This document shows, piece after piece, positions 1 through 64,000 of a stretch of DNA of 64,000 nt (within the stretch, counting starts at the first letter, position 1; the number at the start of each line of letters is the position of its first letter). The stretch spans positions 16,058,001 through 16,122,000 of the forward strand of contig NC_047062.1 in assembly GCF_902459465.1 (NCBI RefSeq). Direction: 5' to 3'. The DNA comes from Asterias rubens (Eukaryota). The notes under the pieces were generated by a model, which was not told where the DNA came from, did not search any database, and was given only the letters and a program-made list of their open reading frames with translations. Both the position numbers and the translations under genes were made by a program.

Positions 1-147
1 CCTGTCAAGGGGGGTTGATATTGAACCGGACATGTTGTTAATGACTTAATGGTTACTTTAGGGGGGGTCAATTTTTTCTCTGGTAAAAACACTACTGCCT
101 TGCCTGTGTACCTATCTAACTATCTCCGTCTGGTAGATCTTACCTGG

Positions 148-521
148 GCCCAAGCACAAACAAATGCTTAGCCTGAAATTTCTTCCTTGGTAAAAACAGG
201 ATTACCAACCAAATTTCCACGTGATTTTCAGGATTAAGCAAACAACAGCCGAATACCAGTATCAAGCAATATGCAACAAATGAAAATTTGGTTGGTAATC
301 CTGTTTTTACCTAGGAAGAAATTTCATGCTAATAAATTTGTTGTGCTTGTGGATTACCAACCAAATTTCCACGTGATTTTCAGGATTAAGCAAACAACAG
401 CCGAATACCAGTATCAAGCAATATGCAACATATGAAAATTTGGTTGGTAATCCTGTTTTTACCTAGGAAGAAATTTCATGCTAATAAATTTGTTGTGCTT
501 ACAGGCTTTATGTAATTGGGC
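148..521. mobile_element. Foldback MITE (GCCCAA termini, CCTGG left flank) with an internal 150-bp tandem duplication
   Basis: cctgg|gcccaa...ttgggc; internal arms are inverted repeats; 199-348 repeated at 351-500 with one mismatch seen. Confidence 0.7.
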
Positions 522-1098
522 CGGAAGCGTACCTTAGGTCGTTGAGTTGAGTTCCACTTGTGTCTGTTATTTTCTCCAATAGACTTTTATCGTGCTGTTG
601 CCAACTTGGTCATGGTCCCTGTATCCAAGCACAGTCATGGATGCTAATATTCATGGTACAAAGAGGAACCAGACTATTTGGCTTTCGAGCCTCGGTTTTG
701 GTTACGTTGTTTCGAGTGCGGGAAATCAAGATGGCCAAGTGAGAACCCCTCATTTAAATCTAGCCCCTGTTATATTGCGGCATTACCTACATCTGTCCTT
801 GATCTTTGGTTATGTCACAATTTTGTTATTGTTGTGTGTCTGTTATGGGATTGTTGGCAACGAGATCTACATGCCCTCTGGATCTCGTCCAGTACCTCGT
901 CATTACGTGTTGATACTTCTGTTCAAAGTTATACTGCTGCCGTTGTAATACATGCATTGGTATTATTATTGATACCGTATCGCTTGTGACGTCATTGATG
1001 TTTTGATGCTGTCGGATTTGTGGTGCATTTTAAGTTAATGTCGTCGTAATTGTTGATATTACAAAATATTGTTGCTGTCTTTGATGTTGTCGGTATTT

Positions 1099-1130
1099 GT
1101 TGTGGTGTTGTTGTTGTTGTTGTTGTTGAT
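1099..1130 (+). repeat. (GTT)n microsatellite
   Basis: ttgttgtggtgttgttgttgttgttgttgttg. Confidence 0.8.
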
Positions 1131-4100
1131 GTTTGTGCTTTAATTTCCAGATTCAGGTATTCATGACAATTAGATCTAGCCTAATGTCAACATGCCTGCA
1201 TTTTGGTCGTACTGATGTCTGTAAGTAACTATTTTACAGCTTGAAGGAGCACTTGATTCTTGAATACAGCTTGGCCTCGAAGATCTATGATTAGCAACTT
1301 GAGAAATGATCAATTTCCACGAGGAACCTGCATGTACAGGGAACAGTCCACAGTTCCCAACCCTCTTATGTCATAATAAGGAGGTGTCCTATTAATTAAC
1401 GGCCATGTGGCATGTGGGGTCGGATTTGGTTAAAAAGTCCGTCCTTAAAGTGTTAAAAAGTCTTAAATTGAATTATCCAAATTTAAGGCCTAAAGGAGCA
1501 TTAATAGATATTAAATTCAGTAATTTGTTCATGTCTTTACAAAATTGATGAAGTGGGTAAACCTGTGGTTTTTTCTTCTTTTGGCACAGAGTTATGAACT
1601 TGCTGTTTCTCCCCTGCTTTTTTCAACTATTAAAAATTGTCTTAATTTTTTTAAGGGTGGCTCAAAAGTGTCTTTAAAGTCTAATATTTGACTTTTTGAA
1701 GTGTGCAGATACCCTGGTGTAGCCGTAGCTGAAGTTGATTGGCGATTCCGACACGCAGTATAAATATCATCCCAAATTTCTCGTAGGCTTAAAATTTGAG
1801 GTCAGATAAAGTTCAGTCTTTTTTGCCAGAGATGATCACAAATAGCACTCTATTATTGTTATCAACTCTCATGAGCCTACTTCTGATCATGATCTATACA
1901 TATACCAGATCAGATGAAAAATCTGTCATCTATTACCGGACTCACTGACTACAACCAGACCCTGAAATGACCGGCAACACGGTACACATCTCCGCTCAAG
2001 CCCTCGCCTTTGTTTATTTTTGGCTTGAATAAACGGAAACTGTTGCAATATTATATTTCTCCATCCAGATTTCTAGTTCAAACGTTCTCCCCACCAGTGT
2101 CAAGGTCCTCCCGCCGTCAATAATTGAATACAAGCGGGTAATGTAGCGCATTATTACCACCCGTCGAGCCGTGGATTCGGCACTACGAGCCTTACATTCC
2201 CGGTATAGATCGGGTGTTTCTCTGATAATTGCACACTCCAGGGTTGAACGACCATTGCTGTGTTGGATCGTTAGTGAAACAGAAATAGTATGTTAGAAAT
2301 TAGGTAGGAGCGGGAAAAGCACATCCGTTTGTTCTGGAAGCAATTTTTCATGTCTCTATTGATGATTTTGTGGCTTTGAGATATCGAAGGTGATTTTGTC
2401 AACAAGCCCGCTTTGGATCCGGCATTTTGAATGGATAGCTGACGCAATTAAGACGCTGTTGTTTTTGTTTACATTATCTGTTTTTTGTTGTAGTGTAAAC
2501 AAATCGAGTTTGTACTATATATTAAAGTGAATGTAAATGTTTATGAGAGACAGGGCCATTGGTGTTAACTTTGTCATGGGCACGTCATGGTCACGTCATG
2601 GTCACGTCACGATGAGAGACTACTGATGATACCACTTGACAAAAAAACTTCCTGTGCGCTGTGCGTTGTGTTGGATAATACAAATACATGTAGAAATAGG
2701 TTAAAATAACAGTAACGTCGGGACATCAGCTGGAACAATGCACATTGTACATTGTTTTAAAAGGGTCAATTGTTAATTCTAACCAGCTACCACACAGGGC
2801 GTTTCATGACAAATTGTATGTTTTGTATCATAATCACCTTATACTATCACTGGAACTCTTCTATTGAAAAATGCATCCAGGTGAAATCCACATAAAATGT
2901 TGTACTCCATTGAGCCACGCATGGCACGTTCCGGCTCTTTTTTTTTTCTAAACACGTGGCGTCACAGGTTTCAGGGACTTGATGCCTATACTGTTTATTA
3001 AAGACACATCAAATTACATAAATATTGTTGTGGAGAATTTCTTTCTCTAACTATTGTTGTCATCACTTGAATGAAAAAAAAACGGTTAAAGGTCAAAATG
3101 CAAGATCACGAATGTGCCTTCGCTCCTTGTACTTTTAAGGTTTTGCTCCACGGTAGATTATGTGCAAACGAATGAGACATGCACGAAAACCTCATCCAAG
3201 GACAGAAAACGACAGTTGGCATAAACAGTTATTATGGTTGTCTGCGTTCATAATGTCACAAAAAAGTACACAAAGTTCATTTCTAGTTGTTGACTGTCTA
3301 TTCAAAGTAAAGTTTCTCTCCGGGCAATGAACAAGTGGAATATTTGGAAGCAATCACATTCAGCCATTTTGGGAAGTGTCTTAAAGGCTAAGGCTATAAA
3401 AGTGAATATGGATAGTTGTGACGACAGAGGTCACTATGTTTCATGGGTGTCACAGTGTGGTAATAGTAGGCGTTTAACAATTTCTGTTAGACAAAATCCA
3501 ATTTTATAAAGGCGTTTTTCTACAATGCTTTGTATTTTTCATGGTGTTTTGAATATGCCACCATTGCCTCCAATTCATGTGTCTCTTTATAGTTCTTTAA
3601 CTCAACTCCACTAAAAAAAAAAACTGTATCATAATGTTCTGCAGATTAGGCTCCATTAACACAGTTAACAATTTAATTAGGGCATTATGTAACATCACAC
3701 CAAAAAAAGATTCGAAGTACACAAAATACTAACATCTTTATTCATTTGAACTTCTCTATAATTACCTGTACGTACATTTTGCAGCATGGGAACAACATGC
3801 TGAGTTGAATTGAGCTGAATGGAGTATTTTTACCGTCTTCAGGTCAGATATTCTTATCACAGCTATAAAGTAAAAGTTCAATGTACGCATTGGTAGTGTT
3901 GAGAACCGCACAATGTTGTTTGGAACCCCTTCTCTGTAAAGGCATCCGTTTATTAAATGCACTATGAGTCTCAAAAAACGCCTTGTGTTTCAAACAAGGA
4001 AGTTTCACTCGTCGAGTTCTGTCCTGTATTTCACTTCCACAGTCAAGTTTAAATTTAGACCTCGAAGAAACGGACTTTACATGACAATTAAAAGCGCCAA

Positions 4101-4547
4101 ATTTGTAATGAAGGAAACTGCAAGATGTCGGTTTTCCTAAAAGCAAGTCATTCAAGTATATGTTCATGTACTTTGGGCAGGTTTTTCTGCTTTATTCACT
4201 TGGCACTCTTCCATTTTATAGCAGCAAGCGTGAGTCACGTTATTCAATGCGATACAATATGACACCAAATGACATGAAGTATTAGTATGACATGTGGGCG
4301 ACAGCCGTTTACGACAAATTAGCTGAAATAAAAATACATCTCTGTGTGATGAACAGTTGATTGCCGAAGGGGTATTATTTTAGATGACAACTAATCCGTT
4401 TCAATTGTAGATAAGTGGAATATTCAGTGGTACTTGTGAAGTCATTTTAAATTGCTCCAATTTGGTGACCCTTGTGTCGGCTTCTGTTTCATTCCTAGAC
4501 GTTACGATTTTTCTGAATGTTGCATTGAAGATTACAACGATCCATGG

Positions 4548-4688
4548 GTGGATTTCCAAAAGAGTTAAGTCTTATCTCGAGTTAGTTCGAGTTACTCCTA
4601 CTAACTCGTCCTGTAGGTAAAGGACTAGTTTTTAAAACTCTTACAGAGTCCTAGGAGGGTTCTTAAGACAATCTTTGTGAAATTGAAC
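4548..4688. mobile_element. CCWGG-flank MITE
   Basis: catgg|gtggatttc...gaaattgaac|ccagg; interior (ctcgagttag, aactcgtcct) shared with 8702-8843 and 44550-44709. Confidence 0.55.
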
Positions 4689-6870
4689 CCAGGGTTGTTT
4701 TTAAATTGTTGCCTGCTGCTGACACCGGTTTCGATAATGGAAAGGTATGGCACGCATTGGGGTCTTACCTCTATGGGGAATGGCACTGCAGCGATCAGAT
4801 AATTTGTACGTATTATATTTAAAACTATATTATAAGAAACAGTGTTCCTTTCTGCTGTCTGGTAAATCACAATTCGTGGGTTTGTAATACAATCAACACA
4901 CCTCGATAGTTTCCTCTTTGAAGATGGTTCTTGGCTGGGGAAGGACACTGCAAAAAAGCCGTGTTCAAATTGATACCATAGTGTTGTCATAAATAGATAC
5001 CAAAAAGGTATCAACATTTTTATTTTACACTATAAGGTATTAACATAACACTGATTACTGGCAAGACAATTACATTGGTGTTATTATATAAAACAAAAAT
5101 TAACACTATAGTTAACACTATTTACACATGCTGCCAATTTGTGATTCTTGTTGATGTTTCAATAGTATGTGACAACACCAAATGGTGTCAATTTTAACAC
5201 CTCAGTGTTTGCAAAGTACATGTGCTTGACACACGTCAGTGTGTTGGTTAAAATGCCATACCACATTTATTTATCGTTTGGGGCAAAATGAGCAAAATGA
5301 GTTACATTGCAAAAACGCTGCGATGATTAAGACAGTTGCAATAAAGTATTAAAAGGGTAATATTAAGGCAGCTTGTGCAATTTCCATTCGAAAATTTATA
5401 AGGATATGGGAAATCATGTTCAATGTCTATAAAAAAAATTAAGTACATCACAACTTGGGAAGATTGGTACCATAAGCGGATTAAGTTTTTAAACTGGATT
5501 ACGTTTGCCTACCAAGAACATATGTTGCATTCTGAAAGTAATTTTAAGATTTATTGGATTAGATTTTCACAAACATGGCGAGTTTGTGGAAAATTTGATG
5601 CTAAAAGTGTGCGGGAAAACTATAAACGACGCGTATGCCACTCACTCGATTATCCAGATTCGACGGTCGTTGATATCAATATTTTGAGATTACAAGAAAA
5701 CCAAACTGATGAGTATTATCAAAGTAGATTGTCATTCTCGCTTCTGTTTTATAACAACAGGTGTGTGAAAAACCAGGTTTTGGTTGAAAATGTGTAGTTC
5801 TAATCAATGCAGTCTAGATTTAAAATCACTGTTCTGATGGTCTTTTTCACATTAATTGATAATATTTTCTTAGCTTGTGTTAAAAAGTCATATGTTGGGG
5901 ATTTTTGTATTTATTTTTTTGAGTGTGATGGGGGAAAGAATCTTAAACATGCTATTTTGATGACTTTTATGGCAGCCGTTTAGTTGTATCCATTGACAAT
6001 ATTGGTACCGTTACATGAGATATCAGACTAAATTGATACCATGGTTTTTCAGCATGTTTTAAATGACCTTTTATAGCTAGACTTTGATTTGGAATAGAAA
6101 CCCCTATCTTATTACACGTCTGTAACATGCCGTGTCACCGTACATGACACAGTGTCTGGACCCCTAGATTAACCTAGACGATGAAGTCTATGGTGCAGTT
6201 CATCGGGAGACACGCACAATTTCCTGATCGGAAGTTAATGTGACGCAGCATCTGATTGGACAGATGTTTTGATAACGGGCCTGTCAATTGGCCAATCGGT
6301 GGGGATAGTCATCTATTGCCTCAGTGGTACTATCTGCCGCTCCGTAGAGGTGTGCGTAAAGTTAATGAAGATGGAGAAGGTGTCATTGATAAAACATTAT
6401 CTCATTTACTTCGGGCATTGCGATGAGCGCCCTAACCCTATGTAATGAAAAACATCATCTTCAAGTTGGTATATGAACACCAATATTGACTCATCCTATG
6501 TACACTCTGAAGTACTTGATATCCGAGCAGATGTGAGTCAAGCCTGTGCCACGGATGCAACATCTGTTTTAAGAAGAGCAAAAAGTTGTGGGCTCAGAGA
6601 AGAGCTGATGGTTTGACAGTCAGGTCGATGTTTTGATCAGTCATGCTTTATGGTCTTCATCGCAAGATAAAAGAATGTACAACCTCTTTCTCATCTTGTT
6701 TTTTTCGTAACCAGCCACTGACTTCCAACAGCTATTTGCGTGGTATATATTGATTCCTCACCATGCAATGCCTCCAATCGTATATAATGTGGCACTAGTT
6801 TTCAATCTGGTCCCTCCTACCAGGGTGTTTGAGCGTCAAGCTTTCTCCTTGGTCCCACCCAATACTGCTT

Positions 6871-7246
6871 TGGACACTATTGATAATTGTCAAAGACCAG
6901 TCTTCTCATTTGTTGTATCTCAACATATGCACAAAATAATAAACCTGTGAAAATTTGAGCTCAATTGGTCGTCGAAGTTGCGAGATAACTATGAAAGAAG
7001 AAAAAAAACCTTGTCACTCACGAAGTTGTGTGCGTTTGGATGTCTGATTTGGAGACCTCTAATTCTAAATCTGAGGTCTCGAAATCAAATTCTTGGAAAA
7101 TTACTTCTTTCTCGAAAACTACGTCACTTCAGAGGGAGCTGTTTCTTACAATGTTTTATACTATCAACCTCTCCCCATTACTCATTACCAAGTAAGGTTT
7201 TATGCTAATCATCATTTTGAGTAATTACCAATAGTGTCCACTGCCT
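6871..7246. mobile_element. Kolobok-like MITE family 1 copy
   Basis: Shared ~380-bp consensus, TIR ...GGACACTATTG(G/A)TAATT; left end eroded. Confidence 0.85.
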
Positions 7247-8701
7247 TATTTAGTAAACAGGAACAAAGAGCCACTCCAACAGTTTGATTCTACACACTGT
7301 GCTCTTTTGAACTCATTGTATTACATCCACCCTGCAATCTATACTGTTGAGGAATATCATTTCCTGCCGTCAGCTCCCCTGACTTGTTTTCATCTTAAAT
7401 GTTTTCCTCTTTTATCCCTTAACAAAAAGAGTGGCTTAACCACGTTACCACAATTAAAACCCTTAAAATGCAAGCATCGCACCGCGCTATCGTGTCATAA
7501 TTTCTTTCCTCTGTACTATGATCTTTTGTCAACTTGAAACTTTGTGTCAAAAACCTAGACAGACTCGACTTTTTCTCCAAATGATCCGGGATTGGATTTC
7601 GTTAAAAGGCGTTTCCTTTGACCTTGTTTTAGCCGAGGCAAACCGTGGGGCGTTACACTCTGGTCACCTGGCCGAGCCACGGGTCAAACCTGCGGTGTCT
7701 GGATCAGTCTGGGCGTCAGACAACCCATGTTTTAGGGACTCATGACTAATTGCTGGGGTTTTATTTCAAGTACCAACAGAGAACTATTTATAATATAACA
7801 TACAATTTAAGGTTGTTCCGGGGTTGTCAATGACTCATCTCCAGAAACCAGACAAAAAGGAACTCTTTTGTGTCTCCGATTGTTAGTGACGTTGGATTTT
7901 GTGTTAATGTGTCCAGTTTAGACAAGTTCAAGAGGCTTTGTATTTGACGTACCCCGCCTCAACTCAGATACCATGTCCCCACCCCCCCCCCCCCCCCGAC
8001 TCCATACCTTCATCCACACAGACACCTCTGCTGCCCGTTCCCCAATATGTATTTATAAAACCGCTCAAGAGCGCACGCGGCACACCCCTTTTTATTAATA
8101 AAACCCTAATAGTCTGAAAGTGTGCTTAATTGCCCAATATTGCTGAAAATTCAAACAGCTGGGCGGGCTCCATACACGATCAAGCAAAACCGTCAGTGTA
8201 TGGCAGTCAACACCACCCCTCCCACTATTGTACCCTCAGTCATGCTTGTTAATGTAACATACATCATTAAATTTAAACAGAGCGTTCCAAGTAAGCTTCC
8301 ATAAGACGATTTTCCCCGAAACAGTTCTGGTATAAATCAGCGACGAAGTCTCTTAGCCCCAGGCCCCCTACCGCAGCAGCCGCGGATCGCTGCCCGATGA
8401 TTTATATCATACTCCGACTGCCTCGTTTACTTATAACTCCAAGAGGCAGAAAATTAGAGCTAAATGGGTCACGTCATAGACGCTACCAATCTGCTGGTCC
8501 CTCATCACTAACGGCATAACTTGGTTTCCCGTTGGTAAGTTTCTCCCCTATTCCCCTGGTTGAGTTCCAGACGACTGTCTCGCTACAAAGTTTCCAGTAG
8601 AGCCTCTATTGAACATTGAACCATATTGGGGTAGATAGATAGATGGTTTATCCGTGGTATAAGAAATGAGAGAATCTCAGTCATCTTCTAAAGTACTAAG
8701 G

Positions 8702-9027
8702 GTCAATTTTATAAAGATATTTGTAACTTAGAACTAGTGCTAATGACTCTTTAGGAGGTGTTGAAAACTTAAAGCTTAAGATAAAACGAGTATAAACTCG
8801 TCCTAACTTGAGATAAGAATAGTCTTAACTAGTTGAGATAAAAACAGGGCCAAGTTTTTTAGAGCTGCTGAAGCAAAATGTAACTAAGTGCTTATACCAA
8901 ACAAGATTTATACCTGACAAAGTGCTGTGTATTGAGGACAATCTGTGACTCATTTGCTGCTTATTTTTTTCTGAGCTGAAAGTTGCTAAGCATATTTATC
9001 TGCTTTAGCAGCTCTATGAAAATGGGC
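8702..9027. mobile_element. Two adjacent CCWGG-flank MITEs (8702-8843 and 8849-9027)
   Basis: Second element has TIR gccaa...tagagctgct / agcagctctatgaaaatgggc with ACAGG duplicated on both sides (8844-48, 9028-32). Confidence 0.65.
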
Positions 9028-9213
9028 ACAGGTATTGGTGAAAGGCAAACAAAACCAAAGCTTTTGTAACACACTGACGGGTTTGTCGGTTGAAATAAAT
9101 GGTACCGTTTAAAGTTTGCATTGGGGTGTAATGTGAACGTAGTCTTTCACGCGTACACGTTTCAGTCTATTGGAAATTAGCAACAACTACACGACAACAA
9201 ATAAATGGTTTAA

Positions 9214-9563
9214 AGACACTGGCCACTATTGGTAACTGTCAAAGACCAGTCTTCTCACTTGGTGTATCTCAACATATGCATAAAATAACAAACCTGTGAA
9301 AATTTGAGCTCAATCGGTCGTCGAAACACCCTTGTCACACGAAGTCGTGTGCGTTGAGATGCTTGATTTCGAGACCTCAAGTTCTAAACTTGAGGTTTTG
9401 AAATCAAATCCGTGGAAAATAACTTCTTTTTCGAAAACTATGGTACTTCAGACGGAGCCGTTTCTCACAATGTTTTATCCATCAACCTCTCCCCAATACT
9501 CGTCACCAAGAAAGGTTTTATGCTAATAATTATTTTGAGTAATTACCAATGTGTCCACTGCCT
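9214..9563. mobile_element. Kolobok-like MITE family 1 copy
   Basis: TTAA|agacactggccactattggtaa...gtgtccactgcct|TTAA. Confidence 0.88.
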
Positions 9564-9894
9564 TTAATTGTATGGTTATGATACATTTTCTATGGAGTTG
9601 CACTGGTCAGGTTTATGGCTTCTTCTCCCGTCCTTTTACCGCATTTGATGCTCGATATGGCGCTTTCTTTTGTTTTTACCTAACGAAGATCAAACACATG
9701 CAGAGTTGCTACTTCAAAAACAAACAAGCAAACAAACGTGACCAGTCAATCGACTTACTATGTTTGCTTTCTGTTTTGTTCCTCTTTCAGACCAAACGTG
9801 TGCGTTTCAAGGTGTTGCAGCGGTTGGAAACTAGACGCATATACAGGAGAGTGTACTATTCGTAAGTATTCAGTCAGAGTCACTTAAAGCTTAA

Positions 9895-10282
9895 AGGCAC
9901 GGGACACCGTTGATAATTGTCCAAAGACCAGTATTCTCACTTGGTGTATTCCAACATATTATGAATAATAATTATAAACAAATCAGTGAAAATTTGGACT
10001 CAAATGTTCATCGAAGTTGCAAGGGAATAGTGAAAGAAAAAACACCCTTGTTGTTGTCTCGTGTGCTTTCAGATGCCTAATAAAAGGCTTCAGGCCTGAA
10101 GTTATTTATCAGGTTCAAATATTTGAGTGAACAATACCTCTTTCTCAAAAGCTACCCTTACTTCAGAGGGAGCCGTTTCTCACAATGTTGTATATCTACC
10201 AACAGCTCTCCGTTGCTCGTTACCAAGTAAGTTTTTACGCTAAGACTTATTTTGAGTAATTACCAATAGTGTAAAAGTGCCT
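9895..10282. mobile_element. Kolobok-like MITE family 1 copy (diverged)
   Basis: TTAA|aggcacgggacacc...taccaatagtgtaaaagtgcct|TTAA. Confidence 0.85.
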
Positions 10283-11092
10283 TTAATAATGTTTTACTCT
10301 AGAATCTCACCTCTTGAACAAGCAGACACCAGGTGTAAATGCCGTAGCCCCAAGGGACAGGTGCGAGAACAAAATACGCACCTGAACATGCCGATCATTC
10401 ACAATTAGGTTCTCGTTGATTAAAGTTGTCCCCCTCCCAATCTTGTCCTGAATACCTTCCGGGAATGTGTATATTGTCTTAATAGACGAAATTACTCACA
10501 ACCTGGGTGATTTCTTCCATCAAGCGAGCCGGTTTCATTGTGGATTTACTAATATAGGGTTCCAGCCCATCTTATATTTCACACCTGTGCTCAACAAATA
10601 CCACAAGATCACCCTCTGTCATGTGTACAATTTGTAGCTGGTCTGCGCTTCTTTAAAGGGAAGCCTACTGCAGCTTCCGATTGTTTAAACACTTCGAAGT
10701 AATGTGGTCATGTAATAAGATATCAGTTTTGATGCCCCAACATTCGAATATGAAAAGCATTACTGCAGTTACGCTTCTGAGTTGCGTAAATGACTGGAAA
10801 CATTACGACGGTACATTGTGAAAACACCGTTCAAATGTAAATTGTGTGCCAGACAGCGGCGTGGCCACGGGGTTGGCTAGATGGACACGTACCCATCCCA
10901 CCCCATCCCTTCCCCAAGGTCCCATCTCCTTGGTGCCCGAGGTAAAAAATAATCCAGACGGTTTAGTGCCATAAAATTAAAAGGAAAGCATGGTTCCTGT
11001 GTCCCCATAATGTTCTCCGACCCCCAGTGAAGCGTCCCGGCTACACCGTTAGAGCCAAATAAAACAGTTTTATTTCTATGTTCTCTGTACAG

Positions 11093-11362
11093 CTGATTGC
11101 AGACGGCGCTGCCAAAATGGCGGCATTTGCATCCAGGCGCGGCCCGACGTCTGCCAGTGCAGAACGGGCTTCCACGGGACGTACTGCCAGTCGGCTCAGG
11201 TGAGCGCGGCTGGCGGTGGCAGGTACAGACCCCCATCGTCGTCATCATCATCATCATCAAGTGGTACGAGCGGCGGTCTTTTCTCTAATGGACGAGTCGT
11301 GACGTCATCAATGAGATCTTCATCGTCTGTTGTTAACTACAATGGTAGAACGTCATCATCTG
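11093..11362 (+). CDS. LTBP: E1: non-Ca EGF + Ser-rich linker
   Basis: tacag|CT; [32 protein letters not shown] then [25 protein letters not shown]...RTSSS; TCT G|gtaaga; 270 nt. Confidence 0.85.
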
Positions 11363-14300
11363 GTAAGAACAAAATGACACCTTCTAACCCTTTGTTCCTC
11401 TTTCAAATAAAATACAAGATTGGCACCCATCCTATGATGGTTTTAAACAAGGAGGGTGGGTTCGAATCCACATAAGGTAACCGCTGATTTCGCAATGGCT
11501 ACATTGAGTGCTGCCGTCTTGTTACTGAATCACAATGATTTGTGCACTTCATAAATCATGGACTCTGTAAAATCAATGTTTGATGAGCATGGAGGTAGAA
11601 TTATAACAGGGTGGCTATGGGTATGAGAGAGATTGGCTGTTGCCAGCTTATCCCCTTGCGGGAGCTTTTTTTATGCTCAGTCTCAACAACAAAACAAGGA
11701 GAGTAACTTGCCCCAAACCAAACATTTAAAATTTAACGAGCAGAGGCGAACACTTTTAAAAGTGGGTCCCAGGGTCCCCTTAGTGGGTGTCCGAAAACAG
11801 GAGGTACTACATTCTAAATCTTGTTATGTTAAACCTTGGTAGGCCTTGGCCCATTTACTATTTCCTTAGTTCTTAATATAGAGGATGCCAAATTTACCAC
11901 CAAAGAAATTTGGCTTTTCATGGAGTGTTTTACTACGTTCCAGAAGATCTGATGTCAATTTGTCTAACTTTTTTTTTCGTTTTCGAACTGTTTATCAAGT
12001 TACACCTACGCTCTTGACTATTTGACCTATAAAGCAATGAACCAAAATTTTTTAAAATAGTAACACTTATTGTTGAATGATCTTCGCCTATATTACACAG
12101 TAACACCGCTTTAGTATGTCCCAAGGCATGCCCAGGGCATCGACAAGCCGAACCGCCCCGTGCTTAGGGGCTTCGCGTGGGCAGAGAACACTGGCCGTGC
12201 GTCAGCCCGCGCCTCTGCAAAAACAAGCTGCGACCGGGGGATGTAGTGTCACAGAGAGCTCTCTGCTAAGTGTCAATCCGTTTGACATGCCTTCTTACCA
12301 CAAGGTTATAGTTTGAGCCCTCTGGCAAATTGTCTAACAGTTTGAATTCTTCTCACTTTAAAGGGAAGGTTTAATATAGGCCAATGCTTTTTTTACAAGT
12401 AGAGTTTATAGACTCATTTTTGCCTGTGTGAAAGAGTCTAACCACAAGCACTCTTCTAGCAGCCACTATTTTTTTCTCGAAGTGGCATTTCAAACATTTA
12501 AGAAGAGTGAGATAGTTCGGAAAAACGACTGATGATGTATATCGAGACCAGGAGCCTCCTTCGTTGAGCTTTTTCAGCCAACAACTTGTTTTTCAAAAAT
12601 CTGTAATTTGCTTAATATCCGAAAGGGAGCCATTGCCAAAATGCCATATGATCCAGTATTTTCACAGCGTGCATCAAGTATTTTGGACATGGGCTCATAA
12701 ACGGCTGAGCGGAAAATATTTCTTGTTATTGTTCAGCAGTACAGGGGCTAAACTTGTCCTCTGACCTCTGCGAACTCTGGTTTGGCGGGAGAATCTGTGT
12801 TTTGGTGCCTGTGTCACCCCCCCCCCCCCCCCTCATACGACCCAAATTGTACAGAAAGTTCGTAAAATCTATCGTCCTCTTTTTTATCCATTATTCTGGC
12901 CATATTAATTTGCCATGTAGATACCTATGATACGGGTTCAAATCCGACTTCGGCGACCTCTGCTAAAGAGTCGTTTCTTCTAGGTTTTCCCTTCCGTTAC
13001 ATTTTAACTGCCCCCCCCCCCCCCAATCGTCTTGAGTGTCTGGTTTCGACAGGCCTCCTGCCTGCATAGAATCGCGTATAGTGGTTGGGATACATTGGTT
13101 TCATTACGAGAACAACTTGCATTTAGTGGGATGGCGCAAGATGACGCGGAGACCAAGCTGCAGCCACAGCCGTATCCGCTAATTCTGAAACGGTCTTAAA
13201 CTTTACCATAGAGAAATGTTTTCAACGGCCTTTATAGCAGTGCAGAAGTTCTGCCCGTGGCCAGCCCGAAATCGTCAATTCGGACGCCGCCTTAACTTTA
13301 ATACAAAGCAGACCATTATTCGACAGAACTGATGTCTAAAGCAATGACTCATACCCGTTATAAAAGGAATAGTTCATCCCTGGAGGAATCTTCAAAGTGT
13401 TGGACCCTTGTTAGTGGACTCGTGAAGCTACGTTCACTCTTCCCGTGTATCCCTCAAATTAAAATAAAAAATGACCTCGAGGTGAGTGAACCTAAAAAGG
13501 GCGCAAGACTGTCCAATAACAGTATCCTGTCAAAACAATAGTGTCTCATCACTTGACTATGCTCGTACAGTCACTTTGTGTACAGGGTGTATCTCTTAAA
13601 GTGGCAGCGTACCTTAAGTGACCTCGGCTGCATTTGTATATCTATCAAGATCTGTACCAACTATTAATAATAAATAAATGAGCAATTGATAATGGTGGGG
13701 ACATTCTTATGAAGGATTCATGGGATGCCTAAAGCTTCCTCTTCTCTCGATTAATTATTAGGCTGCATCCGCTATGGTATATATGGCGGCGTTGAAGAAC
13801 GGGCTTAATTTCGGCTATATTTTCAAATAGGCATGCATGCACAGTCGAAGCATCGGTTCGAACACTGGCTTAGTGTCATAACGGCCTTTACTCACCATTG
13901 CCGACATCTTGCTGTTTTCTCAACAGCGTTCAAGCGTCTGTGGATGGTGTTCAGACAACTCGACGGTTCGGAAAACTCGACGGTTCGGACAACGCGACGG
14001 TTCGGACAACTCGACGTTGAGACAACTCGGATGGCTGGCTTCGGCTTTTGCTTCGGTTTCGGAAGTTTGCCTTGGCCGAAAGCTTGCATTTCCAATAGAA
14101 TTTAAAAGTTAAAGCCAGGGCCTAAAAAAAAGTCGAAATCTTTGTTTCGAAAAGGCTCCGTTATGCAGCCTCAGCGTTTATTATTGAACACCCATTATGG
14201 GTCAGATTGTGTCGAGATAATAAAGATGACAACTTTTGTATGATTGTGCTTGTTTTTTAGGAATTAGTGGGGCCTGTGGGTGATACTTGACACCTCTGTC

Positions 14301-17300
14301 ATTTTTTCTCAGAAGCTCTTCTGTCTCTTTCAATACGAAAAGGAACTTAAACTTGAATAGGGGCCAACTAAAAATGTCAACACACCACCAGGATCCGCGG
14401 CTTAACGGCTCATCGCTGGTCTCTTGTGGATTACATTAATATTGTCCCCGTTTTCAGTTTTGCTTGCCTAAAAAATACCAGTCTTGATTTAGAGGGCATC
14501 CTGGAAAGATGCCAGAGTTTCTTTGAGCTTGAAAGATTTGCTGACTTCTTGGTGTAAAAAGGCACAATTTTGTATGAAAAGAATACACTGTCAAAACGTG
14601 TTACACTATGTTTCTTATTTACTCTGTGATCAAAAACAAGGTAGACAAAGCAAGGTTTATTGGAGTCGTTGAGTTTGAATCGCGTGCCAAATGTGATATC
14701 GACTGAACCAGTGCCACTGCCTAAGGATCTAATTAGTCAAATCCACTGAGTTTCTGCTGACTGTTCTCCCCAGATAGCGATCTTGTTATTGTGTTCACAC
14801 ACTGGGTTTATTCAACAAGGGCTTAGGGGACTCTTGGTGGCGTGCTTTAAATCCCCGCGGGAAACGAGAAGTTGGGAATGTGGAGTGAGATTTTAATCGG
14901 GGAAAATTTGCTGTAACAGGAATAACATTTGAAGTGTGGGTTGACGTCTTTATTATACGATCCAAATTTTCTGGGTTTTGTATTTTTCTTTTAATTGTAG
15001 TGTTTTTTAATTTTCTTATGTTTAAGTCAATCTTAATTTGAAATAATGGCCCGTTGAAACTTCAATGTACGTGTGACATGGCTACCATAGGTTTAATTTT
15101 TAAAGCTCGTTTTTGTTTGTTTGTTGGGTTTGTGTGGTGTTTGTTTGTTTGGGTGTTAGGATTTTGGGTTCGTTGGTTTGTTTGTTTCTTTGCATTGGTG
15201 GGGGTTCTTGCCCATTTTAACTGATGCAATTAAACCATCGAGGAGCGCGCGTTCTTTATTCTTCCAGTAAAGGTTTAGCGATTTATCCATGGTTAAACCG
15301 AGTAGGTTTGAATGCGTTGCTCTTTCCGCAGAACCAGAAATCAGTGAACCGTTACAGGCGGCAGCTTCATCAATTTTGCAGCAGTCCTCTTTTCAGTCTT
15401 TTGTGGGATATTTTGCCAATTAATGTAAAAAGAAGTCTCAGACACATTGGCGCTCAGATTCACTCAACATTGCGAAGTGGGATTTGCTTTCAACTTTGAT
15501 CTGGAACCTAGATATCAAATCGACGCCAATGTAGCTCGTCGTAATTTTGACTTTCTTGATGTGACCATGGAGGAAGGAATGATTCCCGGATGTTATTGCG
15601 AAACACATTTTATTCATGAATTTATTGCTCCGGTTACCTCGATCAACTCATAATTGCGTCTATGAGCTGTATCTATTCTAATGTCTCTCTTTTTAATGTA
15701 CAGGTTCCACTCTGGCGGGAAACAGCCCCTTGGCACGGTACCACATTAGAGGGCCTTGCTTTAGACGAGTCACCACAAACCAATGCCTCGCCCCGATGTC
15801 CGACGCTACCACTCTCCACGACGATTGCTGTGCCACTGTCGGTCAGGCTTGGGGCACTAGCTGTCACATGTGTCCCCAACAACTCGGTGAGTGTCATTGT
15901 TGTCCCTAAAGATAAATACACTGTCCCAACAAAATAGATACAAGCACCGGTAGGTGTCACTGTGGTGAAACTATGGTCACTGTGGTGATAGTGCCAACAT
16001 TGTCATTGTGTCAAATTTGTGAGCGTCACTGATTGTATATTATTCCCCAATTTATTTCAAATTTACCCGGTCAGTTTTCCTTGTCAGTTTTCCTTTGTTT
16101 TACAGCTACGTATTGATTTCACATTCAACTGCACAATTCGCGCCAATAACATTAACAGGAATAGGAAGTGAGAAGAAATGCTCAGTTTTAGATTTGAGAG
16201 GAAAACCACAAATCATAGGGGGAAAACCCACGCAATCAGGTGGGGACTGAAAACCCATATCAACACGCAAGGCTCGGGTCTGAGGTAAGATTCGAACCGG
16301 GGTCTACAGAGGTGAAAGGCAGGGAATGAAACCCCAGAACCAACATAATTCCTGTGTGTTAGTATTACTCAGGTGTTTGGCAGTCGCTATCGCTTGTTTC
16401 CCGGCAAGGTGCTGATTACCAATGCTTTCCAAAAGGACTAGTAATATGGACATCACCTCAAATTGGTCCCCCGTGCCTGACAATTAAAACCGCATCCCCA
16501 CCTCGGACATAACTTCCCAACAAGTGGGTGGGATGCCGATTTTGGACTGAAAGGCAGGAGCTGTCAAAATGCCCAAACTAATCAGGCTGGTGATTTCAAA
16601 TGTCGTGTCGGCCATTGGACACTTATCCAAAATGTGATTGTCAACAATTCTAAGACAGAATCTTTGAGATAACACCTCTGTTACTGTCCACAGAACTCGT
16701 TAACCTCACAGGCCTATTGACATCACGTTCCTCATTCCCAAAGGGTTCACTAATGAAAATGAATTCTAAAACCCTTACGGTAATCTTGGTCCAGTCGAAA
16801 AGGTCATGACGTAAATAAATCCTCCAACTTTGTGTGATACGATGAAGAAAGAAAATCCAGTCAACATTTTACTTTTTAGAACTCCTTGAAAAATGAAACC
16901 TAGAATCATAAACGTGAAAGTACACTGTGTATTCCTCTGAGACGAAGAAGAGAGCTGGAATTGTATACGGGAAACGATTTATGTCTAGACCCCAGACGAC
17001 TAATTGCACCTTGGCACACGCAGCATTATGGGGAATAGTTTGCAGCTGTAAGGAACCGATAAGTGAAACCTGTCTACCAAGAGGAAACCAAAATCACGTA
17101 TAAGGAATCAGGAGAACTTTGAGTTGTAAAAACGAGGGATCTTGCGAGCACAAAGAGTCAGTGACAGTATATACCCTTTTCGAAACAACGGCATCGGCTT
17201 TGGATTCTGCGCACGTATACGCAAAGCACGCGCAATTTTCAAAACAACCGCGTGGCCAAGCTAGCCTTAGCCGAATCTGGAGCTGAAGCCGTTGTTTCGA

Positions 17301-20300
17301 AAAGGGCAATAGTTTTTGACGAAGTACTGGAGGAGTGTGATACTTGTATCACATGGACTTCTGGATCAAAACAAACCGATTTGCCAATTCCCTCCAGAAC
17401 TACGTAAGAAATGAAAATTTACACGGAGTCTGCTGCCACCTAGCGTTACAATGTCTCCCATTATTTGCTCGTAATGATATGTTTTTTTTTTGTTTTTTTT
17501 CAGGACGTGAGAATCATTGCAATAAAGGTTTTAAGAAGGTTACAGTATCGGAAACAATGTGCAATCTGCTGCCACCTAGCGTTACAAAGTCTCCCATTAT
17601 TTGCTTATAATGATATTGTTTTTTGTTTGTTTACAGGACGTGAAAATCATTGCAATAGCGGTTTTAAGAAGGTTCCAGGTTCGGAAACAAGGTGCATGGG
17701 TAAGTACCGGTATGGGTCCTTCTTAAAATTCTTAGGAGCAGTGTGTCTTAGGATAAAATCAGGTTTGTTTTCTTCTCAACTCTCAAGTTGTGGCTGTAGT
17801 CTGCTTCCGTGAACTGGTTGTATTAATTATTATTATAACACCATGGCCCAATAACATAAAGCCTGTAAGAATAAAACCTTTCGAAGCACAGAAAGATCTT
17901 GCTTTATAGAAACTTGTTACCAGCTGAAATTCCAAAAAGTTAACATTGTTGCATCTGGTGCCCACTCACTTTTTGCCTGGCAAAAACATTTACTAAGCAG
18001 TATTATCTGCATAACAGCTTCATAATAAAATTTGGGCCCAGATCCGACCTCCCCAAAGCAGCATTTAATTTCAAGCAAACCTATGAACTCAGGTATGAAC
18101 TTTTCGTTTAAACAATATACCAAATTTATTTATACAAATTAATGTTTATTTCCAGATGTAAATGAGTGTACGGCTTTCGACAACATTTGTATGAATGGCA
18201 ACTGCGTTAACACACGTGGTAGTTACCGCTGTCACTGCAGGCCCGGATATTCATTGGATCCGACCGGAACTATGTGCACGAGTAAGTAGACCCGGATTCA
18301 TCCGGATCACACAATGACTATAAGTGCAGGAGTCATGTATCCTTGGTTCCTGAATAACTGCATGTTGTGGCATACAAAACAATTTTACCAATTAGAGCCG
18401 AGGAAATTTAATTGTGGCTGCTCCGCTCGACAATAGCATAGGAAGGTATCAATTATGTCAAGCAAACTGTTTTGCCTTCAAATTTGTAGACTTCAAATAG
18501 TTGTTATTCAAAGTTTGATTGAGTCTGACCTGGAGACAATTGGGCTACGTTGCACTTCCTTGAACATATTTTGTAATTTTTTTTCGAGTTATGACCTTTT
18601 TGGTATATTTAACCACATTAAATTTTAAATGTTTAATCATGTCACGTCACGGAATCACACAATATTGACGACATTACACTTTTAAAGCACTGGACACGTT
18701 TGGTAATAATTGATAGCATAACAACTTACTTCGTAACGAGCAATGGAGAGCTATTGATAGTAAAAACATTGTGGGAAATGACTTCCTCTGAAGTAACATA
18801 GTTTTTAGAAAAAAGGTTAGTTTCTCACTCAAATAATAAAATACTTCTGCTGAAGCCTTTTATGATGCATCTGAAAGCACAAAAAGTAATGCAACTAAAA
18901 AGGTGTTTTTCTTTGATTATTCTCTTGCAACCTCAGTGACTCACTGATGAGCCCAAATTTCCACAGATGTTTTATTGTTTGAATAAAAAAAAATTATGTT
19001 GGGATACATCAAACGGGTCCAGTGCCTTTAAAGGGTTGCGTTCGGAACAACAAAGCATAAAATGTGAGGGTCTGTGAATTAATCACTTATCTGGAATTGT
19101 CTCTTTTTCATAACAAAGTGGAGGCCAAACGGAGATGTTTCAGACGGATATACGACGGTCGATGCCTGGCGTCGAGCGCCTCTGGTCGGCCGACTACACG
19201 AATGGAGTGCTGCTGCGGAATCGGCTTGGCATGGGGCTCAACGGCGTGTGAGCTTTGCCCGGCCAAAGGATCTGGTAAGAGTGATTAGAGCTTCGCTTAT
19301 TACATACTTCGGCAAAGCTTTTTTTCTTGTTTTTTCAAATGTTTTATTAAGCGGCAAAATCCTCGGGTATGACTCCAATTGAGTTGCCATTTCTTTGTGT
19401 ATTTGACAAGATTTTAACAAGGGACCCTGGGCGAGACTGTGACCTGTCATACGAGGTACACCTTGTAAAACTGTACACCCATGCTACAATTTACTCGTGT
19501 GAACAGGGCTTTAGCTACATAACACAAAGCATACCAATCCTTTAAACCGCCATATCAACTGAGATTCGAACATGGACAGCTGTTGTTTGATATTTTGGGC
19601 AGAGCTTGGTGAAATAAATTAAAGTATGTGATACTTAGCTACACAGTCTAATTCACATTGATTTCCAGCCGATGTGCTCTACATAGTTCCACACCTGAGT
19701 CAAATTACGGAGGGATATTTGTGGTGTGGCGCGTAACCTTTCATTTTGTGCACTGCAACACCTCATACATTGTCTGGATGACTAGGCATTTTGGAGCATC
19801 ATGAAAAAAAACACTTCCGTTCCAGCATTCCGAGACGGTTTATAAAGCATGTTCTACCCTTGCTCTGTGATTTTGATTATGTGTTTACGTGACCATCCTG
19901 TTTCGATGATCATGAAACGGGCCATCGCAAATAGTACGTGCCCATACGTATGCGACATCTTACGAATGCGCACAAAAAATAATTCGAGAAAAACCCTCAG
20001 GCATCGCACAAAAAGCACGGCATCGAATACGTATGCGTACATTTTGAGATATTATGCGATATCCGTCCCGAGCTCCGGCCCCGCTGGTTACGACACTAAG
20101 TGACTTTTGCTGTATAAAAAAATAAAGCAAAAACGGTTAGGGGGCCTATTGCCGTTGGCTGCGAGCAATGACAACGTTTGAGAATCATAAGACCATTTTG
20201 TGTCCCGGCTGTTCCGGCCGTAGCCACCGCCGAAGCCATCTGATAAGGCTCGTCGATCTCAAGATTGGGTCGGTCGTGCGGGTAAAACATTGACGCGCGA

Positions 20301-23300
20301 TTATTATAACGAAAAGTGGATAAATTAATAAAATAATAAATAAAAAAGTGATTAGAATCGCTGCGGCTACGCTGTCGGTCAGCAGCATACGAGATGATGA
20401 TGATAAACAATGGAAAAGTGCGCGTGTACGCGCTGTGCAAAGCTCTCAGCCATATGAATGACCTTTCACACGCGTGCAAGTTTCATCAAAGATGGTGGTC
20501 AATGACGTCATGTGCCGACTATACTCTGCCCTTATTGCTGTCTATCCCAACATGCTAACCTGATATATAACCTATTGTTCTCTCCTTTACCCACTCTCTG
20601 CAGCTGAATATCGTGCTATGTGCCCACAAGGTACGGGATACCATTATGTTCCTGGGAAGAGCCTATCTAGTAACGGTAATAAATTTCCACTTTTCCCTCC
20701 ACTCTTCACCAACCCTTCTGACTGCCTTCACCATCTTTGCCGTGTAGCACAGCACGCATGCGCAGTGAAGAGATATGCACACACACATACACCCCATCAA
20801 GCACGTTTGTTCACCTGTAACTACCTACCTACCTCCTCTTGTTGCACAAATTGTCTTCCAGTGTGCTAAACAAAATAAAGGGAAGACAGCGGCTGCAATT
20901 GAAGTGATGTGTTTAATGTGTACTTTCCCGCCCTCTTCGTGCATTCTGACTGCACCGTTTTACTTGCACCACCGTTGCATTGTCTGCACAGCACTACTAT
21001 AGAAACATAGGCTATTCTGTTCTATAAAAAATATGAAAATACAAGTTACACTAATAACATACCGGACAACACTTAGAACACCAACACTTTCACTCACAAT
21101 ATTACACCTTTGTGTAGGCCTATAGTCACTAGCTAACTTCTATAGGGTAATCCCATATTTTTTATTCTCAATTGAGTTTCGCACGTCAGCATAGGCATAA
21201 TAATATGGCCTATAATTATGGCCTAATTGTTTACAATTTTGTGTAGGACATCATAATGTTATTACCAATAGGCCTAGATTATGGAATACCGTATCTTCAG
21301 AGTCGGTAGGCCTACTCGTCGTGCATCATAAAAGAAACTTTCAACCCCTACTACCTGCCCAATAGTGTGGTGTGTGCGTTTTTACAAGTCAATCAAAATA
21401 GATAGTATAGTATTCCGTTGGTAGATCGCTGTACACTCTTTCCTCGTGTTTTGTCATAAAGTCTTGCATTGTTCTAGTCAGAGGTCGAGTTAACCAACGA
21501 CGGCGGACGAGCTGCACATGACGTGAGACGAGTCGACACGATGTTAGGGCATTGTCGTAATGTGTACAGGTGCATGTTGTAGGCAAGGCCTGTGTAGAAA
21601 GTATGATTGGGCGTGCATGATCTTCTTTAAAACCGCCCTGTTTTATCAGGATTGTGGCTGTGTGTATGCACGGTTTGTGGTCTAGAAGGTGACCGTCTAA
21701 TAGGGTATGAGAAATATTTCATAGTAAGTGTGAATTGCTCTTATTCCATGACAATTCATTTATGTCGTCTTTACTTGAACAAAAACCCAGTTTCTTTTTC
21801 CGACGGTTTGGGAAATAACACAGTCTGAATCAGTTTCCTGCTTATTTCGATTGCGGCTATCAAAATAAATAATGGATAAGGATTAGGAAATAAATGTTGT
21901 TGTTTTAATACCAAGGATCCGGTCGTTTGATGCTATTTTTCAAAAGTTAGTTAACTTTTAATGTTATTTTCGATCAGGTGTTCCGCCCAAACAACCCGTT
22001 CTTGTTGTTTTTCGCATAGGCCTAAGCCTATAACATAAGCTAATAATAAAAAGTATGTATCCTCTACACAATGACATATAAACTGTGCTCACAGCGGCTC
22101 TGGGAGGACTTCCAATCTTTAAATTTGAAACGGAACAATTTGAGACGACCGTAAAGTGGAAGGAATCCGCTACCAACTAAACAAGACGGAGCACGTTCGG
22201 CATTGAAGCGAATAATATCCTGGTTGATAGAATTTGATTTCCTTGAGGTAATGACAGTTTATTTTGGGTTTTGTGAAGAGTAGTCACTTCCATCCTCCAA
22301 CCTCAACACACTATGATCCCCTCCGATATCCCGCTACCCGAACCTGCTGGGTAGTCCCGTTTTAGCGAACACTTGCGGTAGTTTTTGTGGAAACCGAAGT
22401 TGGTGTGAATATTTGTTGGAGGGGGGGGATCATTGGGTGGGGATCTTTTAAAATGTTTTACCCTTCGACTTTAGAAATATTTGCTGACGTAAATTCGCAG
22501 GTGTGAAGTTTAGGGTCTTATCATTATATGAACCAATTCATATCAATCCCCGTATTATACCTTGTTAAAGACACAGGACACTATTGGTAATTGGCAAAGA
22601 CTAGCCTTCACAGTTGGTGTATCTCAAAATATGCATAAATAACAAATCTGTGTAAATTTCAGCTCAATCGGTCGTCAAAGTTGCGAGATAATGAAAGAAA
22701 AAGCACCCTTGTCACACGAAGTTGTGTGCTTTCAGATGCTTGATTTCAAGACCTCAAATTCTAAAACTGAGGTCTTGAAATCAAATGGTGGAAAATTACT
22801 TCTTTCTCAAAAACTACATTACTTCAGAGGGAGCCGTTTCTCACAATGCTTTATACCATCAACCTATCCCCATTACTCGTTACCAAGATAGGTTTTATGC
22901 AAACAACTATTTTGGGTAATTACCAATAGTGTCCACTGCCTTTAAAACATGATGAGAGGTTGTTAAAGGAACACGTTGCTTTGGATAAGTCGAGTTGGTC
23001 TTTGAAAAGCGTTTGTAAACGTTGGTTATAAAATGCATATGGTTGGAAAGATGTTTTAAAAGTAGAATACAATGATCCACACACATTTGCTTCGAAATTG
23101 CAAGGTTTTCCTTTTACTTGGCGAACTAACACGGTCGGCCATTTATGGGAGTCAAATTTGACTCCCATAAATGGCCGACCGTGTTTGTCGACGAGGTAAA
23201 AGGAAAACCACGCAATTTTGAGTGATACTTGTGTGGATCATTATATTCTACTTTTAAAAATATCTTTCTAATGATATGCATTTTATAACCAACGGTTATA

Positions 23301-26300
23301 AACGCTTTTCAAAGACCAACTCGACCGATCCAAGGCAACGTGTTCCTAAAGAGGATCCTAAATAAAGACATACCCTAATTTGCAAGTTCTTTCAAAAGAT
23401 GCTGAATGGCTTTCGACGATAATTGTATTCCCGGTCCCAGCACCTGCATGAAGTGTTACAATGACCACTAGTGACAGCAAACTTCCGAACTGAAGGTTGT
23501 TTTATATTAAGTTATTATTGTCACCCCGGCACCACCTGAGCGGAACTTCTTTCGTGTCGTTTTGAAACCATGTTAGGCCTAAAGTTAACTTTTTAATTAT
23601 CAGCTAATGACCAACACTTAAACTTTAAACTAAAGCTGAATTTCCTTTTTGATTAAGCATAATTACTAAGTGTATATTTGTTTTGGTTACTTTGGTATCT
23701 AGTTGTGTATCGGTCTATTGGGTTTAGTACTACAACATACTAAACCCGCCGAATTTGAGAAGCAGCCGTGTGTTCTTTTGGGGTGTTCTATTTCTATGGT
23801 GCAGAGCCAGTCGTGCTAAACGGAGCGCCCCCATGAGTTAGGTTTTGATAAGGTACAAAATGGCGGCCTCTACAAAAAAATCTGTGAAAAGTTGTGCGAG
23901 TATGGCTGCGTTGCAATCAACGCTACTACTTCATACTATTTACAAAGATGTGATGCGAAGTACATTTATGAGGCTTGATTTAGGGCATGTAGGGTAAGCC
24001 TTGTTTTACTTTTCAACTAACTGAGAAACTGAAACTGAGAACAAAACGCGAGAAGGGTTTTTAAACCCAGCCCATGTGCGTGTATTTCTGACAGTCGTGC
24101 GCAGTGTCGGTTGTGTGGGAGTAGGCCTAAACCAAATTTTGAGAGTAACATATTCTATGATTAGACGATACGAGGCAATACTTCTTATTCATGAACACGA
24201 GGGTCTACAGATCCTTACCCGGCTGCCGTTTTATCTCCTTTATATTTATATATATCAAATATAATTATATCATTTGCTTGTCCCCGTTCAGTTCAGGTCA
24301 GTGAGACTGAGATACAAGGGTTGACAACAATTTTTGGACAAAAATAGATGTCTTATACCCTTATAATGTTATGAAGAGTCACATACATACATGCGCTCTG
24401 GCTTGGGAACTATCTTTATATTACCGTTTAACAAACTGTCAAAATCATGAAAAATTAAAAGTAAGCCATTCATACTATCATAGGGTCTGTACTGGTCTGT
24501 GGCCTTTGTGTGGGTCCTGACAACTGTGCTCGCTACACTCAATTTTAGTGCCCTTTTTCTGCACGAGTGTGCAGTGTTCCGTCCGCGTGATGAAATAATG
24601 TGCATGTAAACTTGCCTTTTTATTTAATGGTAAAAATTTAGCGTTTTAACTACCAATTTCTCAAGAAAACTATTTTTAAAAGGGGCATAAAGTCTCACAT
24701 TCATAACAAAAATCTAATCAGCGATAGTGATAAAGTAGTCTGGTAGTTGCCGGATACAGAAGTCTTCATAAGAAGTTACCCTTGAAAGTTGTACATTTCA
24801 TTGAATTCATTGGAGGTTTTCCCGTCTGGTCTTCATTATGTTTTCCTGAAAATGTAGTTATTTGTTTAGGTCTCCTGATGAAAATTTTTTTCTTCACAAG
24901 AGAATTGGCCTTGGTTAAAAAGTAATTTATGATCACTCTTCCTCATGATTAGTAGACACTCTCTCTCTCCACCAAGCTTCCAAACTAAGTTGAAATATCA
25001 CTTTTTCACTCTTGGCTTTTAAGTGCCATAATTAGCGGAATCCTTTTCTATGCCACAGAAGTGTCTTTCTGACAGACATGGGGCAATACAAATTTCCATT
25101 ATTACTATTATTACCAGCAGATAACAATCATCGTAGCAACACCAGACAGTTACATTACAAAAATACAAGTGTAGAGTATAACAATGAGAAATAAAGTGCA
25201 GCATTGTCACATATTTAACTAGGAATGTTCATTTAGTTTATAAAGGGAACACAATTTATCGTGGATTTAAGAAGTTGTATTGACAACAAAAATTGTACAG
25301 ATCTGACATGTCTGATGTTTTTACTGATGGTCTGTGAAGTGTTGCTTAACCCCAAATCAACTTAAACATTCAACATAACAAATTACAGACTTAAATACTG
25401 TCCACAAATGTATCACATTTTATATACACAAACACAAGTTTTTATTTATCATATTTTTTTGATATTTTATTTAAACTTAAATCTGAATACTCATTTATTT
25501 AGTTTATTGATTTTATTAATTTTTTGCTTGCCAAAATAAGTAAGTAGTTTTGTGCATGTTAAAAAAAGTATATAATTTTTTATTTTTTTCATTCATCAGT
25601 AGTTTTTATTAACCTGGCCTATAGTTTGATTTACTTTGATAAAACATTTTACAGCTATCCCTAAATATTATTCTTCACTTAGCATAATACATACATACCT
25701 CTTACAATTTAGCTTTCACATGCTTGATAACATTTCTTTCTTTTTATCCTAAATATTTTTATTTTATAGAGTGCTGTCAGAGATTATTTTATACAACAAT
25801 TTTTCAACTTGTTAAAATAATATTTCCAAACTTTCTTATTTTGAAACACCAATCTTGTTCACGGCAAACTTTGATTAAAATTAGATATTGTACTTCTAGG
25901 CATATAGAGGAAAACAAAGAGTTCTACAAACCTAGTATTTGGAATTAAGTTTATCTTATCATTGCACTTGCAGATGATTGTTAAATGAGGTTACATGTAG
26001 GTTAAATGAGGTTTGGGGAGTATTGCCTATCGCCTGATTTGTTTCCTGGCTGGTTATTCGATAATGAAGTATACCTATTAATGACAGTATGAAGATTTTT
26101 CCTAGAAAACCTTAACTGGGCAAACCAAGTGGATGTTGATAATTACCGTGATTTGTTGTTTATTGTTGATGTTTTAATCAAGTTTTCTTTACCTTTTCTT
26201 GAATTGATATTTCACTTTGTTGGGGTGGGTGGGGTAACTTAGGGAGGGGGGGGCTTTGCAACCACACCATGACTGCCATTTTATAGATGGTTAGCTTGGG

Positions 26301-29300
26301 GGCCTCATAAGCCACTTTCTTCATTTCACCCTCTGTATTCATATTTTCTTCTTCCGTTTTTTTTTGTTTCCCCAATTTCATGTTCTTTTTCCCAACAGCC
26401 ATTGACCCTAATGCATGTGAAGAAAATAGTCTATTGTGTACATATGGGGACTGTGTTAACACACAGGATGGATACAAGTGTAACTGCAGAAGGGGATTTA
26501 GATCTATCAATGATGGACAAGCTTGCGAAGGTAGGGTTCTTTTCTTTTTCCTCGGGGTTAACTGTTAATTTCTTACATTTTACCCAATAGGCCTATTATG
26601 CCTCTCTGATATGCTGATTTCTATTGTGGCATCAGTTGAAAGGGAATGTATACGTTTGGTAATCACTTTTTAAAGACACTGAACACTATTGGTAATTGTC
26701 AAAGACCAGTCTTCTCACTTGGTGTATCTCAACAAATACACAAAATAACAAATCTGTGTAATTTTCAGCTCAATTGGTCATCGGAGTTGGAGATAACTAT
26801 AAAAGAAAAAAAACACCCTATGACACACGAAGTTGTGTGCTTTCAGATGCTTGATTTCGAGACCTCAAATTCTAAATCTGAGGTCTCGAAATCAAATTCG
26901 TGGAAAATTACTTCTTTCTCGAAAACTACGTCACTTCAGAGGGAGCCGTTTCTCACAATGTTTTATACTATCAACCTCTCCCAATTAATCGTTACCAAGT
27001 GAGGTTTTATGCTGATAATTATTTTGAGTAATTACCAATAGTGTCCACTGCCTTTAAAATGAATGGGAAAAAAACCTTACATGGATAGAAGTACAGCAGC
27101 TTTGGATAGTATAAAGTACTTTGAGAATCATTTCACTTCAAAGTAATGCGGTTATGGAAAAAGCTTTAATACCCCCAAAATGTGAAACTGGGAAACGCTA
27201 CTGTCGATGCATACATGATGATACGTTTCTCAGATTGTTACGAATAATATTTCCCATGGGTCATATACCAATATGGTACTTTGCTTACGGTAAGCAGAGC
27301 CATGAAATTAGGCCCGGGTTAGCTTGTCCTTTCACTAATTCACAAGCTTCCCACTCGTCCGTATTTTACATAATTAGGGATGATTCTAAAGAACTGATCT
27401 AGCCAGCCGGACCACTTTGAGAGAATTTTGACTGGTCCCCCTGGTGTTTTGACAAGCCATTTGGTCAGCAGACCGTTGTTCCAATTGGTCAGTTAAACCA
27501 ATACCAGTTGGTGTAATTCTTTTTTTAAGGGTTTAAAGCAAGTCTGAAAACAGGGTATCAGGTTTCAGAGTTATCCACAGATGTCTATTAGTGTGTATGA
27601 CTAGATAATAACATATGGTACCACATCTGGCATTGTTTGAAGATGTCATTGTGAACACATCTGTTTCTTATTATTATCATACCTTTTTTGTTTTTACAAG
27701 ACTTATTTTTTTCTTTCTTTTCTTGTATCGTGCATCCTGAATTGGGTCACGCGTAAAGCCAAACAAAAGTAGAAATAAAAAATAAACTAAATAAACATGG
27801 AATTCATTTCCAGATATTGACGAGTGTCGAGAAAATCAGGATATATGCCACGGTGGACGCTGCATCAACTCGATGGGTAGCTACTTCTGCAGATGTACAA
27901 ACAGCGGAGGCCTGCAACAAAACGGCAACATATGTCGAGGTGAAGATGATAAACCATAAACCAGCTGGTCGTAATAAATGCAAAAGGCACACACAAAATC
28001 CTTCTTATGCCTGGCAGTTTGTATTGATTCAAGAAGCTAATGGGGAAACAAAGTTTTTTGCTCTACTGCATGATACACGAGTGTTGTGTGTGTTCGTGCA
28101 GTTTAATTACTAACATCAGTTTGGTTGTTTTAGATTGACCTGTTCATGTTTCAAAGCTGACATTGACATTGGGTTGTTGGAATGGACGATGGCAATGATC
28201 TGAAACAAAATAAAATGTAACATACGTCCTTGTCAGAGTAAACTATAAATGTCCTCATTTGATCTTGTTGCACTTTCATTGAACTGTAAGCTGTGTCTGA
28301 TTTAGCGGCTTTGGCTTGATTGTCATGTGAACATTGGGTTGAAGCATAGGATGCCCGTAGCAACAGCCTTAGGAACAGCCATAGCCATATCAGCCAATTC
28401 AGACATGGCCATAATACAGTGCAGTGATATTTACCTTGACCAGGATTCACAAAAGGTTCTTTTTAAAAAGCGACAATATTAATTTACCAGTAAACACTTT
28501 TGATGAGCAAATTTTAATCAGGAAACAATCGGTACCCCAGACATGGTTTTTTGGCTGGTTACCATCTTCCTGGTAAGCAAAATGCGTTTATGCTAAAGCC
28601 ATTTTTTGTGCTTTAGCAGCTCAGAGAAATTAGGCCCTGGCACCCTGTATGTGTAGCTCAGAATATTCAAGCAATAGCTAGAAAGGGACGCACTGGTGAC
28701 CTCAGGCCAGCTTGTGATTGAGTGTAGAACTGTGTGTGCCCAATTTCATAGGCTTTAGGGAGTGTTGTAAACTGTTATTTTGTGTGTTTTCTTCTACCCA
28801 CAGATATCAATGAGTGCTTACAGAGTCCATGCGGAGTGAATGCGTGTCTGAATACGTATGGCAGTTACTACTGTATGCCGTCATCATGCATCAAGGGGTA
28901 TCACTATGACAGCAGGGCACATCACTGTAGAGGTAATTGCTCAACACTGAAATAGGGTGCCCACTTTGCAGGCCGGGGAAACTTACTAAATGCTATGGAG
29001 GGATTTAACAGCCTTTCTTTGCTGTATGTTTTGACTTGCCTAGTCATGCCTTCGTCTACACCTCCTGTCATAAACAGAGTGTGGGTTCAAGTCTCGGTCG
29101 TGACACTTGTGCCCTTAAGCAAGACACTTGACCGGTATTGCTTTGTCGTTCCAGATGAGACATAACGTCATAGGTCATGTGTGTTGTGTAATAGAGGTAA
29201 AAGAACCCATTGCACGGGGTCCGCCCCGGTGTTTCTGGTTTGATAGCAGCATACTGCGCCACAGCACTTTGTAAACCATTACATAGTGCTTTGTAAAGGA

Positions 29301-32300
29301 CAAAGGTTTCACACTTCAGGCTGAGAACTGTCTGGCATGTTTTGCTTACAATCTTTTATTCTTTCTTCAGATATCAATGAATGTAATGATGAAGATAGTT
29401 GTGTGAATGGCCAGTGTGTCAACCAACCAGGATCCTATCGCTGTGTATGCCCGACAGGAACACACATGTCTACAACGGAGGATAACACATGCATTGGTCA
29501 GTATTATCAGCAGGCATGATCTTCTTCCTACTATAGGCTGTTTGGGGTTTTTGCCTTTTTTTGGCCCTTGCACAAGTCACAAACATCATCATTAAAGGCA
29601 CTGAACACTATTGGTAATTACTCAAAATAATTGTTGGCTCCCTCTGAAGTAACTTCCTTTTTGAGAAATAGGTAACTTCTCACTCAAATTCAAAAAAAAG
29701 TAATGCAACAAGAGTGTTTTTTCTTTCCCTTGCAAATTCGATGACCAATTGAGCTAAACTTTTCACAGGTTTGTTATTTTATGCATAATGTTAAGATACA
29801 CCAAGTGAGAATTTACTGGTCTTTGACACTACCAAACAGTTCCAGTGTCTTTAATAAGGGTTAAAAGTCCAAAATACCTACATAATGTGCATCAGAATCT
29901 GCCAACTCTCCCCGATTCTGCGGAAAGTTCCCTGAAAATAAACCAATCCTTCCATGTTCTGATCAACAAATTTGAAAATCTTCCTGATTATGGAAACTTG
30001 TTCCCTTTATGTTGAATGTAATTCTAAATATTTTCCTGATTGCTGCACAAAATCTCCCAGAACTTGAATTTGATGCTCTTATTAACCACTCGGCCGTGAC
30101 ACCCTCTGAATCCACAGTGCAATTAAGCTTCCAATCTTTTTTCCCCGCAGATGTTGATGAATGTAGCGAGTCACCTGAAGTTTGTGGTGGAAATGGAATT
30201 ACTTGCGCCAATACCTTTGGTAGCTACACCTGTGAGTGCCCCAATGGTGCCATGTATGTTGAAGACATGCCCGGCTGCATCTACATGGACACCTTTACTG
30301 TTGGTAAATATACAAAATAACTTCTTCTACCACGCTCAGTGTTGTAGCCACAGTGGGCGGTACCAGGTTTGCGGCCTGCCTAGAACTAACAAATTTGGCA
30401 CAGCACTCGCAGCAAAATACACTGTGCGGCCCAGCACAGATTTCCCCCAGATGGTACTTCAGCAATTATGGCCCCATTTCTAAACATGAATAATTTTGTT
30501 GAACTGCTCGCCCTTGGTGGACTAGATTGGATTTAGAGCCCACCACTAAAATTGGTCTAGCTTACATTACTGTCCATGATCAATATAATTTTCAAATGTT
30601 TGCTATTTTTTTTTTTGCACTGTCAGCAGTAAAAACACATTTTAGGGAAAAATTACTGAGTTACGAATCTCTTATTGAGATTAAGCATACCAGTTGTTTC
30701 TTTGTTAATGTGAGGGATTATTTTCTCATTTTATTTGTATTGATTCATTATTATTATTCTTCAATTTTTCTTTCCAAGAAACAACGCCAGCTTCTCCCGC
30801 GACGCCCGATGAAGAAGAGCAAGGTCCAGAGAGGAAGGACTGCTACGCTTCTGTTGACGACCCCAATTTCTGCAGCAATACTTTATCCTCTAATGCTACC
30901 AGGCAGGAATGCTGCTGCAGCGTGGGTGCTGGCTGGGGAGATGACTGCCAGCTCTGGATTTGCCCGCCGGAAGACTCATGTAAGTCACTCAAAGTGAGCT
31001 AGTGCCAATAATTTCATAAAAGTTTTGATATTGATTTGATATTAGGTAGATTGATAAGCCCACTGTTTCACAATCGAATACCATATTGTACTAATAATGA
31101 TAACCGTATTAATCCTAATGACTAGTTTTTAGTTAGTGCATGAAACAATAATGTATTAGTGCACTTTACATTAGTGCCCTTGGTCATTGCCAATTGGGCA
31201 AAATATTTGACACTACAAAATGGCGACTGTGTTAGTTTACAAAGCAAAAGGAAAACCACAAACTTTGAGGCACACTTGATTGGATCATTATATTCTACTT
31301 TTACAGCATCTTTCCAGCCACATTCATTTCATAAGAAACGCTTCTTATCCAAGGCAACGAGTCCCTTTAACTAGTAGAAAACAAGTTTGGTTAAAAAGTT
31401 GAAATAAGGATATTATGTAACTAACACAATAAATGTTCCAGTAATAGTTGAACTTTGTGATTAAATCTTCGGAGTTTGTATTTTTATATGTATTCTTCAG
31501 TTGAATACAACCAGGTTTGTCCAATGGGGCGAGGGCATGCAGAGATTGAGGGCATAGAGGGATTGCATCCTGTTTTAGCAGCACAGAGAGACACAGGTGA
31601 GCAATGGACCCTTCCCATGAAATATGCTAATTACATTCACCCATGCATAAAGACCCTGTTGGTTGGCAAACTCCATAGAGTTGTGCACTAAATAGACGCG
31701 CAATCGCGTCTGCGTCACGCACCCATTACCAGTGATGTTCCCTACGTGCAATTTACATATTTCATTGGAAGGGTCTATTCTATTCAATTAAATTTATTTA
31801 TCATATTGGTGGTAAGTCATGGCCTAGCGGTTAAGAGCACCAGATTCAAGCTCTGGTGTTTGATCAGCAGAGTATGGGTTCGAGTCCCGGTCGTGACACT
31901 TGTGTCCTTAAGCAAGACACATAACCATGATTGCTTCCTAAAGTTGTGGAGGTAGTGCTTTCTGCTCTACCAGCCAGGCTTCTGATGGATGATACCCGAG
32001 CCTACATCCGTAAGGGACTGTGAAGGGGGTAACCCTGTTTCAGCCCAGGAGTACTGAGGTGGCAACGGCCCCTGAAAAAAACTTGCATATAAATCAAATC
32101 AAATCATGTGAAAACTCATTCGGGGTTTAATTTGAATGTCGTTTCTCTATCCTTGCAGGTATCAATGAGTGCAAAGTATTTCCACAGATCTGTGGTGAGT
32201 TATCCTGCTCTGATCTAAATATGATGTACACATGTGAATGTCCAGAAGGCCAACAATACAACATGGACAACAAGGAATGTGAAGGTATGTTCATTGTCTT

Positions 32301-35300
32301 TGCTCCCCGTGCCATTCTTTAGTAAAGAGTGCTCCCCTTTAATACGTTTTTTTATGAAGTTGTATCTTTCACACCTTGGCTTGTTGTTTTTTATTTTGGG
32401 TATGTGGTTGAACCATAGAGCTATATATATCGACTAGAGCACTAACACCCTGTTGTACGCCAATCGTACGGCTATTTGCATGATAGTGTGTTTGTTCTTT
32501 ACTATGGTGTCATCAAAACAGAAAATGCAGCAAATGTGAAAGCACAATCTCCTGATGAGCGAACAAACTGTGAGCGTCATGTGCGTCCTGTTTAAAAGGC
32601 GCGTATACTTTTTTTTTAGTACGTCAATCAAGTTGAACTTACGGTTTTCGTAGCGCGGACGTTCGCGAATGGGCAGTCGCGTACGTAAGCGCACATGCCA
32701 AATGTGAAAAAAAAAGTGGCAATGTGTTTCACTCAACACATCAAACATGTCTGCGTCCAGGGTGGATTCAAAACGCAGAGCAAGTTAGCGCTCTAGTCAA
32801 TATATATAGCTCTATGGGTTGAACACACAAAACATGAACACTGTCTGCATCTGTTTTAAACAGACCTGTGTAAAAACTTTAAGAGAAAATGTATCGCTAA
32901 CCCTCTCTACTGTGGCAGACCAGGGCCTAAGTTCATAGAGCTGCTTAACTGCCGATGTTGTGCTTACTGTGCAATTTCCATTTCATAGCAAAGCTTCGAA
33001 TGCTAACTTTATCAAATTGAATGACGGAATAATGCAAATTAATGTTGAACGGGCAATATGGCTTGTAAGCTAGTTTTTTAGCTTACCCGTTAAAATACGC
33101 TTACACCTTGGCAAATAAAGCACACAAATTTGCTTAACGTTAAGCAGCTCTAATAAATTGGGCTCAGGTGTTAAAAGCAGACGGATGGGAGTGTGTACTA
33201 AAGCCATCATTTGAATTCCCTTCTCTGAAGGCATTAATGAGTGTGAGACAAGCCCAGGTGTCTGTGGTAGATACCCCTGCGTTGATCTAGAGGTCTCTCA
33301 TACCTGCCAATGTCCTGATGGTCTCCGGTACAACCTCGACGACAGAAAATGTGAAGGTGTGTGTCTAGCTCAAAACATTGTTTCAGGTGTTGAACAAAGA
33401 CAAATTGACTAGAGCAGGGATTTGAACCAATGACTTCTGGATTAACATGGAGGCACTCTACCTACTGAGCTACACAAACATCTAGCCATTTGTTGGCGGT
33501 CTCCCTATTTTGTTACGGTCTTTGTCTGGGGGTGCTAGTCAGAAGCCGTACAACCGTAAACCGCTGTGTAGTCAGGGATCACAAGTTATCCCGCTCCAGT
33601 CATGTTGTCTTTGTTCAACTTAAATCATTTAAAATTTACCCAGTCATTTTTCCCTTGTGATTTATTGTTTGATATTTAAAGAGGTAGTATGATGAGTGCA
33701 GTCGGCTTAAGTTGTCGATTGTAAAAAAAAAAGAAGTTAAATTGACTTCTTGGGTTTTCTTGTCTGACCTCCTCAAGGCATCAATGAATGTGAAGAGGAC
33801 CCTGATATCTGCCAAGGAAAACAATGTGTTGATCTTGAGGTGATGTATACCTGTGAGTGCCCCGAGGGTACCCGCTACAATAGAGAGAACAGTCGCTGCG
33901 AGGGTAAGTCATTACAACTTCTACAAAAAAGAAAAATCTGTATTTAGTTTGCCTTGATAGATAGTTCCCATTTGACTAAAACTGAACCATTTTCTTTTTA
34001 ATGCACAACTATGCGTTTTGTGTAAATAGAGAACTATGTATTTACCTGGTGAGTCTTCAGCCACCTACCGCCCCAAGAGTCTCCCATTTGGTGGTGATCA
34101 CTCTACGTGGATTAACTCCTTTCAAATCTTTACTGGGGTGGAGGATTGGTGAGCCTTTCCCCTTCCCTTGTTGACTTCCTTCATTTGCGCCTCAAGCAGG
34201 TCAAAGTTTAGAGTGGTCATGTTTACGTTATAAAGAAAAGCTTGATGTGTTTTCCATCAGGTATCAATGAGTGCGACGTCAACCCAGGAATCTGTGGGAG
34301 TTTGCCATGTGAGGATCTGGAGACTCTGTATACCTGCCGTTGCCCTAATGGGTACCAGTACGATAGAGAAAGCAGACGCTGTGAAGGTAAACAATCTTAA
34401 TTGCTGAAATAAACTGATTTTTGTCACACAATTTTTGTTTTATAACCATTTTTTATGGTACTTTAACCCATTTTAATTGCTAATTTTAGCTGCCATTGTC
34501 ACTGATTTGAATATGAACAAAAAAGTTGAAATATTGCGTCGTCCCCCCCCCCATGATGTAAACCTCTGATTGTAAGATGTGTTAACATTTTTTGTCTCCC
34601 CAGAACTCAATACCTGTACCCGCTATCCGACCATCTGTGGTGAGGGGACTTGCGTGATTGATCGCTTTGGAGGATTCCAATGTACCTGCCCACAGGGACA
34701 GGAGTTCAGGCGCAACAGTCGCACCTGTCATGGTAATGTTTAACAGTTAAATTGGGTGTCCCGTTATACATAAATAGACTTGCAGGCATATAAATGAAAC
34801 TCAAACATTTTTGTAAATTCCTAATTCATGGATGAAGAATTGAGAATGTTGATATTAATTTTGTTTTTCACCCTTTTACCAATGTGTGTTCCACTGTATA
34901 CTCAGTACTTTCCTGAATTCTGTGAAAAAAAATCACAGGCATATTACTCGGGTGGGATTCGAACCCACGACCTTTGCAATTCTAGAGCAGAGCTTCCAAC
35001 TAGACTGCCTGGTAGCTAGAGGCAATCGCAACTGTTAGCAACTTGTTACTGCAATGATTTAAAGGCACTATTGGCAATTACTAAAAATAATTGTTAGCAT
35101 AAAAACTTACTTGGTAACAAGTAATGGAGAGCTGTTGATAGTATCAAACAGTGTGAGAAACGGCTCCCTCTGAAGTAATGAAGTTTTTTTTTTTGTCTTC
35201 TTAATTCCTCAGATAAGAACTGGTGTCGAAACAGTCATTGCGGTAATGGAACCTGTGTGGAGACCTTAGACAGCTTCCAGTGTGTGTGTCCAGAAGGATT

Positions 35301-38300
35301 TGAATATAGAGCAGAATACTACACCTGTCTAGGTTAGTCCACTAAAAATGTATATACTAAACTAAGCGCCTTGAGTACCTTAAGTTGTTGGTAGATATGT
35401 GCGCTATATAAGACTTTGATTTTATTTAATAAGCTACATGGATATCAAGCGACGAATTTGATTAAAACAAGAAATAAAAAATTTGAGTATAACAAATGAA
35501 CAAAAAAACCACATAATCTTTGCAGCATTTTGTAAGTCAAAGCAAATACATGTCTATCATAGAAGCTGTTTATTGTTGACGATTTGCTGTTGTTTTTGTT
35601 GTTGTTTACCTTGAAGCTCTTGACGAGTGTAGAAGATATCCAGATATTTGCGGCAATGGGACCTGCGTGGCCAGAGATCGCTCCTACCGATGTCAGTGTC
35701 AGGAAGGATATGAATTCAAGAATCAGTACCGTGCTTGCGTAGGTAAATATAAGCCTTTAAGCATTCTCTAAACCTGAGCTAAGGAATAGATACCCATCCA
35801 AACCAAGAACTCCAACAGTGTCTCAGCCTTCAAACTGGCTCTCAAGACCCACGTTTTTTCCCCTAGTCTTAGCTGGTCGACAGCGTCTTTGTATTGTCTT
35901 TTTTGCTTCAGCGCTTTGTATTCTTTGGCAATTGCTGCTTTATAAAGATAGTTGTTACTACTATACCTCATACATATTCATGACAGAGAGTCGAGTTCTC
36001 ATTGGTCCATTCATATCAGTTTTTTGCTAACTACCAAGTGCGCACGTGAGTATTCACGCAAGTGGTTAATGCGCATGACAAGTAATAGTTCCCCGGGAGC
36101 TGTTCTACTTGTCTTGCGCACTACCATTGCGCGACTTTATCCCCAGGCGCTATTGATCGTGGCACCGTTTTGTATACACGCACCGTTTTGTATACACAAA
36201 CTTATCATGTGCATTTTGTTTCACAGAAATCATTTTCTCTTGCTCAAAACTCGTGTTCCGGTAACTGAATATGTATGAAATATAGTAAAACAAATATAAC
36301 ATGGTTTATTTCGGGTGACTAGTCGATATTAGCTCCCCGAGGTATTGGAAGTTGACAAACTAGTTCCCGAGGGTTCCCGAGGCGAAGCCTCGGGAACTAG
36401 TTTGTCAACTTCCAATACCTCGCCTTGGGAACTAGTTTGTCAACTTCCAATACCTCGGGGAGCTAATATCGACTAGTCACCCGAAATAAACCATGTTATA
36501 TTTGTATACTATTCTGCTTGATGTTGGAAACACTGTGCACAATGTTCACTGCTCCGAAACTCATGACAGAGTATAAAGTTCTGCTCTACCAGCCAGTCTC
36601 CTGGTGGATGATACCCATGCATACCTCCCTAATGGACTGTGAAGTGGGGTAACAGTCCAAGGAGTAGGTGGCAACATGTCCCTGGATTGCAGTTGATTCG
36701 GGTCAATAGCCCAAATCAGTCAAGTGTAGCAGTTGATGTGGCCATCCAGACTTATGATGCGGGCGATATTTCATTAGAAAATATGTTAAATTTTTTTTTT
36801 TTTTTTTAAACTAAACATGAAACAGATTTGTCCTGATAGAACAATCTCTCATTTTGATTCTTCCAATTCATAGCACCAGTATATTCAAATGTTTTTTGTT
36901 TCTTTTTGCATGAAACAGATTTGTCCTGATAGAACAATCTCTCATTTTGATTCTTCCAATTCATAGCACCAGTATATTCAAATGTTTTTTGTTTCTTTTT
37001 GCCAATATGTGAAAAAAATCCAAAAAGGTAACAGAATATGTGACACTTTTTTATGTTTCAACTTAATAAATACTCATTATTACTGCTTTCTCCAGAAGAC
37101 GATCAGAGCATACCGATCGAAACGTCGAGTTAAAACCATGCAAAGTTTCAAACCCTACTTATTACAGTTAAGGATCAGGGTCATCAATAGTCTTTGTTTT
37201 TTTGTGAATCATGCAGTTTCCAATGAGTGTGTAGCATATCCCGATATATGCGGAAATGCAACCTGTGTGAACGGAGACCGCTCTTATGAATGCCAATGCC
37301 CAACTGGTTATAACTTCGATACTGAACATGGTTATTGTATTTGTAAGTACAAACACATCTTAAACTGCACAGTTCTTCTTTTTTTCCTATTTATCCTGGT
37401 GTTGGCAAATTTGTTTGATAAGGGAATCAGTGTGTGGTGAAGAGGTTTTCAACTAGTGGTTTAAACCCGCCGAGGCCAAGGTAAATTATCAAGAAACAGG
37501 CCTCGGCGGGTTTAAACCACTAGTTGAAAACCAATTCAACACACTTTGATTCCCATTCATAAATACCTTTTCGGTCAAAGAATATCAACACTTTTTGGTC
37601 AAAAAGTAAAATAAATGCAAAAATTATAACTGTTCAATGATTTCTTTTCAAAACACACCCCTCCAGCTATGAAATGGTAAGGCCCTCGGGTAAACAACTT
37701 ATAAAGAGATTGCTGTGCGCACCGCGCGTATCGTGTGATGTGGCACAACTGTTCCAGCCGTTGCTCTCGACCAATAGAAATGAAGAAACTGTCTTATAAG
37801 CACAGGTGCAAGCTCGCGTGTCACGCCCATGTTTCAACACTTTTTACTGGTGTTATATCATCCGTTCAAACAATCCCTCGTGATGCCCTCTCGACAAATC
37901 AGAATGGATAAACTGTCTTAGGTATTTATGAATGTGTATCAATGACTATAAAAAGTTACTTGGTAAAGAATACTGGAGAGCTGTTGATGATATAAAACAA
38001 TGTACTGATATGACACCTTGTAAAGTTATGTAGTTATAGAGGTTTTGAAAACATCACGCGCCATTCTGAACTGTCGGCTCGGTTTACGCTTTGTAGCAAT
38101 CGCACAAACGTTTGCCCCGAGTGGTACAACACCCCTGAAGACTGATTGTTATTATGGAGATTTTCAAGACATCACTTGCTGTATATGATTTTTTTAGCTC
38201 TAGGCGGCAGCAGACCAACCAGGTACTTTTGTAAATCCAATATTCTTGGTAATTTGCGCATGGTCAGAACTATGTATGTAGTGGAAATTACCTGGTAGTC

Positions 38301-41300
38301 TGCCGCCAGCATCCTGGAAGTATGCATCCAGCTAGCAATCCAAAGTCTGCCATTGATAACTTGTTATAACTCAGTGAATGACATGTGACATGCCAAGCTG
38401 GTTTCTGCAGGTGATAGGATGTTCTCTGTAATTTGCCCTCAACTTTGGAATCAACTTCTTAAGCTTCTTGGGGAAGCCAACAATGTTGGTACATGTAGAT
38501 TCAAGGTTAGCCTTCAGACAAACCTATTCAAATCTTTAAAAAAAAAATTAGCAATGAGGGGTTCTTTGAGTTAGCTTTTATCGTAATTGTTAAAGGAACA
38601 CGTTGCCTTGGATCGGACGAGTTGGTCTTTGAAAAGCGTTTGTAACCGTTTGTTATAAAATGCATGTGGTAAGAAAGATGTTTAAAAAGTAGAATACAAT
38701 GATCCACACACATTTGCCTCGAAATTGCACGGTTTTCCGTTTACTTTGCGAACTAACACGGTCGGCCATTTATGGGAGTCCATAAATGGCCGACCGTGTT
38801 TGACGAAGAGGTAAAAGGAACACCACGCAATTTCGAATGATACTTGTGTGGATAATTATATTCTACTTTTTAAACACCTTTCTAACCATATGCATTTCAT
38901 AACAAACGGTTACAAACACTTTTCAAAGACCAACTCGACTGATCCAAGGCAACGTGTTCCTTTAACAGTTTTTACTTATTTGATTCGTTAGTGTACAGGT
39001 ACTGCCTCTAATACCTGTATTTTAATGTTTTGTAAGTTTAAATTGTCATGATTGTTACTATTATTTGATTGATTTATTGCAGTAACGAATGACTGCTTAG
39101 CGTACAATGACATCTGCGGTAATGGATCCTGTGTCATGACATCGGATGGCTATCATTGTGTTTGCTACCAGAATGGTTATGAATATGATTACACCTCTGG
39201 AGGATGCATAAGTAAATATAAATCAATTTTTGTCTTTTAATAAATTCAATTCAATCAAGTCAACATCTATTTCCATATTGGTGAAAAAAGGAGAATAATA
39301 AACAAATTAAGTGCAATTATTTAAAAGGATTTGGTACTTAAAGGTTTATGGTAAAGATAATGATGATAGAAAGCTTCCCTTTAAATATATTACCGGTACT
39401 TGCTGAGGTGCTTTGGTTTCTGAGAAATGAGTAAAACAAAATTCCTCAGTGAGACAAAAATTATTTTTGCATGTACAGCGAATTTATGCGACTCTCCTGA
39501 AAACATTGCTCTGTGATTTCACTTTTTTTCATAAAAACTTGTCAACTAATGAAGCTGAAACTTCTACAGGTACAATGTAAATTATATTACATACATCTTC
39601 ATTCACAGTCAGTAGGGATTCATGTCATGTCCCAAAATTTGATCTACAAAAAGTTGACATTATACAATTGTTGCACGCTGTGACGGGGTCCATGGCGTTT
39701 TGGACACACGAGGGGGAAATGGCACCCGAGGGGGAAATGGCACCCAAGGCGAAGCCGAGGGTGCCATTTGCCACCGAGGGTGTACGAAACCCATGGACCC
39801 CAGTCACAGCGTGCAACAATTGTTTTGTTATACCTTTGTTTAATTGACCAACGCTGGGAACGATCAAGGTGATGTACACCGGTGTACATCACTTTTCATG
39901 TTACCTGGCCCGTCGAGCCATGTAACATGCGTTTTTGTTGCGCGCCACATGATTGGTTCTCGACCAATCAAACTTCGCTGTTTGTTATTGAGGCATAACA
40001 ATATTGCTTGTTATTTCTTGACCAGTGACTGACAAGTGTCTAGCGTACCCAGATATATGTAGCAATGGGACGTGCTTCAGTGACGCTGCTGGATATGAGT
40101 GTATGTGCCCTGACGGCTATGAATGGGACGGAACTCTAGGATTCTGTGCGGGTAGGAAACAGTTTGATGAACATCTTTGTCAGTAGTCAGTTTTAATATC
40201 AGTAATTCTCGCCTGGCTTGGTCTGCACGTTCTCTTCATAGAGAGACCAGCTTTTGCTGGACTTTCTTTGCCTTATGCCGCGGGCCTGGCCGTGGTTTCT
40301 GATTTCTTTCCCATTTTTGTTGTTTTTAAATGGTATTATTATTATTTGTAAGTATAATTTTGAGTTAAACAAAGAAAAAATGACCGTGGGATTTGAACCG
40401 GTGACCTCCAGATTAATGTACTGGCCCCTCTACCAACTGAGCTAAAGCCATAGGGCTAGATCGCTGAGTTGGTAGAGTGCTGGCACAATAATCCAGAGTT
40501 CATTGGTTCAAATCTTGCTGTCTTCAATATTGAAACCCCAAATTATTTACAATTTACCCAGTCAGTTTCCCTTGTGGGTTATTACATTGTGTTTTCAAAT
40601 AAAAAAAAGTTTATTTTAGTATGTAAAAAAGTCAACAGTATTTGTCAAGTAAACAAAAATTAATAGAGTCTTATAACACACCTCTTGCTCGTTCTGTATT
40701 CTGATTGGCTGAAACACGGTCACGTGGGATGAACTAATATACGCTAGTGATCGCGCGCGCATGTTTTGCTGAAATAGTACCAGAGCGGGCACAAGTCTTT
40801 GCAAATAGTGCCCGCGGTAACAGCGCCCTCTGTTGACTTGAACCGTGAACAAACTACAAAATTCCTTTTTCTGTTCTTATTTGACATTTTAAAACCGAGC
40901 TGTGTTATAAAACACATATTGACTAGCATAATTCGGTAACTAGTGTACGTCTATTCCCCCCTCGGGCCTGTGAGTGACCTGAAGAGGGGCCATTTCCCTC
41001 GGCCTTCGGCCTCGGGAAATAGGTCGCTCTTCTGGTCACTCAAGGTCCCTCGTGGGAATAGACGTAAACTAGTTACCTCATTGCCAGTCAATATGTGTAT
41101 ACTATTAAAAAGTTTGCTCTTATCTACATGTGCGCTGCTTCCTGAAGTACCTAATAATATATTTTCTGTCTAAGTGGGATGACGTATCCTACTTTTCAAT
41201 ATTTCTGTTGATCAAAGTCTTTTGTATATTTTGCCCTTAGTACTTGACTTATGCAGAATCCATGGCAGTACATGCAATAACGGAACATGCGTGATAGTCG

Positions 41301-44300
41301 GCGACACCATTAACTGTCTCTGTCCCAATGGATACCAGTTTGATCTTACTCTGAGAGTCTGTGTAGGTAAGTCTACTGTAAATATGGACGTAGTAACCGC
41401 TGATGAGGGGGTGCCGGTTTGCCCGTTTGCTGGCTGGAGGGAGTAAAGCCCGGTTCATACTTCCAGCGAATGCGAATGCGCTACGAATGTTGACGTCACA
41501 AATTTGCAATGAATAATTCGCAGGGGTTGAGTTGTGGGTAACTCTCCTGCGAACATCGCAGCGAAAATAGAGTTGTGCATGACGTCAAATTCGCATCAAA
41601 TTCGCCTCACATTCGCATTCGCAGGAAGTATGAACCGGGCTTTCTGTATGCTTCATTTTTGAAAAGACAAGGGCACCAAGGCATTCTCTCCTGGGTAAAG
41701 GGCACCCTATGTAAAGATTATTGCTACATAGCAGTATAATTTTAAGTCTTGCTCTGTGGCAATTATAAAATTGTCTTAAAAGACCGTTTCGTTTTGGTCT
41801 TAATTTCCACTGTTGCTGAGCCATTATTATTCAAAAGTATTTCATTCATGTACAGGTAAATGAACTTTACAACTGATTTAATTTGTCTAACATAAACCTT
41901 CACTTGTAAAGATAATCCTTTTTTCTTCTTCTCCAGAAATCACCACCTGTACCCGCTATCCGACCATCTGTGGTGAGGGGACGTGTGTGATGGATCGCTT
42001 TGGAGGATTCCAATGTACCTGCCCACAGGGACAGGAATTCATTCGGTCAACACGCACCTGTCAGGGTAAACGAGGCTTCCATTGAATTTTTGAAAATGAC
42101 TAGATTACAGCTTGCCAATGTAGCATTATGGAAAATCTAATGTTGCATTTTAGGATTGCATCTTAGGGTGTCATGGCCGAGTGGCTTAGAGTGTGGGTTC
42201 GAAACACGGTCATGACACTTGTGTCCTTGAGCAAGATGCTTTACTATAGTTTCTTCTCTTCACTCAGAGGTATAAATAGGTACCTGTAAGGGTAGAGGTT
42301 GATAGTGTATAAATAGGTACCTGCGAGGGTCGAGGTTGATATTGTGTATGGAAAAGCCTTGATATTGTGTATGGAAAAGCCGGATGTGACACTTGTGTCC
42401 TTGAGCAAGATGCTTTACTATAATTGCTTCTCTTCACCCAGAGGTATAAATAGGTACCTGCGAGGGTCGAGGTTGATATTGTGTATGGAAAAGCCTTGAT
42501 ATTGTGTATGGAAAAGCCGGATGTGACACTTGTGTCCTTGAGCAAGATGCTTTACTATAATTGCTTCTCTTCACTCAGTGGTGTAAATGGGTACCTGCGA
42601 GGGTCGAGGTTGATATTGTGTATGGAAAAGCCTTGATATTGTGTATGGAAAAGCCGGATGTGACACTTGTGTCCTTGAGCAAGATGCTTTACTATAATTG
42701 CTTCTCTTCACTCAGTGGTGTAAATGGGTACCTGCGAGGGTCGAGGTTGATATTGTGTATGGAAAAGCCTTGATATTGTGTATGGAAAAGCCGGATGTGA
42801 CACTTGTGTCCTTGAGCAAGATGCTTTACTATAGTTTCTTCTCTTCACTCAGTGGTGTAAATGGGTACCTGCGAGGGTCGAGGTTGATATTGTGTATGGA
42901 AAAGCCTTGATATTGTGTATGGAAAAGCCGGATGTGACACTTGTGTCCTTGAGCAAGATGCTTTACTATAATTGCTTCTCTTCACTCAGTGGTGTAAATG
43001 GGTACCTGCGAGGGTCGAGGTTGATATTGTGTATGGAAAAGCCTTGATATTGTGTATGGAAAAGCCGGATGTGACACTTGTGTCCTTGAGCAAGATGCTT
43101 TACTATAATTGCTTCTCTTCACTCAGTGGTGTAAATGGGTACCTGCGAGGGTCGAGGTTGATATTGTGTATGGAAAAGCCTTGATATTGTGTATGGAAAA
43201 GCCTTGATATTGTGTATGGAAAAGCCTTGATATTGTGTATGGAAAAGCCTTGATATTGTGTATGGAAAAGCCGGATGTGACACTTGTGTCCTTGAGCAAG
43301 ATGCTTTACTATAATTGCTTCTCTTCACCCAGAGGTATAAATAGGTACCTGCAAGGGTAGAGGTTGATAGTGTATAAATAGGTACCTGCAAGGGTAGAGG
43401 TTGATAGTGTATAAATAGGTACCTGCAAGGGTAGAGGTTGATAGTGTATAAATAGGTACCTGCAAGGGTAGAGGTTGATAGTGTATATATAGGTACCTGC
43501 TAGGGTAGAGGTTGATAGTGTATAAATAGGTACCTGCAAGGGTAGAGGTTGATAGTGTATAAATAGGTACCTGCAAGGGTAGAGGTTGATAGTGTATATA
43601 TAGGTACCTGCAAGGGTAGAGGTTGATAGTGTATAAATAGGTACCTGTAAGGGTAGAGGTTGATAGTGTATATATAGGTACCTGCTAGGGTAGAGGTTGA
43701 TAGTGTATAAATAGGTACCTGCAAGGGTAGAGGTTGATAGTGTATAAATAGGTACCTGCAAGGGTAGAGGTTGATAGTGTATAAATAGGTACCTGCAAGG
43801 GTAGAGGTTGATAGTGTATATATAGGTACCTGCAAGGGTAGAGGTTGATAGTGTATAAATAGGTACCTGCAAGGGTAGAGGTTGATAGTGTGTTTGAAAG
43901 AGCCACTGGACCCCCACAGCAGCACCGGGCTGTATACTCCCTAGGGAGCTGAGAAAGATTAAAGGAGTGTTATTGACTCAATGACTGGTACTAATGTAAG
44001 GCGCATTGAGACGGTTATTGTGAAATGCGCTATACAAGAACTAGTTATTATTATTTTATTATTATGTACTGACCATAATTTTCATGAGAAAAGTACTCTA
44101 TAAGAAGTCACTGTTATTATTTTCTACATCCGTGATATATGAACCAACCGTGCCGTTATACAGGGCAAGATTTGTGTCGGAACAGTCATTGTGGTAATGG
44201 TACATGCGAAGAGACTGCCGATAGCTTCCAGTGTGTGTGTCCAGAAGGTTTTGAATATAGACCAGAGTACTACACCTGTCTCGGTGAGTATGACAATTAA

Positions 44301-47300
44301 ATAAATTTGTGTTGAACAAAGGAATTTTGACTAGAGTGGGACTTGAACCTGGGACCTCTGGATTAACGTGCTGGCGCTCTATCAACTGAGCTATCAAGAC
44401 CTATTTTGGCTATATCTTTGTTCGGAGGTGCTAGTCTTATTAGGTACATGTTGAAGGGATTCTGACTGGCACCCCCAAACATACATATTGACAAAATAGG
44501 GAGGCTGCCAACAAATGGCTAGATAGCTTAGTTGATAGAGCGCAGCAGGCGATTTCATAAAAAGCTAGGATTAATCCTATCTCGAGTTAAGACGCGTAAC
44601 CCATCCTAACTTAGGGTAGGCTCAATGCGCCCTAATGTCAATGGATACGGAAACTCGTCCTAACTCCTAAGATTAATCCTAAGTTAGGAAGAGTTTGTTG
44701 AAATTGATGGCTGGCATGCTAACCAGGGAGTCACAGGTTCAAATTGCTCTAGTAAATTTTGCCTTTTCAACCTGAAATTACTATTATATAGTCTGTATTT
44801 GTCAAGTTTGTCAATGATTATTTATTTCTTGACGATCTCTCGCTGTTATTTCTTCATCTAGACATAAATGACTGCAGGTCTGATCCAGATATTTGCGGCT
44901 CAGGTCGTTGTGTCAATCATGTACCGGGATACACCTGTGAATGTTACACAGGGTTTACTCTGGATGAGCGCCAGACTACATGTATAGGTAGGTCACCTTG
45001 GAGTGCTATTTTAACTTCAAGTTAACAGCAAGTATCCCCATAGCCAATATACTTCATTGATTCAGAAAATGTCTGCAGATAATTATATGTACAGAAATAT
45101 TGTAGAATTTTTATTTTCAGTGTTGAAATACATTCTTTGTCCCGATGCAAAACTAACATCTATTAAATCGTTGTGGTACCCACTTCTAACACGTAGGATT
45201 CAAACTGACTCTAGCCACCGCTAGCGCGATGGTCAAGTAAAAAGACATCTGCTCTATAGCAATGCAAAGGTTGTGGGTACGAATCCAAACCCAGTGATTT
45301 GCCGGATTTTCACAGAAGTACCGAGTATACACTTTGTTGTAGGGGTAAAAACAAAACTAGAGTGCAGAAAAGTGATGAGCTGATTTTACTTATTTTGTTT
45401 CTGTCCTGTTACATAGATGTTAATGAGTGTGAACAGCACCCCTGCTCTGGTGGTCGATGCTTCAACACTGAAGGGAGTTATACCTGCGAATGCCAGGATG
45501 GTTACGAGTATAGCCACTCATACAGGCGCTGTCTCGGTGAGCATATTGTGTACAGTTATTAATCAACTGAAGTGATGAAACTTATGTTTAAAGACACTGG
45601 ACACTATTTGTCATACCAATGCATAAAATGACAAATCTGTGAAAATTTGTACCCAATTGGTCATCGAAGTTGCAAGAGAATAATGAAAGAAAAAACACCC
45701 TTGTTGCACAAATTTGTGTGCTTTCAGATGCAAAATAAAAGGCATTAGGCCTGAATTATTTTATTATTTGAGTGAGAAATTACCTTTTTTTTCAAAAACT
45801 ACATAACTTTCGAGGGAGCAGTTTCCCACAATGTTTTGTACTATCAACAGCTCTCCATTGCTTGTTACAAGTAAGTTTTGTGACCAAATTTATTTTGAGT
45901 AATTACCAATAGTTTGAAGTGCCGTTAGATACACTGTTAACAATTGAATGCCTTTAAATAATGCCTATAAACTTCTGTTTAATCGCTGTGGGTGGTTAGG
46001 TTGGTGTAGTGGTATCTTGCCGCGCCTTCCACCTCGGGACCCCGGTTCAAATCCCATCGGGGGCACCATGTGGGTGGGTTTTCAGTCCCTGGTATAAGGG
46101 TAAAATTGATTTAAAATTCGGCACATATTTCAGTGGAATTTCTGTGGTTGATTAGATGTTTGTTTAGAAGTGTAAACTTTTCTCTTTCCTCTTTAGATAT
46201 TGACGAGTGTGAATCCAACCCATGTGGAGGGGTTGGTTGTGTGAACACCAAAGGTAGCTTCTCATGCAGCTGTCCACGAGGTTTCATATTTGATGACGAG
46301 GCACAAATCTGCGTTGGTAAGAATATAGCATAAATCTTCCCTACAATAATGTACCTTTATTTCTGCACTCCTTAAAATTCTCCTCTTCTTTCGAAGTAAT
46401 TTTTCCCCTCATGATTTATTCATTTCTAGAATGTCAAACTTGATGCTTTGACTTAATCAAATCTTGAGTCTTTGACAATTTCTAACAAAATCAAATCTTG
46501 ATTCTTTATCTATTTTTTTTTCACTAATCACTGCATTCAAGTCTTGAAAGTGCTTTAAAAACATGTAACTGTCTAACTTTTCAAGGTAATGGAATATGTT
46601 GTTAAAAATCTTCTGCAAAAAACTCTGATGCCAAACAAAATATGAAAACCAGCACTATCAGTTTTGTTTTGAAAGCAGGAAAAAACTACGCATTCTGTTG
46701 ATTAATCATGTCTGCATTGTGAACTCTTTCTTTCAATATTTCCAACTGTTAACTGCTAACAAACATGGCAAGGATTTTAGGTACATGTATACCCTTATTT
46801 TCCTGTTTCTCTCTTTATAATCTGTACCCTCACCTTCTAAAAGCACTGTAACTTCTTTCAGACTTGGACGAATGTGTACACTACGCGGGGGTGTGCGGTA
46901 ACGCTACCTGCCTTAACTATGTTGGCAAGTTTGATTGTAAATGTGCGGCGGGATTTAGACTTGACAGGATTTTGCGTGCCTGTCTCGGTGAGTCTTCAAG
47001 CCTGGTGAATGACGGCAGCCTCTCAAGCCTTTAGCTCCCTAGCCTTTACAGCATGCAAGGCTTGTGTGTAGCGTCAGTGCCTGATAATGAGGCTTTTTTG
47101 ACTGACTCCACGGCTTTGGCTACAGCTAACGGCTAGCCGCTTCGCATTTGCCTGTACTTTAATAATGCCGCTACAGCTATAACAGTAACAGCCATAGCCC
47201 GAAGCAGCCTATTAATTCAGATGTAGCCTGTAAAGCCTGGTTCATATGATATGGGAATGCAAAGCGAATTGAGACGCAGCAAAACCAGATTTTGTTTGTT

Positions 47301-50300
47301 AAAGGCAGTGGACACTATTGGTAATTACTCAAAATAAGTATTAGCATAAAGCCTTTCATGGTGACGAGTAATGGGTAGAGGTTGATGGTATAAATCATTG
47401 TGAGAAACGGCTCCCTCTGAAGTGCCATAGTTTTCGAGAAAGAAGTAATTTTCCACAAATTTGATTTCGAGACCTCAGATTTAGAACTTGAGGTCTTTAA
47501 ATCAACCATCTAAACGCACACAACTTCGTGTCACAAGGGTGTTTTTTCTTTCATTATTATCTCGCAAGTTCGATGACCGATTGAGCTCAAATTTTCACAG
47601 GTTTGTTATTTTATGCATATGTTGAGATACACCAACTGTGAAGGCTAGTCTTTGACAATTACCAATAGTGTCCACTGCCTTTAAGATGATCTTCCTGATG
47701 CAAGGGAACTCGCCAAGCTAGCAACAGCCAATCTCTCATACAAACATTGGTTTCACATCGATGATTATGAGTTGTGCAAACCAAGAAACTGTGATTCAGT
47801 AAAAAGATGACATTACTTATTCTACTCATTGTGAAATCAGCGGTTAGCTTTGTTGAACTGGTGCATGTGCATAGCTCAACTTGAAATGAAAAATTATTTG
47901 CATTCACTGAATATGAACCAGCCTTTACTGTAGACATTGAGGTAGATAAACTGTCTTCCTCTTTGCCCGGTTTATTAAGCATGAAACTAGACTACAAAAA
48001 ACACAGCTAATGTATTCTTTTATTTGCGATCGTCTATGTCTACTGACATTGTGTTGTTTCAATCAATTCAACTTGTTCTTTCCTTTGCAAAGCCAGTGCC
48101 TTGGCATTTCTGTTATTGCAACTGACATTTTCTACAGTGTATTTCTCCTCCCAGGCCATGTCTGTATACATGTTTGTTCTCCTGAATTTGATCGGTAACA
48201 CCAAAGATGTTCATTGCTTCTTCCTGAGTTACTTAAATTCATTTGGTACAATTGCCCCTCATGCCGAGCTTGATTTGTTGTGCGGAACTCAATTGAAACA
48301 TTTCAATTGCATCAGTTTTGTACAGGAAGTTCATAGTCTATTTTCATATTTGTAAGTCTATTGTTATATATTTCATCATAAAGACTGAGTTTATATGAGT
48401 TGAATCCACTGCAAGTACACAATTATCCTCCTTAATGGATGAAATTGTATTTCGGTTGAGCAGGGAGAACTTAAAATTTTAAACGGGCCATAATGTGATG
48501 AACTTAATACTCGGCCAAATTTCATAGAGCTGCTTAAAGCAGAACATATTGCTTTAAACAATTTGCTGCTAAGCGAAAATGAGCATGATACCAGCCATAA
48601 ATGTGACAGAGTATTTTGATTGGTAATGAATCGTAAGCATAATTTATGTGTGCTTAGCTATTTTTTGTGCTTATAAAAGCAGCTCTATTGAATGTGGCCG
48701 TGGTAATTTGCTTTAATTTTCTTATTTATTTTCTTATTTATTTTGCAGCTATTAATTATTAAATGTGTGCATTATTTGTCTGTTTGTTCTTTGTTTTTAA
48801 TTGTTGACGTCCAGCCAGCAGCTAAACGGAATGCATTTATGGCAACTAGCTATAAGTCGTTTAATAAGCTATATATTATTTGCACATAAAAGCTGAGATA
48901 ATTTATATGTGATCGGAATGATATTGCATCTTAATGGTTTTGCCAGATGGGTAGAGACCCATTTAAAATCATTTGAGCATGTTGCATCGTACAGTATAAC
49001 AAATTCTTAATACTGGCCTTAATACTTGTTTACTTTAATAGAGCTGTTCTTGAAAACACGCTAAACAGATTTACTTCGCATGTCAAAAGTTTGCTTAGCA
49101 GAACCAGGCAATATTATATTGTCATGTCCGAGTTGGTGGGTATGACTACGATTGGATCGCCGCGTCATGCTTTGAAGGTTATCGGTAATACCGTTAGCAC
49201 TGGTCGTGTAAAATGAAGTTTATCTAACCCATACAAATTGCACTAATGACATAGTAGTTCTGAGTAGATAAAATGTCTCATATACTTAAATTAAAGCCAT
49301 TGGACCCTTTTGGTACAGAAAGAAAAGAAAAAAAAGTTCACAGATTTACAAATTACTTACAGAGTTTACAGAAGGTAGTGGTGAAAGACTTCCCTTGAAA
49401 TATTATTCCATGAAATGCTTTACTTTTTGAGAAAACAGTAAAACAATATAAATTCTCGTTAGCGAGAATTACGGATTTATTTTAAACACATGTCATGACA
49501 CGGCGAAACGCGCGGATACACGGGTGGGTTTTCCCGTTATTTTCTCCAGACTCCGATGACCAATTGAGCCTAAACTTTCACAGGTTTGTTATTTGATATA
49601 GAAGTTGTGATACACGAAGTGTGGGCCTTGGACAATAGTGTTTACCGAAAGGGTCCAATGGCTTTAAACTGTGTGTATTGTTAACAATTACTCACAGATA
49701 TCAAAGAATGTGATGATAGACCGTGTGGGAATGCAAGATGTTTAGAGCTTGAGGGCTCCCACCTGTGTGAATGTCCAGCTGGATACGCCTTTAATCAAGA
49801 GTCTCTTTTATGCGAAGGTAAGTTTTCATCGAAATATAGTTTCTCTTTTTGTTTAAACTAACCTTGCTCGATTTTAATATAATGTAGTTTTTCTTTTGTG
49901 GAAATCTTAAATGACACCCTGGCACTTTAACTGCACTCTGGTATTTGGTAATCATTTGAGGGTAGTGGCAAATATCAAATAGGTGACAGTCTACAACTGT
50001 TTTATGATTGATTGATTGATTTAATTTATTCGGATAAATCTACATCAAGAACATGCCAAAAATACAAACACAACAACAGGAGAAAAGACAATGAAATAAG
50101 ATAAACCAAAATAGAACACAAGAAGCTATGATTTTTTGTTTTATTAACGAATATAACAATATTAAAAATCGCTCTGTGAAATAAAGCAAGTTCAAACCTT
50201 CAAATTTGCAGTGCTTTTACGAAGCAGATACAAAGTTTCATGAGTTTTTTTTTTTTTTAATCTATGTGGTTTGCTTGGCAAAGAGTGAGTGTGTAGTTGC

Positions 50301-53300
50301 TATTTAACCAGTGATTGAAATTATTTTTCCTGTTTTCACCAAAAACCAAAGCGGTTATCACTGAAAGAGGTGGAGTTTACTTGATTATTTAAACATTCGA
50401 TACAATAAAAACTTATTTTACTCTTAACCACTTGTGTTAGAAAGTAACATAATTTAATTATTTGAATGGCTCAAAAGAAATATTTATTTTTATTTTGTTT
50501 AAAGAGCACTGCATCCCTCCTAACTCAGAAGACTCAAATCTCAAAACAATCCCTCAAAAAGCTGCCTTGTGATAAAGCTGGTACTGGCACTAACTCATTA
50601 AAAGATTTTTACCCCACACTCGTAAGAGAAAACAGTTTGACTGTTTAACTTGATTCTCTCAAAATGTAGAGTGGCGGCACGTTACTCTGGAGGTTGTTGG
50701 TTCAAATCCCGCCCTAGTCAATTTGTCTTCGTTCAACCTCGAATCAGAACAGAACAAGATTTTGGTAACCTGAGATTTATTTTGTGAGATATCTCATACT
50801 TTAAAGTATTAAATTGTGAAGTGTTTTATTCAAGCGGGGAAAAAAAAATACATTTATTGAGAAAGTTGAAACTTTACCCCTTTACCCCACTGTTTTTTAC
50901 TGTCATTGACCAACTCTGATATTATTAGTACTCAATAACAATGTTCTGGTCGTCATCACAGACTATGACGAATGCCAGGTTGATTTCCAGACTTGCGGCA
51001 ACGGAACCTGCCAAAACTTTGATGGATTCCATCTGTGTACCTGTCCCCTTGGCTATATGTTTGATGACCTGCTCTCATTGTGCCTTGGTGGGTTGTGTTA
51101 GTAACAATCATCTCCGAGCCGTTTTCACAAAACTTTATGCAAATTTGTGAGTTCTCTTGTGCAACGTTTTCTGAATGCCCCATTCAGAATAGTCGGCATT
51201 AAAATTAATTCATTATTTCTTTTTTTTTTTCTTTCTTTTTTTTACCCACCCACCAACCCCAAATTTTTATTTTTAAATATTCAATGGCTCCATAATGTTA
51301 TTTATACACTGATGAACAAAGTAATGCCTCAAATCAACCAGATATTTTAGATGGAAGGTCTCCATGCAAGTACTTTTCAATGGATTTTCCCTGGCTTAAA
51401 AAAGCAAACAGCTTTGTAGTTTAATCTGACGACCATGGCCAGCTTGGTGTTTTTTCTTCATTTTTATTTTTTAGATTTTCAGTTATTTCTTCTGACCTAC
51501 CAACCCACAATTCCGAAGAAGAAAAACTAATCGCAATTCAACATTGACTATTTTGAATGCCCCCCCCCCCCTCCAAGTTGTGCACCACTAACAAACAAAT
51601 CTTGCGAAAGTTGACTTACACACAGTTGTGTAAAGTTTGGTGAAACCGGCTGTCATCATCAATCATTTCCATATGCATCTTCATCATCGTCATTCATCCA
51701 GACGTGACTTTCATCGCGATGCATCGGCCTAGCTTGTTCTGATCGCTTTGGTTTTTATTAATGCTTAGCAGTTGGTGGAAATCACAATGCAAGCAGGGTT
51801 GACGTACTCTGACACTATGAGACTACTCACTAGGGCAAGGGCTACTTATAATGAGTTTGTGGTGTTGTTTGGAGCTCTCTGTGGTTTTTATATTGACTGA
51901 TTGATTGATTTTTTTATTTCGGTATATAAACACAAAAAATGGTCGGTAGTACCATAAGATCATGCTAACTGATTTTCTTATCCTCCACAATACTTGTCTC
52001 CATTGATTATTCATAATTAATATTTTGATTTCAAACTAATACTATGGTATTGGCTAACATGCCTTTTTCTGTTGCATTATGTTGCACTATAATAACATGC
52101 ACTGTTTCCGTTATCCGATTGTATAAAGGTGTTAGGCAAGTGTGCTAAGCATGAAATGAAACTTGCTATTGAGCAAAACCCGGATATGTACCAAAGGGAA
52201 AAAACTCCTGCTATTTTACTTCTAAACAGACAGTGATTTGTCAAGATTCCTCCTGATTTCAGGATTTGTCTTAAACCTTCCTCGACTTTCGTGTTTTTTT
52301 CTTGAAAGGACTATGTTGGAACGGGCCCTCACAGTCTTAAGCGTCAGACACCTCAGATGAAAGAGGTCATTACATCACGTCATCAACATCATTCATGTTA
52401 TCTTAAATTACATGTATCCATTGACCATTACCCATAGTTTTATACATACATTGTTTTATTCTATAACTCTGATACCGGCTGCACAAGCCTATTAGAGATC
52501 TGTGGTCTCAGTGTCTGTGCACATGGTGAAGACAATCAGATACATTCATAGAGCTGCTTAAGCACAAAAACTAGATAAGCATGACAAAATTATGCAAACA
52601 ACAATCCAACTACCAGCCAAAATAACATGTCACATGTACAATCCATGACTGGTATCCTGCTCATTTTTGCTAAGCAGAAAATGGTTCAGCAATACTTAGT
52701 GCTTAAAAGGAAGGTACACGTTTGGTAATTACTCAAAACAAATATTAACTTAAAAACTGACTTTGTAACGAGCATTGGAGAGCTGTTGATAGTATAAAAC
52801 ATTGTGAGAAACAGCTCCCTCTGAAGTAGCATAAATTTTGAGAAAGAGGTATTTTCTCACTGAAATAATAAAAGACTTCTATCTAAAAGTCTTTTACACA
52901 AATTCACAAAAAGTACACAAATTCGTCCAACAAGGGTGTTTTTTCTCTAATCATTTTCTCACAACTTCGATGACCAATTGACTTCAAATTTTCACAGGCT
53001 TGTTATTTTATGCTTATGTTAGGATACACCAAGTGAGAATACTGGTCTTTGACAATTACCAAACGTGTACCTTCCCTTTAAGCAACTCTATACTTTATTA
53101 CCCAACAGAAGTTTTTTCATACTATTGAAATATATTAATATAATACACATAGTGAGGTGCAATGTTCTCCAATTGAAAAACACAATACTGCCGGACTTGT
53201 TTAACCATTAGTTTACTGGCCCGACACTAAAACCACTTGCCTAAAACCACTCACTAGTTAATCACTGGCCATCGACCAAGACAGTTTTTGGTTACGACTG

Positions 53301-56300
53301 CCAAAATGCATTCCTGGTAATTGTGGTATTAATACCAATTCTCACTTAAATCATGACAAACAATTATTTATCATCCAGTTGATATTTTTTTTTTTTTTTT
53401 CTTTTCTTATTAAAGCTGAGAATGGAAATAGTTGCACCAGTGTGCCAGGTATTTGTGGTAACGGTACCTGTGTACCTAACGGTGAGGATCATGACTGCGA
53501 ATGCCCGGACGGAGAAAGATTTAGCTGGCAGAGTAATCACTGTCAAGGTAAAAAAATCATCTCAAACTCAATGCCTCCAGAGCCATTTAAGGCGTTCAAA
53601 GTAGAGTTGGAACCCCCACCCCCCCCCCCCCACCCCATGAGAGAACGTACTTGATGTAAAAACCACCAGTGATACTTATAGTAACATTATATCTTTATAT
53701 TTGTGTCTGTTCCAGCTATAGAGGGAGCCCCCTTTGTTTCTTTCAGGCACTAGGCAGTCCGTCAGGATCTTGCTGGTTCATGTCTTTTCTATTTGGCATT
53801 TTTATGTTCTTGCTCAAGAAATTATATAAATATGTATATATTTTTTAATGTCACACAATATTTTTATCTGCCTAGCTACCTGGGCCCAATTTCATAGCTC
53901 AAAGATTTGCTAAAGACAACAGAGTTATGTTTTCTAGAAAAAGGACGCCAGCTAAAATACCATGTCATTAATATGTACAATTTGTGACTGGTATCATTAC
54001 CACTTAGTATCAAATTGATTTATAAGCACTATTTTCTGCTTAAGCAGCTCGGTGAAATTGGCCCCTGGTAAAAAGGTAGACTTCCTAACTTCAATCATTT
54101 AGCCTTTTTTAACACCCTCCCCCACTTCGATTGATAACAAATATTTCTTATTGGAGTATTTAAGTGTATCTTTGTATTCTGATTGTGTATAAAGTTTGTG
54201 ATTGGTTTTTAATCATTGGCTCAAGTTTTGTTGTTAGACTCTGCTGTTTTGTATGTATTTTTCTTGTTGCTGCATGTATTTTTTTGAGATCTCATTGTGC
54301 CATTCTCTCTTTATTTCAATTGCTAGTTAAATATTTCATGCCCATTGTCCTTTTAGACTTTTATACCAGTCGCATTTCCATTGTTTTGTACATATCTTTT
54401 TGTCTCAATGTTTTCAAATGTGTTCAGCTAAATCTTTTGCATTGTAGTTTTTAAGAAATTTTAAAGAAATTTGTACTTTGTATCAAGTGTATTTAATCCA
54501 ACCGGTTTTATATTCAGGTTGCTAATAAAACTGCTACTCTATTTCTCTTCTATAACCATTCTAATCTAAAATGTTGGGTTTTTTTTACTGTAGATATCAA
54601 TGAATGTGCAGAGTTCCCTAGAATCTGTGGCCAGGCTAACTGCATCAATAAGTATGGAGACTACAGCTGTTCTTGTATTGAAGGCTATGAACACGATGCA
54701 TCATCTAGATCATGTATTGGTTAGTTACAGTTAATCATCTCCCACCAAGCAGAGTTGTTATCTTATTCAAGCCCCCTTTCCCCAACTTCGATAAATTTCT
54801 TCCTATTTAGGTCAGGTTTCTGATTTAGTTTGTTGTCCGTTTGTTTGGTTGATTTTGGGTTTGTTTTGAGGGATGTTTGGGGAAAGAGGTAATCAAATAT
54901 TAAAATCTCTAGACCTAAAGCCTTTTATTAGCCATCTGAAAGCACACAAATTTGTGCAACAAGGGTGTTGTTTCTTTTATTATTCTCTTGCAACTTCGAT
55001 GACCAATTGAGTTAAAATTTTCACAGGTTTGTTATTTTATGCATATGTTGAGATAAACCAAGTGAGAATACTGGTCTTTGACAATTACCAATAGTGTCCA
55101 GTGTCTTTTAAGAGGAACGGTTTCCCGATCCATCACCAAACAAACTATTCTTTTTGTTTTATAAATTGTTTCATTAATGATCCCCAAACTGTTGTCTTCC
55201 AAAATTAATCATTCAGCTGTTTTTGTCTCTCTGCCCACAGATATAGATGAATGTTCAGTGAACGAGGACATATGTAATAATGGGTTATGCGTGAATGAGG
55301 ATGGCGGGTTCCTGTGCATCTGCCCTGCACGCTCAGCCTTTGACTACAACACCATGTTCTGTGTGCCAACAGGTAGAATTTGAAAGGAATATTTTCTAGA
55401 ATTGCAAAGGTCATGGGTTCGAATCCCGACCGAGTAATATGCCTGTGGATTTTTCTTCACAGAACTCAGGAGTATGAGTATACAGTGTTAACACACATCG
55501 GTGTTAGGGTGAAACCAAAATTATAATCCATTAAATCAGTCTGGTACCCACTGCTACCACATAGGATTCATACTGCCTCTAGCCACCGAGCGTGGTCCTA
55601 GCTCGGTGGTCCAGTGGTAAACATCTGCTCTAGCAGTGCAAAGGTCTGAGGTTCAATCCCACCCGAGTGCCTGTGGATTTGTTTTTCTCATGACTGTGGG
55701 GAAAATACTGAGTAAACAGTGCATTTCAAACCGGCTTATGGTAGAAACAAGTAATATTCTTTATCCCCAATGCAAATCTAACATCTGTTTAAAGATGTAT
55801 TTTAATCTTATTTGTTTTATTCTTAATGCAATGTCTTTTTTCATTTCTGTATCAAAAATCCATCATATGGTTTTTACTTGAATTTGATGGGACTTGGTAC
55901 CAAAAACAACACCCTTAGCATGAGGCCAAGTGCATCGAAGAATTCTGAATTGCACAAACATCAAAATACAATGCGAGGCAAAAGGGAAACCCCAAACATG
56001 CCCCCAGGCCCACTGTGTCTGATCACACATCAGAATAAATTTTAAAAAAGACAACATAAAAGAACAGTAACACAACTGTAACAAATATTCCTCTGTCCAT
56101 TCAGGTGACCCCAACTCATTACCAGAGCCCCCTAGACGCGCTTTCACCGGCGGTAACACGGAGAGTATCAATGAATGTAACCAAACACCCAGCCCATGCA
56201 CCGATGGAATATGCATTGATACCGATGCAGGATTCAGATGCCAATGCACCGACGGGTATCGACTGATTGAGGACGAGAACCGATGTGTTGGTGAGTCACA

Positions 56301-59300
56301 TGTTACTTTTCAAAACAAAAATTGACTTGGTTTCAAAAAGGGCAAATGTTGTCAAGGATTGGGAGGTTGCCTTATTTTCGAAAATGGTGTTATTTCGGCA
56401 GAGGTGTAGCACAGTAAGACGAAAGAAAACTTGGGACAGAAAAAGCAAAACAAAAACTTTTCAGGATCATTTGTCAGTTTGAAGTCCTGCACCACAAGTG
56501 TATGTTTTTAAACTTACTGATGGAGTCAAGGCCGAGGTCTTAGCCCAAGACGGTTTCAAAAAGGGCCTTTACATGACACATTTTGACACTTATTGTTTTC
56601 ATGAAAGTAAAGAACTGTGTGGTTAAATTTTAACAACTTTGATATTTTTTTGTCATAAAGTCTATCACTTATTCAATCGTTTCTTCATTCACAAAACATT
56701 TCAAAGCCTGCAGTGAATTTATAAACATTAAATGATACATATTTCCTTTTCATCCTTCATTTCTGAATTTATTTCCATCTTTAAAAACTCACTGTGTTAA
56801 TTGAATATGCTAATCTGTATTGTTGATTTGGCCTGGTCTTTGGCTTGGTTCCTTCCTGTATAAAAGTTTTATCTGTTGTATATTCTGCATTTTGCTTTTA
56901 CGTCTATGTACACAAAAGAACTTTTTTTGTTTAATGACACATGTTTCCTTTTACAGGCTTCCATGTTTCTGTTGTTGTAAAATTCTGTGTTAGCTTTTGT
57001 AGTCCAGATTTTGTTAACAGAGTGCTTCTCGTTTAACGTTTTAAAGTGCTTGTTTTAGTCCTTTTTAAATTTGTTCCGTCGATCATTATTTCCTTCCTTG
57101 TTAAGTGCTTTCTGTTAAATTGTGTACCTTTCTCATATTTTTGTTCTGCTTTTGTTATTGCATTATTTTTGTAAGTTTGTATCTCTGTATTTTGGTGCTG
57201 TTGACCTGGGTTTACTAATCAGTCTTTTAGGACATCAGCACCATAGCACTTGAAAACATACTGGTAGTATTAAGCGCTGTATAAATCATAAATGTATATT
57301 GTTATTACTTTTATTATGCTTTAGATGTTATGCACAATATAAGTTCTATTTATTATTATAGTCATCTTTAAAAACTTTCTATTTTAGTTGAGTATGCTAA
57401 TCAATGCTGTTTGTTTGGCCTAGTCTTTGTCAGTATTTTGAACAAGTCTAAATTTCTCTTTTAAAAGTGGGTGGTTTTTTTCTGGGGTTTTTTGTATAAT
57501 TTGTTTGCTGCAAATGTAAATGCTAAATATGTAATTTAATGTAGGCCTACAATTTATTGGTTTTAAATTTTAAAATTTTAAACTTTATAGCAATCTATCC
57601 CCTAGGCTACAAAGGCTTTTTTTTTTTTTTTATTGAACCAGAAATAACATCAATATATTCTTCAATTTTTTATTTTGTGTCTTCTATCGGTCCTAGATAT
57701 AAATGAATGTGCATCTCAGGAAGAGGTTTGTCTGTATGGTAATTGCATTAATGAGAAGGGCTCCTTCCGTTGTGAATGCAGAGAGCCGCTGACCCTGGAT
57801 AGCACCGGCCGGAGATGTATATGTAAGTAGCAGTAGTTAATCCTTCATGGAGTTTATTTTTTAGACCTTTCTATCACAGCGTCAAAGCCCAAGTTTTTGG
57901 CCAACTGAGGTTGGAAAACTATTGGGAAGTCATAATAAAAAACAAAAACAGATGGCCACAGTTTGTAACAATGCCACACAACTATTCAAAAATATAGTGT
58001 TGAATTTGTTAGAACCAAAGCAACTAATCATGAGAGATGTTTTATTTATTTGAAAGTTTTATTCATTTGAAAGTTTGCAAAAAGTGTTGAATTTTGTCAG
58101 ACATCTGATAACACGATTTAATGTTTTGCTAACATTTGGCCGTACATACCAAACAGCTCGATTTGTTGAAATGTCTATCATGATGCCGCCATCTTGGTCA
58201 AGTTCCCTGTATCCAATAATCAGTAATGAAAGCTAATTTACATTGTACAAGGTACCAGACTACTTTTTCTTGCCTTGGTTTGATTACAATGAGTTGGATT
58301 AAAATAAAATCAAGATGGCAATATCATGGATGAGGTTCAAAGAACTGCTAAATTGGTCTCATAACTCAAAAAGCTGACTTTAAAAGAAATTTAAATAAGC
58401 ACTTTCATACAGTGGTAAATATAAAAACTATATAAAAACTAGTTGTTTTTATTATTTTGTATAAATAAACAACTTCTAAATCGATCTTGTATGTTTAATT
58501 TCCCCCAGCTGTTATCGGTGTGGTCGGTACAGAAAGAGACAATAGAAAGAGTCTTTGCTGGCACAAAACAGATAATCCCGGGTACGAGTCAGTGTGTGGA
58601 ATGATCGTTAATACAGCTCTGACTTACAAGGAATGTTGCTGCTCTGAAGGAGTGGGTTGGGGAACAAGTTGCGACCCTTGCCCTCCCAACGGTGGATGTG
58701 AGTCAATCTTAAACATTTCACTTCACATACTTTGTCTTTTGCACAAACGATAGTGATAAAACTGAAACTTGTAAATTTCTCACCAAATATAAAGAAATCC
58801 TGCTCTCTGCTTTGCTTCTCATGTGCATCGATTTTAAATTGCTACTTTTTGTGTAATTTAATATTTATTTTTAAAACTTTTTTTAATGATGTAAAAATCA
58901 AACTCAATTCAGCCTCCTGAAGGCTGTGAAACTTATTTCTGAAATTAACCAATCAATAATCAATAATAAATATTTATATGAATGTATTCCAAATGAAGAT
59001 GAACAAGGAGTTCTCTGTGAGACTGGTCAGGATCCATCGGGTCAAACTGGCTCAGGACCGGCCGCTGTCCGTGAGTACCCAGACGGCTTCTATCATCCAA
59101 CTGGTGAGGATGGAATATACGCACACGGTTCTGAAGGGACGACCAGCGTAGTGGAGGTGTAAGTTAGCATTCAGTGTTTTTTTCTTGGTTTTGTTGTTGT
59201 TTTGTTGTTGTTTTTTAGGGCATGTCTTGTTTGAGCAGTCTACTGATGGCTGAATGATGTGTGTGGGTGCAATTCCCAGTCATGATAATTGTGTCCTTGA

Positions 59301-60589
59301 AATAGTTCTGAAAAATAGAGTTTCAAAGGATCAAATGCAGATCAACAAGAAACAATGTGATTATTTAAAACGAAAGCTAGCTAGAAGTTATATCTTCCGT
59401 TTTACAAATGTTCTTAATAATGATAACAAACCTCTTTTTTTTCAGGTTTAATCCAAATGTTGGTCCAGACCAAGGTGGTCCTCGTCCATTTAGAGAACCG
59501 TATCCGACTGGTCAGTCCACTGGAGGTTCTCCACCCTACACTGGTAGGCAACCTCCCTACACAGGCGGGCAACAACCGAACCCTGCTGGTCAGCCACCGT
59601 ACTATGGTGGTCAGTCACCAAACCCTGCCGGTCAACCTCCCTACTACGGTGGTCAGTCACCAAACCCCGGTGGCCAACGACCCTACTATGGGGGACAGAC
59701 ACAGAATGCTGGCGGTCAACCTCTTAACACTGGCGGTCAACAACCTTATTATGGTGGCCAGTCACCAAATCCTGTCCGTCCAAATCCCTACTACGGTGGG
59801 CAGACGCCAAACCCTGGCGGTCAACCCCCGTACACTGGCAGACAACCTCCCTACACAGGTGGTCAGTCACAAACTCCAAGCGGGCAGCCTCCGTACTACG
59901 GAGGGCAGCAGCAACCATACCCTAGTGGTGGGCAGAACTACCAAGGAGGAGGGCAGCAACCAACATACCCTGGCCGACAACAGCCCAACTATAACCCCAA
60001 CCCTAACACCAGGCCACAAGGTGTTAATCCTAGACCTCAAACTGGAGGTGGAGGACAGCCAAGCAGGGGCACATCTGGGCAAGGTAAGAACAATTGGAAA
60101 ACAAAATTGGGTGGCTATTAAATCGTCCTTACTCCCAACTGAGAAGCTGAATAATGCACGACACATCCACGTGTTTGAGCTGCAGCCAGTCACACTGACC
60201 CATATGACCCCTGAGCACAGCCAGATTATAAGCTGAAATCGATTCTCAAGGAAGCCATTTGAAAATCTGAAACTCTTTGTTAAACTTAGTTTATGTTTCC
60301 ATGTTATTGGATTGATAAACTGTGGGCTCATAAAAGTAACTTAACAAAAAAAACAGAAAAAAAACGAATGATAATAATTCACACAAAAATATCTTGATTT
60401 TTAATAAATACTCCTTTGTTTTCTCAACAAACTTCAGGCGCAGGTGCCTGTGATAGTTTACCACAAAACATCTGCGGTCAAGGGAAGTGCCTCAATGTGG
60501 AGGGGACCTACACATGCCAGTGCTACGCTGGCTTCTCATTTGATAACGACCAAAAACGCTGCGTACGAGCAAGATACAACAGAGGCTGA
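11093..60589 (+). CDS. LTBP: LTBP-like gene (latent TGF-beta binding protein), 41 coding exons in window, 5'-incomplete; EGF-hybrid-cbEGF-TB1-5xEGF-TB2-24xEGF-TB3-GQPY repeat-EGF
   Basis: Manual splice model: every exon is flanked by AG/GT and the reading frame is continuous. 38 exons are phase 1-1; E39/E40 join in phase 2. Total 6047 nt ending in TGA at 60587. The hybrid + three TB (8-Cys, CCC) domains + 32 EGF modules match the LTBP layout, not fibrillin. Confidence 0.9.
13954..14030 (+). repeat. 17-bp CpG-rich tandem repeat (~4.5 copies)
   Basis: gacaactcgacggttcg units at 13954, 13971, 13988, 14005. Confidence 0.85.
15704..15886 (+). CDS. LTBP: E2: hybrid domain, 5' part
   Basis: tacag|GT; ...[46 protein letters not shown]; G|gtgagt; 183 nt. 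Confidence 0.92.
16186..16335 (-). mobile_element. SINE fragment with V-domain-like block
   Basis: Reverse complement: gcctttcacctc...ccccggttcgaatc...gggttttcagtcccc...tgcgtgggttttccccc...ggttttcctc; related head at 45991-46090 (+). Confidence 0.65.
17504..17564 (+). pseudogene. Donor-less duplicate of hybrid-domain exon E3
   Basis: ttttcag|[22 protein letters not shown], part of a ~135-bp tandem duplication (17429-17564 / 17565-17699); no GT at the equivalent donor position. Confidence 0.75.
17637..17699 (+). CDS. LTBP: E3: hybrid domain, 3' part
   Basis: tttacag|GA; [21 protein letters not shown]; G|gtaagt; 63 nt. Confidence 0.9.
18156..18281 (+). CDS. LTBP: E4: cbEGF
   Basis: tccag|AT; [42 protein letters not shown]; A|gtaagt. 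Confidence 0.95.
18686..19027. mobile_element. Kolobok-like MITE family 1 copy (opposite orientation)
   Basis: TTAA|agcactggacacg...gtccagtgcct|TTAA. Confidence 0.85.
19119..19274 (+). CDS. LTBP: E5: TB1 (8-Cys) domain
   Basis: [51 protein letters not shown]; G|gtaaga. Confidence 0.93.
20604..20675 (+). CDS. LTBP: E6: end of TB1 and short linker
   Basis: ctgcag|CT; [24 protein letters not shown]; 3' end uncertain (in-phase donors at 20631, 20670 and 20676). Confidence 0.8.
22569..22941. mobile_element. Kolobok-like MITE family 1 copy
   Basis: TTAA|agacacaggacactattggtaatt...aattaccaatagtgtccactgcct|TTAA. Confidence 0.9.
22967..23347. mobile_element. Fully palindromic TTAA-flanked MITE family 3
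   Basis: TIR AGGAACACGTTGC; whole element folds back around gggagtcaaa|tttgactccc (23156/7). Confidence 0.88.
26399..26530 (+). CDS. LTBP: E7: EGF
   Basis: [44 protein letters not shown]; G|gtaggg. Confidence 0.93.
26674..27053. mobile_element. Kolobok-like MITE family 1 copy
   Basis: TTAA|agacactgaacactattggtaatt...gtgtccactgcct|TTAA. Confidence 0.9.
27814..27939 (+). CDS. LTBP: E8: cbEGF
   Basis: [42 protein letters not shown]; G|gtgaag. Confidence 0.93.
28804..28932 (+). CDS. LTBP: E9: cbEGF
   Basis: [43 protein letters not shown]; G|gtaatt. Confidence 0.93.
29042..29300 (+). mobile_element. Degraded SINE of the 61631 family
   Basis: gtgggttcaagtc...gtgacacttgtgcccttaagcaagacactt, then body similar to 61760-61900. 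Confidence 0.7.
29371..29496 (+). CDS. LTBP: E10: cbEGF
   Basis: [42 protein letters not shown]; G|gtcagt. Confidence 0.93.
29596..29850. mobile_element. Kolobok-like MITE family 1 copy, internally deleted
   Basis: TTAA|aggcactgaacactattggtaatt...ttccagtgtct|TTAA. Confidence 0.85.
30151..30303 (+). CDS. LTBP: E11: cbEGF + linker
   Basis: [51 protein letters not shown]; G|gtaaat. Confidence 0.92.
30779..30979 (+). CDS. LTBP: E12: TB2, TGF-beta-binding type 8-Cys domain (C-x4-C)
   Basis: [67 protein letters not shown]; T|gtaagt. Confidence 0.93.
31501..31596 (+). CDS. LTBP: E13: end of TB2 + linker
   Basis: ttcttcag|TT; [32 protein letters not shown]; G|gtgagc. Confidence 0.92.
31811..32074 (+). 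mobile_element. tRNA-derived SINE, same head as 61631 but different body
   Basis: tggcctagcgg...ggttcgagtcc...gtgtccttaagcaagacac; body matches 36579-36685. Confidence 0.8.
32159..32284 (+). CDS. LTBP: E14: EGF (GINEC type)
   Basis: [42 protein letters not shown]; G|gtatgt. Confidence 0.93.
32414..32816. mobile_element. Non-autonomous DNA transposon with CATAGAG termini and 8-bp TSD (P-element-like)
   Basis: 33-bp TIR CATAGAGCTATATATAT(C/T)GACTAGAGC(A/G)CTAAC; GGTTGAAC duplicated at 32406-13 and 32817-24. Confidence 0.85.
32925..33163. mobile_element. CCWGG-flank MITE
   Basis: CCAGG|gcctaagttcatagagctgcttaa...ttaagcagctctaataaattgggc|TCAGG. Confidence 0.7.
33231..33356 (+). CDS. LTBP: E15: EGF (GINEC type)
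   Basis: [42 protein letters not shown]; G|gtgtgt. Confidence 0.92.
33389..33619. mobile_element. Foldback element with tRNA-like arms, copy 1
   Basis: gttgaacaaagacaa / ttgtctttgttcaac perfect 15-bp ends; minus-strand A-box (TAGCTCAGTAGG) and B-box (GGTTCAAATC). Confidence 0.7.
33778..33903 (+). CDS. LTBP: E16: EGF (GINEC type)
   Basis: [42 protein letters not shown]; G|gtaagt. Confidence 0.93.
34261..34386 (+). CDS. LTBP: E17: EGF (GINEC type)
   Basis: [42 protein letters not shown]; G|gtaaac. Confidence 0.93.
34604..34732 (+). CDS. LTBP: E18: EGF (paralog of E25)
   Basis: [43 protein letters not shown]; G|gtaatg. Confidence 0.92.
35063..35180. mobile_element. Kolobok-like MITE family 1 fragment
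   Basis: One end only (ttaaaggcactattggcaattac...ctccctctgaagta); stops ~30 nt before the E19 acceptor. Confidence 0.75.
35213..35332 (+). CDS. LTBP: E19: EGF (paralog of E26)
   Basis: [40 protein letters not shown]; G|gttagt. Confidence 0.92.
35617..35742 (+). CDS. LTBP: E20: EGF
   Basis: [42 protein letters not shown]; G|gtaaat. Confidence 0.92.
   Translation, partial: LLTSVEDIQIFAAMGPAWPEIAPTDVSVRKDMNSRISTVLA
36290..36505. mobile_element. Foldback element with a perfect 79-bp inverted repeat and CCGAGGCGAAGCC centre
   Basis: 36290-36368 is the exact reverse complement of 36427-36505. Confidence 0.8.
36816..37002 (+). repeat. 93-bp tandem duplication x2
   Basis: catgaaacagatttgtcc...gtttctttttg at 36816 and 36909, identical as read. 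Confidence 0.9.
37217..37342 (+). CDS. LTBP: E21: EGF
   Basis: [42 protein letters not shown]; T|gtaagt. Confidence 0.92.
37422..37935. mobile_element. Foldback-headed element (perfect 34-bp IR 37444-77 / 37499-532) with ctcgaccaat motifs
   Basis: Inverted repeat seen directly; right boundary approximate. Confidence 0.6.
38198..38310. repeat. ~110-bp palindromic element with CTCF-like ends, second copy
   Basis: ctctaggcggcagcagac...accaggta / tacctggtagtctgccgcc. Confidence 0.65.
38594..38961. mobile_element. Fully palindromic TTAA-flanked MITE family 3, second copy
   Basis: TTAA|aggaacacgttgccttggatc...gatccaaggcaacgtgttcct|TTAA; a right-half fragment also at ~31205-31366. Confidence 0.9.
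39083..39211 (+). CDS. LTBP: E22: EGF
   Basis: [43 protein letters not shown]; A|gtaaat. Confidence 0.9.
39664..40003. mobile_element. Foldback element with AGGCGAAGCCGAGG centre
   Basis: acaattgttgcacgctgtgac (39664) / gtcacagcgtgcaacaattgt (39823); tail with ctcgaccaatcaaa ends ~20 nt before the E23 acceptor. Confidence 0.65.
40026..40151 (+). CDS. LTBP: E23: EGF
   Basis: [42 protein letters not shown]; G|gtagga. Confidence 0.9.
40370..40560. mobile_element. Foldback element with tRNA-like arms, copy 2
   Basis: Two ~62-bp tRNA-like segments back to back (40381-40444 minus, 40461-40522 plus). Confidence 0.72.
40662..41107. mobile_element. Foldback element with CTCGGCCTTCGGCCTCGG centre
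   Basis: Imperfect ~85-bp arms spanning 40912-41098; ttctgattggct motif at 5' side. Confidence 0.65.
41241..41366 (+). CDS. LTBP: E24: EGF
   Basis: [42 protein letters not shown]; G|gtaagt. Confidence 0.9.
41447..41641. mobile_element. MITE, PIF/Harbinger-like
   Basis: 32-bp TIR AGCCCGGTTCATACTTCC(A/T)GCGAATGCGAATG; left flank TAA, right flank TTC; superfamily assignment tentative. Confidence 0.75.
41937..42065 (+). CDS. LTBP: E25: EGF (paralog of E18)
   Basis: [43 protein letters not shown]; G|gtaaac. Confidence 0.92.
42386..43276 (+). repeat. 137-bp tandem repeat x6, each containing 23-bp subrepeats
   Basis: Unit starts at 42386, 42523, 42660, 42797, 42934, 43071; last unit is 206 bp (three extra ttgatattgtgtatggaaaagcc). 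Confidence 0.95.
43337..43891 (+). repeat. 37-bp minisatellite x15
   Basis: ATA(A/T)ATAGGTACCTG(C/T)(A/T)AGGGTAGAGGTTGATAGTGT, head to tail. Confidence 0.95.
44164..44283 (+). CDS. LTBP: E26: EGF (paralog of E19)
   Basis: [40 protein letters not shown]; G|gtgagt. Confidence 0.9.
44311..44770. mobile_element. Foldback element with tRNA-like arms, copy 3, right arm split by a MITE (44550-44709)
   Basis: Left arm reverse complement: gatagctcagttgatagagcgccagcacgttaatccagaggtcccaggttcaagtccc; right arm the same but interrupted. Confidence 0.72.
44862..44987 (+). CDS. LTBP: E27: cbEGF
   Basis: [42 protein letters not shown]; G|gtaggt. Confidence 0.93.
45417..45536 (+). CDS. LTBP: E28: cbEGF
   Basis: [40 protein letters not shown]; G|gtgagc. 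Confidence 0.94.
45592..45923. mobile_element. Kolobok-like MITE family 1 copy
   Basis: TTAA|agacactggacactatt...aattaccaatagtttgaagtgcc. Confidence 0.8.
45991..46090 (+). mobile_element. tRNA-Gly-like SINE head
   Basis: ggttggtgtagtgg...gccttccacc...ccccggttcaaatccc, then gggttttcagtccct; no proper cloverleaf. Confidence 0.6.
46197..46316 (+). CDS. LTBP: E29: cbEGF
   Basis: [40 protein letters not shown]; G|gtaaga. Confidence 0.94.
46862..46987 (+). CDS. LTBP: E30: cbEGF
   Basis: [42 protein letters not shown]; G|gtgagt. Confidence 0.93.
47303..47680. mobile_element. Kolobok-like MITE family 1, best-preserved copy
   Basis: Perfect 24-bp TIR AGGCAGTGGACACTATTGGTAATT and TTAA on both sides; no ORF; TTAA TSD with RR termini is the Kolobok signature. 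Confidence 0.92.
48513..48699. mobile_element. CCWGG-family MITE
   Basis: ggccaaatttcatagagctgctt...aagcagctctattgaatgtggcc. Confidence 0.65.
49295..49663. mobile_element. Kolobok-like MITE family 2
   Basis: TTAA|agccattggacccttttggta...taccgaaagggtccaatggct|TTAA, 21-bp TIR with 1 mismatch. Confidence 0.88.
49698..49817 (+). CDS. LTBP: E31: EGF
   Basis: [40 protein letters not shown]; G|gtaagt. Confidence 0.92.
50962..51087 (+). CDS. LTBP: E32: EGF
   Basis: [42 protein letters not shown]; G|gtgggt. Confidence 0.92.
52468..52543 (+). pseudogene. Degenerate EGF pseudo-exon fragment resembling E33
   Basis: Reads [22 protein letters not shown], against E33 [20 protein letters not shown]; no acceptor AG; cut off by a MITE. 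Confidence 0.5.
52707..53077. mobile_element. Kolobok-like MITE (variant TIR), nested in a CCWGG-family MITE
   Basis: TIR A(A/G)GGAAGGTACACGTTTGGTAATT, TTAA TSD; host MITE 52540-52702 resumes as gcaactctat at 53082. Confidence 0.88.
53416..53547 (+). CDS. LTBP: E33: non-Ca EGF
   Basis: [44 protein letters not shown]; G|gtaaaa. Confidence 0.9.
53884..54063. mobile_element. CCWGG-flank MITE
   Basis: CCTGG|gcccaatttcatagc...agctcggtgaaattggcc|CCTGG: exact 5-bp duplication. Confidence 0.75.
54594..54719 (+). CDS. LTBP: E34: cbEGF
   Basis: [42 protein letters not shown]; G|gttagt. Confidence 0.93.
54895..55106. mobile_element. Kolobok-like MITE family 1 half copy
   Basis: Right half ending aattaccaatagtgtccagtgtct; left start approximate. 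Confidence 0.78.
55241..55372 (+). CDS. LTBP: E35: cbEGF
   Basis: [44 protein letters not shown]; G|gtagaa. Confidence 0.93.
55395..55765 (+). mobile_element. Two tandem copies of another tRNA-derived SINE family
   Basis: tgcaaaggtc...ggttcgaatccc...cgagt...gcctgtggattt repeated; relatives at 34915-35030 (-) and 45205-45335 (+). Confidence 0.7.
56105..56290 (+). CDS. LTBP: E36: linker + EGF
   Basis: [62 protein letters not shown]; G|gtgagt. Confidence 0.92.
57697..57822 (+). CDS. LTBP: E37: cbEGF
   Basis: [42 protein letters not shown]; T|gtaagt. Confidence 0.94.
58509..58697 (+). CDS. LTBP: E38: TB3 (8-Cys) domain
   Basis: [63 protein letters not shown]; T|gtgagt. Confidence 0.93.
58999..59158 (+). 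CDS. LTBP: E39: end of TB3 + linker (phase 1 in, phase 2 out)
   Basis: [53 protein letters not shown]; GT|gtaagt. The acceptor (tgaag) has a weak pyrimidine tract but is the only in-phase, stop-free choice I found. Confidence 0.8.
59446..60083 (+). CDS. LTBP: E40: 212-aa Gly/Gln/Pro/Tyr-rich repeat exon
   Basis: tttttcag|G (phase 2, matches E39); [11 protein letters not shown]...([14 protein letters not shown]-like)n...RGTSGQ; G|gtaaga; 638 nt; lies inside ORF 59408..60121. Confidence 0.88.
60438..60589 (+). CDS. LTBP: E41: terminal EGF and stop
   Basis: cttcag|GC; [50 protein letters not shown]; an alternative in-frame acceptor lies 6 nt downstream (60444). Confidence 0.88.
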
Positions 60590-61122
60590 TCAGCAACTCT
60601 TTCTTAAAATCTTAATATCTTTTTCTGTGTATGTTTTGATGTGGTTTTTATCGGTTGTGCCTTCCATTGTACAAAATCCATTTTCAAGAAGCAGCTTATG
60701 CACATTGGAAGGGTTGGGGCGTGGTTATCACCCCCCCCCCCCCCCCCCTCCCCAAAGCTGCATGGTGAGCCAATGTACCCAGACTACGAACTAACATGCT
60801 GCATTTTAAGCTATGGAGCATTGGAAACATCTTCATTCATTTCTGTAATGGGAATTGTTGATTATTGGTGGGGTCTTTGTTTTGTTTATTTGGTCAGTTT
60901 AAAAATGTCTATATTTTGAGGTTTACAAGCAATCATTTGGCCTACTTGACTGTATTTGTGTGTTTCGTAGAAACTCAAGCAGTCACATGAAGTCACATGA
61001 ACTTGTCTCTCCATGCTTACTTGAGATCCCCATAAACAAATACTGGATTTAGTTTGAGGTGAGTATAATAATTCAGCTCAAGCTCAATCGACTTTTAAAC
61101 TTGCAACAGCTTAAAAATTCCA

Positions 61123-61128
61123 AATAAA
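61123..61128 (+). terminator. Candidate polyadenylation signal (AATAAA) of the LTBP gene
   Basis: First AATAAA I found downstream of the stop; others at 62473 and 62584; no transcript evidence. Confidence 0.3.
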
Positions 61129-61630
61129 TATCAACAAAATGAATATATTTTAATCTGTTGTATAATCTTTTAAACATCTAGAAGTTTAACCTTGAAAATT
61201 GTATATTATTATTACATGACACATCTGCTTTTGTTTGATTTGCCGTTTGTGCAAAAATGTTGAAGCCAATGTTCCTCTTAAAGGTTCGGTCTTAGATTGG
61301 TTTTTGTCAATGAAATGCTGATTTATAGACAAAATTATCAAGAAACATGAAGTAAAAGTCAGTCACCTGTGAAAGTTTCAGCTGAAAACAGTGTTTGTAC
61401 AGCAAACAAAACATGGTATTTTCATGAAGAACGTTGAATCCATCCACGTTTAGTGAGGGGGTGGTGATTACCAACAACATCTCTGGGCGCAGCATTCACA
61501 AACGGACACCAAGGAAATTAGACTTCTCAGTCGACCCTCAGAAATCTGAGAACCGATTCATGCATGAATCGTTTCTCAGACTGAAATGTTTTTGGATCAA
61601 AAGTTATCCAAACCATATTACTATGAAAGT

Positions 61631-62032
61631 GGAAGTGTCGTGGCCGAGTGGTTAAGAGCACCGAATTCAAACTCGGGCGTTTCTGATCAGCAGAGTGTGG
61701 GTTCGAATCCCCAGCCGTGACACTTGTGTCCTTAAGCAAGACACTTAACCATTGCTTCGTATGGGATGTAAAGCCGTAGGTCCCATGTGTTGTGTAGCGC
61801 ATGTAAATGAACCCAGTGCACTTATCGAAAAAAAAGGGGTTCGCCCTGTTTTTTTTTGCTGTGGCTGCTGTATGCGTCGAAGCACATTGTAAACCCTTAA
61901 AGTGTGCTAAATAATTGGGTCTCAGAATTCATCACTGCAATAACCTACATCTCTCTGAAAGTTTGTATATACTCAGCGCCTTGAGTACCTTGTTATATAA
62001 GACTTTGATATTATTATTATTATTATTATTAT
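61631..62032 (+). mobile_element. Near full-length tRNA-derived SINE with CORE-like block and (TAT)n tail
   Basis: A-box tggccgagtgg, B-box ggttcgaatccc, gtgacacttgtgtccttaagcaagacacttaacc, tail tattattat... Confidence 0.85.
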
Positions 62033-63784
62033 GAAGGGAATCCTTTCCCAAAAATTGTCATGCTACCAACAGCTGCTGAGTGCTTCTTACCAAGCAAGTT
62101 TCATGCCCATTCATTTTGAGAGTACATTATCTATGCCCGAACCTTTAGAGGTATCATAAAGGATTGGTAAGGATGAAAAAACACCATTGTCGAATTTTAG
62201 TCTGAAACCTCGGAGATTATAAAGCTCAAGGATCACTTTTTTTCTGTGAAATATTTCCCTCTGAAATTAAAGTCACCATGTTCAAGAAAACTGTATCTGA
62301 AAACCTTAACAAAAATGCAACAAGATTTCAGTTTGTTACAACAAAAATTAAGGACACGGTTACATGGTGGAAAATGTGCAAGGTTTTTAACTATTTGGGG
62401 ACATTATCTTCTCCCTGCCCAGATTTTCATAAGTTTGGTATTTCATGTAAAATTTGCAGTATATGCTGCCCAAATAAATTCAACAGAGACTGATCACAAT
62501 TATTGGCATTCTAGCTCAAATTTACTGACGTCTTCAAGGAAATTGAGTCTGCATCCAACTTCTCTTGCATTTCATTTGACATTAATAAAAGCATACATTA
62601 AATTAGTAAACAGTATAAGAACAAATTAGCACCTATTCCAAAGAAATATATATATAGTTTTTTTAAGACATTATTTGTTTATTTACTAGATAGCATGTAC
62701 TCCCCCCAAAAAAGGTTTCCTTTTTTTATTTATTCATCATTTTAGGGAAGTAAATTGGTATATTATGTTTCCAAAAACTTTGAAATACCCAAATTTTACA
62801 TAAAATTATCAACAGCCAAAAAATCTTACACATTTTGTTTTTATTCATCCAAAAAATGTTTCCCGTTGTAGCCATACTTTGTGTTTGGCTTTGTTTCTCG
62901 AGTCACACTCCTTGTATTTACTCAAAACCAATATTTTAATTTATTATATACCCAATTGTTAGCATTGCCAATTTGGCTTCAATATTTGTAGCAGTGTATA
63001 TAAAAAACAATGTCTGCTTAAAATAGTTGGTATCAATTAACATATAATGTACATCGTCTTCCAATGCAGTCGTAAATCTAAATGCATGTTTGGAAAAGGA
63101 AGTTATATTTTAGTTAATGAAGTATAGCACTGTTCTTTGTCTATAACTATCATTTGCATTCTTTTAATGATAAATTTTATCTGATAAATTTTATGTATTT
63201 ACCATATTAATTATCCTATAAATTTCATTAAAAACAAACTGCAGGTACCGAATGCAAAGGCTCAAACCAATAAGCCATTTGCGAGTTGAAATTGTTTCTG
63301 AATTAACTTATTAGTGTCACAAAATGTTAGTTATAATAATGAAAACGTTTGCCTAAAAAGACAATCAGGGTGGTTTAAAATGCTGAAACCAAACACAATT
63401 ACAACAAATTACAAGCAATATACAGATAAGTAGTAACCAAGCAAATTAAAATAACGCACATTTTAGGCAGATCTATTGGAGACAGTTTAAATAGTTCAGG
63501 GCAAGCTTGTGTGTAGCAACCTCCAAATCAATGAGCAAACCCTAGTACCATTGTGACATAGACATTCATTTAAAATTGTCAAGAGTGTTTGCCCTTTCTA
63601 CATGTATGTTATCACACAAAAGCTAATCAAGAATCAGGGAACATAGCAACTGTTTCTGAAGTCTTGAGGAAGTCAAATTTAAGCGGTAAATTGTGACTCA
63701 GCAAGTCACTTTATTACCAGACATAATTTCAAACTTGCAAATGGCTTATTCAAACCATGGAGGAAGGAATAGGAGACTTTCCAA

Positions 63785-63896
63785 CGCTAGGTGGCAGCAG
63801 ACATACCGGGTAAATTTCCATTGTTTACGTAGTTCTGAACATGCGCATAATTCTGAGAACAATGGATTTACCCGGTAAGTCTGCTGCCCTCTATCG
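63785..63896. repeat. ~110-bp palindromic element with CTCF-like ends
   Basis: cgctaggtggcagcagac...accgggtaaat / atttacccggtaagtctgctgccctctatcg; relatives at 38198-38310 and 17395-17445. Confidence 0.7.
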
Positions 63897-64000
63897 TCCC
63901 AGAAAGTCTCCCATTGTTCAAACAGTCCAAAGGTGTGGTAGTTAACCTTACACCATCAGATGTTAGAATTTCAGGCCTGAAATTATGGCGTCTTTGCCCC

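What the first reader, a model, noticed from the sequence alone, without database searches (positions are those of the whole stretch)
30779..60589. LTBP with an inverted rod: 24 EGF modules AFTER the TGF-beta-binding TB domain and only 5 before it
Seen: TB1-(5 EGF)-TB2-(24 EGF)-TB3-repeat-EGF. Established: vertebrate LTBPs carry the long cbEGF run (roughly 9-13) between TB1 and the TGF-beta-binding TB domain, and only about two cbEGFs between that domain and the last TB. The C-terminal region is what docks on fibrillin. Inference: here the latent-cytokine attachment site is moved roughly 1000 residues away from the fibrillin-anchoring end. That changes the geometry of the lever used for force-dependent TGF-beta activation. 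It is a lineage-specific architecture I do not recognise from vertebrates.
Basis: partly seen in the sequence, partly recalled or inferred. Interest (0 to 1): 0.82.

Follow-up and report, generated by a model that had tools for sequence, protein, structure and literature searches.

The report
Echinoderm LTBP with expanded EGF rod
This is a real, transcribed gene for the echinoderm version of the matrix protein that tethers latent TGF-beta, and in echinoderms the cytokine-holding domain is separated from the tail by 16-24 EGF modules instead of the usual two.

Summary
On the + strand, one LTBP-type gene runs from about 9.7 kb to the stop at 60587-60589.

From the hybrid domain onward, 40 AG/GT exons splice into a 1924-aa open frame. 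The order is hybrid, cbEGF, TB-A, 5 EGF, TB-B, 24 EGF, TB-C, a ~260-aa G/Q/P/Y low-complexity linker, one EGF, stop.

- **TB-B identity:** it carries the two-residue insertion between Cys6 and Cys7. It groups with the LAP-binding TB of LTBPs. Its best solved match is human LTBP1 (1ksq, 9r3s).
- **Transcripts:** RNA contigs from three runs splice TB-B directly to the next four EGF exons and continue 1.3-1.6 kb upstream.
- **Not unique to this genome:** pre-/post-TB-B EGF counts are 5/17 in Diadema, 5/18 in S. purpuratus and 11/16 in the crinoid Antedon. A hemichordate (5/2), amphioxus (10/2), a tunicate and vertebrates (8-12/2) keep two.
- **Not an inversion:** b1-b4 match the first ancestral post-TB cbEGF and b24 the second. 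The run therefore expanded between those two modules.
- **New EGF subtype:** the inserted modules carry an echinoderm-only N-glycosylation sequon.

TGF-beta binding, fibrillin docking and any changed force geometry remain untested. I class it as a new variant of a known kind, of moderate interest. The scan's other notes on this locus (s1-180036, s1-180017) lie on this same window.

The parts
9704..9861 (+). N-terminal 4-Cys exon (PNVC..CCSGW..C). The 5' boundary is uncertain and the signal-peptide exon was not found.
   Evidence: Collinear tblastn match to the S. purpuratus and Antedon orthologues. GTAAGT donor at 9861.
11093..11400 (+). First, non-calcium EGF followed by a Ser-rich stretch. 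The 3' end of the exon was not fixed.
15704..17699 (+). Hybrid (CC-type 8-Cys) domain, encoded by exons 15704-15886 and 17637-17699.
   Evidence: Pfam TB 41 bits. About 51% identity to the sea-urchin hybrid domain. Second exon found.
18156..18281 (+). cbEGF between the hybrid domain and TB-A.
   Evidence: DVNEC motif, AG/GT flanks, 126 nt.
19119..20675 (+). TB-A, the first true TB (Cys6-x2-Cys7), encoded by exons 19119-19274 and 20604-20675.
   Evidence: Pfam TB. Groups with sea-urchin first TBs at 100/98 support. Boundaries.
26399..30303 (+). Five EGF exons a1-a5: 26399-26530, 27814-27939, 28804-28932, 29371-29496, 30151-30303. Four have the DxDEC calcium consensus.
   Evidence: Best hits are pre-TB EGFs 1-4 of the sea-urchin proteins.
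30779..31596 (+). TB-B, the LAP-binding-type TB with C6-QLWI-C7, encoded by exons 30779-30979 and 31501-31596.
   Evidence: Both exons appear spliced in RNA contig X1 record 1; in X2 record 3 and X3 record 6 the second exon is implied by the record numbering.
32159..34386 (+). EGF b1-b4, a quartet of 'GINEC' modules: 32159-32284, 33231-33356, 33778-33903, 34261-34386. They are tandem copies of the first ancestral post-TB cbEGF.
   Evidence: RNA contigs join them consecutively to TB-B. All four hit sea-urchin post1 best, and Glandiceps post1 is the first or second non-echinoderm hit.
34604..44283 (+). EGF b5-b13, non-calcium modules, most with a 'C-G-N-G-T-C' sequon. Exons: 34604-34732, 35213-35332, 35617-35742, 37217-37342, 39083-39211, 40026-40151, 41241-41366, 41937-42065, 44164-44283. 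The pair b5/b6 is an old duplicate of b12/b13.
   Evidence: The duplicates are 85-86% identical and the match is limited to the exons. b6-b7 are spliced together in RNA contigs.
44862..57822 (+). EGF b14-b24, mostly canonical cbEGF. Exons: 44862-44987, 45417-45536, 46197-46316, 46862-46987, 49698-49817, 50962-51087, 53416-53547, 54594-54719, 55241-55372, 56105-56290, 57697-57822. b24 is the orthologue of the cbEGF that precedes the last TB in other LTBPs.
   Evidence: b24's best hits are the last post-TB EGF of sea urchins (64-66%) and post2 of Glandiceps and vertebrates.
58509..59158 (+). TB-C, the last TB (Cys6-x2-Cys7), encoded by exons 58509-58697 and 58999-59158.
   Evidence: Pfam TB. Falls in the last-TB group, with weak support. 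The second exon was chosen by the frame test.
59446..60083 (+). Gly/Gln/Pro/Tyr low-complexity linker exon (212 aa).
   Evidence: Open frame that keeps the model in frame. No Pfam hit.
60438..60589 (+). Last exon: one non-calcium EGF, a short tail, and the stop at 60587-60589. An alternative acceptor lies at 60444.
   Evidence: The Antedon protein ends at the same point.

Best explanation

**Shown**
- It is one transcribed gene encoding 4-Cys, EGF, hybrid, cbEGF, TB-A, 5 EGF, TB-B, 24 EGF, TB-C, a low-complexity linker and one EGF.
- TB-B is the orthologue of the TB that disulphide-bonds the TGF-beta propeptide in vertebrate LTBP1/3/4.
- The 24-module run arose by expansion between the two ancestral cbEGFs that separate this TB from the last TB in hemichordates and chordates.
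- A run of this kind (16-18 modules) is present in sea urchins and a crinoid. This lineage added tandem duplications.
- Many inserted modules are a non-calcium EGF subtype with a conserved N-glycosylation sequon.

**Inferred**
- The protein is secreted into the matrix.
- TB-B covalently holds the single RGD-bearing echinoderm pro-TGF-beta.
- TB-C plus the last EGF dock on fibrillin.
- The cytokine would then sit about 1066 residues from the C-terminal anchor. That is roughly 60-70 nm if the run is extended, taking about 2.5-3 nm per EGF module; this per-module figure is from my memory of cbEGF pair structures. In other deuterostomes the gap is about 120 residues.
- The cytokine would sit close (5 EGF) to the N-terminal half of the protein.
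For: - **Gene model:** 40 AG/GT exons give a 1924-aa frame without an internal stop.
- **Transcripts:** X1 record 1 lists six consecutive pieces, 30778-30979, 31501-31593, 32156-32279, 33226-33353, 33775-33902 and 34260-34384, with no gaps, and runs on about 1.3 kb upstream. X2 record 3 and X3 record 6 list five of them, with the 31501-31593 piece implied by a 93-nt jump in the record numbering; X3 record 6 runs on about 1.6 kb upstream, X2 record 3 only about 115 nt. Two 850-nt contigs join b6 and b7 and run 545 nt further downstream. RNA runs also hold 0.10-0.18 of the words of 50.9-60.6 kb, against an exon fraction of about 0.20.
- **TB-B identity:** the phmmer best stretches fall on the penultimate TB of vertebrate LTBPs. 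It has the Cys6-x4-Cys7 spacing. It lies in one clade with all insertion-bearing TBs, at 82/91 support, or 92/94 without the insertion columns. In the PDB search, LTBP1 1ksq scores E 5e-16 against 6e-7 for a fibrillin TB.
- **Published background:** the insertion is reported as critical for LAP binding and found only in LTBPs (PMC3306419).
- **Comparative layouts:**
- **Positional orthology:** b1-b4 and b24.
- **Collinearity:** the gene is collinear end to end with the sea-urchin and crinoid proteins.
- **Ligand:** echinoderms have one RGD-bearing TGF-beta (PMC10268255).
- **Fibrillin site:** fibrillin binds LTBP1 through the last TB plus the following EGF (PMC5548924), and both modules are present here.
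Against: - No binding data exist for any echinoderm LTBP.
- The insertion dipeptide lacks the Pro seen in chordates and the hemichordate. Those read EIFP, EIYP or NLWP, whereas echinoderms read QLWI, DLMI, DLIV or EFWL.
- The C-terminus lacks the final cbEGF that is said to be conserved in LTBP-like proteins (PMC3906135).
- It also carries a 260-aa low-complexity linker, so fibrillin docking may differ.
- All EGF exons are symmetric (phase 1-1), so shorter isoforms are possible. Antedon has isoforms that differ by about one EGF.
Confidence: 0.75

Rival explanations
1. The gene descends from LTBP but is now mainly a structural, heavily glycosylated matrix rod that no longer tethers TGF-beta, comparable to LTBP2 in vertebrates. 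On this reading the long EGF run reflects a mechanical or spacing role in echinoderm connective tissue.
For: - The insertion lacks the Pro of chordate and hemichordate LTBPs.
- There are 22 extra modules, 10 of them with an N-glycan sequon.
- The C-terminus is altered: no terminal cbEGF and a G/Q/P/Y linker.
Against: - TB-B is the best-conserved part of the protein: 63-65% identity to sea-urchin TB-B and about 57-59% to human LTBP1 TB by my count from the alignment.
- It keeps the insertion length, a hydrophobic dipeptide and the flanking GAGWGDDC motif in all four echinoderm sequences. That argues for retained ligand binding.
Confidence: 0.17
2. The 24-module run overstates the mature protein. 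Most transcripts skip many of the in-phase EGF exons, so the common isoform is closer to the canonical layout.
For: - All EGF exons are phase 1-1 and can be skipped without breaking the frame.
- Antedon has four predicted isoforms that differ by about one EGF.
- Expression is low, 2-5 reads deep in X10.
Against: - Contigs from three independent RNA assemblies contain b1-b4 consecutively, and two contain b6-b7 plus 545 nt more.
- No exon-skipping joint was among the joints listed.
- Sea-urchin and crinoid models keep 16-18 modules.
Confidence: 0.06
3. The layout is an assembly or annotation artefact: two genes fused, or a haplotype duplication that inflates the count.
For: One pair of exons (b5/b6) recurs as b12/b13.
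Against: - The copies are only 85-86% identical, the match is limited to the exons, and the intron lengths differ.
- RNA contigs cross from upstream of TB-B into the EGF run.
- Orthologues are collinear across the whole span.
Confidence: 0.02

Closest known systems
Vertebrate LTBP1/LTBP3 (solved parts: 1ksq, 9r3s)
   Same: - Same module order: 4-Cys, EGF, hybrid, cbEGF, TB, EGF run, insertion-bearing TB, EGFs, last TB, EGF.
- The insertion-bearing TB shows about 57-59% identity to human LTBP1 TB (my count from the alignment).
- The cbEGF before the last TB is conserved (b24, about 50% identity).
   Different: - 24 EGFs lie between the insertion-bearing TB and the last TB, instead of 2.
- 5 EGFs precede that TB, instead of 8-12.
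- There is no terminal cbEGF.
- A 260-aa G/Q/P/Y linker is present.
- The insertion reads LWI rather than IFP/IYP.
Hemichordate LTBP (Glandiceps XP_077996106, 845 aa)
   Same: - Five EGFs precede the insertion-bearing TB.
- The insertion motif is similar (NLWP against QLWI).
- Same set of TB and hybrid domains.
   Different: The hemichordate keeps 2 cbEGFs after that TB and the EGF-cbEGF tail. It therefore shows the unexpanded state of the sister phylum.
Echinoderm predicted proteins: S. purpuratus XP_011666114 ('fibrillin-1 isoform X3'), Diadema setosum XP_072166683, Antedon mediterranea XP_071962422 ('uncharacterized')
   Same: - Orthologous and collinear with the window gene.
- Long post-TB EGF run with the same sequon-bearing EGF subtype.
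   Different: - 16-18 post-TB EGFs against 24.
- The window has extra tandem copies (b1-b4 quartet, b5/b6 against b12/b13).
- The window has a much longer C-terminal low-complexity linker.
- The sea-urchin models stop just after the last TB.
Fibrillins
   Same: Same superfamily modules: cbEGF, TB and hybrid.
   Different: - Human fibrillin has 7 TB (PMC3306419) and, from memory, 2 hybrid domains and about 47 EGFs. The regex parse here recovered 5-6 TB in each of the three fibrillin models used for the tree (17 in all).
- No fibrillin TB has the Cys6-Cys7 insertion (PMC3306419).
- This gene has 3 TB and 1 hybrid, and its TB-B carries the insertion.

Membership tests
LTBP orthogroup (deuterostome LTBP-like proteins) | One hybrid plus three TB domains, in the order hybrid - cbEGF - TB - EGFs - TB - EGFs - TB | tested here: met
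   Domain parse of the spliced product and Pfam TB hits on all four 8-Cys exons.
LTBP orthogroup (deuterostome LTBP-like proteins) | Two-residue insertion between Cys6 and Cys7 of the penultimate TB. Reported as critical for LAP binding and absent from fibrillin TBs (PMC3306419). | tested here: met
   TB-B has C-QLWI-C. TB-A and TB-C have C-x2-C.
LTBP orthogroup (deuterostome LTBP-like proteins) | The penultimate TB groups with the LAP-binding TBs of known LTBPs, not with fibrillin TBs or the first LTBP TB | tested here: met
   The 12 insertion-bearing TBs form one group at 82/91 support, or 92/94 with the insertion columns removed. The best PDB hits are LTBP1.
LTBP orthogroup (deuterostome LTBP-like proteins) | N-terminal 4-Cys motif followed by a non-calcium EGF | tested here: met
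   Exons at about 9704-9861 and 11093 onward align to the N-termini of the sea-urchin and crinoid proteins. The signal peptide was not located.
LTBP orthogroup (deuterostome LTBP-like proteins) | Covalent complex with the TGF-beta propeptide | not testable with these tools
   This needs co-expression or biochemistry. An unchecked scan note (s1-150746) reports a TGF-beta gene with an RGD motif and an LTBP-type Cys 5.5 Mb away in the same genome.
Canonical LTBP layout (hemichordate to vertebrate) | Two cbEGFs between the insertion-bearing TB and the last TB | tested here: not met
   The window has 24 EGFs (1066 residues). Glandiceps, amphioxus, Styela and vertebrates have 2, spanning 116-124 residues where measured.
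Canonical LTBP layout (hemichordate to vertebrate) | C-terminal EGF-cbEGF pair after the last TB (PMC3906135) | tested here: not met
   Only one non-calcium EGF is followed by the stop. No further EGF lies on the + strand before 64000. Antedon ends the same way.
Fibrillin | Seven TB (PMC3306419), two hybrid domains and about 47 EGFs (the last two figures from memory), with no insertion-bearing TB | tested here: not met
   The window gene has three TB, one hybrid and 32 EGFs, and TB-B carries the insertion.

The most novel reading that the evidence does not exclude
In echinoderms the latent TGF-beta tether would be built the other way round functionally. The cytokine would hang next to the N-terminal matrix anchor and tens of nanometres from the fibrillin-binding tail, on a glycosylated, partly non-calcium EGF rod. 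That would uncouple the LAP site from the fibrillin site, whose adjacency is thought to matter for traction-based activation in vertebrates. It could give echinoderm connective tissue a different, longer-range or tension-gated mode of TGF-beta release.
Probability: 0.2. Interest if true: 0.75.

Novelty: new variant of a known kind. Interest (0 to 1): 0.52.

Why it matters
In vertebrates the fibrillin-binding site of LTBP1 lies next to the propeptide-binding TB, and this adjacency is proposed to help integrin traction release TGF-beta (PMC5548924).

Echinoderms offer a natural variant in which the same two elements are separated by 16-24 EGF modules, while their sister phylum keeps the compact form. 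That makes the importance of the spacing testable by swapping rods or comparing activation.

It also corrects database names ('fibrillin-1 isoform X3', 'uncharacterized protein') for the sea-urchin and crinoid genes. It qualifies the published statement that the cbEGF-TB-EGF-cbEGF tail is conserved in all LTBP-like proteins (PMC3906135).

Tried and rejected
- **Own-species protein:** I looked for an annotated protein of the window's own species. None appeared among the phmmer hits or in two word-index searches, which were swamped by fibrillins and fish LTBPs.
- **Short high-identity hits:** the fragments P0007 to P0039 carry no names.
- **Logan contig L001:** the contig behind P0023 turned out to be a compact vertebrate-type LTBP locus with two cbEGFs after the TB, so it gave no extra echinoderm.
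- **P0016 (3587 aa):** it matched only the low-complexity start of the query and has no tblastn hit in the window.
- **Papers not held:** Robertson et al. 2011 (Biochem J), Robertson and Rifkin 2013, and Saharinen and Keski-Oja 2000 are not in the library. I therefore cannot exclude that the sea-urchin layout was drawn there. A full-text search for 'LTBP-like' plus 'purpuratus' found nothing.
- **Assembly artefact:** I rejected this for the b5/b6 against b12/b13 repeat, because the copies are 85-86% identical and the match is limited to the exons.
- **Phase-0 or phase-2 junction at b22/b23:** I rejected this in favour of a strong phase-1 acceptor at 56105.
- **Left undone:** the signal-peptide exon and the exact ends of the Ser-rich exon were not determined.
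Full report
**What is in the sequence**

A regex scan for the six-Cys EGF pattern finds 31 hits, all on the + strand, between 11.1 kb and 60.6 kb. One further EGF at 28.8 kb, with an unusual Cys4-x4-Cys5 spacing, was added by eye. Four 8-Cys exons lie among them. One has a CC doublet (hybrid type, 15.7 kb). Three have the CCC triplet (TB type; 19.1, 30.8 and 58.5 kb).

Each of the 29 EGF modules between the first and last TB sits on its own exon. Every exon has AG and GT flanks and a length divisible by three, so all are phase 1-1. The one apparent exception, b23, resolves with a strong acceptor at 56105 that adds a 20-residue linker.

Splicing 40 exons from the hybrid domain (15704) to the stop at 60587-60589 gives a 1924-aa frame without an internal stop. 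Pfam TB scores above its curated cut-off on all four 8-Cys exons. Of five EGF exons sampled, four reach the EGF_CA or EGF cut-off; b1 gives only sub-threshold EGF-type hits.

The parsed order is:
1. hybrid
2. cbEGF
3. TB-A
4. 5 EGF
5. TB-B
6. 24 EGF
7. TB-C
8. about 260 aa of G/Q/P/Y-rich low complexity
9. one non-calcium EGF
10. stop

The 4-Cys exon is at about 9.7 kb and the first EGF at 11.1 kb. I did not find the signal-peptide exon.

**Is it transcribed as one gene?**

RNA runs hold about 0.16 of the sampled words of 30.7-36.7 kb, close to the exon fraction. I laid four runs on 30700-36699.

- X1 record 1 (2111 nt) lists TB-B exon 1, TB-B exon 2 and EGF b1, b2, b3, b4 as consecutive, gap-free pieces. 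X2 record 3 (955 nt) and X3 record 6 (2479 nt) list five of the six; the second TB-B exon is implied by a 93-nt jump in their record numbering.
- X1 record 1 and X3 record 6 run on 1.3 kb and 1.6 kb upstream of TB-B. By length that reaches the hybrid domain and beyond. X2 record 3 runs on only about 115 nt.
- X1 matches the window without a single difference in those pieces.
- Two 850-nt contigs join b6 and b7 and continue 545 nt downstream. That length fits b8-b11 plus the start of b12; this reading is an inference from length alone.
- The contigs break at b5 and b12, which are the two copies of a duplicated exon.

For 50.9-60.6 kb the same RNA runs hold 0.10-0.18 of the words, against an exon fraction of about 0.20.

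The b5/b6 against b12/b13 repeat is an old tandem duplication. The copies are 85-86% identical, the match covers the exons only, and the introns differ. It is not an assembly artefact.

**Which TB is which?**

TB-B has four residues (QLWI) between Cys6 and Cys7. TB-A and TB-C have two. A two-residue insertion at this place is reported to be critical for covalent binding of the TGF-beta propeptide. It is reported in all LTBP-like proteins and in no fibrillin TB (PMC3306419).

- A phmmer search of the TB-B exon against 1.8 billion representative proteins returns LTBPs. The best-matching stretch is always the penultimate TB.
- Against solved structures the best hits are human LTBP1 (9r3s chain C, and 1ksq at E 5e-16). 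The best fibrillin TB scores E 6e-7.
- In a maximum-likelihood tree of 52 TB domains, the 12 insertion-bearing TBs form one group at 82/91 support. Support rises to 92/94 when the insertion columns are left out.
- In that tree the window's TB-B joins sea-urchin TB-B (96/93) and TB-A joins sea-urchin first TBs (100/98).
- TB-C falls in the last-TB group, but with weak support.

It does not.

**Relatives and the direction of change**

The closest full-length proteins are RefSeq models:
- Diadema setosum XP_072166683 ('uncharacterized')
- S. purpuratus XP_011666114 ('fibrillin-1 isoform X3')
- the crinoid Antedon mediterranea XP_071962422 ('uncharacterized')

All three are collinear with the window from the N-terminal or hybrid-domain exons to the last TB, and Antedon on to the last EGF.

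| Species or group | EGFs before / after the insertion-bearing TB |
|---|---|
| Window | 5 / 24 |
| Diadema | 5 / 17 |
| S. purpuratus | 5 / 18 |
| Antedon | 11 / 16 |
| Hemichordate Glandiceps | 5 / 2 |
| Amphioxus | 10 / 2 |
| Styela | 6 / 2 |
| Vertebrate LTBPs | 8-12 / 2 (one model 3) |

The spacer between that TB and the last TB is 744-1066 residues in echinoderms. It is 116-124 residues in Glandiceps, amphioxus and the two vertebrate LTBPs measured.

EGF-by-EGF best hits show how the run grew:
- b1-b4 all match the first post-TB EGF of sea urchins best, and the first post-TB cbEGF of Glandiceps is their first or second non-echinoderm hit.
- b24 matches the last post-TB EGF of sea urchins (64-66% identity). 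It also matches the second post-TB cbEGF of Glandiceps and vertebrates.

The run therefore grew between the two ancestral cbEGFs. The five pre-TB EGFs are the number also seen in the hemichordate and the sea urchins, and are not the product of an inversion.

The inserted modules share a derived mark. An N-x-S/T sequon sits directly before Cys3 ('C-G-N-G-T-C') in 10 of 24 (window), 7 of 17, 9 of 18 and 10 of 16 post-TB EGFs. It occurs in no pre-TB EGF and in no hemichordate, amphioxus or vertebrate LTBP examined. I take this as evidence for one expansion in the echinoderm stem, but that is an inference.

The TB tree places the window with sea urchins to the exclusion of the crinoid, at 47-66% module identity. 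It therefore comes from an eleutherozoan echinoderm, not a close relative of either sea urchin compared. The window-specific surplus over sea urchins is explained by tandem copies: the b1-b4 quartet and the b5/b6-b12/b13 pair.

**How it probably works**

What is shown: the module order, the orthology of the three TBs, transcription, and the route of expansion.

What I infer from established knowledge of LTBPs:
- The protein is a secreted matrix protein.
- TB-B forms the disulphide link to the propeptide of the single echinoderm TGF-beta, which carries an RGD motif (PMC10268255).
- The last TB plus the following EGF are the two elements by which LTBP1 binds fibrillin (PMC5548924). Both are present here and may do the same.

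If so, the cytokine sits 5 EGFs from TB-A but 24 EGFs from the C-terminal anchor. That is roughly 60-70 nm if extended, taking about 2.5-3 nm per module. This per-module figure comes from my memory of cbEGF pair structures and was not computed here.

Only 7 of the 24 modules have the strict N-terminal calcium consensus, and 10 lack it altogether. Much of the rod may therefore be more flexible than a canonical cbEGF array, and it is probably N-glycosylated.

Points against a simple transfer of function:
- The insertion lacks the Pro of chordate and hemichordate LTBPs.
- The terminal cbEGF is missing.
- A 212-aa G/Q/P/Y exon has been added.

**Comparison with the literature**

PMC3906135 states that the cbEGF-TB-EGF-cbEGF tail is conserved in all complete LTBP-like sequences, including the acorn worm. 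The window and Antedon proteins end after a single non-calcium EGF, and the sea-urchin models end earlier still. PMC5548924 stresses that the fibrillin site lies adjacent to the LAP site, which does not hold here.

I found no paper in the searchable library that describes the echinoderm layout. The key review (Robertson et al. 2011) is not held, so prior description cannot be ruled out.

**Verdict**

It is an echinoderm-wide variant of the LTBP architecture produced by expansion, not inversion. This genome has the longest run seen so far.

The mechanical reading is plausible but untested. I class it as a new variant of a known kind, with moderate interest.

An unchecked scan note (s1-150746) reports a TGF-beta gene with an RGD motif and an LTBP-type cysteine 5.5 Mb away in the same genome. 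If correct, it is the expected partner.

Noticed in passing
window 17503-17565 (compare 17637-17699): A decayed tandem copy of the 63-nt second exon of the hybrid domain. It is 88% identical over 129 nt, including the upstream intron. The acceptor is kept but there is no GT donor, so it is probably a dead pseudo-exon.
   Followed up: partly
window 42170-44002: The intron between EGF b12 and b13 holds two satellites: a 137-nt unit with about 8 copies and a 37-nt unit with about 20 copies. This explains the GC-skew spike at 42-44 kb.
   Followed up: partly
window 34944-35014 (- strand), also 31869-31937, 36579-36648, 42188-43321: A tRNA-like head (Rfam tRNA 29.2 bits, just at threshold; ARAGORN finds none) and shared tails of a SINE family lie in the introns. 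RNA depth over 34.9-35.3 kb is about a hundred to tens of thousands of times that of the neighbouring exons, which points to a very abundant or expressed repeat.
   Followed up: partly
window 59446-60083: A 212-aa Gly/Gln/Pro/Tyr low-complexity exon ('PPYYGGQ'-like repeats) lies between the last TB and the last EGF. It has no Pfam hit. The crinoid orthologue has only about 45 residues there. This is the subject of scan note s1-180017.
   Followed up: partly
window 35213-53547 (EGF b6-b11, b13, b17, b19, b20): A conserved N-glycosylation sequon sits directly before Cys3 in 10 post-TB EGFs. It is shared with sea-urchin and crinoid orthologues and absent from other LTBPs examined, so it marks an echinoderm-specific EGF subtype.
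   Followed up: yes
locus L001 (Logan contig ERR4790868_553): A compact vertebrate-type LTBP locus with the canonical TB - 2 cbEGF - TB - EGF - cbEGF tail within about 3 kb. It was fetched by mistake while I was looking for more echinoderms.
   Followed up: yes

What the first reader, a model, noticed from the sequence alone, without database searches (positions are those of the whole stretch)
30779..31596. Invertebrate TB domain with the full latent-TGF-beta-binding signature
Seen: ...[27 protein letters not shown], with four residues between Cys6 and Cys7. The other three 8-Cys domains in this gene have two (CHMCP, CELCP, CDPCP), which serves as an internal control. Established: the two-residue insertion at this position (CEIFPCP in LTBP1) is what lets the 2-6 disulfide exchange with the LAP cysteine; it is absent from fibrillins and LTBP2. 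The N-glycan sequon before CCC and nearby acidic residues (DD, plus DEEE upstream) also fit. Inference: this animal covalently tethers a TGF-beta-type ligand in its matrix; the QLWI insertion is a new natural variant.
Basis: partly seen in the sequence, partly recalled or inferred. Interest (0 to 1): 0.72.

Follow-up and report, generated by a model that had tools for sequence, protein, structure and literature searches.

The report
Sea-star LTBP growth-factor-tethering domain
This sea-star gene is the counterpart of the vertebrate matrix protein (LTBP) that chains the growth factor TGF-beta to the tissue scaffold, and its chaining module is well preserved. Such proteins were already known from invertebrate relatives of vertebrates, so it is a sound but fairly ordinary find.

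Summary
Two expressed, correctly spliced exons (30779-30979 and 31501-31596, + strand) encode an 8-Cys TB domain with four residues (QLWI) between Cys6 and Cys7. The gene's two other TB domains and its hybrid domain have two.

The domain aligns without gaps to the TGF-beta-binding TB domain of human LTBP1 (62-65 bits, against 33 bits and a two-residue gap for fibrillin). It scores 82 bits against a profile of non-echinoderm LTBP middle TB domains, against 41-47 for the other TB classes. Sea-urchin, crinoid and acorn-worm proteins show the same 2/4/2 spacing, so this is the sea star's LTBP orthologue.

"Full signature" overstates it:
- Kept: loop length, a hydrophobic loop, Cys2 and Cys6, the critical Asp, the glycan sequon and most of the hydrophobic core.
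- Lost or changed: the loop proline (now Ile), the loop Glu (now Gln) and one further acidic residue.

A non-proline hydrophobic residue at loop position 4 is an echinoderm-wide pattern (DLMI, DLIV, EFWL). Covalent binding of pro-TGF-beta is likely (about 0.65) but untested, and I could not examine the ligand gene.

Published work already reports the insertion in all LTBP-like proteins of invertebrate deuterostomes, so this is a new member of a known kind. It does contradict a 2023 review stating that echinoderms lack LTBP. The scan holds other notes on this same gene (s1-180012, s1-180017), none on other DNA.

The parts
30779..30979 (+). TB2 exon 1: acidic/Pro-rich linker, then Cys1 to Cys7 of the LTBP-type TB domain
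   Evidence: Translation. Pfam TB at 5.6e-12. Gap-free alignment to human LTBP1 TB, 1KSQ and 9R3S_C. Splice sites and RNA contigs.
31501..31596 (+). TB2 exon 2: ...[12 protein letters not shown]..., carrying Cys8 (31518-31520) and the linker to the next EGF
   Evidence: Joined to exon 1 in RNA contigs. Spliced translation. Aligns to LTBP1 AEFTEMCPKGKG.
30871..30873 (+). Cys2 codon, equivalent to LTBP1 C1014. It is one of the two cysteines that switch to the prodomain.
   Evidence: Alignment. Role taken from the cryo-EM preprint.
30946..30948 (+). Cys6 codon, equivalent to LTBP1 C1039
   Evidence: Alignment. Role taken.
30949..30960 (+). Four-residue Cys6-Cys7 loop QLWI, equivalent to LTBP1 E1040-I-F-P1043
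   Evidence: Compared across 199 middle TB domains.
30892..30900 (+). N-A-T glycosylation sequon, three residues before CCC
   Evidence: An N-x-[ST] sequon sits at the same place in all orthologues listed.
15757..15876 (+). Hybrid domain (CC, not CCC) with two-residue spacing (CHMCP)
   Evidence: Best solved match is fibrillin-1 hyb1, 5MS9. Collinear with sea-urchin residues 175-261.
19136..19261 (+). TB1 (Cys1 to Cys7-Pro) with two-residue spacing (CELCP)
58556..58684 (+). TB3 (Cys1 to Cys7-Pro) with two-residue spacing (CDPCP). It scores best against the LTBP C-terminal TB profile.
   Evidence: 44.3 bits against LTBP TB3, 31-36 bits against the other classes.
29369..30303 (+). The two calcium-binding EGF exons just upstream (29369-29495 and 30150-30303), the last of five between TB1 and TB2
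   Evidence: RNA contigs, translation, ORF scan.
32159..57827 (+). Run of about 24 single-exon EGF-like modules between TB2 and TB3
   Evidence: Cys-rich ORF scan. The first two are confirmed in RNA. Sea-urchin and crinoid orthologues also have about 800-900 residues between TB2 and TB3.

Best explanation
The two exons encode the middle TB domain (called TB2, 8-Cys3 or 'third TB' in different papers) of the sea star's single LTBP orthologue. This is a secreted matrix protein built as N-terminal 4-Cys/EGF, hybrid, cbEGF, TB1, five cbEGF, TB2, about 24 EGF, TB3, linker, EGF.

By homology with LTBP-1 and LTBP-3, the proposed mechanism is as follows. The four-residue hydrophobic loop (QLWI) and the preceding VDDPNF loop form a hydrophobic, acidic surface around the Cys2-Cys6 disulfide. 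Inside the secretory pathway the prodomain dimer of the animal's TGF-beta docks there. The Cys2-Cys6 bond is then exchanged for two interchain disulfides, so the latent growth factor is deposited covalently in the matrix.

Shown here: the sequence, its splicing and expression, its orthology, and which determinants are conserved. Inferred: the docking, the disulfide exchange, and the existence of a suitable cysteine in the ligand.
For: - Gap-free alignment to human LTBP1 TB: 62.3 bits to 1KSQ and 65.1 to 9R3S chain C. Fibrillin TB gives 33.5 bits with a two-residue gap exactly at the loop.
- Profile test: 81.7 bits against non-echinoderm LTBP middle TB domains, against 42.7 (TB1), 41.4 (TB3) and 46.7 (fibrillin-like).
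- All 140-odd best hits in 1.8 billion representatives are LTBP middle TB domains. Full-length hits have TB spacings of 2/4/2.
- The gene is collinear with sea-urchin, crinoid and acorn-worm proteins.
- Conserved determinants: Cys2 and Cys6; loop length 4; hydrophobic L-W-I; D1037 equivalent; E1003 equivalent (Asp); D1010 equivalent; V/F/A at L1008, L1013 and V1033 (LTBP-3 has F/F/A); the N-x-T sequon.
- The AlphaFold2 model of exon 1 has pLDDT 77, and its best solved match is 1KSQ.
- The gene is expressed and spliced as modelled.
- Literature: the insertion is conserved in all LTBP-like proteins (PMC3306419). LTBP and true TGF-beta co-occur in deuterostomes, including acorn worm (PMC3906135). 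Sea urchins have one true TGF-beta with RGD (PMC8931421).
Against: - Three residues with mutational support differ: P1043 is Ile, E1040 is Gln and D1015 is Ser. V1046 is Pro, and the flipping loop contains a Pro (VDDPNF against LNDASL).
- LTBP-4 shows that a four-residue loop is not sufficient for binding.
- Profiles of LTBP-1/3-type and LTBP-4-type domains do not separate the sea-star domain (88.1 against 83.8 bits).
- The TB-domain tree is unresolved.
- The mutational data come from an unreviewed preprint on human proteins.
- No echinoderm LTBP-TGF-beta complex has been shown experimentally.
- I could not retrieve or inspect the sea star's TGF-beta gene.
Confidence: 0.7

Rival explanations
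1. The gene is the LTBP orthologue, but its TB2 no longer (or never did) bonds covalently to the TGF-beta prodomain. The four-residue loop would be an inherited structural feature, as in vertebrate LTBP-4, and the protein would serve as a structural, microfibril-associated matrix component.
For: The loop proline, the loop glutamate and one acidic residue are lost, and V1046 is Pro. In the 2026 preprint LTBP-4 (RIQQ) has the same spacing and does not bind. LTBP-1/3-type and LTBP-4-type profiles do not discriminate. The rod architecture is unusual, with 24 EGF modules after TB2.
Against: Loop positions 2-4 stay strongly hydrophobic in every echinoderm class sampled, and D1037 is invariant there. 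LTBP-4 has polar QQ and lacks that Asp. The hydrophobic core is V/F/A rather than LTBP-4's T/A/E.
Confidence: 0.22
2. The domain tethers a different TGF-beta-family prodomain (for example an activin- or myostatin-like one), or another partner, rather than TGF-beta sensu stricto.
For: The interface residues that contact mature TGF-beta helix alpha-3 in the human complex (P1043, V1046) differ. The ligand was not examined.
Against: Across animals, the insertion-bearing TB domain and true TGF-beta are reported to appear together in deuterostomes (PMC3906135, PMC8931421). An unverified scan note reports a TGF-beta prodomain with RGD and the cysteine in this genome (s1-150746).
Confidence: 0.05
3. 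It is a fibrillin or an echinoderm-specific fibrillin-like protein that gained a two-residue insertion independently.
For: NCBI names the sea-urchin orthologue 'fibrillin-1'. A 2023 review treats such proteins as an echinoderm-specific fibrillin-like group (PMC10381214).
Against: The gene has three TB domains and one hybrid, not seven and two. TB2 scores 82 bits against the LTBP profile and 47 against the fibrillin-like one. It aligns without gaps to LTBP1 over the whole domain. An acorn-worm orthologue shows the same pattern. No fibrillin TB domain has the insertion (PMC3306419).
Confidence: 0.03

Closest known systems
Human LTBP-1 TGF-beta-binding TB domain (PDB 1KSQ; in complex in 9R3S chain C), and the equivalent LTBP-3 domain
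   Same: - Eight cysteines with identical spacing, including the four-residue Cys6-Cys7 loop.
- About 50-55% identity without gaps.
- N-x-T sequon before CCC and the GWGD motif with the critical Asp.
- An acidic residue before Cys1, a hydrophobic loop and a hydrophobic core.
- The same position as the middle of three TB domains.
   Different: - The loop is QLWI rather than EIFP or EIYP: no proline, Trp as the aromatic residue, Gln instead of Glu.
- Ser instead of Asp after Cys2.
- Pro instead of Val after Cys7-Pro.
- A Pro inside the loop that flips on binding.
- About 24 EGF modules follow it, instead of two.
LTBP-like proteins of other ambulacrarians: Diadema setosum XP_072166683.1, Strongylocentrotus purpuratus XP_011666114.1 (named fibrillin-1), Antedon mediterranea XP_071962422.1, Glandiceps LTBP3-like XP_077996106.1
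   Same: TB spacings of 2/4/2. Middle TB domains 47-55% identical to the sea star's. GWGDDC in the echinoderms (GWGDNC in the acorn worm). Loop positions 2-3 hydrophobic. The echinoderms also have the long EGF run after TB2 and a non-proline residue at loop position 4.
   Different: The loop sequences differ: DLMI, DLIV, EFWL and NLWP. Only the sea star has Gln at loop position 1. The acorn worm keeps the proline and the short TB2-TB3 spacer.
Vertebrate LTBP-4 and LTBP-2 middle TB domains
   Same: Same fold and position. LTBP-4 also has four residues between Cys6 and Cys7.
   Different: LTBP-4 has polar RIQQ, lacks the GWGD Asp and has T/A/E/G at the hydrophobic core. LTBP-2 lacks the insertion altogether. 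Neither binds through this domain in the 2026 preprint.
Fibrillin TB domains (for example 1APJ, 1UZJ)
   Same: The TB fold, the CCC triplet and the disulfide pattern.
   Different: Always two residues between Cys6 and Cys7. Half the alignment score. Seven TB domains per protein.

Membership tests
LTBP family | Three TB domains plus one hybrid domain, set among EGF/cbEGF arrays, with an N-terminal 4-Cys/EGF region | tested here: met
   Hybrid at 15.8 kb (best match fibrillin hyb1). TB domains at 19.2, 30.8 and 58.6 kb. N-terminal CCSGW exon at 9.7 kb and EGF at 11.1 kb. Collinear with sea-urchin orthologues.
LTBP family | Two-residue insertion between Cys6 and Cys7 in the middle TB domain only | tested here: met
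   CQLWICP against CELCP and CDPCP. The same 2/4/2 pattern occurs in orthologues.
LTBP family | The middle TB domain is closer in sequence to LTBP middle TB domains than to any other TB class | tested here: met
   81.7 bits against 41-47 bits. 62 bits to 1KSQ against 33 to fibrillin 1APJ. The maximum-likelihood tree was too short to resolve this.
LTBP family | C-terminal arrangement cbEGF-TB-EGF(non-calcium)-cbEGF (PMC3906135) | tested here: inconclusive
   cbEGF (57.7 kb), TB3 (58.6 kb), linker and a non-calcium EGF (60.4 kb) are present. No final cbEGF was found before the window ends.
LAP-binding-competent TB domain (LTBP-1/-3 type) | Cys2 and Cys6 present, and a loop of four residues | tested here: met
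LAP-binding-competent TB domain (LTBP-1/-3 type) | Hydrophobic loop ending in the aromatic-Pro pair of the 'EIFP/EIYP' motif | tested here: inconclusive
   L-W-I is hydrophobic and aromatic at position 3, but the proline is Ile. P1043G impairs human LTBP1. No data exist for Ile.
LAP-binding-competent TB domain (LTBP-1/-3 type) | Glu at loop position 1 (a charge reversal to Arg reduces binding) | tested here: not met
   Gln in the sea star. Asp or Glu in the sea urchins and the crinoid.
LAP-binding-competent TB domain (LTBP-1/-3 type) | Five acidic residues around the Cys2-Cys6 bond, with D39 (D1037) the most critical | tested here: inconclusive
   D39 is kept and three of the five positions are acidic (D, D, S, D, Q). 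Two extra Asp sit at neighbouring positions.
LAP-binding-competent TB domain (LTBP-1/-3 type) | Hydrophobic core 'LLVV/FFAV' | tested here: inconclusive
   V-F-A-P: three of four fit (LTBP-3 has F-F-A-V). The last is Pro.
LAP-binding-competent TB domain (LTBP-1/-3 type) | Forms a disulfide-linked complex with a pro-TGF-beta that carries the N-terminal prodomain cysteine | not testable with these tools
   No complex prediction or wet assay was available. I had no query with which to fetch the ligand gene. There is only an unverified scan note (s1-150746) and sea-urchin literature (PMC8931421).
Fibrillin | Seven TB and two hybrid domains; every TB domain has two residues between Cys6 and Cys7 | tested here: not met
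   Three TB domains plus one hybrid in 50 kb of gene. One TB domain has four residues. PMC3306419 reports no insertion in any fibrillin.

The most novel reading that the evidence does not exclude
Echinoderm LTBPs replaced the loop proline with a beta-branched or aliphatic residue, and ambulacrarians often use Trp as the aromatic. This interface may have co-evolved with the echinoderm TGF-beta, namely with the residue equivalent to W301 that stacks on P1043 in the human complex. That would give a natural, orthogonal LTBP/pro-TGF-beta pair. Together with the 24-EGF rod after TB2, it might change how the latent complex is held and pulled open.
Probability: 0.15. Interest if true: 0.5.

Novelty: new member of a known kind. 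Interest (0 to 1): 0.3.

Why it matters
- It confirms, with expression evidence, that sea stars carry the matrix-tethering half of the latent TGF-beta system. The tethering domain has been conserved since the common ancestor of echinoderms and vertebrates.
- It corrects current annotation. Orthologues are labelled 'uncharacterized' or 'fibrillin-1', and a 2023 echinoderm matrix review states that LTBP1 is absent from the phylum.
- It supplies natural loop variants (QLWI, DLMI, DLIV, EFWL, NLWP) that test the newly proposed rule that loop length plus a hydrophobic 'FP' end decides binding.
- It may matter for work on echinoderm regeneration and mutable connective tissue, where TGF-beta availability in the matrix is likely relevant.

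Tried and rejected
1. Retrieving the sea star's own annotated protein, or other asteroid orthologues. All three word-indexed searches failed to return one: the sea-urchin TB2 region, a 700-residue echinoderm-plus-window profile and a 220-residue profile. The lists filled with vertebrate LTBPs. Only a window-encoded cbEGF ORF (P0495) appeared. Conservation within sea stars therefore rests only on near-identical RNA contigs from two other coded organisms.
2. A maximum-likelihood tree of 58 TB domains had too few columns. The middle TB domains fall in one unresolved polytomy. I replaced it with profile scoring.
3. Telling 'binding' from 'non-binding' LTBP types by profile gave 88.1 against 83.8 bits, which does not discriminate.
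4. P0016 (3587 aa) from the representative search is a spurious low-complexity hit.
5. Robertson 2011, Robertson & Rifkin 2013 and Lapraz 2006 are not in the library. Their content is cited only through papers that quote them.
6. The ligand: no tool offered a legitimate TGF-beta query sequence, so the sea-star TGF-beta prodomain was not examined.
7. The whole TB2 domain could not be folded, because it spans two exons and has no single reference. Only exon 1 (Cys1 to Cys7) was modelled.
8. ARAGORN finds no tRNA in the tRNA-like intronic repeat.
9. My own recollection that LTBP-2 carries the insertion was wrong. The preprint gives 'DL--' for LTBP-2 and RIQQ for LTBP-4.
Full report
**What is there**

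The stretch 30779-31596 on the + strand holds two exons separated by a 521-base intron. Exon 1 (30779-30979, AG acceptor, GT donor) translates in phase as [66 protein letters not shown]. Exon 2 (31501-31596) continues [32 protein letters not shown].

Together they form one complete 8-Cys TB domain:
- Cys1 at 30841-43
- Cys2 at 30871-73
- the CCC triplet at 30910-18
- Cys6 at 30946-48
- Cys7 at 30961-63
- Cys8 at 31518-20

Four residues, QLWI, lie between Cys6 and Cys7. Pfam's TB model hits exon 1 at 5.6e-12.

Contigs from four RNA runs join exons 29369-29495, 30150-30303, 30779-30979, 31501-31596, 32159-32284 and 33226-33357 exactly. One 2111-nt contig has no mismatch at all. The gene model, the frame and the four-residue spacing are therefore real and expressed, not an assembly or reading artefact.

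The other three 8-Cys modules of the gene read CHMCP, CELCP and CDPCP. The first of them has CC rather than CCC and best matches the hybrid-1 domain of fibrillin-1 (5MS9), so it is a hybrid domain rather than a TB domain.

**Whose genome**

Earlier notes of this scan call the animal a sea star. The nearest full-length relatives I found are consistent with an echinoderm: Diadema and Strongylocentrotus (sea urchins), Antedon (a crinoid), and then an acorn worm.

**What the domain is**

Against all solved structures, exon 1 aligns without a single gap to the TGF-beta-binding TB domain of human LTBP1. It scores 62.3 bits to the NMR structure 1KSQ and 65.1 bits to chain C of 9R3S. The best fibrillin TB domain scores 33.5 bits and needs a two-residue gap exactly at the loop.

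A full HMMER pass over 1.84 billion cluster representatives returned 158 proteins. Essentially all listed hits carry a CCC...C-x4-C-P domain. Every full-length one has the pattern two, four, two residues in its three TB domains.

I built profiles from non-echinoderm LTBP TB1, middle TB, TB3 and fibrillin-like TB domains. The sea-star domain scores 81.7 bits on the middle-TB profile and 41-47 bits on the others. Its TB3 likewise prefers the LTBP TB3 profile.

The window's gene is collinear with the sea-urchin proteins from the N-terminal CCSGW exon (9.7 kb) through hybrid, cbEGF, TB1 and TB2 to the cbEGF before TB3. An AlphaFold2 model of exon 1 (mean pLDDT 77) finds 1KSQ as its best solved match. 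A maximum-likelihood tree of 58 TB domains was too short to resolve anything, so I do not lean on it.

Conclusion: this is the middle TB domain of the sea star's LTBP orthologue. I put confidence in the orthology at about 0.95.

**Does it carry the binding signature?**

- The insertion is described as absolutely critical and absent from every fibrillin TB domain (PMC3306419).
- A 2026 cryo-EM preprint (10.64898/2026.08.05.743009) shows Cys2 (C1014) and Cys6 (C1039) of LTBP-1 leaving their intradomain bond to bind Cys4 of each prodomain.
- The same preprint gives LTBP-2 as 'DL--' at the loop, that is, without the insertion.

That preprint also shows that spacing alone is not enough. LTBP-4 has four residues (RIQQ) and does not bind. 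It names these determinants:
- loop length, plus a hydrophobic end to EIFP/EIYP
- the loop Glu
- a hydrophobic core (L1008, L1013, V1033, V1046 in LTBP-1; F, F, A, V in LTBP-3)
- five acidic residues (E5, D12, D17, D39, E42), with D39 the most sensitive

The spacing of those five numbers fits E1003, D1010, D1015, D1037 and E1040 exactly. Mapping everything through the gap-free alignment gives:

| Human LTBP-1 | Sea star | Fit |
|---|---|---|
| E1003 | Asp | kept (acidic) |
| L1008 | Val | kept (hydrophobic) |
| D1010 | Asp | kept |
| L1013 | Phe | kept (hydrophobic) |
| D1015 | Ser | lost |
| V1033 | Ala | as in LTBP-3 |
| D1037 | Asp | kept |
| E1040 | Gln | lost |
| I1041 | Leu | kept (hydrophobic) |
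| F1042 | Trp | kept (aromatic) |
| P1043 | Ile | proline lost, still hydrophobic |
| V1046 | Pro | changed |

In short, the length, the two cysteines, the critical Asp, three of five acidic positions (plus two extra Asp next door), three of four core positions and a fully hydrophobic loop are kept. The proline, the loop glutamate and one Asp are not. The N-x-T sequon three residues before CCC is conserved from human to sea star.

'Full signature' is therefore too strong; 'most of the signature' is fair. Profiles of LTBP-1/3-type against LTBP-4-type domains do not separate the sea-star domain (88.1 against 83.8 bits). Only the individual residues speak to binding.

**Is QLWI a new variant?**

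The exact string is absent from the 199 distinct middle TB domains I retrieved. It is nonetheless one instance of a lineage pattern:
- Diadema: DLMI
- S. purpuratus: DLIV
- two unnamed exon-level fragments: DLMV and DLWV
- the crinoid: EFWL
- the acorn worm: NLWP
- vertebrates: mostly E-[IV]-[FYH]-[PA]

Echinoderms as a group have an aliphatic residue where chordates and the acorn worm have proline. Trp as the aromatic residue occurs in the sea star, the crinoid and the acorn worm. The sea-star-specific feature is Gln at loop position 1.

**Mechanism, and how sure**

By homology the domain should present a hydrophobic, acidic patch around an exposed Cys2-Cys6 disulfide. It should dock the prodomain dimer of the animal's TGF-beta in the secretory pathway, and swap that disulfide for two interchain bonds. 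The latent factor would then be laid down in the matrix.

I give this about 0.65-0.7. The main rival (about 0.22) is an LTBP-4-like, non-binding structural role. Minor rivals are another TGF-beta-family partner (0.05) and a fibrillin with a convergent insertion (0.03, effectively excluded).

The ligand side was not tested. I had no legitimate query with which to fetch the sea star's TGF-beta. Published work says sea urchins have a single true TGF-beta with an RGD (PMC8931421). An unverified first-stage note of this scan (s1-150746) reports a TGF-beta prodomain with RGD and the cysteine 5.5 Mb further along the same genome piece.

**Novelty**

LTBP-like proteins of invertebrate deuterostomes are already in the literature. 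[quoted passage not shown] 2011). A sea-star LTBP with the insertion is therefore expected: a new member of a known kind.

Two things give it some value. First, the echinoderm field has not absorbed this. A 2023 review says LTBP1 'is absent in echinoderms' and treats the extra fibrillin-like proteins as an echinoderm invention (PMC10381214). NCBI calls the orthologues 'uncharacterized protein' or 'fibrillin-1'. No paper in the library links LTBP to sea stars. Second, the proline-less loops are natural test cases for the rule proposed in the 2026 preprint.

The scan has other notes on this same gene (s1-180012 on the long EGF run after TB2, s1-180017 on the C-terminal linker), and none on other DNA.

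**Limits**

- The key primary paper (Robertson 2011) could not be read.
- The mutational rules come from an unreviewed preprint on human proteins.
- Only exon 1 could be folded.
- The sea star's own annotated protein and other asteroid orthologues were not retrieved.

Noticed in passing
window 34588-34736 vs 41920-42069, and 35223-35338 vs 44174-44289: A pair of neighbouring EGF exons is duplicated within the gene at 85-88% DNA identity (protein ...[13 protein letters not shown]... and ...[11 protein letters not shown]...). This suggests a fairly recent internal segmental duplication that lengthened the EGF rod after TB2.
   Followed up: partly
window 42213-43891: An intron holds two tandem-repeat arrays with offsets of about 137 and 74 bases and 90-98% identity between copies.
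   Followed up: no
window 29582-29863 and 31556-31978: Intronic stretches have enormous summed depth in RNA-run contigs (10^4 to 10^5, against about 10-90 for the exons), that is, dispersed repeats. The second contains a tRNA-like box sequence (GGTTCGAGTCCC...), but ARAGORN calls no tRNA, so it is probably a tRNA-derived SINE.
   Followed up: partly
window 32159-57827; P0040, P0060, P0086: The long EGF run between TB2 and TB3 (about 24 modules here) is also seen in the sea urchin (about 890 residues) and the crinoid (about 790 residues). It is absent from the acorn worm (about 170 residues), so it looks like an echinoderm-wide rearrangement of the LTBP rod. It is already noted by the scan as s1-180012.
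   Followed up: partly
window 60587-64000: The final calcium-binding EGF expected after the non-calcium EGF at 60398-60586 (the conserved LTBP C-terminus) was not found before the window ends. It may lie beyond 64000 or be split between exons.
   Followed up: partly
P0002, P0014 (hagfish LTBPs): Hagfish middle TB domains read CTIAICT. The loop has four residues but no aromatic, Ile at position 4, Thr instead of the Pro after Cys7, and GWG[ST]D instead of GWGD[ND]. This is another natural outlier worth testing for binding.
   Followed up: no
literature (PMC10381214, section 2.3.7): A 2023 review of echinoderm extracellular matrix states that LTBP1 is absent in echinoderms. The sea-star, sea-urchin and crinoid proteins found here contradict that.
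   Followed up: yes

What the first reader, a model, noticed from the sequence alone, without database searches (positions are those of the whole stretch)
59446..60083. Prion-like Gly/Gln/Pro/Tyr repeat domain inserted in the C-terminal matrix-anchoring end
Seen: one 638-nt exon encodes 212 cysteine-free residues built from ~14-aa (42-bp) units: [56 protein letters not shown], plus 7-aa GRQPPYT half-units. It is almost uncharged, with regularly spaced Tyr/Tyr-Tyr. It is the only exon entered in phase 2, suggesting a separate origin from the phase-1 modules. Established: Tyr-spaced G/Q/P/S tracts drive coacervation (FUS-type domains); Gln is a transglutaminase substrate; Tyr-Tyr motifs are substrates for dityrosine/DOPA cross-linking in marine structural proteins. 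Vertebrate LTBPs have no such tract here. Inference: an LTBP with a built-in self-assembly or cross-linking module coupling TGF-beta storage to a condensate or elastic network. This could be relevant to echinoderm mutable connective tissue if the host is an echinoderm.
Basis: partly seen in the sequence, partly recalled or inferred. Interest (0 to 1): 0.8.

Follow-up and report, generated by a model that had tools for sequence, protein, structure and literature searches.

The report
Repeat-rich flexible linker in sea-star LTBP
A sea-star gene for a matrix protein that stores the growth factor TGF-beta has a normally short flexible linker near its end, grown into a 212-residue glycine/proline/glutamine/tyrosine repeat that is expressed and conserved; it is an interesting variant of a known feature, not a new kind of thing.

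Summary
Window 59446-60083 (+) is one 638-nt exon with AG/GT borders. It encodes 212 Cys-free, Lys-free residues (G 23%, P 22%, Q 17%, Y 10%) in 7/14-residue units.

Transcript contigs from four RNA runs of two sea-star species splice it exactly as predicted. Ten of 11 listed between-species changes are synonymous. Against a more distant sea-star cDNA (P0001/L001) the tract has omega of about 0.2, unit-by-unit orthology and one clean 14-residue unit difference.

The host gene is LTBP-like:
- It has four TB-type domains.
- One TB domain carries the LTBP-only two-residue insertion and aligns without gaps to the human LTBP1 TGF-beta-binding TB domain.
- Its end reads cbEGF-TB-linker-EGF, and the best solved match is LTBP1.

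The tract sits where every LTBP has a flexible, poorly conserved TB3-EGF3 linker, which is long and Pro/aromatic-rich in LTBP2/4 (PMC3906135). It is therefore an in-place expansion (263 residues between the flanking cysteines), not a foreign insert.

With 22% proline, "prion-like" fits poorly; the composition looks elastomer-like. Cross-linking and condensation remain untested.

No relative beyond sea stars was found, and the scan had not noted this before on other DNA. Moderate interest.

The parts
57697..57822 (+). Exon for the calcium-binding EGF domain that precedes the last TB domain (the counterpart of LTBP1 cbEGF14).
   Evidence: Pfam EGF_CA, E 6.8e-8. Present in transcript contigs and joined to 58509 by a GT..AG intron. 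Omega 0.015 against L001.
58509..58697 (+). Exon for most of the last TB (8-Cys) domain, Cys1-Cys7 (the counterpart of LTBP1 TB3). Cys6 and Cys7 are spaced normally (CDPCP), with no insertion.
   Evidence: Pfam TB, E 7.5e-9. Aligns with cbEGF14-TB3 of LTBP1 chain 9r3s_C. Joints confirmed in four runs. Omega 0.03.
58999..59158 (+). Exon with the eighth TB cysteine and the first, non-repetitive, acidic P/G/Y-containing part of the linker. Phase 1 on entry, phase 2 on exit.
   Evidence: Joints 58697|58999 and 59158|59446 in the transcript contigs. Translation. Omega 0.22.
59446..60083 (+). The finding: a 638-nt exon of 212 codons (59447-60082) encoding the G/Q/P/Y tandem repeat. About 20 heptads are arranged as roughly 14-residue units of the type [14 protein letters not shown].
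   Evidence: exact splice borders, RNA support in two species, synonymous-biased divergence, omega 0.20, and orthologous units in L001.
59575..59877 (+). Core of the array, with the best-preserved 42-nt units. Five of the six PYYGG units lie here (codons 47, 61, 75, 96 and 110 of the exon); the sixth, at codon 145, starts at about 59879, just past this range.
   Evidence: TRF period 42 (81% matches) and period 105 (score 244). Unit identity matrix.
60438..60589 (+). Last coding exon: a non-calcium-binding EGF domain (the counterpart of LTBP1 EGF3), an 8-residue basic tail and the TGA stop at 60587-60589. No terminal cbEGF follows.
   Evidence: Pfam EGF/EGF_CA/cEGF. Aligns to EGF3 of 9r3s_C. 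Transcript contigs run on unspliced past the stop. The L001 cDNA has the same stop.
60590..64000 (+). Long 3' UTR that runs to the end of the window or beyond, interrupted by an interspersed repeat at 61621-61960.
   Evidence: The L001 cDNA aligns from 60436 onward in blocks up to 63968 at 74-82% identity. RNA contigs cover 60734-61660 and 62041-63300.
30841..30966 (+). Context: the TGF-beta-propeptide-binding type of TB domain in the same gene, with the two-residue insertion between Cys6 and Cys7. This is what makes the gene an LTBP rather than a fibrillin.
   Evidence: Aligns without gaps to human LTBP1 1ksq_A, E 3.2e-16, with CQLWICP opposite CEIFPCP. The criterion comes from PMC3306419.

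Best explanation
The exon encodes a sea-star-lineage expansion of the naturally flexible linker that every LTBP carries between its last TB domain and its C-terminal EGF domain.

A short P-Y/G-Q motif was multiplied in place into about 20 heptads. The linker is now 263 residues between the flanking cysteines, against a stated minimum of 34 residues ('34 or many more') across LTBPs (PMC3906135).

The product is most likely an intrinsically disordered, proline/glycine-stiffened, water-loving chain. It would act as a long extensible tether, or entropic spring, between the TB domain (the fibrillin-docking region in LTBP1) and the terminal EGF. It would have roughly 95 nm of contour length and evenly spaced Tyr (and some Arg) side chains able to make weak, multivalent contacts with neighbouring matrix molecules.

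Shown: the exon is real, constitutively spliced, translated in this frame, conserved in sequence pattern and nearly in length among sea stars, and located at the homologous linker position of an LTBP-type gene.

Inferred: disorder, the tether or spring role, and Tyr/Arg-mediated association.
For: - Anatomy and expression: exact GT..AG joints in transcript contigs of four runs from two species, with no contig skipping the exon.
- Coding constraint: 10 of 11 listed organism-B differences are synonymous third-position changes (p = 1.3e-4). Against the L001 cDNA, dS is 0.35 and omega 0.20, compared with 0.015-0.10 for the flanking domains.
- Age: units match their orthologues best (90-95% identity). 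Paralogous units share only 36-57% of third positions while keeping the amino-acid motif. The array therefore predates the species split and the motif is selected.
- Length is nearly kept: one 14-residue unit and a few 1-4-residue indels differ.
- Position: the collinear match cbEGF-TB ... EGF to LTBP1 9r3s_C (E 1.1e-20), and the LTBP-specific TB insertion in the same gene.
- Known behaviour of this linker: NMR shows the LTBP1 TB3-EGF3 linker is highly flexible, poorly conserved, and longer and Pro/aromatic-rich in LTBP2/4 (PMC3906135).
- Disorder: GRAVY is -1.62 with low net charge, which places the tract on the natively unfolded side of the Uversky charge-hydropathy boundary (my calculation: normalised hydropathy 0.32 against a boundary of 0.43). 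There is no Pfam domain. AF2 gives no secondary structure in the tract (weak evidence).
- P+G of 45% matches the elastomeric class (PMC5424786).
Against: - No experiment or disorder predictor was available. The single-sequence AF2 model was poor everywhere, including the TB domain, so it cannot discriminate.
- Omega of 0.2 shows constraint but not which property is constrained.
- A pure spacer would not obviously need strictly periodic Tyr-Tyr pairs, which hints at something more specific (binding or cross-linking).
- Only sea-star sequences could be compared, so the timing and generality of the expansion are unknown.
- Similarity of the tract to a mammalian LTBP2 linker is marginal (E 0.035, compositional). 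Homology of the linker rests on position, not on sequence.
Confidence: 0.55

Rival explanations
1. One reading: a covalent cross-linking or self-assembly module. The periodic Tyr-Tyr pairs would be oxidised to dityrosine or DOPA, or the 35 Gln would serve as transglutaminase acceptor sites. This would turn the LTBP into a resilin-like elastic or condensate-forming network node that couples TGF-beta storage to tissue mechanics.
For: - The roughly 14-residue G/P-rich units with conserved Tyr resemble the resilin 15-residue repeat, which is cross-linked through dityrosine and coacervates (PMC7794388).
- Tyr periodicity is far beyond chance, and Tyr positions are conserved in the orthologue.
- Transglutaminase does cross-link the C-terminal region of LTBP1/3 to fibrillin in vertebrates (PMC8932414).
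- Tyr plus Arg 'stickers' separated by G/Q/S/P spacers match the grammar of phase-separating domains (established knowledge).
Against: - There is no direct evidence of any modification.
- The tract has no Lys, so it cannot form transglutaminase links with itself.
- In vertebrates the proposed LTBP1-fibrillin cross-link uses a Lys of LTBP1 cbEGF13, not the linker. LTBP2/4, the paralogues with long linkers, were not cross-linked.
- There is no sequence homology to resilin or any other known cross-linked protein.
Confidence: 0.25
2. A tolerated low-complexity expansion. Replication slippage inflated a weakly constrained linker, and the tract has no function beyond not disturbing the flanking domains.
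For: - LTBP linkers are poorly conserved and vary widely in length among paralogues (PMC3906135).
- Omega in the tract (0.20) is 2-13 times higher than in the flanking domains, and indels occur, including a whole-unit difference.
- Two adjacent units are 86% identical at the DNA level, which suggests ongoing duplication or loss.
Against: - Omega of 0.2 at dS of 0.35 is clear purifying selection.
- Paralogous units have diverged at synonymous sites yet keep the amino-acid motif.
- Length changed by only about 10% at a divergence where synonymous sites are a third to two-thirds saturated.
Confidence: 0.15
3. A mineral- or surface-binding region, for instance ossicle matrix or adhesive, analogous to the P/G/Q/N-rich repeats of sea-urchin spicule-matrix proteins.
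For: Repetitive, rapidly evolving low-complexity domains are typical of skeletal matrix proteins, and echinoderms mineralise within connective tissue (PMC5460417).
Against: - The sea-star skeletal proteome paper does not mention fibrillin or LTBP and found no urchin-like repeat proteins.
- A sea-star adhesive footprint catalogue has no mention of LTBP or fibrillin.
- The tract is basic, not acidic, and there is no C-type lectin domain.
Confidence: 0.04
4. Not a real coding exon: a wrong frame, a retained intronic microsatellite or an assembly artefact.
For: A second frame is also open across the repeat (ORF 59457-60236), as is common for repeats.
Against: - Four RNA assemblies from two species splice it precisely.
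- Only the reported frame links the TB and EGF exons.
- Substitutions fall on third positions of that frame.
- An independent cDNA-like contig carries the orthologous tract in frame.
Confidence: 0.01

Closest known systems
TB3-EGF3 interdomain linker of vertebrate LTBPs, especially the long Pro/aromatic-rich linkers of LTBP2 and LTBP4
   Same: - Same position, between the last TB domain and the non-calcium-binding EGF, in a protein with the same C-terminal domain order.
- Cys-free, without a recognised domain, poorly conserved and rich in Pro and aromatic residues.
- Shown by NMR to be a flexible 'rope' in LTBP1 (PMC3906135; an example linker is in P0072).
   Different: - The sea-star linker is 263 residues, against a stated minimum of 34 residues ('34 or many more') across LTBPs and roughly 115 in the hedgehog LTBP2-like protein.
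- It is a regular 7/14-residue tandem repeat, basic rather than acidic, and very rich in Gly and Gln.
- Sequence similarity is only marginal (E 0.035).
- The sea-star protein also lacks the final cbEGF.
The 'unique region' of vertebrate fibrillins (Pro-rich in fibrillin-1, Gly-rich in fibrillin-2, Pro/Gly-rich in fibrillin-3)
   Same: A lineage-specific, Cys-free, low-complexity G/P-rich segment set among EGF/TB modules of the same superfamily. It is thought to act as a hinge and to take part in matrix interactions (PMC3306419).
   Different: - It lies after TB1 near the N-terminus rather than near the C-terminus.
- It is not described there as a tandem repeat.
- It has no periodic Tyr or Gln.
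- It belongs to a different subfamily (fibrillin, not LTBP).
Resilin exon-1 repeats (GGRPSDSYGAPGGGN) and related G/P/Q/Y elastomeric repeats (spider MaSp2, wheat HMW glutenin)
   Same: - Units of about 14-15 residues.
- High Gly+Pro content with one conserved Tyr position per unit.
- Hydrophilic and predicted disordered.
- Composition in the elastomeric rather than the amyloid class (PMC7794388; PMC5424786).
   Different: - No detectable homology.
- Here the repeat is a linker inside a multidomain EGF/TB protein, not the bulk of a structural protein.
- Tyr comes in pairs.
- Dityrosine cross-linking is not shown.
FUS-type low-complexity ('prion-like') domains
   Same: Near absence of charge apart from Arg, regularly spaced Tyr, and G/Q/S-rich spacers.
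   Different: - Proline is 22%, against a low level in FUS-type domains (from memory).
- The protein is extracellular.
- No homology.
- No predictor or assay was run.

Membership tests
LTBP (latent TGF-beta-binding protein) family | Four 8-Cys modules (one hybrid plus three TB) interspersed with EGF/cbEGF arrays | tested here: met
   Pfam TB hits on exons at 15.7, 19.1, 30.8 and 58.5 kb. About 31 EGF-type exons lie between them. Hybrid and TB types were not told apart.
LTBP (latent TGF-beta-binding protein) family | Two-residue insertion between Cys6 and Cys7 of the propeptide-binding TB domain, found only in LTBPs (PMC3306419) | tested here: met
   Window 30841-30966 aligns without gaps to human LTBP1 1ksq_A (E 3.2e-16), with CQLWICP opposite CEIFPCP. 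The other TB exons have CxxCP.
LTBP (latent TGF-beta-binding protein) family | C-terminal order cbEGF - TB - long Cys-free linker - non-calcium-binding EGF (PMC3906135) | tested here: met
   Spliced translation. Collinear match to LTBP1 9r3s_C, E 1.1e-20. Best database relatives of the C-terminal piece are LTBP2-like and LTBP1-like proteins.
LTBP (latent TGF-beta-binding protein) family | A final calcium-binding EGF after EGF3, reported as conserved in all complete LTBP-like sequences down to the acorn worm (PMC3906135) | tested here: not met
   The stop codon comes 8 residues after the EGF at 60587-60589. Transcripts run on unspliced, and the L001 cDNA ends the same way. In addition, about 24 EGF modules separate the propeptide-type TB from the last TB, against one in LTBP1. 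The gene is therefore a divergent LTBP-like member.
LTBP (latent TGF-beta-binding protein) family | Covalent binding of the TGF-beta propeptide and docking on fibrillin microfibrils | not testable with these tools
   Requires biochemistry.
Prion-like / FUS-type low-complexity domain | Q/N- or S/Y/G/Q-rich composition with few Pro and few charges, scoring as prion-like with PLAAC or PAPA | tested here: inconclusive
   Q+N is 24%, Y 10%, G 23% and charges are few, but Pro is 22%. No predictor was available. High P+G argues against amyloid-type behaviour.
Prion-like / FUS-type low-complexity domain | Regularly spaced aromatic 'stickers' | tested here: met
   21 Tyr with spacings dominated by 7, 13 and 14 residues. 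Lag-7/14 pairs number 14, against 3.7 +/- 1.7 in shuffles.
Prion-like / FUS-type low-complexity domain | Phase separation or fibril formation of the isolated domain | not testable with these tools
   Needs recombinant protein.
Resilin-type cross-linked elastomer | Short G/P-rich tandem units with a conserved Tyr; disordered; high P+G | tested here: met
   compared with PMC7794388 and PMC5424786. This is a 'works like' resemblance only.
Resilin-type cross-linked elastomer | Homology to resilin (repeat consensus, chitin-binding R&R domain) | tested here: not met
   No Pfam hit in the tract. The search of 1.84 billion representatives gave only one true relative, a sea-star LTBP fragment.
Resilin-type cross-linked elastomer | Di- or trityrosine cross-links in the mature material | not testable with these tools
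   Needs mass spectrometry or fluorescence on native tissue.
Sea-urchin spicule-matrix repeat proteins | C-type lectin domain joined to P/G/Q/N-rich repeats; presence in the skeletal proteome | tested here: not met
   There is no lectin domain in the C-terminal part. The sea-star skeletal proteome paper reports no such repeat proteins and does not mention LTBP or fibrillin.

The most novel reading that the evidence does not exclude
Sea stars have turned the passive C-terminal linker of an LTBP into a resilin-like, Tyr- or Gln-cross-linkable elastic segment. The latent TGF-beta store would then be wired mechanically into the connective-tissue network, and stretching or enzymatic cross-linking of the tract would tune growth-factor release. 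That would be a molecular link between matrix mechanics, regeneration and echinoderm connective-tissue behaviour.
Probability: 0.12. Interest if true: 0.7.

Novelty: new variant of a known kind. Interest (0 to 1): 0.38.

Why it matters
LTBPs position latent TGF-beta on fibrillin microfibrils. The flexibility of their C-terminal 'knotted rope' is thought to matter for docking and activation.

Here the rope is about five times longer than in LTBP1, built of regular Tyr-bearing units and held under selection. That offers a natural experiment on what linker length and chemistry do for matrix tethering.

If the Tyr pairs or Gln residues turn out to be cross-linked, it would be the first elastomer-type segment built into an LTBP. 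It would also give a concrete candidate for study in sea-star connective tissue and regeneration.

If not, it is a neat documented case of repeat expansion inside a known variable linker.

Tried and rejected
- **HMMER search of 1.84 billion cluster representatives with the 212-residue tract.** It gave 71 hits. Only P0001 is a true relative. The rest are unrelated 7-residue-period repeats from assorted proteins, so they were rejected as periodicity and composition matches.
- **Word-indexed homologue searches.** P0001 residues 215-606 gave only LTBP2-like, LTBP1-like and fibrillin fragments. P0001:300-606 gave nothing. The tool's length window kept full-length echinoderm LTBPs out of reach, so other echinoderm classes could not be examined.
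- **Sea-urchin LTBP1-like model P0073.** It stops just after TB3 and its genomic locus is not on record.
- **Metagenome scan.** It returned only the same contig as L001.
- **ESM Atlas look-alikes.** Best score 0.66, meaningless.
- **AF2 on the C-terminal 399 residues, single sequence.** Mean pLDDT was 41 and even the TB domain was unmodelled. This is uninformative about disorder.
- **BLASTP of the sea-star linker against the hedgehog LTBP2 linker.** E 0.035, compositional only. The idea of an ancestral QPPY motif is left as a lead.
- **Literature searches.** Searches for the motif strings, for the assembly accession and for LTBP or fibrillin in sea-star skeletal and adhesive proteome papers found nothing.
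- **Earlier scan notes.** Searches by words and by sequence were blank.
- **Exon shuffling from elsewhere in the window.** No other copy of the exon DNA exists in the 64 kb.

Full report
**1. The observation**

The stretch 59446-60083 on the + strand is bounded by a polypyrimidine tract plus AG on the left and by GTAAGA on the right. Frame 59447-60082 gives 212 codons without a stop.

Composition:
- G 48, P 47, Q 35, Y 21, N 16, T 14, R 10, S 10.
- No Cys, no Lys, one Asp, one Glu.
- pI 9.7 and GRAVY -1.62.

Cutting the sequence before each G-Q gives about 20 heptads.

Tandem Repeats Finder reports periods of 21, 42, 84 and 105 nt, with scores of 165-244. Tyr spacing at lags 7 and 14 gives 14 pairs, against 3.7 +/- 1.7 in 5000 shuffles, none of which reached 14. 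The repeat is real and far beyond chance.

**2. It is an expressed, translated exon**

Assembled transcript contigs from four RNA runs were laid on 57400-63300. Two of the runs carry one species label and two carry another. The contigs join:
- 57696-57822 | 58509-58697 | 58999-159158 should read 58999-59158 | 59446-60083 | 60438 onward.
- Every intron is GT..AG, and no contig skips the repeat exon.

The spliced translation reads cbEGF, TB domain, linker, repeat, EGF, an eight-residue tail and a stop at 60587-60589. The repeat exon is entered in phase 2 and left in phase 1. Its length is 3x212+2, so skipping it would break the frame.

The second species has the exon at the same length. Of its 11 listed differences, 10 are synonymous third-position changes (binomial p = 1.3e-4).

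**3. Conservation in a more distant sea star**

The only true relative found among 1.84 billion cluster representatives is P0001. It is a 606-residue C-terminal fragment, 89% identical over the tract. It is encoded without introns on a 6.4-kb cDNA-like contig, L001. That contig aligns exon by exon to the window at 80-90% identity and continues through about 3.4 kb of 3' UTR.

| Exon | Omega (codon-wise comparison) |
|---|---|
| cbEGF | 0.015 |
| TB | 0.03 |
| First linker exon | 0.22 |
| Repeat exon | 0.20 (dS 0.35) |
| Last EGF | 0.10 |

The two tracts differ by one exact 14-residue unit and a few 1-4-residue indels.

At the DNA level, units match their positional orthologues best: 90%, 95%, 88% and 83%. 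Paralogous units within a species are 52-86% identical and share only 36-57% of third positions.

So the array is older than the split between these species. It is not being homogenised, and its amino-acid motif is held by selection. One unit has been gained or lost recently.

**4. What the gene is**

- The + strand carries one large gene from about 9.7 kb to 60.6 kb.
- At the 5' end there is a 4-Cys motif plus an EGF.
- There are four TB-type exons, at 15.7, 19.1, 30.8 and 58.5 kb.
- There are about 31 EGF-type exons, each with phase-1 splice sites on both sides.
- The TB at 30841-30966 aligns without gaps to the propeptide-binding TB of human LTBP1 (1ksq_A, E 3.2e-16). The alignment includes the two extra residues between Cys6 and Cys7. 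PMC3306419 describes these as essential for binding and as confined to LTBPs.
- The C-terminal piece has LTBP1 (9r3s_C, E 1.1e-20) as its best solved relative, and the match cbEGF14-TB3 ... EGF3 is collinear.
- Its best database relatives are LTBP2-like and LTBP1-like proteins.

The gene is therefore LTBP-like, but divergent in two ways. About 24 EGF modules separate the propeptide-type TB from the last TB. The terminal cbEGF, reported as conserved in all complete LTBP-like sequences found down to the acorn worm (PMC3906135), is absent in both sea-star sequences.

**5. Where the tract sits**

[quoted passage not shown] According to that paper:
- The linker has no domain homology and is poorly conserved.
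- NMR shows it is highly flexible in LTBP1 (the 'knotted rope' picture).
[quoted passage not shown] In the sea star, the distance from the last TB cysteine to the first EGF cysteine is 263 residues. The first 47 are non-repetitive and acidic, with P/G/Y. They are encoded together with the last TB cysteine by exon 58999-59158.

The phase-2 intron therefore lies inside the linker. The two linker exons together (160 + 638 nt) make a normal phase 1-1 unit. No other copy of the exon DNA exists in the window.

The simplest history is in-place expansion of a short P-Y/G-Q motif, not insertion of a foreign module. Direct sequence similarity to the mammalian linker is only marginal (E 0.035), so homology rests on position.

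**6. How it most likely works**

Shown: the tract is hydrophilic, almost free of acidic residues, weakly basic, 45% Gly+Pro, and has evenly spaced Tyr.

Inferred:
- It is disordered. Normalised hydropathy is 0.32, below the Uversky boundary of 0.43 for its net charge. This is my calculation.
- It behaves as an extensible tether of roughly 95 nm contour length between the fibrillin-docking TB region and the terminal EGF.

Elastomeric proteins are set apart from amyloid formers by just such a high P+G content (PMC5424786). 'Prion-like' is therefore a poor label.

The unit resembles the resilin 15-residue repeat in length, G/P richness and a conserved Tyr (PMC7794388). Tyr and Arg could give weak multivalent contacts.

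Covalent cross-linking is possible but unsupported:
- The tract has no Lys.
- In vertebrates the transglutaminase link between the LTBP1 C-terminal region and fibrillin was assigned to a Lys in cbEGF13.
- That link was not seen for LTBP2/4, the long-linker paralogues (PMC8932414).

I put about 0.55 on the tether reading, 0.25 on a specific cross-linking or self-assembly role, 0.15 on a merely tolerated expansion, and the rest on minor options.

**7. Limits**

- Only sea-star sequences could be compared.
- The length window of the word-indexed protein search, and the single representative search, kept other echinoderm classes out of reach.
- Single-sequence AF2 was uninformative, and so was the Atlas search.
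- No paper in the searchable library mentions the motif.
- The scan's own notes had no earlier record of it.
- Tissue of expression is unknown, because the runs are coded.

**8. Verdict**

It overstates novelty of position and origin, and it mislabels the chemistry. What is there is a new variant of a known feature: a lineage-specific, selected, repeat-built version of the LTBP TB3-EGF3 linker. Interest is moderate.

Noticed in passing
window 30841-30966 (+): This TB domain carries the LTBP-only two-residue insertion between Cys6 and Cys7. It aligns without gaps to the propeptide-binding TB of human LTBP1 (E 3.2e-16). The scan noted it separately as s1-180036.
   Followed up: partly
window 60438-60589 (+): The protein ends right after the non-calcium-binding EGF (tail RARYNRG, then stop). 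The terminal cbEGF, reported as conserved in all complete LTBP-like sequences found (PMC3906135), is missing both here and in the related sea-star cDNA.
   Followed up: partly
window 34588-34736 vs 41920-42069, and 35223-35338 vs 44174-44289: Two EGF exons occur twice at 85-88% DNA identity, in the same order. This indicates a segmental duplication inside the long array of non-calcium-binding EGF exons (32-44 kb).
   Followed up: partly
window 50962-51086 (+): A well-formed cbEGF exon with good splice sites is absent from the related species' cDNA (L001 goes straight from the 49.7-kb exon to the 53.4-kb exon). It may be a cassette exon or a lineage difference.
   Followed up: no
window 61621-61960: An interspersed repeat inside the 3' UTR has very high RNA word depth (tens of thousands). 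Partial copies lie in introns at 31816-31940 and 29075-29215. ARAGORN calls no tRNA there.
   Followed up: partly
window 42188-43321: An intronic tandem array with a period of about 137 bp shares a 45-bp core with the interspersed repeat at 61621-61960.
   Followed up: no
window 60590-64000 and L001 2349-5563: The 3' UTR is unusually long (at least 3.4 kb) and alignable between the two sea stars at 74-82% identity. A poly-C run at 60731-60753 breaks the RNA assemblies.
   Followed up: no
P0001 residue about 582 (L001): The related species' sequence has Arg where the window has the fourth cysteine of the last EGF (TYTRQC against TYTCQC). This is either a sequencing error in that contig or a broken disulphide.
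   Followed up: no
window 11190-11400 (+): A Ser-rich low-complexity stretch, including a run of nine Ser, follows the first EGF-like exon in the same open frame. It is possibly part of the N-terminal hinge. Exon borders were not determined.
   Followed up: no
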